A stretch of 41,472 bases of DNA from an uncultured archaeon (lineage in GTDB: Archaea; Thermoplasmatota; Penumbrarchaeia; JASLWR01): the NCBI GenBank assembly GCA_964342815.1, contig CAYFHS010000035.1, positions 5,077 to 46,548 on the forward strand, given 5' to 3'. The position numbers were made by a program, and so were the translations under genes. Numbering within the stretch: position 1 is the stretch's first letter; every line of letters starts with the position of its first letter. The notes beneath the pieces were generated by a model, which saw only the letters and a list, made by a program, of their open reading frames with translations, made no database searches and had not been told where the DNA came from. This document shows, piece by piece, positions 1 through 41,472 of the stretch.

Positions 1-1
1 T

Positions 2-1440
2 AATGTCGGCGATGGAATGCACCGTATCGATGTTTCGTATTTCAATGAGACCGGTGTTGAGTTCTGGTCGTGGACCGAAGTTCTCGTTGACGTCGGGCAC
101 GTGATCTACGCAGACGTATTCGTCGGACCCAACGGGAGCGACGGAATTCCCAATGATGTCAGCATCTGGCTTTATGACAATGACTGGATGAGCGTCCCCT
201 ACGCCGATGTCTATTTGAACGGTGATTGGGTTGGATTCACCGATGCTCATGGTAAACTCGACATCAATGATCTGGACTCCGGTATGTATGTTTTGGACGT
301 GTTTTATTACGACGCCATGTACGGTGAAGAGTACCGTGGCACCACCGAATTTATGATCGACCTCGAATATTTCATCTATGTCGAAGCTTTCGTCTATTCC
401 CAGGGAGGTCAACGGCCTGATGATGTGAAGGTCCACGTTTATGACAACGCGGGTAATCCGATTGGAGGGGCCAATGTATGGCTGGAATGGATGGAATGGG
501 GTATGACCGCAGAGAACGGTTCCACCACATTCTATAATGTCGGCGATGGAATGCACCGTATCGATGTTTCGTATTTCAATGAGACCGGTTTTGAGTTCTG
601 GTCCTGGACCGAAGTTCTCGTTGACGTCGGGCACGTTATCTACGCTGACGTATTCGTCGGACCCAACGGGAGCGACGGAATTCCCAATGATGTCAGCATT
701 TGGCTTTATGACAATGACTGGATGAGCGTCCCCTACGCCGATGTCTATTTGAACGGAGATTGGGTTGGATTCACAGATGCGGAGGGTAATATTCACGTAA
801 ATGATCTGGACTCAGGCATGTATGTTTTGGACGTGTTTTATTACGACGCTATTTACGGTGAAGAGTACCGGGGTACCACCGAATTTATGATCGACCTAGA
901 ATATTTCATCTATGTGGAGGCTTTCGTCTATTCCCAGGGAGGTCAACGGCCTGATGATGTGAAGGTCCACGTTTATGACAACGCCGGCAATCCCATTGCC
1001 GGAGCTAACGTTTGGCTGGGATGGTTGGAGTGGGGTTTGACCGCAGAGAACGGTTCCACCACTTTCTATAATATCGCTGATGGATTGCACCGTATCGATG
1101 TTTCATATTTCAATGAGACGGGTTTCGAGTTCTGGTCTTGGACAGAAGTTCTTATCGATCTCGGTCACGTGATCTACGCTGACGTTTTCGTTGGTCCCAA
1201 CGGCTCAGATGGAATACCGGACGATGTCAGCATCTGGCTTTATGACAACGACTGGATGAGCGTTGCCTATGCAGATGTCTATTTGAATGGAGATTGGGTT
1301 GGATTCACAGATGGTGAGGGTAATCTGGACATCAATGACCTGGATCCCGGTTTGTATTTGTTGGATGTATTTTACTACGACGCCATGTTTGGAGAGGAGT
1401 ACCACGGGACAACTGAATTCCAGATAAACCTCGATTTCTA
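2..1440 (+). repeat. 534-bp (178-aa, two-module) intragenic tandem repeat, about 2.7 copies visible and continuing off the left edge
   Basis: (A/T)TGCACCGTATCGATGTTTC recurs at 17, 551 and 1085, an exact 534-bp period. Copies 1 and 2 are near-identical at DNA level; copy 3 diverges after ~1440. Confidence 0.95.
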
Positions 1441-4420
1441 CATATATGCAGAGGCCTTTGTGTATCCTATGGACGCCGATCTGGTAGCCAACGACGTAAT
1501 TGTATATTTGTATGATAATGCCGGCAATCCAATCGAGGGGGCCAGTGTTTTTATCAACTGGGCGTGGATGGGTTCCACCTCTGAGAATGGTTCAGTGCTA
1601 GTCAAGGACCTGGAGGATGACTGGTACAGTGTCGATATACATTACTGGAATGATACCTACGTGGACCATTGGGCCTGGACGGAGTTTATCATCGAGATGG
1701 AACATATAATCTACGCAGATGTTTTCGTATTTCCCGGGGACCCAAACGGTATACCAAATGATGTGGAAGTGTATGTCTATGATGGTAACGGCTCACCCCT
1801 GGAATCGGCAGAGGTTTATATAAATAATGAATGGGCCGGGCTGACCGATAAAAATGGTTCAATTGCTTATAAAGATCTGGAAAACGCCTCCTATATAGTT
1901 GATATTTTTTACTATGATATGTTGAATATGAAGGAATATTGGACGAAAACCGAATTTATAATAAGTGCCGGAGAAAAGTTCATTTTCACCGATGTCTATG
2001 TTTATCCGGCGGATGGGGACGGAATATTGAATGACCTGGAGATTCACGTTTACGATTTCGAGGGTAATCCCCAGGTGGGAGCGGAAATATATATCGATTC
2101 CATGTGGTACGGCATGACTGGTGAAAATGGATCACTCTGGTCCTTAAATTTCTCACAGGGTTGGCATTACGTGGATATTTTCATATATGGCGAAGTTGCG
2201 GGAAATGATAGTAATTTTTCGGTGGATTTCCAAGCCTGGGCGGAATTCTATATCGGTGACGAGGGATATCTTTGGCTGGATGCTTTTGTTCTTGATCACA
2301 ACAATGATAGTTACATGAACGATGTGAAGATCAGGGCCTATACCGGTGATAATGATGTTCTTCCATACGCGGATGTATATGTCGATGAGTATTGGGAAGG
2401 CATGACGGACCTGGATGGCGAACTTGTTGTGGAAAACATATCGAGAGGATGGCATGAGGCCTGCGTCATTTCGGATAACCGGTTCGGCTTCATCTGGTTC
2501 TATTCCGAAGGGGCTGATGAACAGTATATCTATATCGAGCATTTCGTAAAGGATATCATCCCGGAAAATATTACGGACGATGCTATCATTTACGTCTACG
2601 ACCAGGATGATAATCCCGTAGCTTTCGCAGAGGTTTACGTAGATGGTTATCTGGTGGGTTTTACTTCCACTCAGGGGTATATAACCAGCTTTGATCTGGT
2701 CGCGGGCTACCATTTCGTCGATGTGTATTTTTATAAGGCGGATTGGAATTATTCGGCCTATGCGTGGACTGAGATATGGGTCGGCGAGGATTATCATTAT
2801 GGTGATGCCTACGGAAACGACGATGACGGGGATAATTATACCGATGACGGGGAGATCTGGGTCTATGACGATGAAGGTAATCCAATAGATCCCGACGACT
2901 ACAATGCAACTGTGGACGGAGAACCGGTGGAGGGAAACGAGTCCACAAGGAACGACGTAATGAGCCTGAAATTGTCCGATCTGCCGGCAGGTCTTCACTT
3001 TGTGACCATATACTTGGGTACAGGGACCCGCTCTGATGAGCCCCTAACATTCGAGTTCATATCCGAGGGTACTGGTGAGGCGTTCATATATACCAAGGCA
3101 CTCACTGTGGACGCTGATGAAGACGGAGCGAAGGATGATTCGCGTATCTATGTATATGATGAAAACCACGAACCGGTGGCTGGTGCGGACGTATATGTGG
3201 ATGGGTTGTCGAAGGGTCAAACAAATTCTAACGGCTATATCGATATCATTGGCATAAGTTCGTCGGACTTTTCCACGGGAACCCATTCCGGTTATGCTTC
3301 GTATGATCAACTGGAGTGCGGGATAGAGGGCCCCAAAGTGGATGTAGTGGTTGAACCCCCAAAACCGGACGTCCGCATAGTGCCGTCAATGACCATCGGT
3401 AAGTTCACGATAGATGTTAAACACGCAATCAGCGGGGATCTAACATTAGGTACGGCTACCAGTCCGGGATTTCTCCCCAGCGGTCTGCAATCTATGGGGC
3501 TCTACTTCAATATCGAGAGCACCATGGTCTTGAAAAATGGAGAATGGATCTACATTGCAATAAGCTATAACGGAGGCGAACTTCCGGAAGGGGTGGATGA
3601 GGGCAGTCTCGCTCTTTATTACTGGGATGTGACCGCCAGCAATTGGTTCAAATGTGCCAATCCCGGTATTGACGTGGGAAATGACATACTTTGGGCAAAC
3701 GTTTCCCATCTCACTGTCTTCACGGTTTTCGCGAAAGAGATCGAACCAGCAGAGACTGTGGATGACGATGAATCATCATCCTCATATCTTTTATACATCG
3801 TGATAGTCGTACTGGTGGTTATTGGCATATTGTTCGTTGTCAGGAGTTTAGGGAAAGGAAAGGAGGGAGGACCGGAATCACCTCAGCCGGAATACGAACT
3901 GGAGGATGAAGAAGATTCTGACGAGGACGGATTATTCAGAGATTGGGTGGATTTCGAGGAGGGAGGTTGGGATTACGATGAGGATGCCGTGGAGGTCAAG
4001 GAAGAATCCATTGGTGCAGATGATGAGTACGGTTGCCCTGATTGCGGTGAAACCCTTGAAGCCGATGATGACGTTTGCCCGGGCTGCGGCTCCGTATTCG
4101 ATGACGACGATGAATTCTCCGAGGATGATGACATTGATGACATTGGAGACGATGCCGTGGATGACAATGATATTGATGACATTGAAAAAATATCTGAGGA
4201 GGACGGTGAAAAGGGTGAAGAAGATGAATTCCCGATTGCGGACGATGTCGGTGAAACAGAAAATGAAGACGATTGGGATGAAGATGTGGAAGATAAATTC
4301 TCGGTTGATGCAGATGATGGAGAAGAGGATGTGCAAGAGGATTGGGTTGATAGTGATTATGATGAAGATGATGAACAATCCTCGCAAGGCGGGAATAAGG
4401 AAGAAGAATTCGTTGGATAA
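2..4420 (+). CDS. Large cell-surface/S-layer-like protein, 5'-truncated by the window edge. Tandem ~89-aa PEGA/carboxypeptidase-regulatory-like beta-sandwich modules, a membrane-proximal domain ending in HLTxF, one TM helix, and a very acidic cytoplasmic tail with a double Zn-ribbon.
   Basis: Frame is open from base 2 (N-V-G-D-G-M-H, matching the preceding residues of the next repeat copy), so the true start is upstream. Repeated motif 'A(D/N)V(Y/W)xxxxWxGxTxxxG'. Many N-x-S/T sequons (NET, NGS). TM YLLYIVIVVLVVIGILFVV. Tail contains CPDCG...CPGCG amid D/E-rich sequence. Confidence 0.85.
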   Translation, partial: NVGDGMHRIDVSYFNETGVEFWSWTEVLVDVGHVIYADVFVGPNGSDGIPNDVSIWLYDNDWMSVPYADVYLNGDWVGFTDAHGKLDINDLDSGMYVLDVFYYDAMYGEEYRGTTEFMIDLEYFIYVEAFVYSQGGQRPDDVKVHVYDNAGNPIGGANVWLEWMEWGMTAENGSTTFYNVGDGMHRIDVSYFNETGFEFWSWTEVLVDVGHVIYADVFVGPNGSDGIPNDVSIWLYDNDWMSVPYADVYLNGDWVGFTDAEGNIHVNDLDSGMYVLDVFYYDAIYGEEYRGTTEFMIDLEYFIYVEAFVYSQGGQRPDDVKVHVYDNAGNPIAGANVWLGWLEWGLTAENGSTTFYNIADGLHRIDVSYFNETGFEFWSWTEVLIDLGHVIYADVFVGPNGSDGIPDDVSIWLYDNDWMSVAYADVYLNGDWVGFTDGEGNLDINDLDPGLYLLDVFYYDAMFGEEYHGTTEFQINLDFYIYAEAFVYPMDADLVANDVIVYLYDNAGNPIEGASVFINWAWMGSTSENGSVLVKDLEDDWYSVDIHYWNDTYVDHWAWTEFIIEMEHIIYADVFVFPGDPNGIPNDVEVYVYDGNGSPLESAEVYINNEWAGLTDKNGSIAYKDLENASYIVDIFYYDMLNMKEYWTKTEFIISAGEKFIFTDVYVYPADGDGILNDLEIHVYDFEGNPQVGAEIYIDSMWYGMTGENGSLWSLNFSQGWHYVDIFIYGEVAGNDSNFSVDFQAWAEFYIGDEGYLWLDAFVLDHNNDSYMNDVKIRAYTGDNDVLPYADVYVDEYWEGMTDLDGELVVENISRGWHEACVISDNRFGFIWFYSEGADEQYIYIEHFVKDIIPENITDDAIIYVYDQDDNPVAFAEVYVDGYLVGFTSTQGYITSFDLVAGYHFVDVYFYKADWNYSAYAWTEIWVGEDYHYGDAYGNDDDGDNYTDDGEIWVYDDEGNPIDPDDYNATVDGEPVEGNESTRNDVMSLKLSDLPAGLHFVTIYLGTGTRSDEPLTFEFISEGTGEAFIYTKALTVDADEDGAKDDSRIYVYDENHEPVAGADVYVDGLSKGQTNSNGYIDIIGISSSDFSTGTHSGYASYDQLECGIEGPKVDVVVEPPKPDVRIVPSMTIGKFTIDVKHAISGDLTLGTATSPGFLPSGLQSMGLYFNIESTMVLKNGEWIYIAISYNGGELPEGVDEGSLALYYWDVTASNWFKCANPGIDVGNDILWANVSHLTVFTVFAKEIEPAETVDDDESSSSYLLYIVIVVLVVIGILFVVRSLGKGKEGGPESPQPEYELEDEEDSDEDGLFRDWVDFEEGGWDYDEDAVEVKEESIGADDEYGCPDCGETLEADDDVCPGCGSVFDDDDEFSEDDDIDDIGDDAVDDNDIDDIEKISEEDGEKGEEDEFPIADDVGETENEDDWDEDVEDKFSVDADDGEEDVQEDWVDSDYDEDDEQSSQGGNKEEEFVG

Positions 4421-4430
4421 TATCATAAAT

Positions 4431-4471
4431 TCAGGCACCATCTGCTTCAGCAGGTCTGCCTGATTTTTTTT
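4431..4471 (+). terminator. Hairpin plus T-tract between convergent genes
   Basis: TCAGGCA (4431-4437) pairs with TGCCTGA (4457-4463), with an inner stem ATCTGC-TTCA-GCAGGT, followed by T8. Confidence 0.65.
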
Positions 4472-4491
4472 ATTTTTCGTAAGTCAACAGA

Positions 4492-5568
4492 TCAGATGAA
4501 TGCCTCAACGAATAGGAGAATCTGGAAAAGAACGACACCGATCCGTGTCCCGGTTCTTATATTGAGTTCGAAAGCGTGCCATATCTGCATCTCATTTCCT
4601 CCTTTTACAGCCCTCCTTACGTTGAACCAAGTAATATAGAGAATTAATAAAAACAATGTGGCCCCAACTAAATAGGTGGTCCCGAATACTTTGGGGAATC
4701 CCAGAATGCCGAGGAATGGGATTGGGTACAGCGGTATGAACATTGTATAGAAAAGCAGAACCAGATACATGGACAATTCACGACCCCGTCTTACGGGTGT
4801 GGTCCGAAAACCTGCTGCCCTGTCACCATGCATGTCACCAACGCACACCATAATCTCACGCCCGATCTCCATTGAAAATATGGCAGCGGCCAGTGGCAGT
4901 AATATCTTCAATTCTGAAAATGTACCGGATCTTAAGGCCCAGGCCCCCCATAGAGGTATCGCCCCCACTCCGAAGGCAACGATAACGTGACCCCAGATAC
5001 CGGTATATTTGCCTCTGGCATTATAGAATATCCCGCTTATCACTATAATCGAGGTCAAAATACCGCATGGGAGATTGAATCCATGGAAAATCAATTGGCC
5101 GTGGGATTGGGCGGGCAGAGGAAGGGTTGTTGAGAAGGCCAGGAGTACGGAAGCTCCCATGAGGACGATACCCGTCCATTTGGCTTTGGCTGGTGATATA
5201 AGACCCGAAGGAATAGGTTTTTGGGGTCGGTTCACCCGGTCCGATTCGAGATCGGTATAATCGTTGTGAATCATAAGTCCAGCTGCGAGAAGAGCTGCCG
5301 CAGTGAGAGCCAGGGCGAATGCCCCGGTGTCCAGATAAATACCCTGGTTCACAGTTATATCGGCCACTGTTACATTTAAAGCACCCACGCTTGCTCCGAA
5401 AACTGATATGAATACGATCAAGGGCCGGATGATCCTTACCCATGCAAAGAGCCTGCTGCGCATCAGGCTTGTAGAAGTGTCTACAGTAAAACCGCCAACT
5501 GATCGATTCATTACCGGTGAATATTCTCGTAGATATAAAAAACTACTTTTTTCTTTTTGGGCTGGCAT
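4492..5568 (-). CDS. UbiA-family prenyltransferase (DGGGP-synthase-like); true start may be a downstream Met
   Basis: First motif NDYTDLESDRVNRPQKPIPSG; second motif REIMVCVGDMHGD...GFRTTPV; multiple TM segments. Confidence 0.85.
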   Translation of the reverse strand: MPAQKEKSSFLYLREYSPVMNRSVGGFTVDTSTSLMRSRLFAWVRIIRPLIVFISVFGASVGALNVTVADITVNQGIYLDTGAFALALTAAALLAAGLMIHNDYTDLESDRVNRPQKPIPSGLISPAKAKWTGIVLMGASVLLAFSTTLPLPAQSHGQLIFHGFNLPCGILTSIIVISGIFYNARGKYTGIWGHVIVAFGVGAIPLWGAWALRSGTFSELKILLPLAAAIFSMEIGREIMVCVGDMHGDRAAGFRTTPVRRGRELSMYLVLLFYTMFIPLYPIPFLGILGFPKVFGTTYLVGATLFLLILYITWFNVRRAVKGGNEMQIWHAFELNIRTGTRIGVVLFQILLFVEAFI

Positions 5569-5668
5569 AAAGAAAAAAGCAGCTCAAAAAAGAAAAACCT
5601 GCAAGCAGGCTTCGCCTGCAAATAAGAATATGAAGTGATTTCAATGGAAATCGCAGATACTTTCTCCA

Positions 5669-7651
5669 TCAGGTCGAGGAATCCGACTCCTTATCCTTGA
5701 GCCCCTTTTTAACGTTCACCGCAGCCCCTGTATCGAAGTCCATCATCTCTTTTCTGTTAAGAAGTGCCTTTCCCCAGGCCAATAGTTCGTCTTTTTCGTC
5801 CACAACGAGAACCTGGTCACCCGGTCGTATCTCTTCGTCGCATTCGAGAACGAAACGGGAGAAGACGCTTTTTCCTTTCCTGACGAATGGAATTGCATCC
5901 TCCATTATAACCACTCTATAACCGGGGAAATCGAGATTTCGATGAAGGATCTTCGCTCCTTCCCGAGTGAGAATAATCCGCCCTGAACGGGCATTAATTG
6001 AAAAGACATGACCTTTGTTGAAGAATATGTTTCTTATTCTACCCGTTTTTCGGCTTTTTCTGAATGTTATCTCAATTCCATCTTGCATAACCAGCCGTGT
6101 ACCGATGCTGGAGCCGAACTGCATATCTAGGGTGGCCCTGACAATGGAGATGTCCGGGTCCAATATTGAGCTTTTCATTTCGGGATCGTCGAACCGTTCT
6201 GGGAGCGTTTCCATACTTTCCGGTCCCTTGTAGGTGATCCATTTCGGCGAATCATTTCCGGTGGGCCTGAGGTTCTGGGCATAGGGAAATTCCGAATCTC
6301 CCGAGTACATTGATTGGGCGAAGGGATACATTGAGTCAAGCTCCAGCGGCACCATTCCAAAGGGTGTTTCCACCGCGATTCCAACCGAAACTTTCTTTCT
6401 TATATTTTCTATTGTTTTTCTGTGACCCATGTGATACGGCTTGCTGCCATCGGGAAGCACCATCACCGTTTTTTTTCCATCTGTGTATCTTTCCGCCAAT
6501 CTTTTTCTGTACCTTGACACCTCGGGCCGGCGGAATCCGGCAGGGCTGGCAGCCATGAATCTTTTTTTGGAGACCGGCTCGAAGGTCTCGAGATAATCGC
6601 CATGTTCGTACAAACGGCATAAGGCTTCGTGCATACGGGGATGGCTTCCGGCCCTTTCTTCAACAAGTTCCCACAAAGTTCCCTTTGATATTTTTTCTTT
6701 CACACGTCTCAATTCTGCAAATGAAGCGTAAAGATTATGTTCAGCTAATTTTCGTATTCTATCTGTTCTCTCCATCTCCCTCAGCTCTTTCGGAGCGTAT
6801 CTGGTGCAGACCGGACAGGGACAGGGGGAAAACTCCATGTCATCCAATTTCCCGGTTCCATCAGGGTACATCATCCTGCCGTCCAAAGCATATTTTGCAT
6901 ACGAGGAAGAATCGAAAAAATCACATCCCATTGCGGCGGCCAGGGCGAAAACCATTGGATGTCCGGCGCCGAAAAGATGAACAGGTTTAGATATGTCGAG
7001 ACCCTTTTTAGAAGCCATCACCAGGTCAACGATATCGTCATACCTGTAATCTTCCAGCAAAGGCACCACACCACCTATTGGGAAAAAATCTCCTTTCAGC
7101 AACGACAGGTCCCGGGCACAGCGTTCGCGGAGCTCCGGATAGATAGAACCCTGCACCGTGGTGGCCAGCGCCATATCCCCCTTAATTTCGTGAGCATTCC
7201 TGGCCCTTTCCAACGTGCGGGTCATGTCTTCTTCGGCCTCTGAATATGTTCGGTCAGGTGTGGAGAATACATCCAGGATAGTACCCACGTCTACACCGAT
7301 ATCTCTCTGAAAACACACAATCTCCTCCGGGTCCAGCTCGATATCACCGTGAACATAGGATTGAAAAGTACCTGAATCGGTCATAATTGGGCCGTCAAAA
7401 TCCACCAGGGAATGAATTCCATCTGTAAGAGCCTTTTCCCTGAGTTTTTCACTTTTCCTGATTATATAGGAATTGGTAATGATCATCTCCAACTTGAAGA
7501 GCTCTTTCATCTTCTTCGGGGGGATCAAATGGATATTGGGATTGATCACGGGAAGAAGCGTTGGTGTTGTCACCCTCCCGTGGGGAGTGTCGAAGGTACA
7601 TATCCGGCCGAGTATGTCCCGTTTCTTGATCTCAAACCTGTATGCGCTCAT
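5669..7651 (-). CDS. tgtA: Archaeosine tRNA-guanine(15) transglycosylase with C-terminal PUA domain
   Basis: TPTLLPVINP, MTDSGTFQ catalytic motif, PVHLFGAGHP, FFDSSSY, Zn site CPCPVC...HN, PUA GKSVFSRFV...IRPGDQVLVV. Confidence 0.96.
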   Translation of the reverse strand: MSAYRFEIKKRDILGRICTFDTPHGRVTTPTLLPVINPNIHLIPPKKMKELFKLEMIITNSYIIRKSEKLREKALTDGIHSLVDFDGPIMTDSGTFQSYVHGDIELDPEEIVCFQRDIGVDVGTILDVFSTPDRTYSEAEEDMTRTLERARNAHEIKGDMALATTVQGSIYPELRERCARDLSLLKGDFFPIGGVVPLLEDYRYDDIVDLVMASKKGLDISKPVHLFGAGHPMVFALAAAMGCDFFDSSSYAKYALDGRMMYPDGTGKLDDMEFSPCPCPVCTRYAPKELREMERTDRIRKLAEHNLYASFAELRRVKEKISKGTLWELVEERAGSHPRMHEALCRLYEHGDYLETFEPVSKKRFMAASPAGFRRPEVSRYRKRLAERYTDGKKTVMVLPDGSKPYHMGHRKTIENIRKKVSVGIAVETPFGMVPLELDSMYPFAQSMYSGDSEFPYAQNLRPTGNDSPKWITYKGPESMETLPERFDDPEMKSSILDPDISIVRATLDMQFGSSIGTRLVMQDGIEITFRKSRKTGRIRNIFFNKGHVFSINARSGRIILTREGAKILHRNLDFPGYRVVIMEDAIPFVRKGKSVFSRFVLECDEEIRPGDQVLVVDEKDELLAWGKALLNRKEMMDFDTGAAVNVKKGLKDKESDSST

Positions 7652-8313
7652 TTCACCTCTCCCGATGGACCGATGAACAAATATTCAGGCATTTTCGGGA
7701 CGTATAACGCCGAATGGATGTAGGCGCTGAACCACAGGAAAGAAATAAAACCGAAAAGCAATCCCGTAATTAGGCGCATGGGATTAGTACTCTCGTATGA
7801 TGAAGCCATTTGTACGGACCCGTCGATCACCATGCTCAGGGCAAGGAGAACGGATGGTATGGCCAGCAGAGGTGAGAATACTACGTCGACTCCCGTTCTT
7901 TTCCTTATTCTTTCATCGCCCCTCCTTATCTTCTTCGATATTTTTCGGGGGAGAATAGATAAAATAATTTCCGAAGCCGTTTCCCTGGCCGGGAGAACGA
8001 TAGGTATTATCAATCCAAAGGAAAGCCCACCAAATATACCCACGTCCCTTGCACACATGGGCATCTGGTTCCCGTTGATCACGAAAGAGCGGTGCTCCAT
8101 CTGGTGACAGTTGAAATCTCCAAAATAATAGATTATTCTGGGATAAAACGGAAGTGTGTTCCAGAAATTGGAATGGTCCAGCATGTTAGCGTTTGCGTCC
8201 ATGTGCCTCACCGTTCCGGGCTCCATAATATAAGGAACGATAAATTGAGATACCGCAATGAAAAAGATGACGCAGAAGAGAGGAATTGTTATCTTCTTGC
8301 CTGTATTAACCAT
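7648..8313 (-). CDS. DUF2085-like membrane protein
   Basis: CHQMEHRSF...QMPMCARDVGIFGG signature, 'DGSVQ...ESTNPMRLITGLLFG', TM segments. Overlaps the tgtA start by 4 nt (ATGA). Confidence 0.8.
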   Translation of the reverse strand: MVNTGKKITIPLFCVIFFIAVSQFIVPYIMEPGTVRHMDANANMLDHSNFWNTLPFYPRIIYYFGDFNCHQMEHRSFVINGNQMPMCARDVGIFGGLSFGLIIPIVLPARETASEIILSILPRKISKKIRRGDERIRKRTGVDVVFSPLLAIPSVLLALSMVIDGSVQMASSYESTNPMRLITGLLFGFISFLWFSAYIHSALYVPKMPEYLFIGPSGEVK

Positions 8314-8425
8314 TCCTGCGTGTAACTATCTGGAACGCTATAAATGGTTCGGTGAAATAAGATATGCGGAGTGGCCTGCGAAAAGGATGCCTTGTCTCTG
8401 GGTTTTCATGGGGAGGGAAAACACT

Positions 8426-8438
8426 GTAAATTATAAAT
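8426..8438 (+). promoter_or_regulatory. Putative BRE/TATA promoter of the ATP synthase operon
   Basis: GTAAA-TTATAAAT about 75 nt upstream of the atpH ATG. Confidence 0.5.
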
Positions 8439-8512
8439 ATAGAAATACATTTTGGCATGGGACCACGCGCGGGCTCCGTGATGGAAATATTAAGGATTAT
8501 AGGTGGGATGAC

Positions 8513-8839
8513 ATGCTCGAAAACGATATCGTCAAAATAAAGAAAGCAGAGGCTACTGCGGCGTCATTGATAGTCGAGAAGGAGAGGGGAGCGGAAGCCC
8601 ACCTGGCAAAGACAAGGAAACTCCTTGAGAAACAAATGACGGATGATATCGAGAAGAACCGCCAGGTTTTTCTCGGGACGGACAGCAAGCTAAGAGCCAA
8701 TATCGATGCCAGGTCATCCAACATCATCAAAGAAGGGAAAAAAGAAGTGGTGTTACTCAGAAAAAAGGTGGAAAAGAACGTCCAGCAAACCGGCAAAGCA
8801 ATTTTCGAAACTGTACTTGAAACGCTGGAAAACGAATAA
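8513..8839 (+). CDS. atpH: A/V-type ATP synthase subunit H (peripheral stalk, G-like), 108 aa
   Basis: In-frame ATG at 8513 after an SD-like AGGTGG (the ORF track's 8258 start is too long). 'IVKIKKAEATAASLIVE' charged helical pattern. Lies directly upstream of atpI. Confidence 0.75.
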   Translation: MLENDIVKIKKAEATAASLIVEKERGAEAHLAKTRKLLEKQMTDDIEKNRQVFLGTDSKLRANIDARSSNIIKEGKKEVVLLRKKVEKNVQQTGKAIFETVLETLENE

Positions 8840-8880
8840 CCCCAACAGACCCCTCCATGATATAACGGATAAGTGGTAAT

Positions 8881-10920
8881 TTGTTATTCCCTCGAAAAAT
8901 GGTCAAGGCGAACATAATTGCACACAGCAGTATCCTAGAGGATACCGTTGATGCGCTCGCTTCTGCAGAAATAATGCAGGTTGACCCTGTGGATGATAAC
9001 CTCAGCGAGGATTTGCGAGGCTATCTCGGGACCTTGACTACACCTTCCAGGCATACCGCTCTTCTGGAGATCGAACTGCGAATGGAGCGGCTCATGGACA
9101 TATTTTCTACCCATTTTCCCAGCCAAACAAGTATGTTGGCCGATCTTTTTCCCAGCACTGCCAAGAAGGTAAAGGTCGGTAAACTGAGCTTCGGGGAACT
9201 GAAGGCCCGAAGCGAGAGCTTGATGGGGAATATTGAAAAATCCATTCTTGCAAAGAACGACCGGCTATCGGAGATAAACGACGAGCTGGCCAGGAATAGG
9301 GAAAAAAAGGCACAGATATCTCTTCTCGAACCCCTGGACATTCCTCTCGATTACCTCGACGACGGCAAATATACTTTCACGAGGATCGGGACCGCCGATG
9401 ATATTTCCGAGCTCGACAGGATTCTGATGAACATACCCGAGGCCACCTTCGATCACGTTCCCACAGGTCTTCCTGAGGCACCCAATGTTGTGGTTATCAC
9501 CGGGATGAAGGAGGTCAAGGAGGACGTTTCGAAGGCGCTCCGAGGGAAAATATTCAACGAACTTCAGCTTCCGGAGCTTACGGGAAGACCGAAAGAGATT
9601 CTTTCGGAACTCAATAAAACCATAGAGAAACTCGAAAAGGAGCGTGAAAAGCTTCTTGATGACCTGCTGAAGCTTAAGGACGAGTGGACCCCAAAGATAG
9701 ATGTGGAAATGGAGTTGGTCCGTATAAAGAGAGAAAAGTACGAGACCTATGCACGTTTGGGGAAGACTAAGGACACCGTGGTTATATCGGGGTGGGTGGA
9801 AGTGGAGAAGAAGGACGAATTGAGTAAACATTTGAGACCTTTGAAATATATCGAGATAAGCTATGCGGAGCCGGATACCGAGAAGGATACAGTTCCCTCG
9901 TCGCTTTCTCATTCGCGGTTTATCCGTCCTTTCGAATCATTAGTAAATACGTTCTCACCACCCAAATACAATGACTTGGATCCTACTCCTTTCGTGGCAG
10001 TGTTCTTCGTCCTCTTCTTCGGTATGATGCTTGGGGATGCCGGTTATGGATTGATGATACTTATTCCTAGTATATGGATAGGTAGGAAGGTAAAGGAAGG
10101 ATTTGCAGCTTCATTCGCTTTAATTGGTAAATGTATCGCAGCAGTCACTATAATAATGGGACTCGTCACGGGTTCTTTCTTCGGAGATCTCGTACAACGT
10201 TTAATATATATGGATGTCACCCGCACCCTTTATCCTGAATTTTATATTGGGGTCATAAAATTTCCATATGATCCTCTTGTCGATCCTTTACCGCTCTTCC
10301 TCATCGGATTGGGGCTGGGTGTTATTACAATCTATCTTTCCGTGATACTATCAACTATCACTCATACACTACAAAAGGACTTTAAAACTTTATTATTGAC
10401 CGATACGCCCTTGGTAATAATGATTCCTTCTTTGATAATTTTGGTTCTGCAAATGCTGGAAATAGCGACTATTCCCTCAATTATTCAAACTATCTGTCTC
10501 GGGGGGATTGCGTTATCATTTATCCTTTTTTTATGCAGAGATTACAAAATGCCACTCCTTGCAGTTTTCGAATTCACCGGTTTTATCGGGGATCTCCTTT
10601 CATTTGCACGGATTCTCGCTCTGGGTCTGGCAACGGTCGGGCTGGCAATGACTTGGAATATTGTCGGGGAAATGTTTCATCCCGCTGGAAGTACAGTGAT
10701 ATGGTGGATATTAAAGATGTTAATTTTGTTAGTGATATTGGTGTTCTTTCATTTGTTCAACTTTGCATTTCAGACGCTTGGCGCGGGTATCCACGCGCTT
10801 AGATTACAATATATTGAGCTTTTCAATAGGTGTTATGTAGGTGGAGGTGTTCTATTTAGTCCTCTTACGGAGCACAGAGTACATACTGAGGCTTTCGGCA
10901 GAAAGTATACGAAGGAATAA
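8881..10920 (+). CDS. atpI: A/V-type ATP synthase subunit I (a)
   Basis: Soluble N-terminal half; PPKYNDLDPTPF...FFGMMLGDAGYG; essential Arg in GDLLSFARILALGLA; IHALRLQYIE...GGG. TTG start. Confidence 0.96.
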   Translation: MLFPRKMVKANIIAHSSILEDTVDALASAEIMQVDPVDDNLSEDLRGYLGTLTTPSRHTALLEIELRMERLMDIFSTHFPSQTSMLADLFPSTAKKVKVGKLSFGELKARSESLMGNIEKSILAKNDRLSEINDELARNREKKAQISLLEPLDIPLDYLDDGKYTFTRIGTADDISELDRILMNIPEATFDHVPTGLPEAPNVVVITGMKEVKEDVSKALRGKIFNELQLPELTGRPKEILSELNKTIEKLEKEREKLLDDLLKLKDEWTPKIDVEMELVRIKREKYETYARLGKTKDTVVISGWVEVEKKDELSKHLRPLKYIEISYAEPDTEKDTVPSSLSHSRFIRPFESLVNTFSPPKYNDLDPTPFVAVFFVLFFGMMLGDAGYGLMILIPSIWIGRKVKEGFAASFALIGKCIAAVTIIMGLVTGSFFGDLVQRLIYMDVTRTLYPEFYIGVIKFPYDPLVDPLPLFLIGLGLGVITIYLSVILSTITHTLQKDFKTLLLTDTPLVIMIPSLIILVLQMLEIATIPSIIQTICLGGIALSFILFLCRDYKMPLLAVFEFTGFIGDLLSFARILALGLATVGLAMTWNIVGEMFHPAGSTVIWWILKMLILLVILVFFHLFNFAFQTLGAGIHALRLQYIELFNRCYVGGGVLFSPLTEHRVHTEAFGRKYTKE

Positions 10921-10959
10921 TCACAGTCAAAAAAATATAAAAAAAATCGAGGTGACAGA

Positions 10960-11724
10960 ATGAAAACAAAAAAGAGTCTAATATTGATAAGTGTCTTTGT
11001 CTTGGGTTTGATCCTTTGCGCAAGTTCGACCTTTGCGCAGGATGTCAAAGTCGATGAAGATGGCGACGATTTGGATGATTCATGGGAATTGAATATCATT
11101 CAGAAAAACGGATTGGGTCATAACAATGTTTCAATGTTTTTGAACTATTCCGACCCTGATAACGATGGGTTTACAAACCTGCAAGAGTACAATAATGGAA
11201 CGGATCCCTATAATAAAGAAGACACTCCTGGAGAAGAGAAAGACAGGGAGAAAGGGACTGCACTTTTCCTGCTTGGTGTCGCCATTTGTATTGGGGTCCC
11301 TGGGATAATGGCTGCATTTGGTTTATACATCGCAGGTGTCTCCGCGGTGGGCATGACGACGGAACATACTGACCGATTTAGTAAAGGTTTGATCCTTCAG
11401 GCGCTTCCGATGACTCAAGGTGTGTATGGTTTAGTTTTTGCTATATTACTTCTACTCGGTGTCGGGTACATCGGTAGTGGTGACCCTGCCCTTCTCTCCG
11501 ATCCTACTGTAGGTTGGGGTGCGATTATGATCGGAATAACAATTGCCCTTACCAGCGTGTCTGCCATACCGCAGGGTCTAGTGGCGGGAGCCGGAGCTAG
11601 TGGTGTGGGAAGGAATCCAGATATATTCACAAAAGGTCTCATTTATGCTGTTATGCCGGAAACCATGGCAGTGTTTGGTTTTCTCATATCGCTCTTCATT
11701 ATTCGTGGTATCGGCTTAATGTAG
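10960..11724 (+). CDS. atpK: A/V-type ATP synthase subunit K (c, double hairpin, Na+-type site) with N-terminal signal peptide and exported TSP3-like acidic domain
   Basis: aa ~100-254 form four TM helices with ALPMTQGVYG, SAIPQG and AVMPETMAVFG. aa 1-26 are a signal peptide (MKTKK, hydrophobic core, STFA|Q). aa 27-95 contain DEDGDDLDDSWE...DPDNDGFTNLQEYNNGTDPYNKEDT. Confidence 0.93.
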   Translation: MKTKKSLILISVFVLGLILCASSTFAQDVKVDEDGDDLDDSWELNIIQKNGLGHNNVSMFLNYSDPDNDGFTNLQEYNNGTDPYNKEDTPGEEKDREKGTALFLLGVAICIGVPGIMAAFGLYIAGVSAVGMTTEHTDRFSKGLILQALPMTQGVYGLVFAILLLLGVGYIGSGDPALLSDPTVGWGAIMIGITIALTSVSAIPQGLVAGAGASGVGRNPDIFTKGLIYAVMPETMAVFGFLISLFIIRGIGLM

Positions 11725-11743
11725 GACTGATGGAGGACCGTAT

Positions 11744-12316
11744 ATGGGCCTGAAAGATATCCTTAACAAGATCGAAAGTCAGCAGGATCAACGGATCAAG
11801 GAGATCAAGCGGAACAACGCGCGTGAGATCGCCGAGATAAGATCGGAGATGAAGGGGAAAGTTAGTAAGGAAAAGGAAAGGGTTCAAAGCGAGCTGGCCA
11901 AGGAGCGTGAAATATACAGCAACCTTAAGATATCGGAGGGGAAACGAAGCGTTAAGCGGGAGATGCTGGCCGAAAAGGAGCGCTTGATTAACCTGGCTCT
12001 CGGGAATGTGCTCGATAGGTTCGGTGAATTCAAGGGGGAGCGTTACCGCAGTTTACTCAAGAAATTGGTAACGGAGAGTGCCAAGCTGCTCAAGGGTAAA
12101 TGCAGGATACTTGCCACCCGGGAGGAAGACATCCCCTACCTTAAGAACCTGGGAATCGCACCTGTGAGAAATAAAACCATACCGGGAAGGGGAGGAGTAA
12201 TTGTGGTGTCGGAAAACGGCGAGTTCCGTATTGACCGGACCTTCGATTACATGATGGAAAAGCAGAGCGACGATCTTAGGAAGATGACCGCGGGAATTCT
12301 GTTCAAGGAGGAATGA
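11744..12316 (+). CDS. atpE: A/V-type ATP synthase subunit E
   Basis: MGLKDILNKI start, long charged helix, GGVIVVSENGEFRIDRTFD; operon position. Confidence 0.92.
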   Translation: MGLKDILNKIESQQDQRIKEIKRNNAREIAEIRSEMKGKVSKEKERVQSELAKEREIYSNLKISEGKRSVKREMLAEKERLINLALGNVLDRFGEFKGERYRSLLKKLVTESAKLLKGKCRILATREEDIPYLKNLGIAPVRNKTIPGRGGVIVVSENGEFRIDRTFDYMMEKQSDDLRKMTAGILFKEE

Positions 12317-12319
12317 TAG

Positions 12320-13441
12320 TTGGACCCGAGTACCTGGCTGTGGATTGGTTTGATCAGTTTGCTCTTCGGAGCAGTCTTGATCTATTTGGGGATGAAGGTT
12401 CCCATGGTATGGACCATAGCGAGGTTCGGATATTCCAACGCCTTGTACAATTCACGGGTAAACCGGTTCGTAAGACGCATGTATGTGAACAATCTCATGG
12501 GAACGAATTCCTTTGCGGAAGCGGTGAATTTCATTTCGTCCGCCAGTTCCAGGGACTTCCCGTTGAAAACCGTGACCAATGCAGAGGATGCAGAAGCAGT
12601 ACTTTTATCCGCCATGTTGGAGAACGTCCAGAAGGCCAAGGAAGAGTCACCCGATATGATCGGCCCTGTTCTGGACAGCTTTATCATACGATACGAGAAC
12701 CGTACCCTGAAAAGCCTTTTCAGTATCCGGTTCCACGAATCCGCTTCTGACACCGGGATATTTCCAGTAGGGGCTGTTACTGCGAAGCTCATCGAGGAGA
12801 TGAAGAAAGCTGAGACCCTGGATGAAATGATTGATCTTATTCCCCGGTCCGAACTTCGTGACCTGCTTTCCGGGGTTGAGCTCGATACCTTCCAAAAGGT
12901 GGAAAACCTGCTCGATGGGTTCTACATTCAGAGTGTAGAGCACTCCTCCTCCAAGTTACCCCGGACGCTGAAGAAGGAGATGGGGGCGTTCCTTGAGGTT
13001 TACAGCGATATGCTGACAATAAAGACAATACTGAGGATGATAAAGGCTGGAGTACCGGCTGCCCAGAGGAAGGAATTTTCCTTTGCACGGGGGAAACACA
13101 TCACAAGGGATGCACTGGAGGCCCTGCAGGAAGCGGAGAACGTAGCCGAGGCTGTGGATGCGCTGGGCAGCACTCCCTACGCTCCTCTTCTGCGCGAGGT
13201 TTTCAAGGACTTCAAGGACACTGGTCGAATTTCCCTTTTTGAGCTTGAACTTGACCGATTCTGGATCCGATACATTGAGATATTTGCCATGAAGATGAAC
13301 ACCACGGTAGGGCCGGTTATCCGATACCTTACGGAACTGGAATTCGAGACCAGGAACGTAATCGCAGTCCTTCGGGGCTTCGAGGTGCCCGGCGGAAAGG
13401 AAATTGCCGAGGAGCTGTTGATAGTCAGGGGGTCCGCCTGA
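12320..13441 (+). CDS. atpC: A/V-type ATP synthase subunit C (d-like), with N-terminal hydrophobic segment
   Basis: FGYSNA, YENRTLKSLF, LGSTPYAPLL, ELELDRFW, YLTELEFETRNVIAVLRG; operon position. Confidence 0.88.
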   Translation: MDPSTWLWIGLISLLFGAVLIYLGMKVPMVWTIARFGYSNALYNSRVNRFVRRMYVNNLMGTNSFAEAVNFISSASSRDFPLKTVTNAEDAEAVLLSAMLENVQKAKEESPDMIGPVLDSFIIRYENRTLKSLFSIRFHESASDTGIFPVGAVTAKLIEEMKKAETLDEMIDLIPRSELRDLLSGVELDTFQKVENLLDGFYIQSVEHSSSKLPRTLKKEMGAFLEVYSDMLTIKTILRMIKAGVPAAQRKEFSFARGKHITRDALEALQEAENVAEAVDALGSTPYAPLLREVFKDFKDTGRISLFELELDRFWIRYIEIFAMKMNTTVGPVIRYLTELEFETRNVIAVLRGFEVPGGKEIAEELLIVRGSA

Positions 13442-13773
13442 TGAACATAGCGGTAATGGGCGACAAACACACTGTACAGACCTTCTCCCTTGCAGGAGTG
13501 AAGCAGTACCACATAGTGGAGAACTTCGATTCTACCGAAAAGATAGAAGAGGGTTTTGACGGGTTCGTGGCCAATGAGAATATTTCTATTATCTTTTTGA
13601 CCGAAAGGACAGTAAGGGCCATAGACACAAAGCTCAAGTATCATGCGGAACTAAAACAACTCTATCCTCTGATAATCGCCATACCCGACGTTTCCGGCGA
13701 AAGTGAAGGGGAGGACCGGGTCAAGTCACTTATAAGACGGGCCGTGGGTGTGGACATCAAAGAGGAAGTGTAA
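13441..13773 (+). CDS. atpF: A/V-type ATP synthase subunit F
   Basis: MNIAVMGDKHTVQTFSLAGV ... ISIIFLTE ... PLIIAIPD ... LIRRAVGVDI. Confidence 0.95.
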   Translation: MNIAVMGDKHTVQTFSLAGVKQYHIVENFDSTEKIEEGFDGFVANENISIIFLTERTVRAIDTKLKYHAELKQLYPLIIAIPDVSGESEGEDRVKSLIRRAVGVDIKEEV

Positions 13774-13779
13774 GGCGCT

Positions 13780-13804
13780 GGGCGAAAGGGATTGCGCCCT
13801 TTTT
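13780..13804 (+). terminator. Terminator-like hairpin closing the atp operon after atpF
   Basis: GGGCG (13780-84) / CGCCC (13795-99) followed by T5, 7 nt after the atpF stop. Confidence 0.55.
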
Positions 13805-13847
13805 AAAAAAACAGCAAATGCAAAATTCAGATATAGCTTCTGTTGTA

Positions 13848-13861
13848 GAAAAGTTTATATC
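13848..13861 (+). promoter_or_regulatory. BRE/TATA promoter of the toxin-antitoxin pair (probably leaderless mRNA)
   Basis: GAAAAG-TTTATATC, about 24 nt upstream of the ATG at 13885. Confidence 0.65.
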
Positions 13862-13884
13862 TCTATAGTCCCCTATATTTGACT

Positions 13885-14103
13885 ATGGTAACTACTATAC
13901 AGGTAAGTGGAGAACTGCAACAAGAGCTCTTAGCTAGAAAGTTATTTGACAGAGAGACTTACGAGGAAGTAATTTGGGATCTAATTGAGGATAGTATGGA
14001 ATTAAATGATACAACTAAAAAGGAATTACAAAGAGCAAGAGAGGAGATTCGTTCAGGTAAATCCTATACTCTATCTGAAGTGAAGAAAGAGCTGGGTATA
14101 TGA
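13885..14103 (+). CDS. Antitoxin (RHH-like N-terminus), 72 aa
   Basis: MVTTIQVSGELQQELL...ETYEEVIWDLIE; C-terminal 'ARE...GKSYTLSEVKKELG' typical of RelB-type partners; ATGA overlap with the toxin. Confidence 0.8.
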   Translation: MVTTIQVSGELQQELLARKLFDRETYEEVIWDLIEDSMELNDTTKKELQRAREEIRSGKSYTLSEVKKELGI

Positions 14104-14351
14104 GTTACGAAATTATTTTCTCGGCTTCTGCTTTTAAAAAATTAAAAAAGTTGGAAAGAAAAGATAGAGAAAGGATTATTTCAGCACTTGAACGTATCAG
14201 GATCAGACCGGAGAAATATGTTACAAAACTTGTTGGCGATCCGGGTTATCGTTTAAGAGTTGGTCAATATAGAGTAATAATGGACATCGATAAGGGAAAA
14301 TTGATGATTCTAATAATAAAAATTGGCCATCGAAAGAATATATATAAATGA
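14100..14351 (+). CDS. relE: RelE/StbE-family mRNA interferase toxin
   Basis: MSYEIIFSASAFKKLKKL...KLVGDPGYRLRVGQYRVI...IGHRKNIYK; 83 aa, basic. Confidence 0.92.
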   Translation: MSYEIIFSASAFKKLKKLERKDRERIISALERIRIRPEKYVTKLVGDPGYRLRVGQYRVIMDIDKGKLMILIIKIGHRKNIYK

Positions 14352-14362
14352 ATCAATCCCCC

Positions 14363-14689
14363 TCATTTCCCAGGCAGTTCTTCCAGCACCTGCCTCATTT
14401 TATCACGATAGCTATCAAACTCTTTCCGTCCCTTGGCGGTCACTGAAAGCATGGTATGGGGCTTCTTTCCCTTGAATTTCTTTTTTATACGTACATATCC
14501 GGCGTTCTCCAGTTTCGCAAGGTGCGAGGATAAATTACCGAAGGTCAGCCCCGTCTGGTTACGGAGAAACAGGAAATCCGCGCTTTCCACAACGTATAGG
14601 TAGGCCATTATACTGTATCTCGCAGGCTCATGAATGAGCTTGTCTATGGCTTTGTGGGACGAGGCGGGTTTCTGACTGGCCGGTGACAT
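14363..14689 (-). CDS. Winged-helix (MarR/ArsR-like) transcriptional regulator, 108 aa
   Basis: ATG at 14689 after SD GGAGG (the ORF track's longer start runs antisense-frame through the neighbouring gene). IDKLIHEPARYSIM...GLTFGNLSSHLAKLENAGYV...KPHT...TAKGRKEF. Confidence 0.88.
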   Translation of the reverse strand: MSPASQKPASSHKAIDKLIHEPARYSIMAYLYVVESADFLFLRNQTGLTFGNLSSHLAKLENAGYVRIKKKFKGKKPHTMLSVTAKGRKEFDSYRDKMRQVLEELPGK

Positions 14690-14690
14690 A

Positions 14691-15268
14691 TCAAACCTCC
14701 TTGTCGGGCTTTGGATATTTTTTGATAAAACGCGCGAACTGCCAAATTCCCAGTAACAGAAGAAGTGATCCGGCGGCAAGGCCGAAGTAAGCGGCAGTGG
14801 GATCTCCATACTGCTGGAATATAATTTCTTGAGCGCCGAAAACGATTCCGATCCCGAGGAAGATCCAGTAATCGAGATAATATGCAACTGCTGCGAAAAC
14901 GACAACGAGTAAAGCAACTATAATGATCTTTGTAAGGTCGGCGAAGAATATTCCACCGGCTGATAAAACAAACAAAGTTATCATCCCAATCAGCACACCA
15001 ACAAAAACCAGGCTAGCCCACAGCTGTCTTTTCACCCGTTTTTTTCCGTACTTTACTTGTCCCAATCTTGGCATGGTCACAAATTTCTTACCCAATATAA
15101 ATATGACAAGTCCAACGATGATGAGCGCAGTAAAATATACCTGGTCGGTGAGTGTCCTGATGGCACCTATGACCAGTATCATTCCGAATATGAATTCCCA
15201 CGATCCGTCACGGAACTGGAGCTGCCATACTTTTTTTCGAATTTTTCGAGATTTGCCGGTGTGTTCAT
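14691..15268 (-). pseudogene. Multi-pass membrane protein gene interrupted by a one-base frameshift in an A7 run (pseudogene, programmed -1 shift, or sequencing error)
   Basis: ATG at 15268 after an SD-like GAAGTGA and a TATA box at ~15308-15315. Reads MNTPANLEKFEK; one extra A at 15231-15237 continues as KVWQLQFRDGSWEFIFGMILV into ORF 14691..15182. Confidence 0.65.
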
Positions 15269-15411
15269 GTAAATCACTTCTCTGTTGATATGTATAATGT
15301 GGTCGTAATATTTATAACTTTGCGCCGCAAAGTACTTTGTAAAGATGATTGCAATATGGTGGTGAAATTTCAAAGATACGACCTTCTTACTGATAAATCT
15401 TTTTTGCGAAC

Positions 15412-15674
15412 CCTGCAACCCTTAGGCAAACGCAGGCCTTGAAGGAATCGGAGATTCCTTTGGCATGACCGGTCCCGATGAATCAAAAGATTCATCTGAC
15501 TTGCCAAGACGTTACTTGGCAAGCCGTTGCCGGTCATACCTCGTCTACGACACAAGATGAAGAATTTCAAGATCAATATAGGTCGGTTCACCGGCCAAGG
15601 GAGCAAGCCCCCCATTTTCTATTTTTGTATTATTTTTTTTATCGGGCCTGCGTTTGGCTAGAGCTCGCAGGCCC
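15412..15674. ncRNA. Candidate structured RNA or MITE-like element 1 (unassigned)
   Basis: 16-bp inverted repeat with 1 mismatch (15423-38/15645-60); 8-, 8- and 9-bp perfect hairpins; an 11-bp multiloop-closing stem (15462-72/15530-40). No credible ORF. Confidence 0.55.
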
Positions 15675-15680
15675 TCTTTA

Positions 15681-15706
15681 GAAAGAAAAAAGGGATCAAA
15701 GCCCTT
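15681..15706 (-). terminator. Terminator after pcm
   Basis: Minus strand AAGGG-CTTTGAT-CCCTT followed by TTTTCTTTC, starting 4 nt after the pcm stop. Confidence 0.6.
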
Positions 15707-15709
15707 CGT

Positions 15710-16375
15710 TCATAACCCATAGTCACCCGTCAACGGCACAAAGGCACACCCGCCCAGATGGCACACCTTCACATCATCTCCCTTCTTTTTATACCGCGTC
15801 AGTTCCGAAAAATATTTTGCGCCCACCGGCATCAGCAGAATTCCACCGTCGTTCAGGCATTTTACAAGTATTTCAGAAATATCCGGAGCTGCGGCCGCAA
15901 GGTATATCCTGTCGAACTTTTTTCGGTCCATTGCCAATTTCACGCCGTCCCCCGCAACTACTTCAACTCTGCCATCAAGGCCAGCTTTTTTAATATTCTC
16001 CTTTGCCCGTTCCGCAAGTTCCACCACGATCTCCGCTGAGGTCACCAATCCCTTTTCACCCACCATTTCCCCTACTACCGCAGCGTGATACCCGCCTCCG
16101 CCCCCGATCTCGAGAATATTCAGCCCGGCTTCAAGCTTCAATTCCTCGCACATTATTGCAACCATGTGCGGTGCGCTTATGGTCTGGCCGTGACCGATGC
16201 GCTGGGGTGAATCCTCATAAGCTTTTTCAGGGTCGGCCCGGGGTATGAATATTTCCCGGTCAACCTTGCGCATGGCTTCTTCCACGGCTTTTGACCTGAT
16301 ATAACCGCCGCTTTTCAGCTGTTTTATTAAAATTTCCCTCATCTCATGGTAGCTTCGAGGTCGAAAAAAACTCAT
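15710..16375 (-). CDS. pcm: Protein-L-isoaspartate O-methyltransferase
   Basis: AYEDSPQRIGHGQTISAPHMVAIM, ILEIGGGGGYHAA, GDG, FDRIYLAAAAP, GGILLMPVG, CAFVPLTG. Confidence 0.95.
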   Translation of the reverse strand: MSFFRPRSYHEMREILIKQLKSGGYIRSKAVEEAMRKVDREIFIPRADPEKAYEDSPQRIGHGQTISAPHMVAIMCEELKLEAGLNILEIGGGGGYHAAVVGEMVGEKGLVTSAEIVVELAERAKENIKKAGLDGRVEVVAGDGVKLAMDRKKFDRIYLAAAAPDISEILVKCLNDGGILLMPVGAKYFSELTRYKKKGDDVKVCHLGGCAFVPLTGDYGL

Positions 16376-16965
16376 TTTACCAGTCTTCCGTACAGGCGGT
16401 TTATATTGCTTGCTCGAGCGGTCCCCCTCTTAAGAGTTCCATAAGCTGTTTTCATCTTCGTGATTGCCACGTTGTTACCTTTTTCAGTGACGATATCCCC
16501 TACCGAAAATTCCTCGTCCGGAGATGCCCAGAAGTAGATACTGGTGGTTGTAGCACCCCGATTTATGGCAAGCCCCATCTTCACCTTGTCGTATCTCATG
16601 GCCCAGATGGTGACAATGTCAGACACTAATCCTTTATTTACTCTCTTACCGGCTAGCTCTATGGAAGTTACTTTCACGGGATATTCGTCAAGAAGAAGCT
16701 CGTCGTCTACGTATAGAAACTCATTTTCGGGCAGACTGATGGAGGACCTATAAGAATGTCCTTCGTCGGAAACTACCATTGGCACTTCACGCTCTTTTGG
16801 GATCTCCATGTTCTCAAAATGCACGAACCCGCAGTCCGAACACCTGAGGGTGCATTCCAGTTTCCCCCCCTCTTTTTTGCCGATCCGTCCCTTTAAAACC
16901 TCGTGGGCCGTTTCCTCACCGCATTTAGTACATACGGTATAAACTGCATCGGGTAGTTCTTTCAA
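16372..16965 (-). CDS. HVO_0476-family archaeal Zn-finger protein
   Basis: CTKCGEETAHEVLKG...CSDCGFVH; 'VTSIE...V..I.TIWA'; overlaps pcm by 4 nt. Confidence 0.8.
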   Translation of the reverse strand: MKELPDAVYTVCTKCGEETAHEVLKGRIGKKEGGKLECTLRCSDCGFVHFENMEIPKEREVPMVVSDEGHSYRSSISLPENEFLYVDDELLLDEYPVKVTSIELAGKRVNKGLVSDIVTIWAMRYDKVKMGLAINRGATTTSIYFWASPDEEFSVGDIVTEKGNNVAITKMKTAYGTLKRGTARASNINRLYGRLVK

Positions 16966-17047
16966 GTATTATTCACCTTCTTTCAGCTACGCTTGGTATT
17001 TGCATAAAAAAATGTTCAACATTGGAAAATTAAATGGAGAGCTGTGC

Positions 17048-18415
17048 CTACAACTTAGTTCCACACGCGGGACACATTGCCCAACCCTCTTTCAATTCCC
17101 TGTTGCAGCTCGGGCATGAACTCGGTGCGGCCGGGGGTGCGGGAGGTGCCGGAGAACCGCCTCCGCCCACGTTGGACCGCATCATTACCGAATCCTCCAC
17201 TTCCACGTTTCCTCCGCCTGATATGTTCGAGCGCTGAACCGTGCTGCCCCTTATGACGGTGGACCCGCCTCCTCCATCACCGCTTCCACCGCCTCCTCCT
17301 CCGCCGATGTTGGAGCGCTGCAGAACCGAATCGTGGATCTGCGTCGAATGATCCGATACGATATCCCCTATTGAGCCGATATTAATGTGGGTTCCGGAAG
17401 CAGCCACTTGCTTTTCGGGTTTCATAACCTTTATCCAATCCTGTCTGGAATGTTTGAATTCGCGGCGGTTCCTGTCGTAATAGATGGCGGATAAATGTGC
17501 TGGAACTCTTCCCGCTTCCGCTGCCTTCATTCCTATCTCGAGAACCTCCGATTCCCCCGCCGCAATATGATGTATCGTATCGATGGGACTTACCTCGACA
17601 GGTCCCTTGACTTCTACCGAAATGTTGTATATGTCCACCTCGGAATGATTCTCCACCTTCAACTGTATCATGCCCCAGCGTTTGTAAGGAAGTTCTTCCT
17701 CTATCACGTCGAGATGGACTCCCGGTTTCCCGGTTTCCAGAACTTCTGCCGGAGAGGGTGGGACCGGTGCGGAAGGTGAATGCGCTGCAGGTGGAGGAGG
17801 TGAATGAGCTTGGGGTGCCGGAGCCGTCTGATAAATGTTCGTAACCTGGGTTCCTCCGCCCATGCCGCCTCCCAACATTGAATTTATCCTCTGGACCGCA
17901 TCCATGAGATTTTCTCTTACCTTGGGATCAGGGTCATTCAGCAATCTCTGGAGAGTGTCGAGATGGGATTTGAAAAGCATTGGAGCGGTCTTTGCTCCCG
18001 CCTTGATCAGCTTCGCAGTCATTTGTTTAACCTTCGGGTCCTGATGCCCCAGAAGCGAAATGATGCGGCCAAGATGCGGTGAAAGAGCGTTTATGTTCTT
18101 TTTCATCATTTTTTCCAGTTTCTTCGCCGCCTTTTTTCTCGATTCACCATCCCAACCCTGCAGTTGCTGAAGGTACATCTCTACTTCACTGCCCGCTCTA
18201 TGAGCTGGTGGAGCGTGATGGCCTGGAGGTGGTGCGGCATGATGCCCGGGAGGAGGTGCCCTGCCGGGAGGTGGGGGCGGAGCATGATGGGAATAATCCT
18301 TGTATTTTTTGTCTTTCTTCTTCTTTTTATGTTTCTCCGGTTTGATACCGATCTCTTTCATTCCCTTTTTCAGACCCTTTTTAAGTTTTTTTTCAAGAAA
18401 ACCCATATTAGCCAC
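17048..18415 (-). CDS. Hypothetical multidomain protein: Lys/His/Pro-rich N-terminus, HEAT-like repeats, Ig/CARDB-like domain, Gly-rich (D/G)SxxxRSN repeats, C-terminal Zn-ribbon
   Basis: LLGHQDPKVKQ / LLNDPDPKVRE; LKVENHSEVDIYNISVEV...IAAGESEVLEI; DSVLQRSNIGG, GSTVQRSNISG, DSVMMRSNVGG; CPSCN...CPACG. Confidence 0.8.
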   Translation of the reverse strand: MANMGFLEKKLKKGLKKGMKEIGIKPEKHKKKKKDKKYKDYSHHAPPPPPGRAPPPGHHAAPPPGHHAPPAHRAGSEVEMYLQQLQGWDGESRKKAAKKLEKMMKKNINALSPHLGRIISLLGHQDPKVKQMTAKLIKAGAKTAPMLFKSHLDTLQRLLNDPDPKVRENLMDAVQRINSMLGGGMGGGTQVTNIYQTAPAPQAHSPPPPAAHSPSAPVPPSPAEVLETGKPGVHLDVIEEELPYKRWGMIQLKVENHSEVDIYNISVEVKGPVEVSPIDTIHHIAAGESEVLEIGMKAAEAGRVPAHLSAIYYDRNRREFKHSRQDWIKVMKPEKQVAASGTHINIGSIGDIVSDHSTQIHDSVLQRSNIGGGGGGGSGDGGGGSTVIRGSTVQRSNISGGGNVEVEDSVMMRSNVGGGGSPAPPAPPAAPSSCPSCNRELKEGWAMCPACGTKL

Positions 18416-18539
18416 TCCAAACTTTTCACAAATTATATCCGTTTCTCTAATCCGATATAACTATTTAAGTGTTTTAATAATATTTTCACTATCCTTCCGA
18501 AGTCTCGTATAACAACCCTTGTGATCATGGATCGAGCTA

Positions 18540-19823
18540 TTATCGATATAACTCCACATACGCATTTACCACGGCATCCCACATATAATCTCTTTTTATC
18601 TTCTCCCGAAAAGCGACCGTCATCTCTATGCTTTCATCCCAGTGGTCAAGTACCCATTGGATTCCCCTGGAAAGATTTTCAGAAAGATTATCAAGCGGCT
18701 CATGGGTCTTACTTGCCGCTACGCCGTAATCGGTAACCACGCCCCATTCATGTTCAGATGCGCGAGGCCCATCAATAACGAAGCGCGGCCCAACGGTGTC
18801 AGTGGTAACAATTATATTCCCCCTGGCTCCCGCTTCCACGATGGTAATGCCGAATGTATCCTGCAGCGTTGGAAGTATGTAGACCTGTGCAATGTCCAAC
18901 AATTCAAGCTTTCTTTCTTCGCTCACATCGATGTGGAATTCGATATTTATGGTTGATCGCCCCGCCAATTCCTTAAGTAAATCGAGATAGGAGTCCACCG
19001 AAACCCGCCCAACTATCCACAGGGAGATTCTTGTATTCCCTTCTACGGCAGCTTTTTCCAATCCCTCAATGGCAAACTGTATTCCCTTGCTGGGATCAAT
19101 TCTGGATAGGAGTATCACATTCAATATTCCACCGCTTTTAGGATGGCCATGGAGTTTTTCAAGGATTTTTTCCTTCGATATCAGCATTCCGTCGTCTATT
19201 CCGCTGGTAATGACTTTTATCTTATCCCCTACCTCGTCTTGGGCAATTCCGAATTCTTCCATCAAATCGAATATTTGATCTTTTACTGCCGGGCTGGGTG
19301 CCACTATCGCATCTGCAAACCGGTATTCGGATTCCTTTCGTCTCAAACCCCGAATATGCTCCTCGTCCCCTTCCGAATGACCAGTGGCCATTTTTTCCAT
19401 CTCGTAGAGGGATTCCACGGCATGTACGGTGGTAACAACCCGTTTGACTTTTTTCCGTACCAACCTGGGTAGAAGACCAACAACCATGTGATGGCCGTGC
19501 ATGTGGGCCACGTCGAATTCCTTGCCGTGAATCTTCAGCCATTCCGCCGCCATTTCGCAAAACAAGCGGATTCGGTCAAACTCTTCGTCCTTGGACCCGA
19601 CGTAAGGATGCTCGATTCCTTTTTCCACCAAGAAACGGACTATTTTCGGATTGTCTCCGCTTTCATTATCTGTCACAGTCTTTTCCGTATGGATTGAAAG
19701 AAGGGTTACCCTGTGTCCCAGCTCCACAAGGCGGCTAACGATCTCTTCAACATGAACGCCCCCGCCACCTGTAACGGATTTGCCGTATTGCAGTGAGATC
19801 ATGGCTATGTTCAAGTTGATCAC
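18540..19823 (-). CDS. GT4 (GT-B) glycosyltransferase
   Basis: GGGGVHV, HMHGHH, LSRIDPSKG, PTLQDTFGITIVEAGARG; GTGA overlap with the upstream GT4. Confidence 0.88.
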   Translation of the reverse strand: MINLNIAMISLQYGKSVTGGGGVHVEEIVSRLVELGHRVTLLSIHTEKTVTDNESGDNPKIVRFLVEKGIEHPYVGSKDEEFDRIRLFCEMAAEWLKIHGKEFDVAHMHGHHMVVGLLPRLVRKKVKRVVTTVHAVESLYEMEKMATGHSEGDEEHIRGLRRKESEYRFADAIVAPSPAVKDQIFDLMEEFGIAQDEVGDKIKVITSGIDDGMLISKEKILEKLHGHPKSGGILNVILLSRIDPSKGIQFAIEGLEKAAVEGNTRISLWIVGRVSVDSYLDLLKELAGRSTINIEFHIDVSEERKLELLDIAQVYILPTLQDTFGITIVEAGARGNIIVTTDTVGPRFVIDGPRASEHEWGVVTDYGVAASKTHEPLDNLSENLSRGIQWVLDHWDESIEMTVAFREKIKRDYMWDAVVNAYVELYR

Positions 19824-20989
19824 CTCTCTCCGGTGGACTTTTTCACAGCTTTTCCGAACAGTTCCATGTAACCGTTAACCATGTTCGGGAGCCCGTAGAT
19901 ATCCACCACGGCCTCTCTTGCGTCGGAAATACTTTTACCCAATGAAGTCAAATGATCCAAAGCCCAATGGATCGATTCGATCATGTTGGATTGATCCCCT
20001 GCCGGAAAGATAATTTCGGAAGCAAGGCTCGGAACTAATTTCTTAACGATCTCCGCATAACACCCGATGTCGCTGCATATGAACGGAGTGCCCGTGGCAA
20101 CAGCCTCGGGAAGTTGAAGCCCGAATCCCTCGTTGATGCTGGGAAACACCAGGAGGTCCGCAGCGTTGAAATAGGGTGCCAGGGACGTTTCCCAGGGAAC
20201 GGGATTGGTCTCGAGAATTACTTTTTTTCCTACTCCGCAGTCCTTGGCAGCATTTTGAATTTCTTCTATCACCGCATCGGTTTTCCCGGGTTCCACCGTG
20301 CTGGGGATCGCTCTTATATAAAGAATGATTTTTTTATCCGTTCTTTCGAGAACTTTTGAAAAAGCCGATATTAACTGAGGAAACTGCTTTCGCGGAACGG
20401 CGCGCGCATAAGAACCAATCAATATGACATCGTCAGGTATGTTCAATCCAGCGCGTATTTCCCTTGATTCGTTTTCATCGGGTCGAAACTTTTGCGTGTT
20501 GATAGAGTTCTTGACCACACCGCAATTGTATCCGTCCGCAAGGAAATCGGTCCCAAGTTGTTCCGATACGGCGGAAAAGGCAACACCCCTGTCGATCAAC
20601 CATTTCGATGTGACCGTGTCGTTAGAGGAATAGTCGTGAATAGCGTTGATAACCGGTGTCCCGGTGTCCAAGGCGCCTCCTATGAATGGCTTCACAATAT
20701 CTTCAAAGAAGAGTGGAAAATGGAAGTTGTGGCATAGAATAACTCTTGGATGCGGAATCGCCTCCAGTTTTCGGGCCACCTCCTTGCGAATATCGCCTTC
20801 CCGAGTGAGTAATACTGTTTTAAAGTGATCGAATTCACCAGGGGTCCCGTCGAAAGCCAGTACCGTAGGTTTTTCTTCTTTGGCAATCTCACACAAACCT
20901 TGAGCCAGGTCCGCAATGACTATGTTTACGCCGCTGATCTTTTCGAGAAAGGTATAGTGCGCATTTATTATGTTGATCCCGCTTTTCAT
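19820..20989 (-). CDS. GT4 (GT-B) glycosyltransferase
   Basis: ATG after SD GGTGA; ARAVPRKQ, AADLLVFPSINEGFGLQLPEAVATGTPFICSD. Confidence 0.88.
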   Translation of the reverse strand: MKSGINIINAHYTFLEKISGVNIVIADLAQGLCEIAKEEKPTVLAFDGTPGEFDHFKTVLLTREGDIRKEVARKLEAIPHPRVILCHNFHFPLFFEDIVKPFIGGALDTGTPVINAIHDYSSNDTVTSKWLIDRGVAFSAVSEQLGTDFLADGYNCGVVKNSINTQKFRPDENESREIRAGLNIPDDVILIGSYARAVPRKQFPQLISAFSKVLERTDKKIILYIRAIPSTVEPGKTDAVIEEIQNAAKDCGVGKKVILETNPVPWETSLAPYFNAADLLVFPSINEGFGLQLPEAVATGTPFICSDIGCYAEIVKKLVPSLASEIIFPAGDQSNMIESIHWALDHLTSLGKSISDAREAVVDIYGLPNMVNGYMELFGKAVKKSTGER

Positions 20990-21023
20990 CTTATTCACCA
21001 ATTATACCGATGTGTTTTATTCA

Positions 21024-21298
21024 GCGGAATCGGTCCCTTTGGGCACACGTTTCACTACGCAACACCCTCCGGGCATTGCTGTGCCCGACATATAATCGGA
21101 GATTATATTAGGGTTCGGAGAAACTTTGTTTCTCCATCACCCTCGGAAACCAAATGTTTCCTGCGGGCTCCCGTTGTACTCCGGCATACCTTTTGGTACG
21201 CCTACGCCTTCGATTTCCTGCGGAAATCTACAGGCCCCGATTCCGCGAACTATGACAGGTAACGCCCTGTCATGCCAGACGAGCCGTTAGGGTCGTCG
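21024..21298. ncRNA. Candidate structured RNA or MITE-like element 2 (unassigned)
   Basis: Perfect 10-bp closing inverted repeat GCGGAATCGG (21024-33) / CCGATTCCGC (21237-46) enclosing six hairpins, plus two more hairpins at 21252-73 and 21278-97. No credible ORF. Confidence 0.65.
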
Positions 21299-21330
21299 AG
21301 GATTGTTAAGCTGCGAATCTCGATTTTAGT

Positions 21331-22563
21331 CTAGCTTCGCATCATTGACAATATGTAAGTGTCTGCAACAGTATCCCATGAATATTTTTTCATAATGGTC
21401 TTTATTCCCTGGGCCGATATTTTTTCGTGAACGGACCCATTGTTCAGCAGCAGGAGAATCAACCTCGCGAATTCCTTCTCATCCACCGGGTCCACCAGGA
21501 ATCCATCCTTTCCATGGGTGATTATGTGGGATGGACCGCCGAACTTTGTTGCGATAACTGGAGTACCCACACTCATGGATTCCAGTATGGTCAGTCCGAA
21601 AGGCTCGTATCTTGACGGAACAATGAACATCTCTGCCGCAGAATAATAAGCCGGAACTATATCGTCCGGCAGGTACCCGGTGAATAGAACATTGTCATGG
21701 ATTCCCATATCCCTGGCAATTCCCTTGAGTTCCGTTAATACTTCTTTTTCATCTTCACCCATATCCTTTGAGCCGCCTCCTATGATCAGAACAAGGTCAT
21801 CCACTTGTTCCATCACGGACCCTGCCGCTCTGATGAGAAGATCGAGCCCCTTTCTCGAGTCGATACGGGAAAGGGAAAAAATAATTCGTTTTTGGGAAAT
21901 TCCTATCAAGGCCCTTGATTTCCCCCTGTCGGCGGGAGCAAATCGGGCGGTATCCACCCCGGGAGGTATGATCCTTAATTTTTCTCCTTTGATGTCATAA
22001 TCCCTAATATAATCATCCATTTCCGTCGGCGTCGAAACGATTATCGATCTTGCAGCATCGAATATCTTTTTTTCACTGCTGATCCTTCGGGTAAAAAAAA
22101 ACCTTTCCTCATTTTCAACAGTATCCTGCATTTGTTTTTTCTTGAGGATTCCAAGTGAGTGGGATGTGTGTATAAAATAGGTGTGAAATCGTTCTGCCAA
22201 TTCCATAGCAACAAAACCTGCATCCCAGTAATGAGAATGAAATACATCATAGCTCAATTTTTCGTCTCTGATATATTCTTCCATATTATACGTGAATTCG
22301 GAAAAATACGGGAAAAGCAATTCTTTCGGAATGAAGGAAGTACCACCGCAGGGTATGCGGATTATCCGTACACCCGGACCTACGACCTCGATCCTATCTT
22401 TTCCTTCGAACCACCTCGTATATATGTCGACCATCACGTCTCTCTTGGCAAGGTGTCGTGCCAGTTCCAGCACGTAAACGATCTGTCCTCCTGTGTCCGT
22501 TCTTCCTAGGACGGGCACTGCATCGAAATACCCATGGACGCTTAGCATGCAGACTGATTTCAT
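21331..22563 (-). CDS. GT4 glycosyltransferase, sucrose-phosphate synthase / mannosylfructose-phosphate synthase-like
   Basis: SVHGY..PVLGRTDTGGQIVYVLELARHL, RIPCGGTSFIPKE, HSHYWDAG, HTSHSLG, SRIDSRKG, EPFGLTILE. Confidence 0.85.
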   Translation of the reverse strand: MKSVCMLSVHGYFDAVPVLGRTDTGGQIVYVLELARHLAKRDVMVDIYTRWFEGKDRIEVVGPGVRIIRIPCGGTSFIPKELLFPYFSEFTYNMEEYIRDEKLSYDVFHSHYWDAGFVAMELAERFHTYFIHTSHSLGILKKKQMQDTVENEERFFFTRRISSEKKIFDAARSIIVSTPTEMDDYIRDYDIKGEKLRIIPPGVDTARFAPADRGKSRALIGISQKRIIFSLSRIDSRKGLDLLIRAAGSVMEQVDDLVLIIGGGSKDMGEDEKEVLTELKGIARDMGIHDNVLFTGYLPDDIVPAYYSAAEMFIVPSRYEPFGLTILESMSVGTPVIATKFGGPSHIITHGKDGFLVDPVDEKEFARLILLLLNNGSVHEKISAQGIKTIMKKYSWDTVADTYILSMMRS

Positions 22564-22669
22564 GGATGGGGGTAGAACATGGGCCGATATATATTTTTAC
22601 CCCCGGTTATTATGGTCATTATAGGGAAAAAATTTGAGTGAAAAATATTAAAAATTGTAAGATTACCTT

Positions 22670-23077
22670 CTATAAAAATCCATTGAATGAATTATTTCGC
22701 GTTTGCTTGACCTGTCTTTCCTTCCTGTTTGCCTCCAGTTTGAATGCATCTTCGATCTCCTTGTACTCTCCCATTTTATTTCTGGCGTAAGCGGGTATCG
22801 CTTCTCGTATGCCCTCCGCGATTGAGTTGATGATACCATCTTCCACAAGGCGACATAGTAGCATGTAGGCCCTTTCGTTAAGTCTCAACATCAGTTCTCT
22901 CGTTTCCACCGCATTTTTGTTTTCCGTCTTTGGAAGTCGCCTTTCTATATATTCATCTAATGCGGCTCGAAGGGTTTCGGATAGTTTTTCTTCACCGTCA
23001 TTTACCATGATCTTTTTTAATGCTTTCTGGGCCTCAGTAGTGATCCGCAATGCTATGAGGCAGTCCTTTTTTGGCAT
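22670..23077 (-). CDS. CopG/ribbon-helix-helix regulator with two tandem RHH-like domains
   Basis: IALRITTEAQKALKKI...LSETLRAALDEYI and LMLRLNERAYMLLCRLVEDG..SIAEGIREAI. Confidence 0.7.
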   Translation of the reverse strand: MPKKDCLIALRITTEAQKALKKIMVNDGEEKLSETLRAALDEYIERRLPKTENKNAVETRELMLRLNERAYMLLCRLVEDGIINSIAEGIREAIPAYARNKMGEYKEIEDAFKLEANRKERQVKQTRNNSFNGFL

Positions 23078-23102
23078 AATAATCCCTTGTTAACTTTCCT
23101 AT

Positions 23103-23143
23103 TACATTCGTTATACATTCGTAAACATAACATCATTATATAA
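23103..23143 (-). promoter_or_regulatory. TATA box and tandem direct repeat (candidate RHH operator)
   Basis: TACATTCGT at 23103 and 23114 (11-bp period), lying between palindromic TTATATAA (23136-43) and the RHH start codon. Confidence 0.45.
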
Positions 23144-23255
23144 TATATTCGGTCCCGCTTCTACAATGGAAAATCATTGCCCTTGTGATAAAAGTCGATG
23201 TCCCCAATCTACTGGGTAGAAATATTTAACATAGCGATTTGCATTACCCGGCGAC

Positions 23256-24128
23256 ATGAAGGAACATGGTCCGCTTTTAGAAAAAAATTCAGATATTAGA
23301 GAGATTTCCAAGGACCTATCGGATAAGTTACCCTCTGCAGTCGATATATGCAGACGCGCAGGTCAAATCGTCTTGGGCCACTTCGAGGGTGAGATTGCTG
23401 CGGAGTACAAGGGGGATATCGACCTGGTTACCGTTGCTGATAGAAAGAGCGAAACCTTCATCGTGGAAGAACTTGGAAAACTTTTTCCTGATCACAAGAT
23501 TTTGGCGGAAGAAGGAAGCGGGACCGAAAACGGCTGGGGTATGGGTCGGGAAAAAGGTTTCAAATGGATCATTGATCCTCTGGACGGGACCACAAATTTC
23601 ACCCATGATTACCCCCATTTCGCAATTTCAATGGGTCTCGAACTTGAAGGGAAGATGAAATTCGGCGCTATATACTCGCCACTGTCGGATGAAATGTTCG
23701 TGGCCGTGAAGGGAAGAGGTGCGACGCTCAACGGTGACCGTATCTCCGTCTCCACCGCTTCATCTCTTGGAGTCAGTCTTCTGGCCACGGGGTTTCCATA
23801 TGACCGGAGAACCAACCCAAATAATAATGTTAATAATTTTTCAAAGTTTATCAACAAAGTACAGGGCATACGCAGAGGCGGTGCTGCTACCCTTGACCTA
23901 TGTTATCTGGCCTGTGGGCGCATCGATGGTTTCTGGGAGCTTCGGCTCAAACCCTGGGACGTTGCTGCAGGAACGCTCATTGTAGAGGAGGCAGGTGGAA
24001 AGGTTACCAATCTCGAAGGCGGACCGCTTAATATTTACCATGACGACATACTTGCATCCAATGGTTTGCTTCATAAGGAAATGCAAATGCTCTTGAACAA
24101 TGACATGGTTCGCTTGAAAACATTGTGA
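23256..24128 (+). CDS. suhB: Inositol monophosphatase family protein
   Basis: DLVTVADRKSE, ILAEE, WIIDPLDGTTNF, GRIDGFWE..LKPWDVAAG. Confidence 0.93.
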   Translation: MKEHGPLLEKNSDIREISKDLSDKLPSAVDICRRAGQIVLGHFEGEIAAEYKGDIDLVTVADRKSETFIVEELGKLFPDHKILAEEGSGTENGWGMGREKGFKWIIDPLDGTTNFTHDYPHFAISMGLELEGKMKFGAIYSPLSDEMFVAVKGRGATLNGDRISVSTASSLGVSLLATGFPYDRRTNPNNNVNNFSKFINKVQGIRRGGAATLDLCYLACGRIDGFWELRLKPWDVAAGTLIVEEAGGKVTNLEGGPLNIYHDDILASNGLLHKEMQMLLNNDMVRLKTL

Positions 24129-24137
24129 GGAAAAAAA

Positions 24138-24998
24138 ATGGAAAGTTCCCAGGAAAATGGAATAATTGATCTGCACACGCATTCTCTAATGTCGGACGGC
24201 TCAGATTCTCCGATTGAGTTAGTGAGAAAGGCCGAGGAAGGGGGATTAGTCGGGCTGGCTCTTACGGATCATGATACTGTCAAGGGAGTCACTACGGCCA
24301 AAATGGAAGCTGAGGCAATGGAGATGAAGTTCCTCGAGGGTGTTGAGATCGGCTGCCACGACGAATTCGGCAATCTTCATATTCTTGGTTATTTCAAGGA
24401 TCTGGAAATCGAAAGGTTCTCGAAGGATCTGGAATGGGTAAAGAAGGCCCGAAATGAGCGTAATAGAAAAATACTTGAGAAACTCGGTGTAGAAGGCATG
24501 CCTATCAGCATGGACCGTTTGAAAATGTATGCCGGAGACGACGTGATCGGGAGATTGCATATCGCCAAGAGTATGCTTGGCGAGGGATATGTCAGCTCTA
24601 TGAAGGAAGCATTCAAGAGGTACCTGAATGTTGGTGGCAAGTGTTTCGTTCCCAGAAAGACATTCACTTCCAGAGAAGCGATAGAACTCATAAAGGAATA
24701 TGAAGGTCTTGCAGTCATGGCCCATCCATTTCTTATACCCGCTCAGAAGATGGAACTGACACGAATAATCAAAGGTCTTGTGGGGTTAGGTATTGACGGG
24801 ATAGAGGTTTATTATATCGAGAATACTCCTGATGAAACCCGGTTTCTGGAAAATATCAGTTACAAGCACAATTTAATGCCCACGGGAGGTACTGATTATC
24901 ACGGAATTAACAAAGCAGGGGTATCTCTTGGTGTGGGACGGGGTGATATGAGCATTCCGTTCTCTCTCATGGATCGTATGCTCAACGAATTTAGGTAG
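24138..24998 (+). CDS. PHP-domain metal-dependent phosphoesterase (TrpH/YciV-like)
   Basis: DLHTHSLMSDG, LTDHDT, GVEI, HILGY, GRLHIA, AHP, DGIEVYY, TGGTDYHG. Confidence 0.92.
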   Translation: MESSQENGIIDLHTHSLMSDGSDSPIELVRKAEEGGLVGLALTDHDTVKGVTTAKMEAEAMEMKFLEGVEIGCHDEFGNLHILGYFKDLEIERFSKDLEWVKKARNERNRKILEKLGVEGMPISMDRLKMYAGDDVIGRLHIAKSMLGEGYVSSMKEAFKRYLNVGGKCFVPRKTFTSREAIELIKEYEGLAVMAHPFLIPAQKMELTRIIKGLVGLGIDGIEVYYIENTPDETRFLENISYKHNLMPTGGTDYHGINKAGVSLGVGRGDMSIPFSLMDRMLNEFR

Positions 24999-25166
24999 AG
25001 ATCGAAGCTTGTTCTACACAATGCCTGGCACGGTCTTCACAAATAAATCATTATAAACAAAAGTATTATGTATTATCTTATGTTTCGGAAAAACCATTAT
25101 GGAATATTTATATAGTTATTGGTATGTTTTTCCAATTTCCTTTCGTGATTCTTTAAGGTGTCATAG

Positions 25167-28100
25167 ATGGTGAATGAATCGGTTAAAAAAACGGCGGAAA
25201 AGGCGAATTCCGAGGAAGATACTTCCGAGATAGATCAGCAGAAAGATGATCACAACGGGAAGGAAATCTCCGAAGAGAATCGCATCTCTGCGGAAGGAGA
25301 GGAAGAGGATAAAGGATCCAAGATCGATGAAACCCTTTCTGAAGAAAGCGATCTCTCGTCTCAGGTGGAGCATGAGCGCATGTATGATGAACAATCTCCT
25401 GATGCTCTCACCCTCATTGGCGATCTGAAAGAGGGTGGACGTTACAAAGGCATCATCACCGCTATAAAGGACCTTCGTTCGTCTATGGATGAAAAGATAC
25501 AGGTCCGTCTCCGAAAGATAAGCGAACAACGTTTGGAAGAAGCCGAACAGTCTCTAAACGATTTAGAGGAGGAGAGCGGAAGGGACTTCGACGAACTGAG
25601 AGATTTTCTTGAACATGCCAATACAGCAATGTCTCAGGGCGATTATGATTCTGTTGATACCTTTTTGGATTCGTACATCAGGACCAAGGAAAGCCATGAG
25701 GACCGTGTTCTTTTGGAAAAATACCGGCAGGAAATGAAAAAACTCCGTTCTGACTTATCCATTCTTGAAGAAGCCGGAATTGAACCGCCCGGTAGTGAAA
25801 GGAATATTTCCTCCATTGAAAGAGGTATGGCAGCCCGGCAGTTTGACATGGTAAAAGAAATGATGAAGGAAACAGCTCAGCGGATCAATGATGCAAAGAC
25901 CACTACCGCCAAGAACGTCGCACGAATCGAATTCGCCAGTGTGAAGAGCTCCTTTGACAGACTGAAAAAGACCGGTTTAGAGCTCACAGAAGAAAAAAAG
26001 ATATTCCGAGATGCAATGATCGCTATCAAGAAACAGCAATACCTTGAAGGATGTATACTTCTACGTCGCACAAGCCATTTGCTGGAAAAAGCAGATACGG
26101 GGCGATTGAGGGGGGTTTTATCATCCCGTCTTGAGGAGCACCGAAAATTCTTTTTAATGATCGAGAGCCAGCAGTATTTCTCTGCAGATTACCGTAATAG
26201 CATAAAGGAAGCATTGAATGACCTCGAGGGAATGATCGATGAAGGACAGATAAGCAAAGCGGAATCGGAAATGAAGATGTTTCACAAAATTATGCAGGAT
26301 CTGAAGGACAAAATGGATAAATTCGACCGCACGAAGGTATTGTCGGATGAAGTGACGACACTAATGGAAAAGTCTGAGGAAATGGAAATAGATGTCAAGA
26401 AAGAAATGGAGATGGCCGAGGAGAGTAAGAAACATTTGGAATCGGATAACACGGAGGACGCACATATCCTTCTTATCCAGACGAAGAACTCTCTCCTAAA
26501 TCGGATGGAACAACACCTCAGAGGAGAAGCCGAGAAGCAGTTGAAGGAAGGAAAGAGCGCCATATATGATAATCGAGAGGTAATTGAAGATACTTCCAAG
26601 ATCAATCTTCACCTATTGAATGCAAATACATATTTTGCTCAAAGGAAATATGAACACACAATAAAAACAGTATCCAAGATAATACAGCTGATCGGCGAAA
26701 TGAAAGAGCGAAAAACCACATCAGCAACGAAAAGCCTATTTTCGGAAGCGGAAACGGCCATAAACGAAAACAAAGAAAGAGGAATCAAGGTTTTCGAATC
26801 TGAAGCACTTTATTACAAAGCCAAGTTCTTTTTTGAAAAGAACGACCTTGATCAAGCCACCACTTACGCCAGAAGTTCTCTGAATTGCACTATACGGGAA
26901 CGGACCGAAGTAGAGAAGAAGAAAGCCCGCCTCCCTCTTACCCAGGCTCAGCAATTCATGAAGGAAGCGGTTGCTATCGGTGCGGATGTGAAGGCTTCCA
27001 GTGGGATTATAATAAGTGCTCAGAAATATTTTGACAATGGAAAATTCTCCAAGGCCGCGGAGTGGGCGAATCTTGCCAAAAACGAGATCGAGGAATCCAT
27101 AAACAAGCGATTGTTATCTATCATAAAAGACAAAAAACACGAAGTTGAGTCGTTATTCGCTGAAGCTGGAGAAATTAATCTGGATATCGATGTGGAAAGT
27201 CGGCATTTCAGTACTATTGATGAGCTTCAGACTGGAAAAAAATACCGTGAAGCCATTGATGTTCTCAAAATGATACAGAGTTCTATGAAAAAGATGATCA
27301 AGGAAGGAATAAGGAGGATAAATGCCGAAAAGATCGATAATGCTCAGGAATCCCTTTCTGTGCTGCAAGAGACGTGGGGACTGAATTTTGAGGAGCTGGG
27401 AGAAACCTTGGAAATGGCAAGTTCTGCGCTTCAGGAGGGCCGATACGAAATCCTAGATGCCCATATCGAGGAATTCTCAAGGACGCGGGAACGACATCAC
27501 AATGTTCGTTTATCTGAATCCTATGCGAGCAAAGTCGCGGATGTAGCACCTGACCTTGAAACCCTTAAGGGTCTTGGGATCGATATTTCGGGGGCGGATG
27601 AGTTGGTGGCATCCGTCAGCCATAGTATAACCAATTTTAATTTCGAGGATACGGAAAGATATTTGGCCAAATTATCGGAATTTATCGATGATGCCAGAAC
27701 GGTGAAGGCCAAAAAACGAGCCGGAGAGTACTTCAAAAAGACGAAAGGGATATTCCTTGAAATGAAGGACGAGGGTATTCCCATGGATGAGGCAAAGGAA
27801 CTTATCAAGGGAGCCCTTGGATATATCAATTCAAAGGATTATATAAAGGCAATCGAGGGGACACTGGTCGCCGAAAATGCTTTGTATGAGGCCAGAGACC
27901 GGTACTACAAAGCAGCCACGATAGTTCTTCTCGGTGAGATAAAGGAAATGGAGGGCGAGGGGGGAAAGTTAGGACTTGACCTTTCGGGCATCACTGGAAT
28001 GACCGGAGAGATTCAGACAAGTATTGAACAAGGGAACTTTTTGGAAGCTAGGGACTTGGCTGTACTCTGTAGTGATGAGCTTAAGAAAACCATAGAGAGC

Positions 28101-31100
28101 AAATTATTGGACATGCTGGAAAACAGCATGTCCCGATTAATGCCAGCCCTGGAAGAGGCAAGCGAAATTGGAGCTGATGTAAATGAAGAAAACGAAGTGC
28201 TCCCACAGCTCATAGAGATGAAAGAGAAGAAACAATACAGGGCGGCCATGGAAAGGATTGATTCACTGGCAAGATCGGTTGATAAGAAAAGAAATGCCCG
28301 ATTAAGACAGCTAAATTCCCAAAAGGTCTATGTCGCTGTGAACACAATGCTTACTCTTCAGGAGGAGACCGGGTGGGAATTGGACGAATTACAGATTCAT
28401 CTCGATAAAGCCCAGGAATCTCTGGAAAGGAACAATTATGAGGGAGTGGATGCTCATCTAAACGAATATTTTCAGTTGAAATCCGAAGCTAAGAACCGTT
28501 TTTTAAATGAAAAATACAGCAAGGAGCTACACGAGATAACTAGCAATATTCCCACACTACGGAAAGTGGGTATCGAAATTGACGATACGGATGAATTGAT
28601 CAATATCATTGAAGAAGACCTATCAAACAATAATTTCGACATGGTTGCAAAGAAAATGGATGACCTGTCGGCGTTGATGGATGAAGCAAGATCTATACGG
28701 GCAAGAAAACTGGCAAATAGGAGTTTCAATGATGCCAAAGGATTGTTCGTTCGGCTCAGGGATACCGATCTAGATATAAAAAAGGAGAAAGAGGATTTCA
28801 AAAAAGCAGTTGAAATGACGAAATCCAGGGATTTCGTAGGTGCTTGTGAGTTGATTTTAGATCTTATCGAACGGTTGGAGAAAGCCAATGAGGGTTATGT
28901 CCTCACAAAACTATACCAACAGCTTGAGGAAGCTGAAGTTTTCCATAAGAAATTACATGCACATGAGTACTTCCCCATAGAGACGAAGCGAGATTTCAAG
29001 AATTCTCTCAATGGGGTAATAACTATACTGGGAGAGAAAAATCTGTCTCTTGCAGGGGCCGAAATGAAAGATCTCGTTGATCGTATCATGCATTTGGAAT
29101 CAATTATGAGCAATTTCAACGAAACTTCAGGTCTTTTAACTGAACTGGGAGACCTGGTGGCGACGGGAAAGAAAATGGCCCTCGATACAGAGGTGGAAGA
29201 GCGGTCCCTCACGGAAGCCATGGAACTGAAGAGGACCGACAAGTTCATCGAAGCTATTTCCTTATTGAAGGAAGCCAAAGATGGCCTGGAACTTAAGATC
29301 GAAAACCGTAACGCCGAATTGGCAAAAGAATCAATCGAACAGGCTGAAAAGGACCTTGAGGACAGCATAGATATTTTCAAGGATCCCGATGCAATGATGC
29401 AGCGCCTGTCGGATGCAAAAGTTTTGTACGATAGAAAGGAGTATGAACATGCAGCCGAGATTTCGCGGGGGCTTATTCATATTATCGAGGAGGCCCGAGA
29501 ACAGAGAACGATAAAGGAACTTGGCCGTTTTATCAAGGATGCCCGGGATTTAATCGACGAGAATGAAAAACTAGGGATAGAAATATTCCAGTCCGACGCG
29601 CTCTATTATAAAGCAAGGTATCATTTCGAGAGAAAGGAGTACGAACAATCTCGGAAGTATTGTGACGAGGCCAAGGAAAACACAATAGAGAGCAGGACTG
29701 AGTTCCTTAGACGGGGGGCATCCGACGGCCTTAACGAAGCCTTGGACCGTTTGAAGAAATCCGTTGAGCTTAAATTGGATGTAAGCGACCCCGAGGAAAG
29801 GTTAAAAGAAGCAAGGAAACTCCATGAGGACAAGAAATATGAGGAAGCTAGAGCTCTCATAAACAACATTATAGATGAATTGGAAAAACAGCAATTCCAG
29901 CATCAAAAGGAAACACTCTCCGCCCAAATGAAGGATTTCAGGGAGTTCATCAAAAACCTTCAATCTCTTACCTATATTTCGGAGGAGTATGCCAGCAGAG
30001 TGGAACTGACCTATGAGGTGATGGAAGATCTGTTCCGGCAGGATGAACTCAGCAAACTCGAGATTAAGATCAGCCTGTTCCGGGACGATATGTCCAAACT
30101 TGAGAGAATGATGGGGCACCACGATGAGGCCCAACAGTTGATGCAATCTATCCAGCATCAGAGACATCGTGTTAGGGAACTTGATATCGATATCAGAAAG
30201 GAAGACGGTTGGTTGGATGATGCCCAGATGATGATGCAGGAGAAAAGATTCCGGGAAGCCACGCAGTTATTGAAAGGGACAAAAAATTCTCTTGAGAATA
30301 AAATAGAGATATTCCGGATGAAAAACGCTCAGGGCCTGCTGGAAAGGGCAGTTAGAATGGTGGAAGAGAATCAAAATATTATTGAAGAACTAAGTTCAAT
30401 GGAAGAATATTTCTCCACGGCAACCCGATTCATAGAGAAAAAGCAATACCTGGAGGCAACCGATTCACTCACCGAGCTGATACGTCTCATAGAGGAGATC
30501 CGGGAAAGGAAGAGATCGGAAGATATCGGAAACCTGCTTGATGAGATCAGAGAACTAATGATGGAGAACCAGAGCTTGGGTCTGGACATCTCCCCTTACA
30601 AAGACCGTTTGGACCAAGCAAGAGCATCACTGGAGAGAAAGAACTACGGATTGGCCGAGAAATACGGAAGAGAGGTCAGAGAAATCGCAATTGACAGCCA
30701 ACGAGCGTTTTACAAGATAAAATCCGCTTCACAACTCGAGGAGGTTATGGAAGGGATTCAGGAACTTAAAGACTTGGGTATCCAGACTTCAATCATGGAA
30801 GAGGAACTTGAAAATGTTCTGCTACTTCGGGAAAAGGCGGAATTCCACAAAGCAGTGGATCATTCCCTTAGCATCATTGACAGTATTAATGAAACGAGAA
30901 AACACCATTTCCGCGGCCAAGTTTCAGCATCTCTCACTGATCTGGATAAGATGATGGATAGAGGACGGGAGCTGGGTATTGAACTCAGCTCACTGAAAGA
31001 TGAGATGACCAGATGCACCACCTTATCCGAGGAAGAGAATTTCAAGGACGCCGTTGAGCTTTCAGAATCAGTGCGATCGAGATTGAGTGAGCTGATAGAC

Positions 31101-34100
31101 CAGCGCTTGAATGAACGAACCCAGAGGAAGATCGATGATCTGTCTGAGGCTGTGGAAAAAGCGATATCCCTTTCTATCGACGTAAGCGCAGAAAGCGAAG
31201 CCCTTAGAAACGTTGAGGTGATTCAAAAGGAAGCAAGATACGAGGAAGCTGCCGATATTATTCTTTCCAACAAGGTTTCAGTTGACAACAAGATAAATTC
31301 CTATCTCAGAAAGACGAGTATGGGAAAGGTGAATGATATTGCCAAGGAGCTTTCATCTTTCCAGGAGGAGACGGGGAAGGAATACTCAGAACTGGAATCC
31401 CTCGTGGAGCTTGCTAACAAATCCATAGAGAAAATGGATTACGATGCGCTGGATTCTATCATTCAGGAATTTGGAAAATTGAAGGAGGCTCACAAGAAGA
31501 ACTACTGGAGTGGGTGGTACAGCGAGCAGATCGAAATTCTGAAGGGTGAGAAACAGGATATCATGAGGACCAGTTTCGACGTCTCCTTTGTTGCCAAACA
31601 GCTAGAAATTTTGAAGGATACGGTTTCTCGATCCGATTTCGAAGCGGCTAAAGAGGTCCTGGGAGAGGTGAAATCCGCAATCAGAGAAATAAAGATGGTA
31701 CAATTGAGGGTAATGGCCAAGGATATCATCAGCGAAACCAAAACCATCTTCGATAACATGAAGAATACCGATGTTGAACTTGAGCGTGAGATGAAAATAT
31801 TCTCGGAAGCCTGGGACAGTTTCAAATCAAGGGATTTCGTAGACGCGGTTGTGCAGAGCTCCGAAGCGAGGGAATTGATCCAAAGTGCCCATGATGGCTA
31901 CTTCAAAGAGCAGGCATTGTCCATCCTCGAAGATATAACTGTGATGATGGGTGAAAACGAGGACCTGATGCTTGACACCCGGAGACTGAGGGAGACCACC
32001 GATGACTTGAAATTGCATCTCGATGAGCGTGATGTGCACAGTTCCATAGAAATAGCAAATGGCACTTGGGAAGAGTTACAGGATATGGTGGAAGCCGCGC
32101 TGAACCAAAATGTGGAAAAAGCTTTGGATGACTTACGCGAAAAGATGGAGGAAGCCGTCGCGTTGGAACTCGATCTCGGCGACGAAAATGAATCACTGAA
32201 TGTTATCGAAGGACATAAAGGTGAAAAAAGGTACCGTGAGGCCTTGAATATCCTTGAGAAAAACCAGACTGTACTGGCAGATAAGATAATTGAAGGAACA
32301 GTGAAAAAACATTCAAGGATGATAGATGAGGCAAGAAATGCATTGGCAAGCCTGGAGGAAGAAACCGAGAAGGATTACCGTGGGCTTCGGGCAATGCTGG
32401 ATGAGGCGTTTCGGGCAAATGGAAAAAAAGAGTTCGACGCTGTGAAAGATCGCCTGGAAGAATTCTACGAATCTAAAGATAAACAATATGAACGGGCTCT
32501 TTCTGAAAAATATTCAAAGCAGATGTCTAGTCGTGAACTGGAGATTACCCGCATCAGGGAACTGGGTATCGACTGCACTATAGGAGACGACCTTCTATCT
32601 TCTGCCCGTGATCATCTTTATAAAAACGAATTTGCTATGGTACTCAATTTCCGACAAAGTCTTGATGAGTTTATAAAGGATGCGAAGACCGTACAGGCCA
32701 AGAACCTGGCAAAAGATCTAATGCAGAAGGGGAAAACGGGGATACGGAATTTGAAAGGGGTCGGAAGGGAAGTGATCGAAGAGACCAAGGTTTTAAAGGA
32801 AGCTATTAATCATATAAAGGAGGGAGAATTCCTCAAAGGATGCGAGCTTGCACTGGAAGCAAACCGGATGCTTGAGGCCGCTTATGAAGAACACCTCAAG
32901 AATGATATCACTTCTCAGCTGGCAGCTTTCAGAGAATTTTACAGGGAAGTCGAGAAGAACAAGTATTTCACAAGCGAATACAAGCTGAGACTCAAGGCAA
33001 TGATCGAGGCTGCGGAGTTCGGGCTTCACCAGAATAGGTTGAAAGAGGTATTGGAGGGAGTTGAGGCCTTTAAGGCAGTGATCTCGGAAACAAGAGCAAG
33101 AATGGAAAATTTTCAAAAAAGCGAACATCTCTTGAAGATCAATGACGAACTTTTTGGAACTGCATTAACGCTGAGTATAAACGTGGCTCTGGAAAGGACC
33201 ATATTAAAAGAGGTAGAAAGATTAAACGTCAGTGGTAGACTGGACGATGCACTGCCGTTATTAAAAGAAGCCAACGAATCCCTTGAGAACAAAATAGACC
33301 TCACCCGGATGGAGGAAGCCAACACTTTATTCGAAAAGGTGATTAATAAAGTTAGCGAGAATGAGGAAGCAGTCAAAAACATTTCGGGGTTGGACGACCT
33401 GATCTCCACAGCTAAAGTACATATGGGTGAAAAGAAATACGATCGTTTCACAGAGGTTTCAGAACGTATCATACGACTGGTCACCGAGGCTAAGGAAAAG
33501 CAGCTTGTGGATGAGATAAGACCTTTGATCGCCGAATGTGCAAGTATTATCGAAGAGAACCGGGAGAGCGGTATTAACATTTTCAATTCGGAGGGAATGC
33601 TGAACAAAGCTAAACTATTCCTTGAGAGAAAGGAGTACGAACTGGCGGAGGAACACTCAAAGAGTGCTCTTGAGCAAGCTCTGAGTGACCGACGTGGATT
33701 TGATAAGAAAAACGCCTCTTCAGCCCTTGCCGCCGCATGGGGTATGATAAGCAAATCACTTGAAATGGGGCTTGAGATATCTGAAATCGAGGCCATGATG
33801 GCTACTGCACAGGTTCTTTTCAAGGAGGAGAAATTCGTTAAGGCAGCCGAGGCGGCCAAGGAAGCAAGGTCCGTAGTAATGAATGGATGGGAGAAGCATT
33901 ACGTTGAGAACACCGCAAAACTAAAAAAACAGATCTCGGAAATGGTGGAAGAAGGTAGGGAACTGGAATTGGACATGACTCCTATCGAGGAAATGATGGA
34001 AAAGACGGAAACGCATCTCAAAGAAGCAAACTTCAAAGATGCAGAGGGTGTCGCAAGAGAGACCAAGGACATACTTGGGGAAATGATCCGTTCGAAGCTT

Positions 34101-36674
34101 TCTGAAATCCTTCAGGCAAGGATACTTGATTTTTCAAATGCTATTGAGGAGGCAAAGGAGAAGGAAATCAGTATCGAGGATGAGGCTGACGCTCTGGTAG
34201 TAATAAAGAACCTGAAGAAAGGAGGGAAAATCAAGGAGGCTATCAGTACAATAAAAGGGATACAAACCTCTCTCGATACCAAATTAACAGAATATCGGAA
34301 GAAAGTCCACTTTGCTAGAATCAAGGAGGCTCGACACGAGTTAGACGAACTGGAAAGTGAAACCGGCGGACATTATAAGGAACTTCATTCCTACCTGTTT
34401 TCTGCCAAGGGTGCAATAGAAGGTGAAGATTTCGATGCTGAGAATGAATACCTTGAGAAGTTCCACAAGTACAAGACAGAATGCTCTATTCGATATTATA
34501 CGAAAAATTATACGGAAGAACTCGGAGAACTAAATGGAAAGAAAGATACAATACGGGAAGCAGGCATCGATGTGACGGATATAGATGGGATTTTGAGCAC
34601 GGTTGAAACAAGTGTGGCAGAAGAGGATTTCGAAAGTGCTCGACTCAGTTTAGATGTAGGAAAGGACCTTCTGGTGGAAGCTGAAACAGTAAGGGGCAAG
34701 GAGCTGGCATCTGGACTGTTGGAGGAACTCGGGAGAAAAACCACCGAAATCGAGGATCGGGACATAGATATCAAAACAGTTGCACAGGAGCTGGAACAAG
34801 TTCGCAGCCTTTTCGAAAAGGGAGATTACCTTGACATTTGTCGTACGATCCCGGAAATCGAAGCAAGCCTGGCAGATATCAGGGAAAAACATTACATAGA
34901 ACAGACAAAAGCGGCCCAATCGGAGATAGATCGGACAATGGAGCAAGGCCGCGGATTGGGCATTGACCTTGCTGAAATAGAGGAGAAGGCATCCATGGCC
35001 CAATATCATTTTGACTCCAATAGGTTTGAGGAGGCCCATGATGTTTTCAATCTAGCGCTCTCCGCTCTTAATGAGCTGATATCCGGGGAGCTTTCGCGTC
35101 GGATAAATACAAGCCTGTCCTCCATACATCCAATGATGGATGAGATCAAGGGATTTGGTATGGATGTGGGTAGTGAACTTAAAATACTGTCCGCGATAGG
35201 TGAGATGGAATCGGCAGGGAAGCTGGGTGATGTGCTTCCGATACTAGATGATGTGAAACAAACCCTCTATGACAAAAAGGACGCTTTTTTCAAGGAATTG
35301 AATTTGAACAAGATCAGTGAAGCCAGGAAAGATCTCGAGACGCTTCGAGATGAAACCGGTGGGGAACTGGAGGAGTTAACGCCACTCCTTGATAGAGCAG
35401 CAAAGGCTGTTGATGAAGGGAACTATGGAGAAGTGGATGTGGCTCTTGAAGACTTTCACTCCTTTAAAAGAACATATCGTGAACAATTTGCAAGGGGGAA
35501 ATTCGGGGAGGAAATGCAGGAATTGAAGGAAGATATCGACGAGTTAACGGGTTTCGGGATTGATCTGTCCTCGGCCGAGATGCTTCTCAACAGTACAAAG
35601 GATGTGCTGGATAGTGCTGAGCTGGACAAAATTGCCGAATCAATCACCGGGATAAACGAACTTTTGGAATACGCAAGGACAGAAGAAGTGGAAAAGAAGG
35701 CAAAGGAGTATTTTGCCATATCAAAAAAGATCTACACTCAATTAAAAGAAACGGATATGGATATCAAAGAGGAGAAGAATGTTTTCAGTAAAGCAGTGGA
35801 GTCTTTGAAGAAAAAGGACTACATTGCTGGTATAAGGTACGCTCTCAAAGCCAAGGAGCTTTTGAATCGGGCCCAGGAAAGGTATCTGGTCGAGAGGAGT
35901 TCAGCATCTGTAAAAGGTTTGCAGGTGTTGATGGACGAATCGAGGGAGATAGGTATGGATATTACATCAGTAGAAGTGATAATGTCCGACATACATGACT
36001 CTCTCAAACGCGATGATTTCAAAGGATTGGAAGAGCTGGTGGAAAAAGGAAAAGGGATCATTGCGGTGGCGCGGGAAGCGCATTTCGTCGAGATTGCAAC
36101 TGTATCATCTGATGAATTGGGAAGATTATTTGATGAAGCCCATAACCTTGACTTGGATGTCACTGAAGAGAAGAAGATTCCCGAGCAGGTAAAAGAACTT
36201 CTCCTGGCGGGTAATGCGAAGGAAGCAGCCGAGATGGCTGAAAAAGGCAGAGGGGATTTGCAAGCTCAGATCAATTCAAAGCTATCCGGGATACTAGGTA
36301 AGCGCTTGGATTCTGTAAAGCAGTTGATGGATCAGGGAAAAGACCTAGAGCTGGATATGACGAGGGAAGAGGAGGCCATGTCCGTAATGGAGGGTCTTCG
36401 GGAGATGGGCAAGTATCGTGATGCCATAGGGGCAATAAAGGCGATACAAGCGTCTCTGAGAGGTAAGTTGGAGGAACGGCGGGGGCCTGTCGAAGCTGCA
36501 ACATCTCCGGAAGCCCCGAAAGTTGCGGCCCTGGAAATCGAGAAAAATTCTTTGAGCCAGGAGATTGAGGGTCTGAACCAGGAAAAAGCGGGCCTTGAGC
36601 AGCAGAAGGCATCCATCCAAAATAGAAAGGCAGAGCTTATGGCACTCATTGCTCAAAAGGGAGGGGGCGTATAA
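25167..36674 (+). CDS. Giant (3835 aa) soluble all-helical repeat protein of unknown function
   Basis: Uninterrupted 11.5-kb ORF. Recurring ~55-aa helix-turn-helix units (e.g. 'xGIDIS..', 'ETGxE(Y/F/L)xEL'). No TM segment or signal peptide seen. C-terminal heptad coiled coil. Confidence 0.9.
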   Translation: MVNESVKKTAEKANSEEDTSEIDQQKDDHNGKEISEENRISAEGEEEDKGSKIDETLSEESDLSSQVEHERMYDEQSPDALTLIGDLKEGGRYKGIITAIKDLRSSMDEKIQVRLRKISEQRLEEAEQSLNDLEEESGRDFDELRDFLEHANTAMSQGDYDSVDTFLDSYIRTKESHEDRVLLEKYRQEMKKLRSDLSILEEAGIEPPGSERNISSIERGMAARQFDMVKEMMKETAQRINDAKTTTAKNVARIEFASVKSSFDRLKKTGLELTEEKKIFRDAMIAIKKQQYLEGCILLRRTSHLLEKADTGRLRGVLSSRLEEHRKFFLMIESQQYFSADYRNSIKEALNDLEGMIDEGQISKAESEMKMFHKIMQDLKDKMDKFDRTKVLSDEVTTLMEKSEEMEIDVKKEMEMAEESKKHLESDNTEDAHILLIQTKNSLLNRMEQHLRGEAEKQLKEGKSAIYDNREVIEDTSKINLHLLNANTYFAQRKYEHTIKTVSKIIQLIGEMKERKTTSATKSLFSEAETAINENKERGIKVFESEALYYKAKFFFEKNDLDQATTYARSSLNCTIRERTEVEKKKARLPLTQAQQFMKEAVAIGADVKASSGIIISAQKYFDNGKFSKAAEWANLAKNEIEESINKRLLSIIKDKKHEVESLFAEAGEINLDIDVESRHFSTIDELQTGKKYREAIDVLKMIQSSMKKMIKEGIRRINAEKIDNAQESLSVLQETWGLNFEELGETLEMASSALQEGRYEILDAHIEEFSRTRERHHNVRLSESYASKVADVAPDLETLKGLGIDISGADELVASVSHSITNFNFEDTERYLAKLSEFIDDARTVKAKKRAGEYFKKTKGIFLEMKDEGIPMDEAKELIKGALGYINSKDYIKAIEGTLVAENALYEARDRYYKAATIVLLGEIKEMEGEGGKLGLDLSGITGMTGEIQTSIEQGNFLEARDLAVLCSDELKKTIESKLLDMLENSMSRLMPALEEASEIGADVNEENEVLPQLIEMKEKKQYRAAMERIDSLARSVDKKRNARLRQLNSQKVYVAVNTMLTLQEETGWELDELQIHLDKAQESLERNNYEGVDAHLNEYFQLKSEAKNRFLNEKYSKELHEITSNIPTLRKVGIEIDDTDELINIIEEDLSNNNFDMVAKKMDDLSALMDEARSIRARKLANRSFNDAKGLFVRLRDTDLDIKKEKEDFKKAVEMTKSRDFVGACELILDLIERLEKANEGYVLTKLYQQLEEAEVFHKKLHAHEYFPIETKRDFKNSLNGVITILGEKNLSLAGAEMKDLVDRIMHLESIMSNFNETSGLLTELGDLVATGKKMALDTEVEERSLTEAMELKRTDKFIEAISLLKEAKDGLELKIENRNAELAKESIEQAEKDLEDSIDIFKDPDAMMQRLSDAKVLYDRKEYEHAAEISRGLIHIIEEAREQRTIKELGRFIKDARDLIDENEKLGIEIFQSDALYYKARYHFERKEYEQSRKYCDEAKENTIESRTEFLRRGASDGLNEALDRLKKSVELKLDVSDPEERLKEARKLHEDKKYEEARALINNIIDELEKQQFQHQKETLSAQMKDFREFIKNLQSLTYISEEYASRVELTYEVMEDLFRQDELSKLEIKISLFRDDMSKLERMMGHHDEAQQLMQSIQHQRHRVRELDIDIRKEDGWLDDAQMMMQEKRFREATQLLKGTKNSLENKIEIFRMKNAQGLLERAVRMVEENQNIIEELSSMEEYFSTATRFIEKKQYLEATDSLTELIRLIEEIRERKRSEDIGNLLDEIRELMMENQSLGLDISPYKDRLDQARASLERKNYGLAEKYGREVREIAIDSQRAFYKIKSASQLEEVMEGIQELKDLGIQTSIMEEELENVLLLREKAEFHKAVDHSLSIIDSINETRKHHFRGQVSASLTDLDKMMDRGRELGIELSSLKDEMTRCTTLSEEENFKDAVELSESVRSRLSELIDQRLNERTQRKIDDLSEAVEKAISLSIDVSAESEALRNVEVIQKEARYEEAADIILSNKVSVDNKINSYLRKTSMGKVNDIAKELSSFQEETGKEYSELESLVELANKSIEKMDYDALDSIIQEFGKLKEAHKKNYWSGWYSEQIEILKGEKQDIMRTSFDVSFVAKQLEILKDTVSRSDFEAAKEVLGEVKSAIREIKMVQLRVMAKDIISETKTIFDNMKNTDVELEREMKIFSEAWDSFKSRDFVDAVVQSSEARELIQSAHDGYFKEQALSILEDITVMMGENEDLMLDTRRLRETTDDLKLHLDERDVHSSIEIANGTWEELQDMVEAALNQNVEKALDDLREKMEEAVALELDLGDENESLNVIEGHKGEKRYREALNILEKNQTVLADKIIEGTVKKHSRMIDEARNALASLEEETEKDYRGLRAMLDEAFRANGKKEFDAVKDRLEEFYESKDKQYERALSEKYSKQMSSRELEITRIRELGIDCTIGDDLLSSARDHLYKNEFAMVLNFRQSLDEFIKDAKTVQAKNLAKDLMQKGKTGIRNLKGVGREVIEETKVLKEAINHIKEGEFLKGCELALEANRMLEAAYEEHLKNDITSQLAAFREFYREVEKNKYFTSEYKLRLKAMIEAAEFGLHQNRLKEVLEGVEAFKAVISETRARMENFQKSEHLLKINDELFGTALTLSINVALERTILKEVERLNVSGRLDDALPLLKEANESLENKIDLTRMEEANTLFEKVINKVSENEEAVKNISGLDDLISTAKVHMGEKKYDRFTEVSERIIRLVTEAKEKQLVDEIRPLIAECASIIEENRESGINIFNSEGMLNKAKLFLERKEYELAEEHSKSALEQALSDRRGFDKKNASSALAAAWGMISKSLEMGLEISEIEAMMATAQVLFKEEKFVKAAEAAKEARSVVMNGWEKHYVENTAKLKKQISEMVEEGRELELDMTPIEEMMEKTETHLKEANFKDAEGVARETKDILGEMIRSKLSEILQARILDFSNAIEEAKEKEISIEDEADALVVIKNLKKGGKIKEAISTIKGIQTSLDTKLTEYRKKVHFARIKEARHELDELESETGGHYKELHSYLFSAKGAIEGEDFDAENEYLEKFHKYKTECSIRYYTKNYTEELGELNGKKDTIREAGIDVTDIDGILSTVETSVAEEDFESARLSLDVGKDLLVEAETVRGKELASGLLEELGRKTTEIEDRDIDIKTVAQELEQVRSLFEKGDYLDICRTIPEIEASLADIREKHYIEQTKAAQSEIDRTMEQGRGLGIDLAEIEEKASMAQYHFDSNRFEEAHDVFNLALSALNELISGELSRRINTSLSSIHPMMDEIKGFGMDVGSELKILSAIGEMESAGKLGDVLPILDDVKQTLYDKKDAFFKELNLNKISEARKDLETLRDETGGELEELTPLLDRAAKAVDEGNYGEVDVALEDFHSFKRTYREQFARGKFGEEMQELKEDIDELTGFGIDLSSAEMLLNSTKDVLDSAELDKIAESITGINELLEYARTEEVEKKAKEYFAISKKIYTQLKETDMDIKEEKNVFSKAVESLKKKDYIAGIRYALKAKELLNRAQERYLVERSSASVKGLQVLMDESREIGMDITSVEVIMSDIHDSLKRDDFKGLEELVEKGKGIIAVAREAHFVEIATVSSDELGRLFDEAHNLDLDVTEEKKIPEQVKELLLAGNAKEAAEMAEKGRGDLQAQINSKLSGILGKRLDSVKQLMDQGKDLELDMTREEEAMSVMEGLREMGKYRDAIGAIKAIQASLRGKLEERRGPVEAATSPEAPKVAALEIEKNSLSQEIEGLNQEKAGLEQQKASIQNRKAELMALIAQKGGGV

Positions 36675-39600
36675 TGGTGAATTCTGACGGCCTTTCTCTT
36701 GAGGAAGAACTTGCTAAGCTTCTGGAAGAAGAGAAGAAAGTTGATGAACAGATCACCCAGATCTCTCAGAAGGAAGAAGAGAAAACGTATGAGCTGGAAC
36801 AGCTTGATAAGGATATTATAATAGCCCAAAAACTTCTGGACGAAGCCGTAGATGTTGGAATTGAAGAGGAACGCGTAGTTGAAATTTCAAAGGAAAAGAA
36901 GCTTGAGGAGGAGCGACTGGCCGAGGAAGCACGGATTGCAGAGGAGAGAAAGCTTGAAGAGGAACGATTGGCCGATACTGCGCTTGCGGCCAAGGAGAAA
37001 AAGCTCGCTCTGGATAAACTGAGCAAGGAGAGGAAGCTTGAGGAAGAACGCCTGGCAGAGGAGAAAAGGCTTGGGGAAGAGCGCCTGGCGGAGGAAAAGA
37101 AATTTGAGGAAGAACGATTGGCCGAAGAAGCTCGTGCGGCTGAGGAAAAGAAGCGTGAAGAGGAACGATTGGCCGAAGAAGCTCGCGCAGCTGAGGAAAA
37201 GAAGCGTGAAGAGGAACGATTGGCCGAAGAAGCTCGTACAGCTGAGGAAAAGAAGCTTGAGGAAGAACGATTGGCCGAAGAAGCTCGTGCGGCTGAGGAA
37301 AAGAAGCTTGAGGAAGAACGATTGGCCGAAGAAGCTCGTGCAGCAGAAGCCAAAAGACTCGAAGAAGAGAAATCTGCAAAGATCGCAGCCGAGGAAACGG
37401 AAGCGGCAGAAACTCTTGAGGCCATCAGAACACTTGTAAAAGAGAACGAGATTATGAAACTCGACATTTTCCAGCCCGAGGCGCTCTTACTGAAAGCTAG
37501 ATTGGCCCTTGATAATAAGAAATTCGATGAGGTGAGGGAATATTGTGCTGAGGCAAAGGAACTGACTCTCGCCCAGAGAAAGGCCGTTGAGGGCAAAGAT
37601 GCGGAGGAATTCGAAGCGGAGTTTGGAGAAATTCGCGATTTAATGATGATGGCGGAATATGGTGGTCTCAATGTAGAGAAAGAACAAGCAGAATTCGATG
37701 TTATACTGGATTTGAAGAAAGAGGAAAAATATATTGAGGCCCTCCAAAAAACGTTACAACTCAAAGCCCCTCTTGATCGAAGGCTATACGATGAGCTTCA
37801 TGTGGTCAAGATCGAGAATATCGACCGGGCATTGACCGAATTGGAGGAATTCATCAAAGAAACTGGGATCGAATTCGCTGATCTAAATACTTTCCTGGTA
37901 GCGGCAACGGAAGCCCTAAAGGAAAAAGATTACAAAAAATTGGATGCATCACTGGAGCAGTTCCGCATTTCCAAAGAAAAGCACATCGAGAGGATGACCG
38001 CCGAGAAATATGACCAGATCATAAGTGAGATTGAAGATGATGCCGCTAAATTGGAAGCGGTAGGGCTGGAGGTCGAGTTTGTGGGTGACCTCGTCGGCAT
38101 AGCGAAAGAAAGCCTTTCCCTGTCCCAAACAGAAGCCGGGGAGGGTTATCTGGACAAGGCCCGATCTCTCCTTGAAAAGCTAAAAGGTACGGAATTGAAA
38201 GAGCTTGCAAAGGAGCATTTTTCCGAGGCCAAGAAGGTATTCTCGCTAATAAAGAAAGCAGGTATAAAGGCGGATGATGGAAAGCAAAAACTGAAAGAGA
38301 CCATCGCTGTCTTCAGAAAGAAGGACTATCTCGGGGCGGCTATTCTCTCACGTGAGGTAACCGAAGAGTTGACGAAACTCCACGATGCATTCAAAGCCCG
38401 GGAAGAGGAACAGAAGGAGATCGAATCGATCAATACTATGAAGGATGACTTGAAAAAATTGATCGAGGCTGCGGCGGCGAGAGGGCTGGATACTGGTCAT
38501 ATTGAAGAAAGGGTCGAGCTTTCCGGATTTAGGGTGGATGAAAAGAAATACAACGACGCAAAAGATATGCTCAATAAAGCCAAGGACGAACTACAGCAGA
38601 TGGTGGAAAGCGATGAGAAGGGTTCAATATTCAAAGCGAAGTTCGAAGAGCTTCCTGTATTACTGGATGAGCTGAAGAATAACGATCTTGACGTAACGGA
38701 GGAACTAAGTGAGATTGATGAAATTGCCGAAATGGAAAGGAAAACACGATACGTTGAGGGATTGGAGAGGATCGAAGAGCTAAGCTCGTCCCTTCTGAAC
38801 CGTATAAAAGAGGACCTCTACGAGCCTAGAGACAAGAGTATGAAGGAAGCTATCAAGCTGTTAAAAATTCACAAGGAAGAGGTAGGCGAGGGTTTCGAAG
38901 AGCTGCAGGGATTGCTGGTCAAGGCAAGAGAAGCTCTCGAGGAGAAGAGATATCGAGAAGCTGATGACCTTTTGGACAGTTTTGCTGAAAAGAAGCGGAC
39001 CCTGCGGGAAGATTTCGAACTGAAAGAATATGGGAGGAGGATCGAGCACCTCAGTTCGGAAATCTCTCTTATAAGTGAGCTTGAAATAGACGTGAGCGCA
39101 TGCGAAGACTTGGTGATGCTGGCGAAGAAAACGCTGGACCGAGGGGAAATTTCGGACCACCTGGAAAAGATGGTTGCCAATGCCGAGAAACTTTTCAAGG
39201 ACATACAGACGAAGGAACTATTCAACAAGGCCCGGGAATACGTTTACAAAGTGAAGACACAGATCGACGACCTTAAGAAGGAGGGTGGGGAAGTATCAAA
39301 CGAGGTAAAGATGCTTAAAAAAGCAATGGCTTCCATGGTGAAAAAAGATTATATCGGTACTTGCAAGATAGGTCAATCCATAAAGAATAACCTTGCCAAA
39401 ATGGAAGAGGAACTGAGCACGAAAAAATTAACTGCAGAACAGGAGGAGAAAAAAGCTAAGGTACTGGAGATCCTGGAAGCTGCGGAAGATATAATGGCTG
39501 AGGCAAGAGGGATGGGAGTGGAGGTAGGCCTCAACGCTGATAGACTCGAGATCGCAAGATCTCGATTCGATGAGGGGAAATTCGAGGATGCGTCAGAACT

Positions 39601-40795
39601 GGCCCTTACTGCAAGGAAGGATATCGAGGAAACTATCGAGAAGAAAAAGGCTGAGCGTGTTGATCGGGACAAAAAGGTGAAAGAACCAGAAACGAAACTT
39701 TCCTCGGTTGATGAAATTGAAGAACTTTTACCAGTTACGGATGGACTAGTAGAGAGAAAATGTCCCAGATGCAGGAGAACCGTACGGGGTTACGGGAAGA
39801 GATGTGTTCACTGCGGGGCCCTCATGGAGAAATCGAAGAAAAAGGAAATACGCTTTTGTGAGATATGCAATGGCGGTCTTGTACCGGAGGAAGATATCTT
39901 CGTGTGCCTGGACTGCGGCGCGGAATACGATTCTAGCGGAACCATTATAGTACCGGACGAAGCCCCAGACATTTCGGACTTGCTGGAGCAGGAAAGGGCT
40001 GCAGCTGCTGCCGAGGAGGAGCGTGAGAGGGAACAGCAAAAAAAGCTGGAGGAGGAAGAGAAATGGAAACGGATGGAAGAGGAGGAGAAAAAACGTTTGG
40101 AGGAAGAGTCCAAAGAAATGAGTGACAGTCTTTGCGAACTCTGCGGTGTTGAGCTTGAAGTCGAAGGCGATCTGCTTGTCTGTCCCCTATGCGGTGTGGA
40201 ATACACTCCGGAAGGAGAGGTAAGCGTATCGAAGGGTGAGAAAGGAGAGAACGAATGCGAGCTTTGCGGTGGGGCACTGGAGCCGAAAGGGAAGGGTTTG
40301 GTATGCACGATCTGTGAGGCGGAATACGATGCCAAAGGGAACTTCACTACACTTGCCGATGAGGAAGCCTACGGCGAGGCGATCGATAAGATGATCTCTA
40401 CCTTGGAAGATGAACCTGTTAAGAAGAAAGCACCAGCAAAGGGAAAACCCAAAATGGTCAAAAAGGCTGTGAAAAAAGTTTCAGATTCAAAGAAAGCTAA
40501 ACCCCCGAAAAAGGCCCCGGCTAAGATAACGCCACCGAAGAAGAAAGTCCCGGCAAAGATAACACCAAAAAAGAAAGCAGTGGCCAAAAAAGCCCCCGCA
40601 AAGAAACCAGCCGGAAAAAAACTCGTACCAGCGAAAAAACGACCTGCAAAGAAGGTGGCGGCCAAAAAGACTGGTAAAGGTCCTTCATGGGAACAGTTAA
40701 AGGCAGCAAAGGCGAAAAAGAAGAAAGGCAAGGGCAAAAAGAAAAAGCTGGAATATGACAAACCCCAGGTTTTTTCGTTCTTGAAGAAAAAATAA
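36674..40795 (+). CDS. Large (1373 aa) protein: N-terminal coiled coil, E/R/K single-alpha-helix repeats, helical units shared with the upstream giant protein, four Zn-ribbons, Lys/Ala/Pro-rich histone-H1-like tail
   Basis: Start overlaps the upstream stop (TAATG). EEERLAEEARAAEEKK repeats; CPRC..CVHC, CEIC..CLDC, CELC..CPLC, CELC..CTIC; KKAPAKKPAGKK tail. Confidence 0.9.
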   Translation: MVNSDGLSLEEELAKLLEEEKKVDEQITQISQKEEEKTYELEQLDKDIIIAQKLLDEAVDVGIEEERVVEISKEKKLEEERLAEEARIAEERKLEEERLADTALAAKEKKLALDKLSKERKLEEERLAEEKRLGEERLAEEKKFEEERLAEEARAAEEKKREEERLAEEARAAEEKKREEERLAEEARTAEEKKLEEERLAEEARAAEEKKLEEERLAEEARAAEAKRLEEEKSAKIAAEETEAAETLEAIRTLVKENEIMKLDIFQPEALLLKARLALDNKKFDEVREYCAEAKELTLAQRKAVEGKDAEEFEAEFGEIRDLMMMAEYGGLNVEKEQAEFDVILDLKKEEKYIEALQKTLQLKAPLDRRLYDELHVVKIENIDRALTELEEFIKETGIEFADLNTFLVAATEALKEKDYKKLDASLEQFRISKEKHIERMTAEKYDQIISEIEDDAAKLEAVGLEVEFVGDLVGIAKESLSLSQTEAGEGYLDKARSLLEKLKGTELKELAKEHFSEAKKVFSLIKKAGIKADDGKQKLKETIAVFRKKDYLGAAILSREVTEELTKLHDAFKAREEEQKEIESINTMKDDLKKLIEAAAARGLDTGHIEERVELSGFRVDEKKYNDAKDMLNKAKDELQQMVESDEKGSIFKAKFEELPVLLDELKNNDLDVTEELSEIDEIAEMERKTRYVEGLERIEELSSSLLNRIKEDLYEPRDKSMKEAIKLLKIHKEEVGEGFEELQGLLVKAREALEEKRYREADDLLDSFAEKKRTLREDFELKEYGRRIEHLSSEISLISELEIDVSACEDLVMLAKKTLDRGEISDHLEKMVANAEKLFKDIQTKELFNKAREYVYKVKTQIDDLKKEGGEVSNEVKMLKKAMASMVKKDYIGTCKIGQSIKNNLAKMEEELSTKKLTAEQEEKKAKVLEILEAAEDIMAEARGMGVEVGLNADRLEIARSRFDEGKFEDASELALTARKDIEETIEKKKAERVDRDKKVKEPETKLSSVDEIEELLPVTDGLVERKCPRCRRTVRGYGKRCVHCGALMEKSKKKEIRFCEICNGGLVPEEDIFVCLDCGAEYDSSGTIIVPDEAPDISDLLEQERAAAAAEEEREREQQKKLEEEEKWKRMEEEEKKRLEEESKEMSDSLCELCGVELEVEGDLLVCPLCGVEYTPEGEVSVSKGEKGENECELCGGALEPKGKGLVCTICEAEYDAKGNFTTLADEEAYGEAIDKMISTLEDEPVKKKAPAKGKPKMVKKAVKKVSDSKKAKPPKKAPAKITPPKKKVPAKITPKKKAVAKKAPAKKPAGKKLVPAKKRPAKKVAAKKTGKGPSWEQLKAAKAKKKKGKGKKKKLEYDKPQVFSFLKKK
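37106..37360 (+). repeat. Five in-frame 51-bp (17-aa) tandem repeats, with degenerate copies back to ~36905
   Basis: Units start at 37106, 37157, 37208, 37259 and 37310: GA(G/A)GA(A/G)GAACGATTGGCCGAAGAAGCTCG... Confidence 0.95.
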
Positions 40796-40851
40796 TTTTT
40801 TAAGTTGATCCATATGACAGGAGGGTTATTATTACCTTCAGGTTACATGAA

Positions 40852-41472
40852 ATGGTATGTATTTTCACGGCTTTGATCCTTCTACCCGGAGGTCTCGCGG
40901 GATTCTTCCTCATTAAAACCGATTTATATGCTACTGAATCAAATAATGTCAATCTGAGGGATGTGCAGGGTGCAAGGACCGGGGACGGGCTCATCGCCCA
41001 GTGGAACATGGATGAAGGAAAGGGGGCTCATGTGGGCGATACCAGCGGGAATGGATGTGATGGCATCTTGGATGTTGGGGGAAGTGATGATCCCAACTCA
41101 AAATGGGTAAATGGAATTAGGGGGAAGGCATTGGATTTTGACGGAACTAATGATAGTGTCAATTGTGGAGAATTCGATCCTCCTCCTCAAGGTACGATTT
41201 TATTCTGGATGAACGCACGAAGAGTTACATGGGACAAGGATAGGATAATCGGAGGGGACGATGCTTATGAGATCAAGGCATTGAAATCAGGAACAGGTTA
41301 TATTATTACGAATGATCTTTGGATATGGGGTAGAGGGGTACAGATGAGTAAACGTGTCCTAAACTATAACGAATGGTATCATATAGCTTGCACCTACGAT
41401 ACAAGCAAGTTAAAAGAGATCTATATCAATGGTGTATTGGACATTTCGGAGATCCGATCACATTATGATCCG
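40852..41472 (+). CDS. LamG/concanavalin-A-like domain secreted or membrane-anchored protein, 3'-truncated; absent from the ORF track
   Basis: Stop-free frame from ATG 40852 to the window end. N-terminal hydrophobic segment, then GLIAQWNMDEGKG..VGDTSGNG..G...GIRGKALDFDG...TILFWM...WYHIACTYD....IYINGVL. The exact start is uncertain. Confidence 0.85.
   Translation, partial: MVCIFTALILLPGGLAGFFLIKTDLYATESNNVNLRDVQGARTGDGLIAQWNMDEGKGAHVGDTSGNGCDGILDVGGSDDPNSKWVNGIRGKALDFDGTNDSVNCGEFDPPPQGTILFWMNARRVTWDKDRIIGGDDAYEIKALKSGTGYIITNDLWIWGRGVQMSKRVLNYNEWYHIACTYDTSKLKEIYINGVLDISEIRSHYDP

Follow-up and report, generated by a model that had tools for sequence, protein, structure and literature searches.

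Genes for the membrane sector and stalks of an archaeal A/V-type ATPase stand apart from those for its head and shaft: a probable split operon in a marine Thermoplasmatota family

The canonical A1AO ATP synthase operon of euryarchaea, as found for example in Methanosarcina mazei, has the order aha/atpHIKECFABD, and the genes of the Na+ V-type ATPase of E. hirae form one ntp operon. In Crenarchaeota such as Thermoproteus tenax, by comparison, the genes of a single A1AO enzyme are scattered as single genes and small clusters (PMC3189178). A 2026 preprint on rotary ATPase evolution takes Thermoplasmatota operons as typical, and a literature search returned nothing on the ATPase operon layout of the family considered here.

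The DNA analysed (the window: the whole stretch of 41,472 nucleotides, from whose first letter all coordinates below are counted) comes from a marine Thermoplasmatota genome of 4.35 Mb that is 89% complete. Six adjacent same-strand genes, atpH-I-K-E-C-F, lie at 8513-13773 with tight spacing between them. When set against the canonical A1AO operon, this genome encodes the same nine subunits, H putatively, and keeps the internal orders H-I-K-E-C-F and A-B, together with tight spacing or overlaps, but the series is cut after F and again after B, leaving three unlinked loci. The features of the first of these are:

8432..8441, + strand: TATA-like element TTATAAATA, about 70 nt 5' of atpH, read from the sequence
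8513..8839, + strand: atpH, putative peripheral-stalk H/G-like subunit, 108 aa, named from position, size and composition
8881..10920, + strand: atpI, stator/ion-channel subunit a, 679 aa (PF01496, 1.5e-21; NF004428, 6e-125)
10960..11724, + strand: atpK, rotor proteolipid, 254 aa (two PF00137 hairpins)
11744..12316, + strand: atpE, peripheral stalk, 190 aa (PF01991, 1.3e-11), sole copy in the genome
12320..13441, + strand: atpC, central-stalk/rotor-cap subunit C (= d), 373 aa (PF01992, 5.7e-40)
13441..13773, + strand: atpF, central stalk, 110 aa (PF01990, 5e-17), sole copy in the genome and last gene of the unit

Inspection of the open reading frames and of the Pfam assignments given above for I, K, E, C and F, with which the names given to I, K, E, C and F by an NCBIfam profile search agree, bears out the initial annotation of the locus as an H-I-K-E-C-F series that ends without A, B or D. 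Profile searches of the window's contig with PF00006 (A/B) and PF01813 (D) gave no match, and the catalytic subunit is indeed absent from the rest of the stretch, as had been claimed. The first gene is the least certain of the six: its protein has no significant match in Pfam, NCBIfam or the PDB, and the putative name H rests on position, size, a charged helical composition and a weak full-length match of the orthologue in one relative to PF16999 (V-ATPase_G_2, E 0.06). The gene that precedes atpI is conserved, at 81% identity in one species of the family (G001) and 44% in another (G003). Upstream of it lies a GGTGG Shine-Dalgarno-like motif (8503-8507), and the element at 8432..8441, judged by its match to the archaeal TATA consensus, would be its promoter.

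The genes missing from the window are present elsewhere in the source genome (G000), which encodes all of the A, B and D subunits that a complete enzyme requires. An A-B pair (592 and 493 aa), overlapping by 4 nt and flanked by unrelated genes, lies on contig C5, and a lone atpD (224 aa) on contig C30. The A protein scores 957 bits against TIGR01043, slightly under its 972-bit cut-off, and B scores 817 bits against TIGR01041 (cut-off 845); D lies over the cut-off of NF001545. The genome-wide search for atpA, atpB, atpD and a second membrane-sector set that the initial annotation had called for was run and returned one A-B pair, one D and one I/K/E/C/F set. Subunits I, K, E, C, F, D, A and B are present once each in the source genome (the two K hairpins belong to a single ORF), with no further PF00006 or PF00137 protein in the whole assembly and no F-type c or second proteolipid in the genome. 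These counts cover the 89%-complete source genome and, for three other species of the same family (G001, G002 and G003), genomes that are 91-93% complete. Each relative has a single A-B pair, C and D; the sole extra match is an orphan, divergent K-like membrane protein encoded elsewhere in G001 and G003 without I/E/C/F neighbours. This gene was rejected as a second rotor, having neither ATPase neighbours nor a counterpart in the source genome, where it was found neither in the whole assembly nor in the syntenic slot on contig C19. The initial annotation had framed the ordinary case as a single atpABD cluster elsewhere; the arrangement found differs slightly, A-B and D being themselves unlinked.

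We estimate a probability of about 0.9 that the locus supplies the membrane and stalk part of the sole rotary ATP synthase in this organism, whose genes form an ordinary operon split into three loci, a reading built on gene identities, copy numbers, positions, synteny and congruent trees. Under this reading, 8513-13773 would be one of three transcription units for a single A/V-type rotary ATPase and would supply subunit I as ion channel, K for the rotor ring, H and E for the peripheral stalk, and C and F for the rotor cap and central stalk; the pair on C5 would supply the catalytic A3B3 head, the gene on C30 would supply shaft D, and the products of all three units would assemble, base to head, into one ordinary enzyme. 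TATA-like boxes and Shine-Dalgarno-like motifs occur 5' of H, A and D, from which we infer that each unit has its own promoter. ACATTTGTY repeats with a 23-bp spacing also lie upstream of atpD in the source genome. As a shared regulator site these repeats were rejected: they are missing upstream of D in G001, and the window, including the region upstream of atpH, is not enriched in them.

Examination of related genomes shows how the split is distributed. All three other species of the family have the same HIKECF / AB / D division, C and A being on separate contigs from each other and from D, with a single A-B pair per genome, such that in these species and in the source genome the nine genes form three loci on three contigs rather than one contiguous run. 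In the family loci L013 and L014, at least 7.6 kb past F is free of A, B and D genes. A synteny check in relatives, also proposed in the initial annotation, gave the same operon end and the same split within the family. Sister families still have C-F-A contiguous, with D and sometimes B unlinked: families f3, f5 and f8 read I-K-E-C-F-A-B; f2 and f7 read I-K-E-C-(F)-A, B lying on the opposite strand at a distance of about 10 kb; and f10 places B-D on a different contig from I-K-E-C-F-A. Families f9 and f13, the latter outside the class but in the same phylum, keep A-B-D, and an I-K-E...A-B-D order is seen in two genomes, G012 and G040. D lies on a separate contig in all class genomes searched, the exception being a second, operon-linked D in G012. 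In contrast to f2 and f7, where A, B and D are unlinked, the source family is cut at F/A and keeps A-B together; compared with Crenarchaeota, it belongs to another phylum and has other cut points, its cuts being few and placed between modules (PMC3189178). The operon would already have lost its link to D in the ancestor of the class, and in the ancestor of the family it would have been broken again by rearrangement, at the F/A junction.

An alternative that accepts the split as an ordinary rearrangement, but holds that it is put to use, with base and stalks, head and shaft expressed separately in amount or timing, strikes us as unlikely. Promoter-like elements at all three units are consistent with such a use, as are the retention of the split in four species of the family, the separation of D across the whole class, and the placing of the cuts, which leave each assembly module (base and stalks, A3B3, D) whole; there is even a loose likeness to the regulated V1/Vo dissociation of eukaryotes. 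No conserved regulator was found beside A-B or D, however, the flanks of A-B vary between genera, the repeats 5' of D are not conserved in G001, and a retained neutral rearrangement accounts equally well for the data.

The initial annotation offered two readings of the locus, a simple operon split and an alternative or headless module; the count of one A-B pair, one D and one base set upholds the first and speaks against the second. One form of the latter, in which an additional membrane sector and stalk would share or exchange the A3B3D head of a canonical set, draws on the ending of the six genes without a head and on the far greater divergence of C, E and I (about 22-35% identity to other families) than of A and B (about 58-80%). 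The stronger divergence of base and stalk is class-wide, however, and includes genomes with contiguous operons, and searches of the 89%-complete source genome for a further I, K, E, C or F found none, nor do the family relatives have a second K or C apart from the orphan K-like gene. Trees of I, A and B, moreover, all resolve as (G002,(G003,(G000,G001))), nested within the class clade; therefore base and head have co-evolved as a single enzyme. Nor does subunit C single out a special module. Its divergent motif, YSNALYNS, is real, as the initial annotation stated, but it is uninformative on this point because sister families with contiguous C-F-A share it and the predicted fold is normal: a PDB sequence search with atpC found nothing, and by fold comparison, used in its stead, an AlphaFold model (pLDDT 89) matches the Thermus V-ATPase subunit C best (1r5z; Foldseek, TM 0.79). 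atpC is a class-wide variant that, by this model, has the fold of a normal subunit C/d. We consider a second sector very improbable, and the proposal of a new type of rotary module falls with it, given one copy per subunit in the source genome and agreement among family relatives. A truly headless module, in which base and stalks alone would act without A3B3, for instance as a rotor or a conduit for ions, is scarcely credible, its sole support being the lack of head genes at the locus, whereas intact single-copy A, B and D are present with no other possible partner and E, H, C and F serve only to hold or drive a head.

The end of the operon and the DNA beyond it bear on whether the break is genuine. 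Following the atpF stop codon (13771-13773), the window contains:

13780..13804, + strand: short GC stem-loop followed by T5, probable end of the transcript, read from the sequence
13879..14917, no strand assigned: inserted segment (antitoxin-like, ParE and HTH_34 genes), absent from the same slot in G001 and G003
13879-14103, + strand: antitoxin-like gene, 74 aa, sub-threshold TIGR02574 match, 4-nt overlap with the toxin gene
14100-14351, + strand: ParE toxin (PF05016, 1e-9)
14363-14917, - strand: winged-helix HTH_34 gene (PF13601)
15710..16375, - strand: PCMT (protein-isoaspartate methyltransferase; Pfam), convergent, first gene of a block

The hairpin and T5 run reported in the initial annotation are present as described, with a 5-bp GC stem (13780-13784 / 13795-13799) followed by TTTTT at 13800-13804. 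Against shuffled sequence the hairpin shows no gain in folding stability (z -0.59); it was also missed by a terminator scan and is not conserved in relatives. Oligo-T is an archaeal terminator signal, and the T5 run alone is likely to mark the transcript end, the hairpin being dropped from the proposal. What was noted after the operon as an unrelated toxin-antitoxin module is a ParE toxin (PF05016) with a small upstream partner, a putative antitoxin. Judged by the empty slot in the two relatives, the ParE/HTH segment is an insertion peculiar to the source genome, and it would have entered later, into intergenic space made at the operon end. Beyond it, the PCMT block comprises PCMT, a CPxCG zinc finger and a HEAT gene, followed in G001 by two glycosyltransferases; the convergent PCMT-CPxCG-HEAT block after atpF also occurs in G001 and G003, and G002 has a different convergent gene.

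Misassembly at the operon end was considered and rejected, independent assemblies having the same end and genes beyond; it is excluded because two relatives carry the same convergent gene block after F. The source MAG is fragmented (116 contigs, 3.2% contamination), and of 44 large contigs the one with the window correlates least with the mean tetranucleotide profile of the genome (0.938), a value that giant skewed genes may explain; its GC content fits (0.46 versus 0.46 and 0.45), and a foreign contig is disfavoured because relatives show synteny with it. With the break lying inside a 46.5-kb contig that continues for 27 kb past atpF, the same end and downstream genes in independently assembled MAGs of other studies, and, in every relative, a lone base set that lies on a different contig from the lone head set, an assembly or binning artefact has almost no chance of explaining the operon end.

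The base encoded by the split operon retains the hallmarks of a working membrane motor. As the initial annotation had noted, the Arg of I and the Glu of K are kept, alignment placing them at R577 (with R641/E646 also present) and E234; R577 is the aligned counterpart of the essential Arg in E. hirae NtpI and in Thermus subunit I, and the closest solved structure to atpI is NtpI (8wci, E 2e-35). The C-terminal part of atpK is a four-helix double hairpin, closest among solved structures to E. hirae NtpK (2bl2, E 1e-17), with a single carboxylate, E234 in helix 4, that is invariant across 12 relatives; hairpin 1 carries Q153 instead. As in the E. hirae Na+ V-type ATPase, the proteolipid is built as a double hairpin, has a single Glu and keeps all NtpK Na+-ligand positions: L61/T64/Q65/Q110/E139 of NtpK correspond to L149/T152/Q153/Q205/E234 of atpK, all invariant or nearly so. 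Na+ specificity of the ring is predicted from this NtpK-type motif. The retained Arg of I and ligands of K, with the normal modelled fold of C, are signs of function.

Two further features are more unusual. Unlike NtpK (156 aa), which has neither signal peptide nor ectodomain, atpK begins with a signal peptide (residues 1-26) and continues into an acidic exported segment (residues 27-99) that carries two DxDxDG TSP3-like motifs, with a weak PF18884 TSP3 match, and three N-x-S/T sequons; families f1, f2, f5 and f7 all keep this extension, and we found no literature on K subunits bearing a signal peptide. atpC has an extra N-terminal hydrophobic helix (residues ~3-35; core 7-25, hydropathy 2.25) that is kept across the whole class. 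Relative to the canonical A1AO enzyme, K is thus a four-helix, single-carboxylate protein with an exported extension and C has an additional N-terminal helix. The acidic collar on K and the helix on C are, as predicted from sequence, unusual and both class-wide. We suggest tentatively that the locus might encode the base of a distinct, class-wide A/V-ATPase subtype with a rotor decorated on both faces, by an exported, glycosylated and calcium-loop-like K collar on the outside of the cell and, on the other face, by a C helix that could plug the ring lumen, which can be likened to accessory-protein helices in eukaryotic Vo. If so, the recurrent separation of head, shaft and base genes in the class might point to modules with their own assembly or regulation. 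These decorations are present at the level of sequence; their persistence on the mature rotor, and any tie between them and the operon splits, is speculation.

With this result a candidate new rotary module is withdrawn, and what remains is a lineage-specific change of gene order, in which the F/A cut is a clean gene-order marker for the source family atop the class-wide unlinking of D. For annotators, the lack of atpA, atpB and atpD beside atpF in these MAGs does not indicate a missing or unusual head. The biochemical interest of the enzyme lies rather in traits that are class-wide: a single-carboxylate ring that resembles NtpK and keeps its full Na+ motif, the collar on K and the helix on C.

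The ORF listing and family scans bear out the six contiguous atpH-I-K-E-C-F genes described in the initial annotation, closely spaced and all on one strand of the window:

8513-8839, putative atpH, 108 aa
8881-10920, atpI, 679 aa, PF01496 and NCBIfam name
10960-11724, atpK, 254 aa, two PF00137 matches and NCBIfam name
11744-12316, atpE, 190 aa, PF01991 and NCBIfam name
12320-13441, atpC, 373 aa, PF01992 and NCBIfam name
13441-13773, atpF, 110 aa, PF01990 and NCBIfam name

The Pfam matches of I, K, E, C and F are significant, and their NCBIfam names agree. The product of the 108-aa gene matched no family or structure in Pfam, NCBIfam and PDB searches; we call it a putative atpH from its place before atpI, its conservation in relatives and the weak full-length match to V-ATPase_G_2 of its orthologue in G003 (with G001 and G002, one of the source family's three other species).

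The ending of this block without A, B or D had been read in two ways, as a simple operon split or as an alternative or headless module. A whole-genome count of atpA, atpB, atpD and the I/K/E/C/F set finds one of each; apart from A-B and D being themselves unlinked, this is the outcome that the initial annotation had itself equated with an ordinary split. Searching the source genome (4.35 Mb in 116 contigs, 88.9% complete) with PF00006 returned two strong matches and nothing else above threshold: atpA (592 aa) and atpB (493 aa), which lie side by side on contig C5 with a 4-nt overlap, flanked by a YbjN-like gene and a PKD-domain Ser/Thr kinase gene. PF01813 found a single atpD (224 aa), which sits on C30 among unrelated neighbours, and PF01496, PF00137, PF01991, PF01992 and PF01990 each match the window gene alone. 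With a single A-B pair, a single D and one I/K/E/C/F set, the genome thus encodes one rotary ATPase at three loci, HIKECF, AB and D. The single-copy counts support the operon split and refute a headless or alternative module to the extent that genome completeness permits (89% for the source, 91-93% for the three relatives).

The same break recurs within the family, as seen in a synteny sample of 41 genomes (the source and 40 relatives, the latter labelled Thermoplasmatota MAGs). G001, G002 and G003 each have one A-B pair, with C and A on separate contigs and D on a third. A DUF2085 gene precedes H in G001 and G003, as in the window, and G003 also shares with the window the TGT gene upstream of it. 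Beyond atpF, a convergent block of PCMT, CPxCG zinc-finger and HEAT genes is common to the window, G001 and G003, followed in the window and G001 by two glycosyltransferase genes; in G002 a different convergent gene begins 6 nt after atpF. Because the same operon end and downstream genes occur in independent assemblies from other studies, the other way out offered initially, a misassembly at ~13800, is excluded. Within the genus, the flanks of A-B and of D are conserved; between genera they differ, except that G003 retains the gene downstream of atpD. This downstream gene (243-1265 of L005, the stretch of C30 around atpD) encodes a membrane protein of 340 aa whose exosortase/EpsH-like match is weak (E 0.004) and is kept in G001 and G003.

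Trees built with FastTree for I, A and B across 14 genomes agree: in each, the family is a clade with the inner order (G002,(G003,(G000,G001))), G000 being the source genome, nested in the clade of its Thermoplasmatota class. Base and head have therefore co-diverged as one enzyme. GC content is 0.46, 0.46 and 0.45 on the three contigs. Among 44 large contigs, the window contig, C35 (the window spans its positions 5077-46548), correlates least with the genome mean in tetranucleotide composition (0.938), a value we tentatively attribute to its giant genes with purine skew; a binning error is disfavoured by the synteny with G001. Two plus-strand ORFs, of 3835 aa (25167-36674) and 1373 aa (36674-40795), lie in a region of strong purine skew with AT skew up to 0.33, and a 1472-aa ORF at 2-4420 is open at the window start.

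The membrane motor appears intact, as had been proposed. The closest solved relative of subunit I is NtpI of E. hirae (8wci, E 2e-35); its R577 falls at the position of the essential arginine in NtpI and Thermus subunit I, and R641 and E646 are kept. K, closest to NtpK of E. hirae (2bl2, E 1e-17), is a double hairpin that retains its glutamate, with Q153 in hairpin 1 and E234 in hairpin 2. K has counterparts at each of the five Na+-ligand positions of NtpK (L149, T152, Q153, Q205 and E234), with little or no variation across 12 relatives; from these residues the ring is predicted to be Na+-coupled, with one site per four helices.

K also carries an N-terminal extension (residues 1-99, 10960-11256), comprising a signal peptide (residues 1-26) and an acidic segment (residues 27-99; 20 acidic versus 6 basic residues). 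Within this segment lie two DxDxDG motifs of thrombospondin-type-3-like form and three N-x-S/T sequons. Families f1, f2, f5 and f7 share the extension; f3, f4 and f8 have different acidic tails in its place, and f12 has a segment there whose motifs, by eye, resemble a PKD domain. Since proteolipid N-termini face outward, the ring would carry a collar on its outer face. A literature search found no paper on a K subunit with such a signal-peptide/acidic extension. G003 and G001 additionally encode an orphan, divergent K-like membrane protein of ~255-261 aa (L036 5705-6487, G003:C30; L037 5657-6421, G001:C97), with one PF00137 match, two additional hydrophobic segments at the N-terminus that by eye resemble TM helices, and no adjoining ATPase gene; the syntenic slot in the source genome (C19, ~31.2-33.8 kb) holds other genes.

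The divergent motif noted in subunit C, YSNALYNS, is real and family-wide, but it is no sign of a special module: some genomes of the sister families, which have Y(S/P/H/A)NA(R/K), keep C-F-A contiguous, so divergence and split are unrelated. A confident AlphaFold model of C from 13 sequences (pLDDT 89, pTM 0.84) best matches Thermus V-ATPase subunit C (1r5z, TM 0.79) and next eukaryotic subunit d. Ahead of this canonical C/d fold stands a class-wide N-terminal hydrophobic helix (residues 1-37, 12320-12430; model helix 3-35, core 7-25, hydropathy 2.25), which could anchor in the membrane or, speculatively, plug the K-ring lumen. It is not unique, since one NCBIfam model of subunit C (390 positions) likewise has an N-terminal extension.

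The hairpin and T5 reported after atpF are both present, as a 5-bp GC stem and TTTTT at 13780-13804. The stem, however, has no folding advantage over shuffled sequence (z -0.59) and is not conserved among the relatives' atpF ends, leaving only the T-run as a plausible archaeal termination signal. The toxin-antitoxin-type genes beyond (13879-14351) are a ParE toxin gene, identified by Pfam, and a small putative partner gene upstream of it. Together with a divergent winged-helix HTH_34 gene they fill 13879-14917, between atpF and the convergent PCMT gene, and are missing from the same slot in G001 and G003; this segment is an insertion into the convergent intergenic region, seen in the source genome only. 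Contig C17 carries an antitoxin-like paralogue with 43% identity.

TATA-like boxes lie upstream of the H, A and D units, with a Shine-Dalgarno-like motif also at H and A. The three units would be transcribed apart, each from its own box, and their products would assemble into one A/V-ATPase. Between atpD and its divergent neighbour (L035 6764-6922, on C30), ACATTTGTY occurs four times in direct orientation, spaced at exactly 23 bp, and once inverted (5 found versus 0.27 expected); the repeats are absent upstream of atpD in G001 and show no enrichment in the window.

Gene order varies across the class and the wider phylum. Families f3, f5 and f8 have I-K-E-C-F-A-B, and f2 and f7 have I-K-E-C-(F)-A with B ~10 kb off on the opposite strand, so that the usually tight A-B junction is broken there (L023, L024, L022); the source family keeps A-B and cuts it from F. 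In f10, from a different class of the phylum, I-K-E-C-F-A lies on one contig and B-D on another, and f9 and f13 (the latter outside the class) have the canonical ...A-B-D. D and A are on separate contigs in every class genome searched, except for a second, operon-linked D in the single-contig relative G012. Its two atpD genes (G012:C1:1019494-1020120 and 2777205-2777816) differ in identity to the source D, at 37% for the copy after atpB in a canonical operon and 50% for the lone copy. Given these layouts, the F/A cut is a further event in a lineage whose head and shaft genes have become unlinked repeatedly. The HIKECF/AB/D split is a gene-order change of an already known type, resembling the scattered A-ATPase genes of Crenarchaeota (PMC3189178).

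What the first reader, a model, noticed from the sequence alone, without database searches (positions are those of the whole stretch)
10960..11244. ATP synthase rotor subunit K fused to a signal peptide and an exported TSP3-like Ca2+-binding domain
Seen: before the c double hairpin lie a cleavable-looking signal peptide (MKTKK, hydrophobic core, STFA|Q) and ~70 aa containing DEDGDDLDDSWE and DPDNDGFTNLQEYNNGTDPYNKEDT. That domain holds three N-glycosylation sequons (NVS, NYS, NGT). It is one continuous ORF with its own SD (GAGGTGA). Established: DxDxDGxxDxWE / DxDxDGxTNxxEYxxGTDP motifs are thrombospondin-type-3-like Ca-binding repeats of secreted proteins. The c-subunit N-terminus faces the outside of the membrane, so export of this domain fits the topology. 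Inference: every c subunit would carry the domain, forming a possibly glycosylated, Ca-binding crown on the outer face of the rotating ring. It could plug the ring lumen, sense Ca2+ or act as a brake, or couple rotation to an extracellular structure. I know of no described A/V/F rotor with such an appendage; short cleaved presequences are known, folded domains are not.
Basis: partly seen in the sequence, partly recalled or inferred. Interest (0 to 1): 0.85.

Follow-up and report, generated by a model that had tools for sequence, protein, structure and literature searches.

The report
ATP synthase rotor with outside collar
The membrane rotor subunit of this marine archaeon's ATP synthase is made with an export signal and a small module predicted to bind calcium and carry sugars outside the cell, a design shared by most of its class and one I found in no paper I could search.

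Summary
Confirmed. Window 10960-11724 is one 254-aa ORF: signal peptide (aa 1-26), one acidic two-loop DxDxDG module (aa 32-88), a short stalk, and a V-type double-hairpin subunit K with a full Na+ site. It is the only c/K gene found in the genome and has no internal start. Contigs from another sample and another study bridge the junction. The design occurs in 31 of 37 genomes of class EX4484-6 (Ca. Penumbrarchaeia). The module is under strong purifying selection (dN/dS 0.08; c core 0.04) and keeps a loop sequon in 27 of 30 copies (3 of 21 in the genome's other repeats). Other Thermoplasmatota, including cultured Aciduliprofundum boonei, carry an unrelated PKD/Ig domain there, or a signal peptide alone. 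AU tests reject one clade for either appendage. Best reading: a calcium-stabilised, glycosylated structural collar on the outer face of the spinning ring; a sensor or brake is less likely, and ten copies are too large to plug the lumen. Retention, calcium binding, glycosylation and function are untested. The scan found this design before on other DNA (e1-2783656; PKD forms e1-2602653 and others). No paper found.

The parts
10949..10955 (+). Shine-Dalgarno-like GAGGTGA before atpK
   Evidence: purine-rich elements (GGAGG or GGTG type) precede the start in the relatives listed
10960..11037 (+). Predicted cleavable Sec signal peptide, aa 1-26
   Evidence: Basic n-region, hydrophobic core, small-x-small end; 32 of 32 module-bearing sequences examined have such an end; poorly conserved (27% mean identity, dN/dS 0.38). 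SignalP not available.
11053..11223 (+). Acidic two-loop DxDxDG module (TSP3_bac-like), aa 32-88, predicted Ca2+-binding, outside face
   Evidence: D34, D36, D40, W42, E43, D65, D67, D69, G70, N73, E76, P83 invariant in 31 sequences; dN/dS 0.076; model pLDDT 82; Atlas structure neighbours mostly TSP3_bac clusters, TM 0.66-0.76
11125..11151 (+). Inter-motif loop sequons N56 and N62
   Evidence: A loop sequon in 27 of 30 K-fused modules against 3 of 21 in the genome's other repeats; genome encodes an STT3/AglB
11224..11256 (+). Short charged linker/stalk; helix continuous with TM1 from about aa 92
   Evidence: Model helix 66-109 of the mature chain = aa 92-135; no ATG/GTG/TTG between aa 62 and M117
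11257..11724 (+). V-type double-hairpin subunit K with one Na+ site (T152, Q153, Y156, Q205, E234)
   Evidence: Best PDB match E. hirae NtpK 2BL2 by sequence (E 5e-29) and fold (TM by target 0.89, rmsd 2.3 A); site residues invariant
8258..8839 (+). Probable subunit H (start may lie further downstream)
   Evidence: Position and charged helical sequence; matches the gene before atpI in relatives; no Pfam hit above cut-off
8881..10920 (+). Subunit I (a) with the essential-Arg motif at aa 574-581
   Evidence: Pfam V_ATPase_I, NCBIfam PRK05771, motif
11744..13773 (+). Subunits E, C and F, completing the H-I-K-E-C-F operon
   Evidence: Pfam PF01991, PF01992, PF01990; A and B lie on contig C5, D on C30

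Best explanation
This is the working rotor subunit of the cell's Na+-coupled A1Ao ATP synthase. The Sec signal carries the N-terminal module across the membrane and is cut after A26. The module folds around Ca2+ through its two DxDxDG loops, is N-glycosylated in the loop between them, and stays on a short helical stalk that continues TM1. In a ring of about ten subunits the modules form an acidic, glycosylated collar on the outer face that turns with the rotor. Its job is most likely structural and passive: a stable glycan-bearing cap that shields and stabilises the outer rim and lipid core and may aid assembly, much as the luminal domain of Ac45 sits on the mammalian rotor. Shown: the fusion, sole c gene found, ion-site residues, class-wide conservation, selection, repeated gain of unrelated outside domains. 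Inferred: cleavage, Ca binding, glycosylation, retention, ring size, function.
For: Only c/K gene found in an 89%-complete genome with I, E, C, F, A, B, D present. No internal start before mid-TM1. Module in 31 of 37 class genomes. dN/dS 0.076 against 0.041 for the c core and 0.375 for the signal, over 12 disjoint pairs; Asp/Glu ligand positions invariant. Loop sequon 27/30 against 3/21 in the same genome's other repeats; all 14 PKD-type ectodomains examined also carry a sequon; many members have a further sequon near the loop between the two hairpins, on the same face. AglB present. Module folds compactly (pLDDT 82) and joins TM1 through a continuous helix. An unrelated PKD/Ig domain takes the same position in other lineages; one clade is rejected for the TSP3-like set (p-AU 0.0017) and the Ig set (p-AU 1e-87), which points to a generic need. 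Ten 25-A spheres need a radius of about 41 A, close to the K-ring's outer radius (ring size from my own knowledge; 10-mer from PMC3604715).
Against: No protein-level data: cleavage, retention, Ca binding and glycosylation are predictions. Related lineages (the E2-like families, and families f2, f4, f6 of this class) have only a signal peptide and a short acidic stretch, so the module is dispensable elsewhere. PKD forms with 4 or 6 hairpins per chain would carry far fewer domains per ring, so a closed collar cannot be the general rule. Kin are not independent, so 27/30 overstates the sequon signal, and dS is near saturation in the module, so 0.076 is approximate. Ring size is assumed.
Confidence: 0.5

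Rival explanations
1. The module is a pro-domain used only for insertion or ring assembly, and is cut off before or after the ring closes.
For: Processed leaders on c subunits are known: Thermus thermophilus K appears in PDB as 99-102 aa and as 73-74 aa chains. The first luminal domain of Ac45 is removed by furin. These organisms grow on protein (PMC12220078).
Against: No conserved cleavage motif: the linker differs between families (41% identity) and is modelled as a helix continuous with TM1. A signal peptide alone suffices in sister groups.
Confidence: 0.15
2. Neutral accretion: once c had a signal peptide, abundant secreted modules landed behind it and are merely tolerated; selection only keeps them folded.
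For: The genome holds 83 HMM hits to this module in 32 ORFs. Different modules appear in different lineages, one lineage has two tandem copies (L029), and many relatives have none.
Against: Kept in 31 of 37 genomes across five families while deletion should be easy; dN/dS near that of the rotor core; sequon enrichment specific to the K-fused copies; every c copy pays for about 60 extra residues.
Confidence: 0.13
3. The N-terminal helix is an uncleaved anchor, giving a five-helix subunit like eukaryotic c''. The extra helices fill the ring lumen and the module is an outside loop.
For: The uncharged run is long (mean 24 aa). In c'' the first helix sits inside the ring.
Against: All 32 sequences end the run with a small-x-small site (a loose pattern); the segment has 27% mean identity and dN/dS 0.375, low for helices packed in a lumen.
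Confidence: 0.1
4. The module is a Ca2+ or cation sensor, an ion antenna, or a brake that acts on subunit I from outside.
For: Invariant ligand residues; net charge about -14 per module (19 acidic, 5 basic). A splayed collar would pass over the outer face of subunit I (inference).
Against: Replaced by PKD domains elsewhere. Sea water holds about 10 mM Ca2+, which should saturate such sites, and its ionic strength screens charge within a few A (own knowledge). Such DxDxDG centres are commonly structural (PMC3123361).
Confidence: 0.09
5. The collar couples rotation to an extracellular structure (motility or mechanical work).
For: The module and PKD domains are typical of surface and adhesion proteins.
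Against: This is the cell's only c gene found, so load on the rotor would cost ATP synthesis. No partner gene lies in the operon, which is the standard H-I-K-E-C-F order, followed by A in most families.
Confidence: 0.03

Closest known systems
Enterococcus hirae NtpK K10 ring (PDB 2BL2), and V-type c subunits of Pyrococcus furiosus and Eubacterium callanderi
   Same: Four membrane helices, one glutamate per two hairpins, same Na+ ligands; best match by sequence and fold. Such subunits support ATP synthesis (PMC9171764).
   Different: NtpK is 156 aa with no signal peptide and no outside domain.
c/K subunits with a cleaved leader (Thermus thermophilus K; signal-only K of other Thermoplasmatota and some bacteria)
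   Same: N-terminal export signal in front of the rotor hairpins.
   Different: Only about 5-20 residues remain outside; no folded module.
Mammalian V-ATPase Ac45 (ATP6AP1) and c''
   Same: A folded, glycosylated luminal domain attached to the rotor; Ac45, PRR and c'' TM1 turn with the c-ring (PMC7414150).
   Different: Separate chain, one copy, anchored in the lumen, beta-rich fold; no homology found with this module.
PKD/Ig-fused subunit K of Aciduliprofundum boonei (Aboo_1266, ADD09074.1) and relatives
   Same: Signal peptide, small sequon-bearing outside domain, then c hairpins, in an atp operon.
   Different: Beta-sandwich domain unrelated to this module; 2 to 6 hairpins per chain. Also not found in papers; noted before by this scan.
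Bacterial TSP3 repeat (PF18884) and binuclear Dx[DN]xDG Ca centres of thrombospondin and protective-antigen-type proteins
   Same: Paired DxDxDG loops with downstream Glu; Atlas structure neighbours mostly TSP3_bac clusters; weak PDB sequence hits to such loops (PMC3123361).
   Different: Usually tandem repeats in large secreted proteins; here a single unit on a rotor subunit. Below the Pfam cut-off in this protein; no Cys; no hit to animal TSP_3.

Membership tests
A/V-type ATP synthase subunit K, V-type double hairpin | Two ATP-synt_C hairpins with the NtpK fold | tested here: met
   Pfam 92.8 bits, two stretches; Foldseek 2BL2 E 1.5e-7, TM by target 0.89. NCBIfam K equivalogs all score below their cut-offs.
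A/V-type ATP synthase subunit K, V-type double hairpin | One carboxylate per two hairpins with Na+ ligands T, Q, Y, Q, E | tested here: met
   T152, Q153, Y156, Q205, E234 align with NtpK and are invariant in 41 sequences
A/V-type ATP synthase subunit K, V-type double hairpin | Part of a complete atp gene set | tested here: met
   I, E, C, F adjacent; A and B on C5; D on C30
A/V-type ATP synthase subunit K, V-type double hairpin | Forms a ring of about ten and carries Na+ | not testable with these tools
   Needs purified enzyme
Bacterial TSP3 repeat (PF18884) | Score above the Pfam gathering cut-off (25 bits) | tested here: not met
   19 bits here; 15 of 41 relatives match at E<=0.01, best 2e-6
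Bacterial TSP3 repeat (PF18884) | Conserved DxDxDG loop motifs and a like predicted fold | tested here: met
   Invariant motif residues shared with repeats of large secreted proteins; Atlas TM 0.66-0.76 (predicted models on both sides)
Bacterial TSP3 repeat (PF18884) | Binds Ca2+ | not testable with these tools
   Inferred from motif only
Animal thrombospondin type-3 repeat (PF02412) | Cys-linked tandem repeats matching the Pfam model or solved fold | tested here: inconclusive
   No Cys in the module and no Pfam hit; fold searches returned no thrombospondin chain, which does not exclude kinship
Sec/SPI signal peptide | Basic n-region, hydrophobic h-region, small residues at -3 and -1 | tested here: met
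   by simple rules; SignalP not available
Sec/SPI signal peptide | Cleaved in vivo | not testable with these tools
   Needs N-terminal sequencing

The most novel reading that the evidence does not exclude
Thermoplasmatota have several times fused unrelated exported glyco-domains to the ATP synthase c subunit, giving a rotating extracellular collar that is needed for ring assembly, ring size or ion tightness: an archaeal, fused-in counterpart of the Ac45 luminal cap, testable in cultured Aciduliprofundum boonei and in Penumbrarchaeia enrichments.
Probability: 0.3. Interest if true: 0.85.

Novelty: new variant of a known kind. Interest (0 to 1): 0.66.

Why it matters
The c-ring is one of the best-studied parts of bioenergetics, and its known variation is in hairpin number, ion site and ring size. 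A folded and probably glycosylated outside domain on every rotor subunit adds a new axis. That it was gained more than once, with unrelated domains, suggests a constraint on the outer face of the rotor that has not been named. It also offers a natural handle for imaging rotation from outside and for counting subunits, and a cultured organism carries the PKD version.

Tried and rejected
Chimera or frameshift: rejected. Internal start giving a plain c: none in this gene before M117; family f9 often has a Met at the start of TM1 but it is not conserved. Second, plain c gene: none found. 'Headless' operon as gene loss: A, B and D are elsewhere in the genome and the split is shared by the family. 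Complex prediction of four module copies with Ca: no answer (score 0.01), neither for nor against self-association. Fold searches with the module alone: nothing in Foldseek PDB, best Z 2.1 in the wide search. Sequence search of PDB: only weak EF-hand-like hits. Search for longer fused forms with the word-indexed tool: none, weak evidence. RNA contigs cover parts of the c moiety and the K-E boundary but not the module, and cannot show expression. The organism behind L132/P0057 could not be named. Atlas feature search of the A. boonei domain gave only scores under 0.8. The AU test on the TSP3-like set without L132 did not finish, so one origin inside the class is neither shown nor rejected. The trees are quick trees on about 157 columns with long branches. 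Ten paper searches found no description of either fusion; most subscription journals are not in the library.

Full report
Observation. The sequence holds one ORF from 10960 to 11724 (254 aa) after a GAGGTGA element. It reads: basic N-end and hydrophobic core ending at A26; an acidic stretch with two DxDxDG-type loops (aa 32-43, 65-83); a charged linker; four membrane helices. Pfam gives ATP-synt_C twice and a sub-threshold TSP3_bac hit. The neighbours are H (probable), I, E, C and F. A and B lie on contig C5 and D on C30; in the three family relatives no A gene follows F within the fetched flank, while other families keep F-A together.

It is not an artefact. The identical protein is on nine contigs. 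A contig from another sample spans 10995-11530 and one from another study spans 11148-11298, with no difference. tblastn and an HMM search find no other c gene in the 4.35-Mb, 89%-complete genome. There is no ATG, GTG or TTG between aa 62 and M117, which lies inside TM1.

Organism and spread. The class searched contains the genome of 'Thermoplasmatales archaeon ex4484_6' (L017 and L090 give the same protein), so it is EX4484-6, proposed as Ca. Penumbrarchaeia (PMC12220078). That paper lists the ATPase without comment on subunit K. Signal, module and K are fused in 31 of 37 class genomes, in five families. Four others have a signal and an acidic stretch without the motifs, one has a plain K, and one 62%-complete genome shows no gene. 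One genome has two tandem modules (L029). Among 364 further Thermoplasmatota genomes sampled, no listed match extended over the module.

The rotor part is intact. The best solved match is E. hirae NtpK by sequence and by fold. T152, Q153, Y156, Q205 and E234 align with its Na+ ligands and are invariant in 41 sequences. NtpK forms a 10-mer with one site per chain (PMC3604715), and such subunits can drive ATP synthesis (PMC9171764). Subunit I keeps its Arg motif.

The module is selected. Over 12 disjoint pairs dN/dS is 0.076 in the module, 0.041 in the c core, 0.157 in the linker and 0.375 in the signal (dS is near saturation in the module). Twelve motif positions are invariant in 31 sequences. 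It folds with mean pLDDT 82 into two loop-helix units, and in the whole chain TM1 extends outward as a helix from about aa 92. Atlas neighbours are mostly TSP3_bac clusters. Dx[DN]xDG motifs bind Ca2+, in thrombospondin as binuclear centres (PMC3123361); binding here is inferred. A sequon lies in the loop between the motifs in 27 of 30 K-fused modules, against 3 of 21 in other repeats of this genome and 29 of 188 in other proteins; the genome has an STT3/AglB gene. These counts share ancestry, so they are suggestive only.

The wider pattern. Many Thermoplasmatota K subunits have a signal peptide and 5-20 mostly acidic residues. Others carry a PKD/Ig domain at the same place, before 2 to 6 hairpins, inside atp operons. 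These include A. boonei Aboo_1266 (606 aa). That domain is unrelated to the module here. All 14 such domains examined have sequons. On trees of the c core, one clade is rejected for the Ig set (p-AU 1e-87) and for the TSP3-like set when P0057, whose core groups with bacterial-type K proteins, is included (p-AU 0.0017). Gains, losses and swaps cannot be told apart on these quick trees, but a single origin of each architecture is unlikely.

How it probably works. The signal exports the module; it folds on Ca2+, is glycosylated and stays on the stalk. Ten spheres of 25 A need a radius of about 41 A, about the outer radius of a K10 ring (own knowledge), so the modules would form a collar over the ring wall and could not fit the lumen. 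Because a beta-sandwich can stand in the same place and many relatives have neither, the shared need looks generic: a small, stable, glycan-bearing cap. I put a passive structural role at 0.5, an assembly-only pro-domain at 0.15, tolerated accretion at 0.13, an uncleaved fifth helix at 0.10, sensing or braking at 0.09 and mechanical coupling at 0.03.

Comparison with what is known. Cleaved leaders on c subunits have precedent (T. thermophilus K, 99-102 aa against 73-74 aa in PDB). A glycosylated luminal domain attached to the rotor is known in mammals (Ac45) but as a separate single chain. Ten paper searches found no folded outside domain fused to a c subunit. This scan noted the same module family on another genome (e1-2783656) and the PKD forms several times; I had reached both observations before reading those notes, and they are not independent support.

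Verdict. Real, class-wide and apparently undescribed; a new variant of a known machine. Function is inferred. Interest 0.66.

Noticed in passing
window 8258-13773; G000 C5 about 116.9-120.1 kb (L125); G000 C30 17.9-18.5 kb (L182): The atp genes are split in three: H-I-K-E-C-F here, A-B on C5, D alone on C30. No A follows F in L006, L007 or L008 either, so the split looks family-wide.
   Followed up: yes
L168:5269-7086 (-), L169:3678-5486 (+): Aciduliprofundum K subunits: signal peptide, PKD-like domain, six hairpins, some lacking the glutamate. A cultured test case.
   Followed up: partly
L132:5001-5765: A second TSP3-like K (P0057) whose c core groups with bacterial-type K proteins, in a G/H-I-K-E-C-F-A-B operon of an unnamed organism; probably a separate gain.
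   Followed up: partly
L029:3980-4858: K with two tandem copies of the module (293 aa).
   Followed up: no
L086, L087, L088: Class families f4 and f6 have signal plus about 45 acidic residues with a short conserved PxQFGQ motif in place of the module.
   Followed up: no
L117 and L120 (G004): One genome holds two A-type gene sets: the module-bearing K with H, I, E, and a full operon with a 72-aa single-hairpin c.
   Followed up: partly
L116 (G002): A class member whose only c found is a plain 157-159-aa K in a different gene order; transfer or binning not resolved.
   Followed up: no
L181:2-688 (-): A PKD-like domain on K in one genome of a family whose other members have signal only; cut by the contig end.
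   Followed up: no
L173:2545-5442: 966-aa K without a signal peptide, about twelve hairpins by length.
   Followed up: no
G000 C17 43835-45160: The STT3/AglB match lies in an open frame of 2846 aa, far longer than a usual oligosaccharyltransferase.
   Followed up: no
window 25167-36674 and 36674-40795: Two adjacent giant ORFs (3835 and 1373 aa) with no Pfam family above cut-off; the second has weak RING and zinc-ribbon hits near its C-terminus.
   Followed up: no
window 13879-14351: Small antitoxin-like gene and ParE-family toxin directly after atpF.
   Followed up: no
window 8258-8839: The H-like ORF is 193 aa from its first ATG and overlaps the start of the opposite-strand DUF2085 gene; the genes at this position in other atp operons seen are about 103-131 aa, so the true start is probably later.
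   Followed up: no

What the first reader, a model, noticed from the sequence alone, without database searches (positions are those of the whole stretch)
25167..40795. Coupled pair of giant helical-repeat proteins (5,208 aa total): candidate cytoskeletal or nucleoid scaffold
Seen: 15.6 kb encodes two soluble proteins whose stop and start overlap (TAATG at 36672-76). They share the same repeat types (ETGxE(F/Y/L)xxL..L..A; F(E/Q/N)(S/P)(E/D)(A/G)(L/M)xxKA(K/R)). The first ends in a heptad coiled coil and the second begins with one. The second ends in Zn-ribbons and a basic tail. Neither has an ATPase (SMC) motif, TM helix or signal peptide. Inference: the terminal coiled coils may dock head-to-tail into one very long spectrin- or plakin-like rod with a nucleic-acid- or membrane-binding end, i.e. 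an uncharacterised archaeal structural system.
Basis: partly seen in the sequence, partly recalled or inferred. Interest (0 to 1): 0.72.

Follow-up and report, generated by a model that had tools for sequence, protein, structure and literature searches.

The report
Split giant archaeal helical rod protein
Two overlapping genes of a marine archaeon (Thermoplasmatota) encode the two halves of one 5,208-residue cytoplasmic rod made of about 68 small helical bundles; related archaea make it as a single protein, it belongs to a large unnamed family, and its function is untested.

Summary
ORFs of 3,835 aa (25167-36674) and 1,373 aa (36674-40795) overlap at TAATG. They share one repeat system, have no ATPase motif or TM helix, and the second ends in four zinc ribbons and a Lys-rich tail.

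New here:
- The repeat is a 66-aa unit arranged in 331-aa super-repeats. AlphaFold gives alternating 43- and 15-residue helices (pLDDT 91.7), so the units chain like spectrin or EzrA. Their sequence motif resembles one TPR hairpin.
- The pair is a fission of one gene. Collinear orthologs of 5,390 and 5,000 aa are single ORFs.
- The split is not an error. A second species has the same TAATG, and dN/dS is 0.11-0.12 in both halves.
- The break lies in a hypervariable hinge. The leucine-zipper-like end of the first protein and the heptad start of the second are absent from the fused forms. A complex prediction gives weak support for docking.
- Synonymous divergence has its deepest minimum of the whole locus at the junction.
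- The "coiled coil" after residue 60 of the second protein is an E/R/K-rich, probably single, helix.

Most likely function (inferred): a 0.2-0.3 µm structural tether with a basic anchoring end. This scan had already noted paralogs of the family on other DNA of this genome.

The parts
25107..25160 (+). Putative promoter and leader of the bicistronic unit: TTTATATA (25107-14) and AAGGTG (25155-60) ahead of the ATG at 25167
   Evidence: Read directly from the AT-rich 168-nt intergenic sequence. This is inference only; no archaeal promoter tool was available.
25167..36674 (+). ORF A, 3,835 aa: the N-terminal half of the split giant rod protein
   Evidence: dN/dS is 0.118 against the same-genus ortholog over 3,835 codons.
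25167..25391 (+). Acidic, low-complexity N-terminal region (aa 1-75)
   Evidence: Sequence; it lies before the first repeat unit.
25419..36434 (+). Rod 1: about 56 units of 66 aa (53 detected plus 3 unit-sized gaps), aa 85-3756, organised in 331-aa super-repeats
   Evidence: It aligns with the fused orthologs over about 3,700 aa with almost no indels.
33819..34811 (+). The modelled super-repeat (aa 2885-3215): five units, each a 43-residue helix, a loop, a 15-residue helix and a turn
   Evidence: AlphaFold2 with a 36-row alignment: pLDDT 91.7, pTM 0.61.
36387..36868 (+). Zone of suppressed synonymous divergence centred on the gene junction
   Evidence: pS falls to 0.145 against a locus mean of 0.593 (sd 0.106). 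It is the lowest of 510 sliding windows.
36477..36524 (+). Pro-rich linker (aa 3771-3786) between the last unit and the terminal helix
36525..36659 (+). Leucine-zipper-like terminal helix of A (aa 3787-3831, six heptads): the proposed docking element
   Evidence: Heptad analysis. It is nearly invariant among 4 orthologs, has no counterpart in the fused orthologs, and the complex prediction gives weak support.
36660..36676 (+). Coupling site: SD-like GGAGGGGG, stop TAA (36672-74) and start ATG (36674-76) sharing one base
   Evidence: The same TAATG preceded by a G-run occurs in the second species. A local hairpin encloses the SD and AUG: -20.3 kcal/mol, z -2.8 here, but not significant in the other species.
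36674..40795 (+). ORF B, 1,373 aa: the C-terminal half of the split protein
   Evidence: dN/dS is 0.110.
36692..36844 (+). N-terminal heptad helix of B (aa 7-57): the proposed docking partner
   Evidence: 71% hydrophobic a/d positions. It is largely invariant in 3 orthologs and absent from the fused forms.
36854..37408 (+). E/R/K/A/L-rich hinge (aa 61-245), probably a single alpha-helix spacer. It includes a 51-nt x 5 tandem repeat (37087-37341) that encodes 17-aa units.
   Evidence: Composition: E 35.5%, K+R 24.7%, 62% charged, 21% hydrophobic a/d positions. Tandem repeat. Another assembly of the same protein has one copy fewer (P0006).
37409..39688 (+). Rod 2: about 11-12 units of the same 66-aa repeat (aa 246-1005)
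39761..40327 (+). Four CxxC...CxxC zinc ribbons (aa 1030-1218), with a ~50-aa charged helix between ribbons 2 and 3
   Evidence: All 16 Cys are invariant in 6 orthologs. AlphaFold: four separate beta-ribbons, pLDDT 71. Pfam Prok-RING_1 (27.5 bits) and DZR are below cut-off.
40409..40792 (+). Lys/Ala/Pro-rich basic tail (aa 1246-1373). It carries the conserved GPSW motif and ends in a terminal motif (aa 1359-1373; 40748-40792) of Tyr/Phe, acidic, Pro, a short hydrophobic run and KKK.
   Evidence: Composition: K 35%, net charge +41. The terminal motif is conserved in split and fused orthologs.

Best explanation
ORFs A and B are the two halves of one giant cytoplasmic rod protein that underwent gene fission in this genus.

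Shown by the analyses here:
- Both halves are built from one 66-aa helical unit, about 56 in A and about 12 in B, grouped in 331-aa super-repeats.
- Each unit is predicted as a 43-residue helix plus a 15-residue return helix. Neighbouring units therefore share a continuous helix and chain into an extended rod rather than a compact solenoid.
- Orthologs in two other lineages are single polypeptides, collinear over about 3,700 aa of rod 1.
- The break falls in the one hypervariable segment, the hinge between rod 1 and rod 2.
- Both halves are under purifying selection, and the TAATG junction is conserved between species.

Inferred:
- The two cistrons are co-transcribed. B is translated by termination-reinitiation coupling, so the halves would be made in similar amounts.
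- After translation the halves rejoin through the zipper-like C-terminal helix of A and the heptad N-terminal helix of B. Both are lineage-specific additions at the break.
- The reassembled molecule is a passive structural tether or ruler, roughly 0.2-0.3 µm long if extended. It consists of an acidic N-terminus, a long rod of fixed length, an E/R/K single-helix hinge of adjustable length, a short rod, and an anchoring module.
- The anchoring module is four Zn ribbons, a polybasic tail and a short hydrophobic-basic C-terminal motif. It binds a polyanionic surface, most likely the cytoplasmic face of the membrane, less likely nucleic acid.
For: ORFs, overlap and SD-like run.

Repeat system: fragment BLAST offsets of 331 and its multiples; autocorrelation peaks at 331 and 66; 53 and 12 unit-HMM hits.

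Fold: AlphaFold2 pLDDT 91.7, with helices 6-48, 54-68, 72-114, 120-134 and so on.

Fused orthologs: G003 has one ORF of 5,390 aa, and a metagenomic protein has 5,000 aa. A 1-3702 aligns to them over 3,653-3,699 positions at 38-45% identity. B 246-1373 aligns at 40-44%. Both outgroups are fused, so fission is the derived state.

The split is real. The same-genus genome G001 and a further metagenome contig carry 3,840- and 1,329-aa ORFs with the same one-base TAATG overlap. dN/dS is 0.118 for A and 0.110 for B, with dS about 1.16.

Junction-specific elements: A 3771-3835 and B 1-60 have no counterpart in the fused forms (best short-BLAST E 5.6-6.7, off position). They are nearly invariant among the split orthologs.

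Docking: weak support. ipSAE was 0.54-0.56 in three runs against 0.01 for the best of 3 controls. The mark was reached by 58 of 80 solved complexes and 2 of 110 mismatched pairs. Scores of 0.60 or under were reached by only 7 of those 80 and by both passing mismatches. The runs agree in at least 92% of contacts and the partner's pLDDT is at least 81. My own small alignments were used, so these counts hold only roughly.

Nucleotide-level constraint at the junction: pS is 0.145 against a mean of 0.593, the lowest of 510 windows. dN falls much less there, which argues against recent recombination.

Hinge: 62% charged with no heptad seam. Its length differs between lineages: about 25 aa plus E/K repeats, about 208 aa, and about 370 aa. 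A 17-aa copy-number difference exists between assemblies. SAH domains are known spacers and springs that are often mistaken for coiled coils (PMC4183817, PMC4571873).

Cytoplasmic location: no TM helix or signal peptide, and the protein contains Zn ribbons.

Links to the membrane face: the same units sit on the cytoplasmic tails of an EMC3/TMCO1-like membrane protein and of a PKD-domain surface protein with a TM helix. The ortholog of the first lies next to the fused giant gene in G003. I counted about 10 of the 24 paralogs in this genome ending in Zn ribbons.
Against: - There is no expression, protein or localisation evidence.
- Support for docking is weak and comes from a single prediction on helices, a class that models pair readily.
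- The hairpin over the SD and AUG is significant in only one of the two species.
- The dip in synonymous divergence rests on two independent sequences. It could reflect another embedded element, such as an internal promoter.
- Rod geometry and length were not measured. pTM is only 0.61 and I had no coordinates.
- Structure searches gave no match above the noise level for helical proteins.
- The Zn ribbons and the Lys/Ala/Pro tail are equally typical of nucleic-acid binders. A weak sequence hit to the exosome Csl4 ribbon has E 0.044.
- Adjacency to the membrane protein is seen only in G003.
Confidence: 0.5

Rival explanations
1. This is the same split rod, but the basic end binds nucleic acid. 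The Zn ribbons and the H1-like Lys/Ala/Pro tail would attach the rod to the chromosome or to RNA and ribosomes, making it a nucleoid organiser or a chromosome-to-periphery tether rather than a membrane skeleton.
For: There are four invariant Zn ribbons and a tail of 35% Lys with net charge +41. Weak resemblances exist to nucleic-acid-associated ribbons: exosome Csl4 at E 0.044, and TFS4, Rpb9 and ribosomal-protein ribbons in Foldseek at E 0.03 or weaker. An NCBIfam hit matches only the Lys-rich extension of a ValRS model.
Against: All of these matches are below significance. Polybasic tails bind acidic lipids equally well. The conserved terminal hydrophobic-basic motif and the paralogs on membrane-protein tails point to the membrane. 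No DNA-binding fold such as HTH or a histone fold was detected.
Confidence: 0.2
2. The two proteins do not rejoin. After fission they work separately: A as a free rod that perhaps self-associates through its zipper, and B as a shorter anchored rod. The terminal helices would then be homo-oligomerisation elements.
For: Leucine-zipper-like helices usually form homodimers. The genome holds many stand-alone paralogs of 400-2,400 aa with the same units. Support for docking is only weak.
Against: The one-base stop/start overlap and the constrained junction are conserved between species. Both helices arose only where the gene is split. The controls scored 0.00-0.01.
Confidence: 0.15
3. It is not a mechanical rod but a giant TPR-like interaction platform. 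Each 66-aa unit would be a modified TPR hairpin presenting a binding surface, so the protein recruits many clients along its length.
For: A profile of the super-repeat matches designed consensus TPR proteins, with a summed E of 7.6e-12. The loop, short helix, turn and start of the long helix align to a TPR A/B hairpin. Each unit is orthologous one-to-one across lineages with almost no indels. That fits position-specific roles as well as it fits a length constraint.
Against: No single TPR stretch is significant (best i-Evalue 0.6). Pfam TPR models do not reach threshold. The period is 66, not 34. The predicted 43-residue helices cannot make the TPR superhelix with its groove.
Confidence: 0.12
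4. The split is a disabling mutation or an assembly error in a decaying giant gene.
For: Giant repetitive genes are prone to misassembly and frameshifts. One 17-aa repeat differs between assemblies.
Against: The identical junction occurs in an independently assembled second species and in another metagenome contig. Further 3,840-aa and 1,363-aa database orthologs exist. dN/dS is 0.11-0.12 in both halves. An SD-like run and an ATG sit exactly at the stop.
Confidence: 0.03

Closest known systems
Spectrin-repeat rods and the bacterial spectrin-like scaffold EzrA (PDB 4uxv/4uy3; PMC4243239)
   Same: Both are tandem small helical bundles in which a long helix runs from one bundle into the next, giving an extended, signal-less, enzyme-free rod with binding modules at the ends. 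EzrA chains were the top structural matches (Z 11.1 and 9.9).
   Different: The unit is 66 aa (43- and 15-residue helices), not about 106 aa with three similar helices. Pfam Spectrin gives no match. The Z-scores are below the level of about 13 that the tool gives as noise for helical proteins. The handedness of the bundle could not be checked. The protein is archaeal, lacks an actin-binding or TM end, and has about 68 units.
Tetratricopeptide repeat (TPR, Pfam clan CL0020), especially designed consensus TPR proteins (8bu0, 9qhb)
   Same: They share a sequence motif: a loop (G-L/I-D), a short helix, a turn (G/N-D/K-Y/F) and an Ala-rich start of the next helix. This aligns to one TPR A/B hairpin, with a summed E of 7.6e-12.
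   Different: The period is 66, not 34. The B helix is extended to 43 residues. No single stretch is significant and no Pfam TPR model passes. The predicted shape is a chain of bundles, not a superhelix with a groove.
ER/K single alpha-helix (SAH) spacers, e.g. myosin and INCENP (PMC4183817, PMC4571873)
   Same: B 61-245 is 62% charged (E, R, K), with Ala and Leu and no heptad seam. It sits between two folded parts, as SAH domains do.
   Different: This rests on composition alone and was not modelled or measured. The regular Leu residues every 5 or 12 positions are unusual for classical SAHs.
Docking domains of split modular synthases (PKS/NRPS); this comparison is from my own knowledge and was not tested here
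   Same: In both cases short complementary terminal helices are added where a multi-module protein is divided into consecutive polypeptides, so that the order of assembly is kept.
   Different: There is no sequence or fold relation, and here the evidence for docking is only a weak prediction.
Paralogs in the same genome noted earlier by this scan (7,274-aa and 2,448-aa proteins)
   Same: They carry the same 66-aa unit, recovered by my unit HMM with 100 and 20 hits. The 7,274-aa protein also ends in a Zn ribbon.
   Different: Those are single genes. This locus is the split member with fused orthologs, an E/R/K hinge, four ribbons and a polybasic tail.

Membership tests
Spectrin repeat (Pfam PF00435) | Sequence match to the spectrin-repeat profile | tested here: not met
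   hmmscan of A and B at E up to 1 lists no Spectrin hit.
Spectrin repeat (Pfam PF00435) | A repeat of about 106 aa made of three helices of similar length | tested here: not met
   The period is 66 aa. The helices are 43 and 15 residues long.
Spectrin repeat (Pfam PF00435) | Consecutive bundles joined by a continuous helix to form a rod | tested here: met
   The AlphaFold model (pLDDT 91.7) has 43-residue helices spanning neighbouring units. This is a prediction, not a solved structure.
Spectrin repeat (Pfam PF00435) | Structural match to solved spectrin or EzrA repeats | tested here: inconclusive
   EzrA scores Z 11.1 (136 aligned, rmsd 10.3) and Z 9.9. Both are under the noise level of about 13 that the tool states for helical proteins. 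Foldseek finds nothing at E<=0.001.
TPR (Pfam clan CL0020) | Significant match to a TPR profile | tested here: not met
   TPR_16 has E 0.98 and ANAPC3 has E 0.0095 (16.6 bits against a cut-off of 27.2).
TPR (Pfam clan CL0020) | The 34-aa helix-turn-helix motif signature | tested here: inconclusive
   The profile matches consensus TPR designs with a summed E of 7.6e-12, but every single stretch has an i-Evalue of 0.6 or worse.
TPR (Pfam clan CL0020) | A 34-aa period with two ~14-residue helices per repeat, stacking into a superhelix | tested here: not met
   The period is 66, and the helices are 43 and 15 residues.
SMC / Rad50-type coiled-coil ATPases | Walker A/B ATPase head domains flanking the coiled coil | tested here: not met
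   There is no Walker A motif and no SMC or AAA hit in Pfam or NCBIfam.
Classical two-stranded coiled-coil filament proteins (IF-like, crescentin, Scy/FilP) | A long uninterrupted heptad (or related) periodicity | tested here: not met
   The rod is broken every 66 aa by loops and return helices. Heptad character is confined to A 3787-3831 and B 7-57.
ER/K single alpha-helix (SAH) | Very high E/R/K content with no hydrophobic seam | tested here: met
   B 61-245 is 62% charged and has 21% hydrophobic a/d positions in the best register.
ER/K single alpha-helix (SAH) | A monomeric, stable helix in solution | not testable with these tools
   Needs CD and SEC-MALS on the isolated segment.
Prok-RING_1 (PF14446) / DZR (PF12773) zinc ribbons | Profile match above the gathering score | tested here: not met
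   Prok-RING_1 scores 27.5 bits against a cut-off of 29.1, and DZR 19.8 against 27.3.
Prok-RING_1 (PF14446) / DZR (PF12773) zinc ribbons | Paired CxxC knuckles on a small beta-ribbon | tested here: met
   There are eight CxxC motifs in four pairs, all invariant in 6 orthologs. AlphaFold shows four short beta-ribbons.

The most novel reading that the evidence does not exclude
This class of Thermoplasmatota builds a cortical (sub-membrane) skeleton from a paralogous family of giant rods made of a 66-aa, TPR-derived, spectrin-like unit. The family has 24 genes and 32 kaa in this genome. The rods would be anchored through terminal Zn ribbons and polybasic tails and docked to membrane proteins that carry the same units. 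In this locus the rod length acts as a conserved molecular ruler, since about 3,700 aa are kept without indels at 38% identity, while an E/R/K single-helix hinge tunes reach. Gene fission was tolerated because newly acquired docking helices and translational coupling restore the full molecule.
Probability: 0.2. Interest if true: 0.85.

Novelty: new variant of a known kind. Interest (0 to 1): 0.6.

Why it matters
Long spectrin-type rods are regarded as a eukaryotic invention, with one small bacterial analogue (EzrA). No archaeal counterpart turned up in my literature searches.

This locus belongs to a family of about 1,000 sequence clusters. The family occurs in nearly every sampled genome of one Thermoplasmatota class and takes up about 2% of this genome. 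It includes proteins of up to 7,686 aa, yet it has no name, no Pfam model and no known function.

The split and fused ortholog pair gives two natural experiments:
- It shows how a 5,000-residue structural protein can be divided and apparently reassembled through docking helices and a coupled, sequence-constrained junction.
- It shows that rod length, but not hinge length, is kept constant.

If the cortical-skeleton or tether reading holds, it bears on how these archaea organise cell shape, their surface giants or their nucleoid. It would also supply a compact 66-aa rod module for protein engineering.

Tried and rejected
Tools that gave nothing:
It worked when restricted to a region.
I therefore could not see whether the 1,169- and 1,099-aa relatives P0008 and P0009 are split or truncated.
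- The metagenome scan returned only one locus, from the same species as G001. Junction conservation therefore rests on two independent sequences.

Searches without significant hits:
- Foldseek against PDB, for the super-repeat and for the Zn-ribbon region, gave no hit at E<=0.001.
- A PDB sequence search with the Zn region gave only E 0.044.
- The Atlas search returned only generic Thermoplasmatota DZR clusters at 0.79 or below.

Hypotheses rejected:
- A programmed -1 frameshift that makes a fused protein at the G-run. B is in the -1 frame, but G001 has a TAG in that frame two codons before the ATG.
- A stable extended RNA structure across the junction. The 201-nt folds have z -0.06 and +0.67. 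Only a 57-nt hairpin in this genome stands out.

Other checks:
- Gene context of the ~1,770-aa class-wide homologs showed no shared neighbours and only a marginal YfdX hit.
- The upstream PHP-domain gene is syntenic in all three genomes, but I found nothing that links it functionally to the rod genes.

Full report
OBSERVATION. The window holds two co-oriented ORFs. A runs from 25167 to 36674 (3,835 aa) and B from 36674 to 40795 (1,373 aa). The stop TAA (36672-74) and the start ATG (36674-76) share one base, and GGAGGGGG lies 6 nt upstream of the ATG (36660-67). Pfam and NCBIfam give no family for A. For B they give only sub-threshold zinc-ribbon hits. There is no Walker A motif, and the highest 19-residue hydropathy is 1.25, so there is no TM helix or signal peptide. 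B carries eight CxxC motifs in four pairs at 1030-1214. Its tail (1225-1373) is 35% Lys with net charge +41. The neighbouring genes are archaeal: A-type ATPase subunits, archaeosine TGT, GT4 glycosyltransferases, and an IMPase and a PHP-domain gene upstream. The nearest relative is labelled a Thermoplasmatota MAG.

REPEAT ANATOMY. BLAST of 200-aa fragments of A against A gives about 100 internal matches. Their offsets are 331, 662, 997 and 1332 aa, plus 66 and 132, with E down to 1e-30. A BLOSUM autocorrelation over A 76-3770 peaks at lags 331 and 66, about 7 sd above the mean. An iterated HMM of the 66-aa unit finds 53 units in A between residues 85 and 3756. Three unit-sized gaps bring the estimate to about 56. 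The same HMM finds about 12 units in B between 207 and 1018. Both proteins are therefore arrays of one unit, arranged in five-unit super-repeats.

FOLD. I aligned 36 super-repeats from A, B, their orthologs and a paralog (alignment A1) and folded A 2885-3215. The result has pLDDT 91.7 and pTM 0.61. Helices of 43 and 15 residues alternate with a period of 66. Each unit is a long helix, a 5-residue loop, a short return helix and a 3-residue turn. Each small bundle is thus formed by the end of one long helix, the short helix and the start of the next long helix. This is spectrin-like chaining on a smaller scale. Foldseek found nothing in the PDB. The Foldseek-independent search ranked the spectrin-like bacterial division scaffold EzrA first (4uy3 Z 11.1, 4uxv Z 9.9), followed by generic 60-70-aa three-helix bundles. 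All of these are below the level of about 13 that the tool gives as noise for helical proteins (EzrA is described in PMC4243239). At the sequence level, the A1 profile matches designed consensus TPR proteins with a summed E of 7.6e-12. The G-L-D loop, the short helix, the G-D-Y turn and the Ala-rich helix start align to one TPR hairpin, but no single stretch is significant. My reading is that the unit is a TPR-like hairpin whose second helix has grown to 43 residues, which turns a solenoid into a rod. Homology to TPR is possible but not shown. From helix lengths alone I estimate 3-4 nm of rise per unit. That gives roughly 0.2-0.3 µm for the whole molecule including the hinge. This figure is inference, because I had no coordinates.

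ONE GENE SPLIT IN TWO. A search of related genomes found three things:
- The same pair in a same-genus genome, G001 (3,840 and 1,329 aa).
- A single ORF of about 5,390 aa in a same-family genome, G003. It matches both the repeats and B's C-terminal module.
- Large paralogs in the window's own genome.

The exhaustive profile search added a 5,000-aa protein (P0014) with A's N-terminus and B's C-terminus in one chain. A 1-3702 aligns with these fused proteins over 3,699 and 3,653 positions at 45% and 38% identity, with almost no indels. B 246-1373 aligns at 44% and 40%. Both the nearer and the farther outgroup are fused, so fission in the G000/G001 lineage is the parsimonious reading.

The split is not an artefact. 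G001 and a further metagenome contig have the same one-base TAATG overlap behind a G-run. Database orthologs of 3,840 and 1,363 aa exist. dN/dS between the two species is 0.118 over A and 0.110 over B, at dS about 1.16.

THE JUNCTION. The break lies in the only poorly conserved segment, the hinge between rod 1 and rod 2. In P0014 about 25 residues connect the last shared unit to E/K-rich repeats. In G003 the hinge is about 370 residues and carries five HEAT-like LLxHxDxEVRxAA motifs. In the split lineage the hinge has about 208 residues: one extra unit, a Pro-rich linker, a six-heptad zipper-like helix (A 3787-3831), then B's heptad helix (7-57) and the E/R/K segment. The zipper and B 1-60 have no counterpart in the fused proteins, and they are nearly invariant among the split orthologs.

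The complex prediction for A 3776-3835 with B 1-62 gave weak support. ipSAE was 0.54-0.56 against 0.01 for the best of three controls. The mark was reached by 58 of 80 solved complexes and 2 of 110 mismatches. Scores of 0.60 or under were reached by only 7 of the 80 and by both passing mismatches. The runs agree in at least 92% of contacts and the partner's pLDDT is at least 81. My own small alignments were used. The prior is favourable, because these are two halves of a protein that is single elsewhere. I therefore hold docking as more likely than not, but unproven.

A NUCLEOTIDE-LEVEL SIGNAL. In 60-codon windows across both genes, synonymous divergence between the two species averages 0.593 (sd 0.106). 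It drops to 0.145 at A 3771-3830, which is the lowest of 510 windows. The trough spans about 36387-36868. dN falls only from 0.137 to 0.081 there, which argues for constraint on the RNA or DNA rather than recent recombination. A 57-nt hairpin pairs the SD-like G-run with B codons 5-10 and encloses the stop and start. It has -20.3 kcal/mol and z -2.8 here, but it is not significant in G001. The 201-nt folds are unremarkable. B is in the -1 frame of A, so I considered a frameshift that would make a fused product. G001 has a TAG in that frame two codons before the ATG, which excludes a shift at the G-run. Termination-reinitiation coupling is the simplest mechanism. The cause of the wider constraint is unexplained.

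HINGE AND ANCHOR. B 61-245 is 35.5% Glu, 24.7% Lys+Arg, 18.8% Ala and 10.8% Leu, with only 21% hydrophobic a/d positions in the best heptad register. That fits an ER/K-type single alpha-helix, a known spacer or spring that is often mistaken for a coiled coil (PMC4183817, PMC4571873). It is encoded partly by a 51-nt x 5 tandem repeat. Another assembly of this protein has exactly one 17-aa copy fewer.

In the C-terminal module all 16 Cys are invariant in six orthologs. AlphaFold shows four separate ribbons with a 50-residue charged helix between ribbons 2 and 3 (pLDDT 71, pTM 0.26). Structure and sequence searches give only generic, non-significant ribbon matches. The Lys/Ala/Pro tail, a GPSW motif and a terminal hydrophobic-basic motif are conserved in split and fused forms.

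THE FAMILY. The super-repeat profile finds 995 clusters at E<=1e-3 and 455 at E<=1e-10 among 1.84 billion representatives. They include proteins of 7,686 and 7,274 aa. Among 301 Thermoplasmatota genomes it occurs in nearly all sampled genomes of the window's class: 24 of 24 in the largest family and 3 of 3 in its own. Outside that class it appeared in only five genomes. In the window's own genome 24 ORFs carry the unit, totalling 32,231 aa, or about 2% of 4.35 Mb. I counted about ten of them ending in CxxC zinc ribbons. Two are membrane proteins with the units on the cytoplasmic side. One is an EMC3/TMCO1-like protein. Its ortholog lies directly downstream of the fused giant gene in G003 and also carries units. 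The other is a PKD-domain surface protein with a TM helix, two units and Zn ribbons.

MECHANISM AND RIVALS. The best-supported account is a cytoplasmic, non-enzymatic rod or tether, encoded here as two coupled cistrons and probably rejoined by lineage-specific docking helices. Its parts are an acidic N-terminus, a rod 1 of fixed length, an adjustable single-helix hinge, a shorter rod 2 and a basic anchoring end. I favour the membrane face as the target of the anchor, for three reasons: the polybasic tail, the terminal hydrophobic-basic motif, and the paralogs on membrane-protein tails. Nucleic acid is the main rival. Other rivals are independent function of the two products, a TPR-type client platform, and a broken gene, which the data contradict. 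Rod 1 is conserved unit by unit, without indels, at 38-45% identity, while the hinge varies freely. This suggests that length, or the identity of individual units, is under selection.

NOVELTY AND LIMITS. No curated family covers these proteins. My literature searches found no description of them. Earlier agents of this scan had already flagged paralogs of the same family in this genome. I re-derived the unit, the fold and the family independently. What is new here is the fission and fusion evidence, the junction features, the hinge and the anchor. Everything about function is inference.

Noticed in passing
window 37087-37341: A 51-nt x 5 tandem repeat (92% matches) encodes 17-aa E/R/K/A/L units of the hinge. 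A database copy of the same protein (P0006, 1,356 aa) has exactly one unit fewer, so hinge length varies within the population or between assemblies.
   Followed up: partly
window 36387-36868: Synonymous divergence between the two species has its deepest trough of the whole 15.6-kb locus at the A/B junction: pS 0.145 against a mean of 0.593. The cause is unexplained. Candidates are coupling signals, an internal promoter or another embedded element.
   Followed up: partly
L012:5740-6654 (-), G003 fused ortholog residues 3740-4044: The hinge of the fused 5,390-aa ortholog carries five HEAT-like LLxHxDxEVRxAA motifs between E/K-rich helices (Pfam HEAT E 2.1e-10 for the segment). These motifs are absent from the window's proteins.
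   Followed up: partly
L020 (G000:C18:29362-31026) and L012:2-1525: An EMC3/TMCO1-like (Oxa1-superfamily) membrane protein carries 3-5 of the same 66-aa units on its cytoplasmic tail. Its 47%-identical ortholog lies directly downstream of the fused giant gene in G003.
   Followed up: partly
L021 (G000:C4:32895-37229): A 1,445-aa surface protein has a signal peptide, PKD domains, one TM helix near residue 1039, then two rod units and C-terminal Zn ribbons on the cytoplasmic side.
   Followed up: partly
whole genome G000 (/data/genome.fa): 24 ORFs carry the 66-aa unit (281 detected units, 32,231 aa, about 2% of the genome). By my count about 10 end in CxxC zinc ribbons. The largest is 7,274 aa (G000:C3:33293-55174).
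   Followed up: partly
A 1-3702 against P0014 and P0003: Rod 1 aligns unit by unit with almost no indels across orthologs that are only 38-45% identical. This is unusual for a tandem-repeat protein and suggests selection on length or on the identity of each unit.
   Followed up: partly
window 24138-24998; L011:16467-17324; L012:18068-18952: A ~290-aa PHP-domain gene lies immediately upstream of the giant gene in all three genomes examined. In the two same-genus genomes an inositol-monophosphatase-family gene precedes it.
   Followed up: no
window 16372-18415 (-): A 455-aa HEAT-repeat protein ending in a Zn ribbon lies next to a CPxCG-related zinc-finger protein (PF19769, E 6.6e-48).
   Followed up: no
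window 2-4420 (+) and 40852-41472 (+): A 5'-truncated surface-type protein of at least 1,472 aa has CarboxypepD_reg, Big_1 and Fn3_arc-type repeats. A LamG-domain protein starts 57 nt after ORF B and is syntenic in G001.
   Followed up: no
L017:4920-10325 (-) and L018:6833-12076 (+): Most genomes of the largest sampled family in the class have a homolog of about 1,750-1,800 aa built from the same units. Its neighbours are not conserved between two genomes, and one copy gives a marginal YfdX hit (28 bits).
   Followed up: partly
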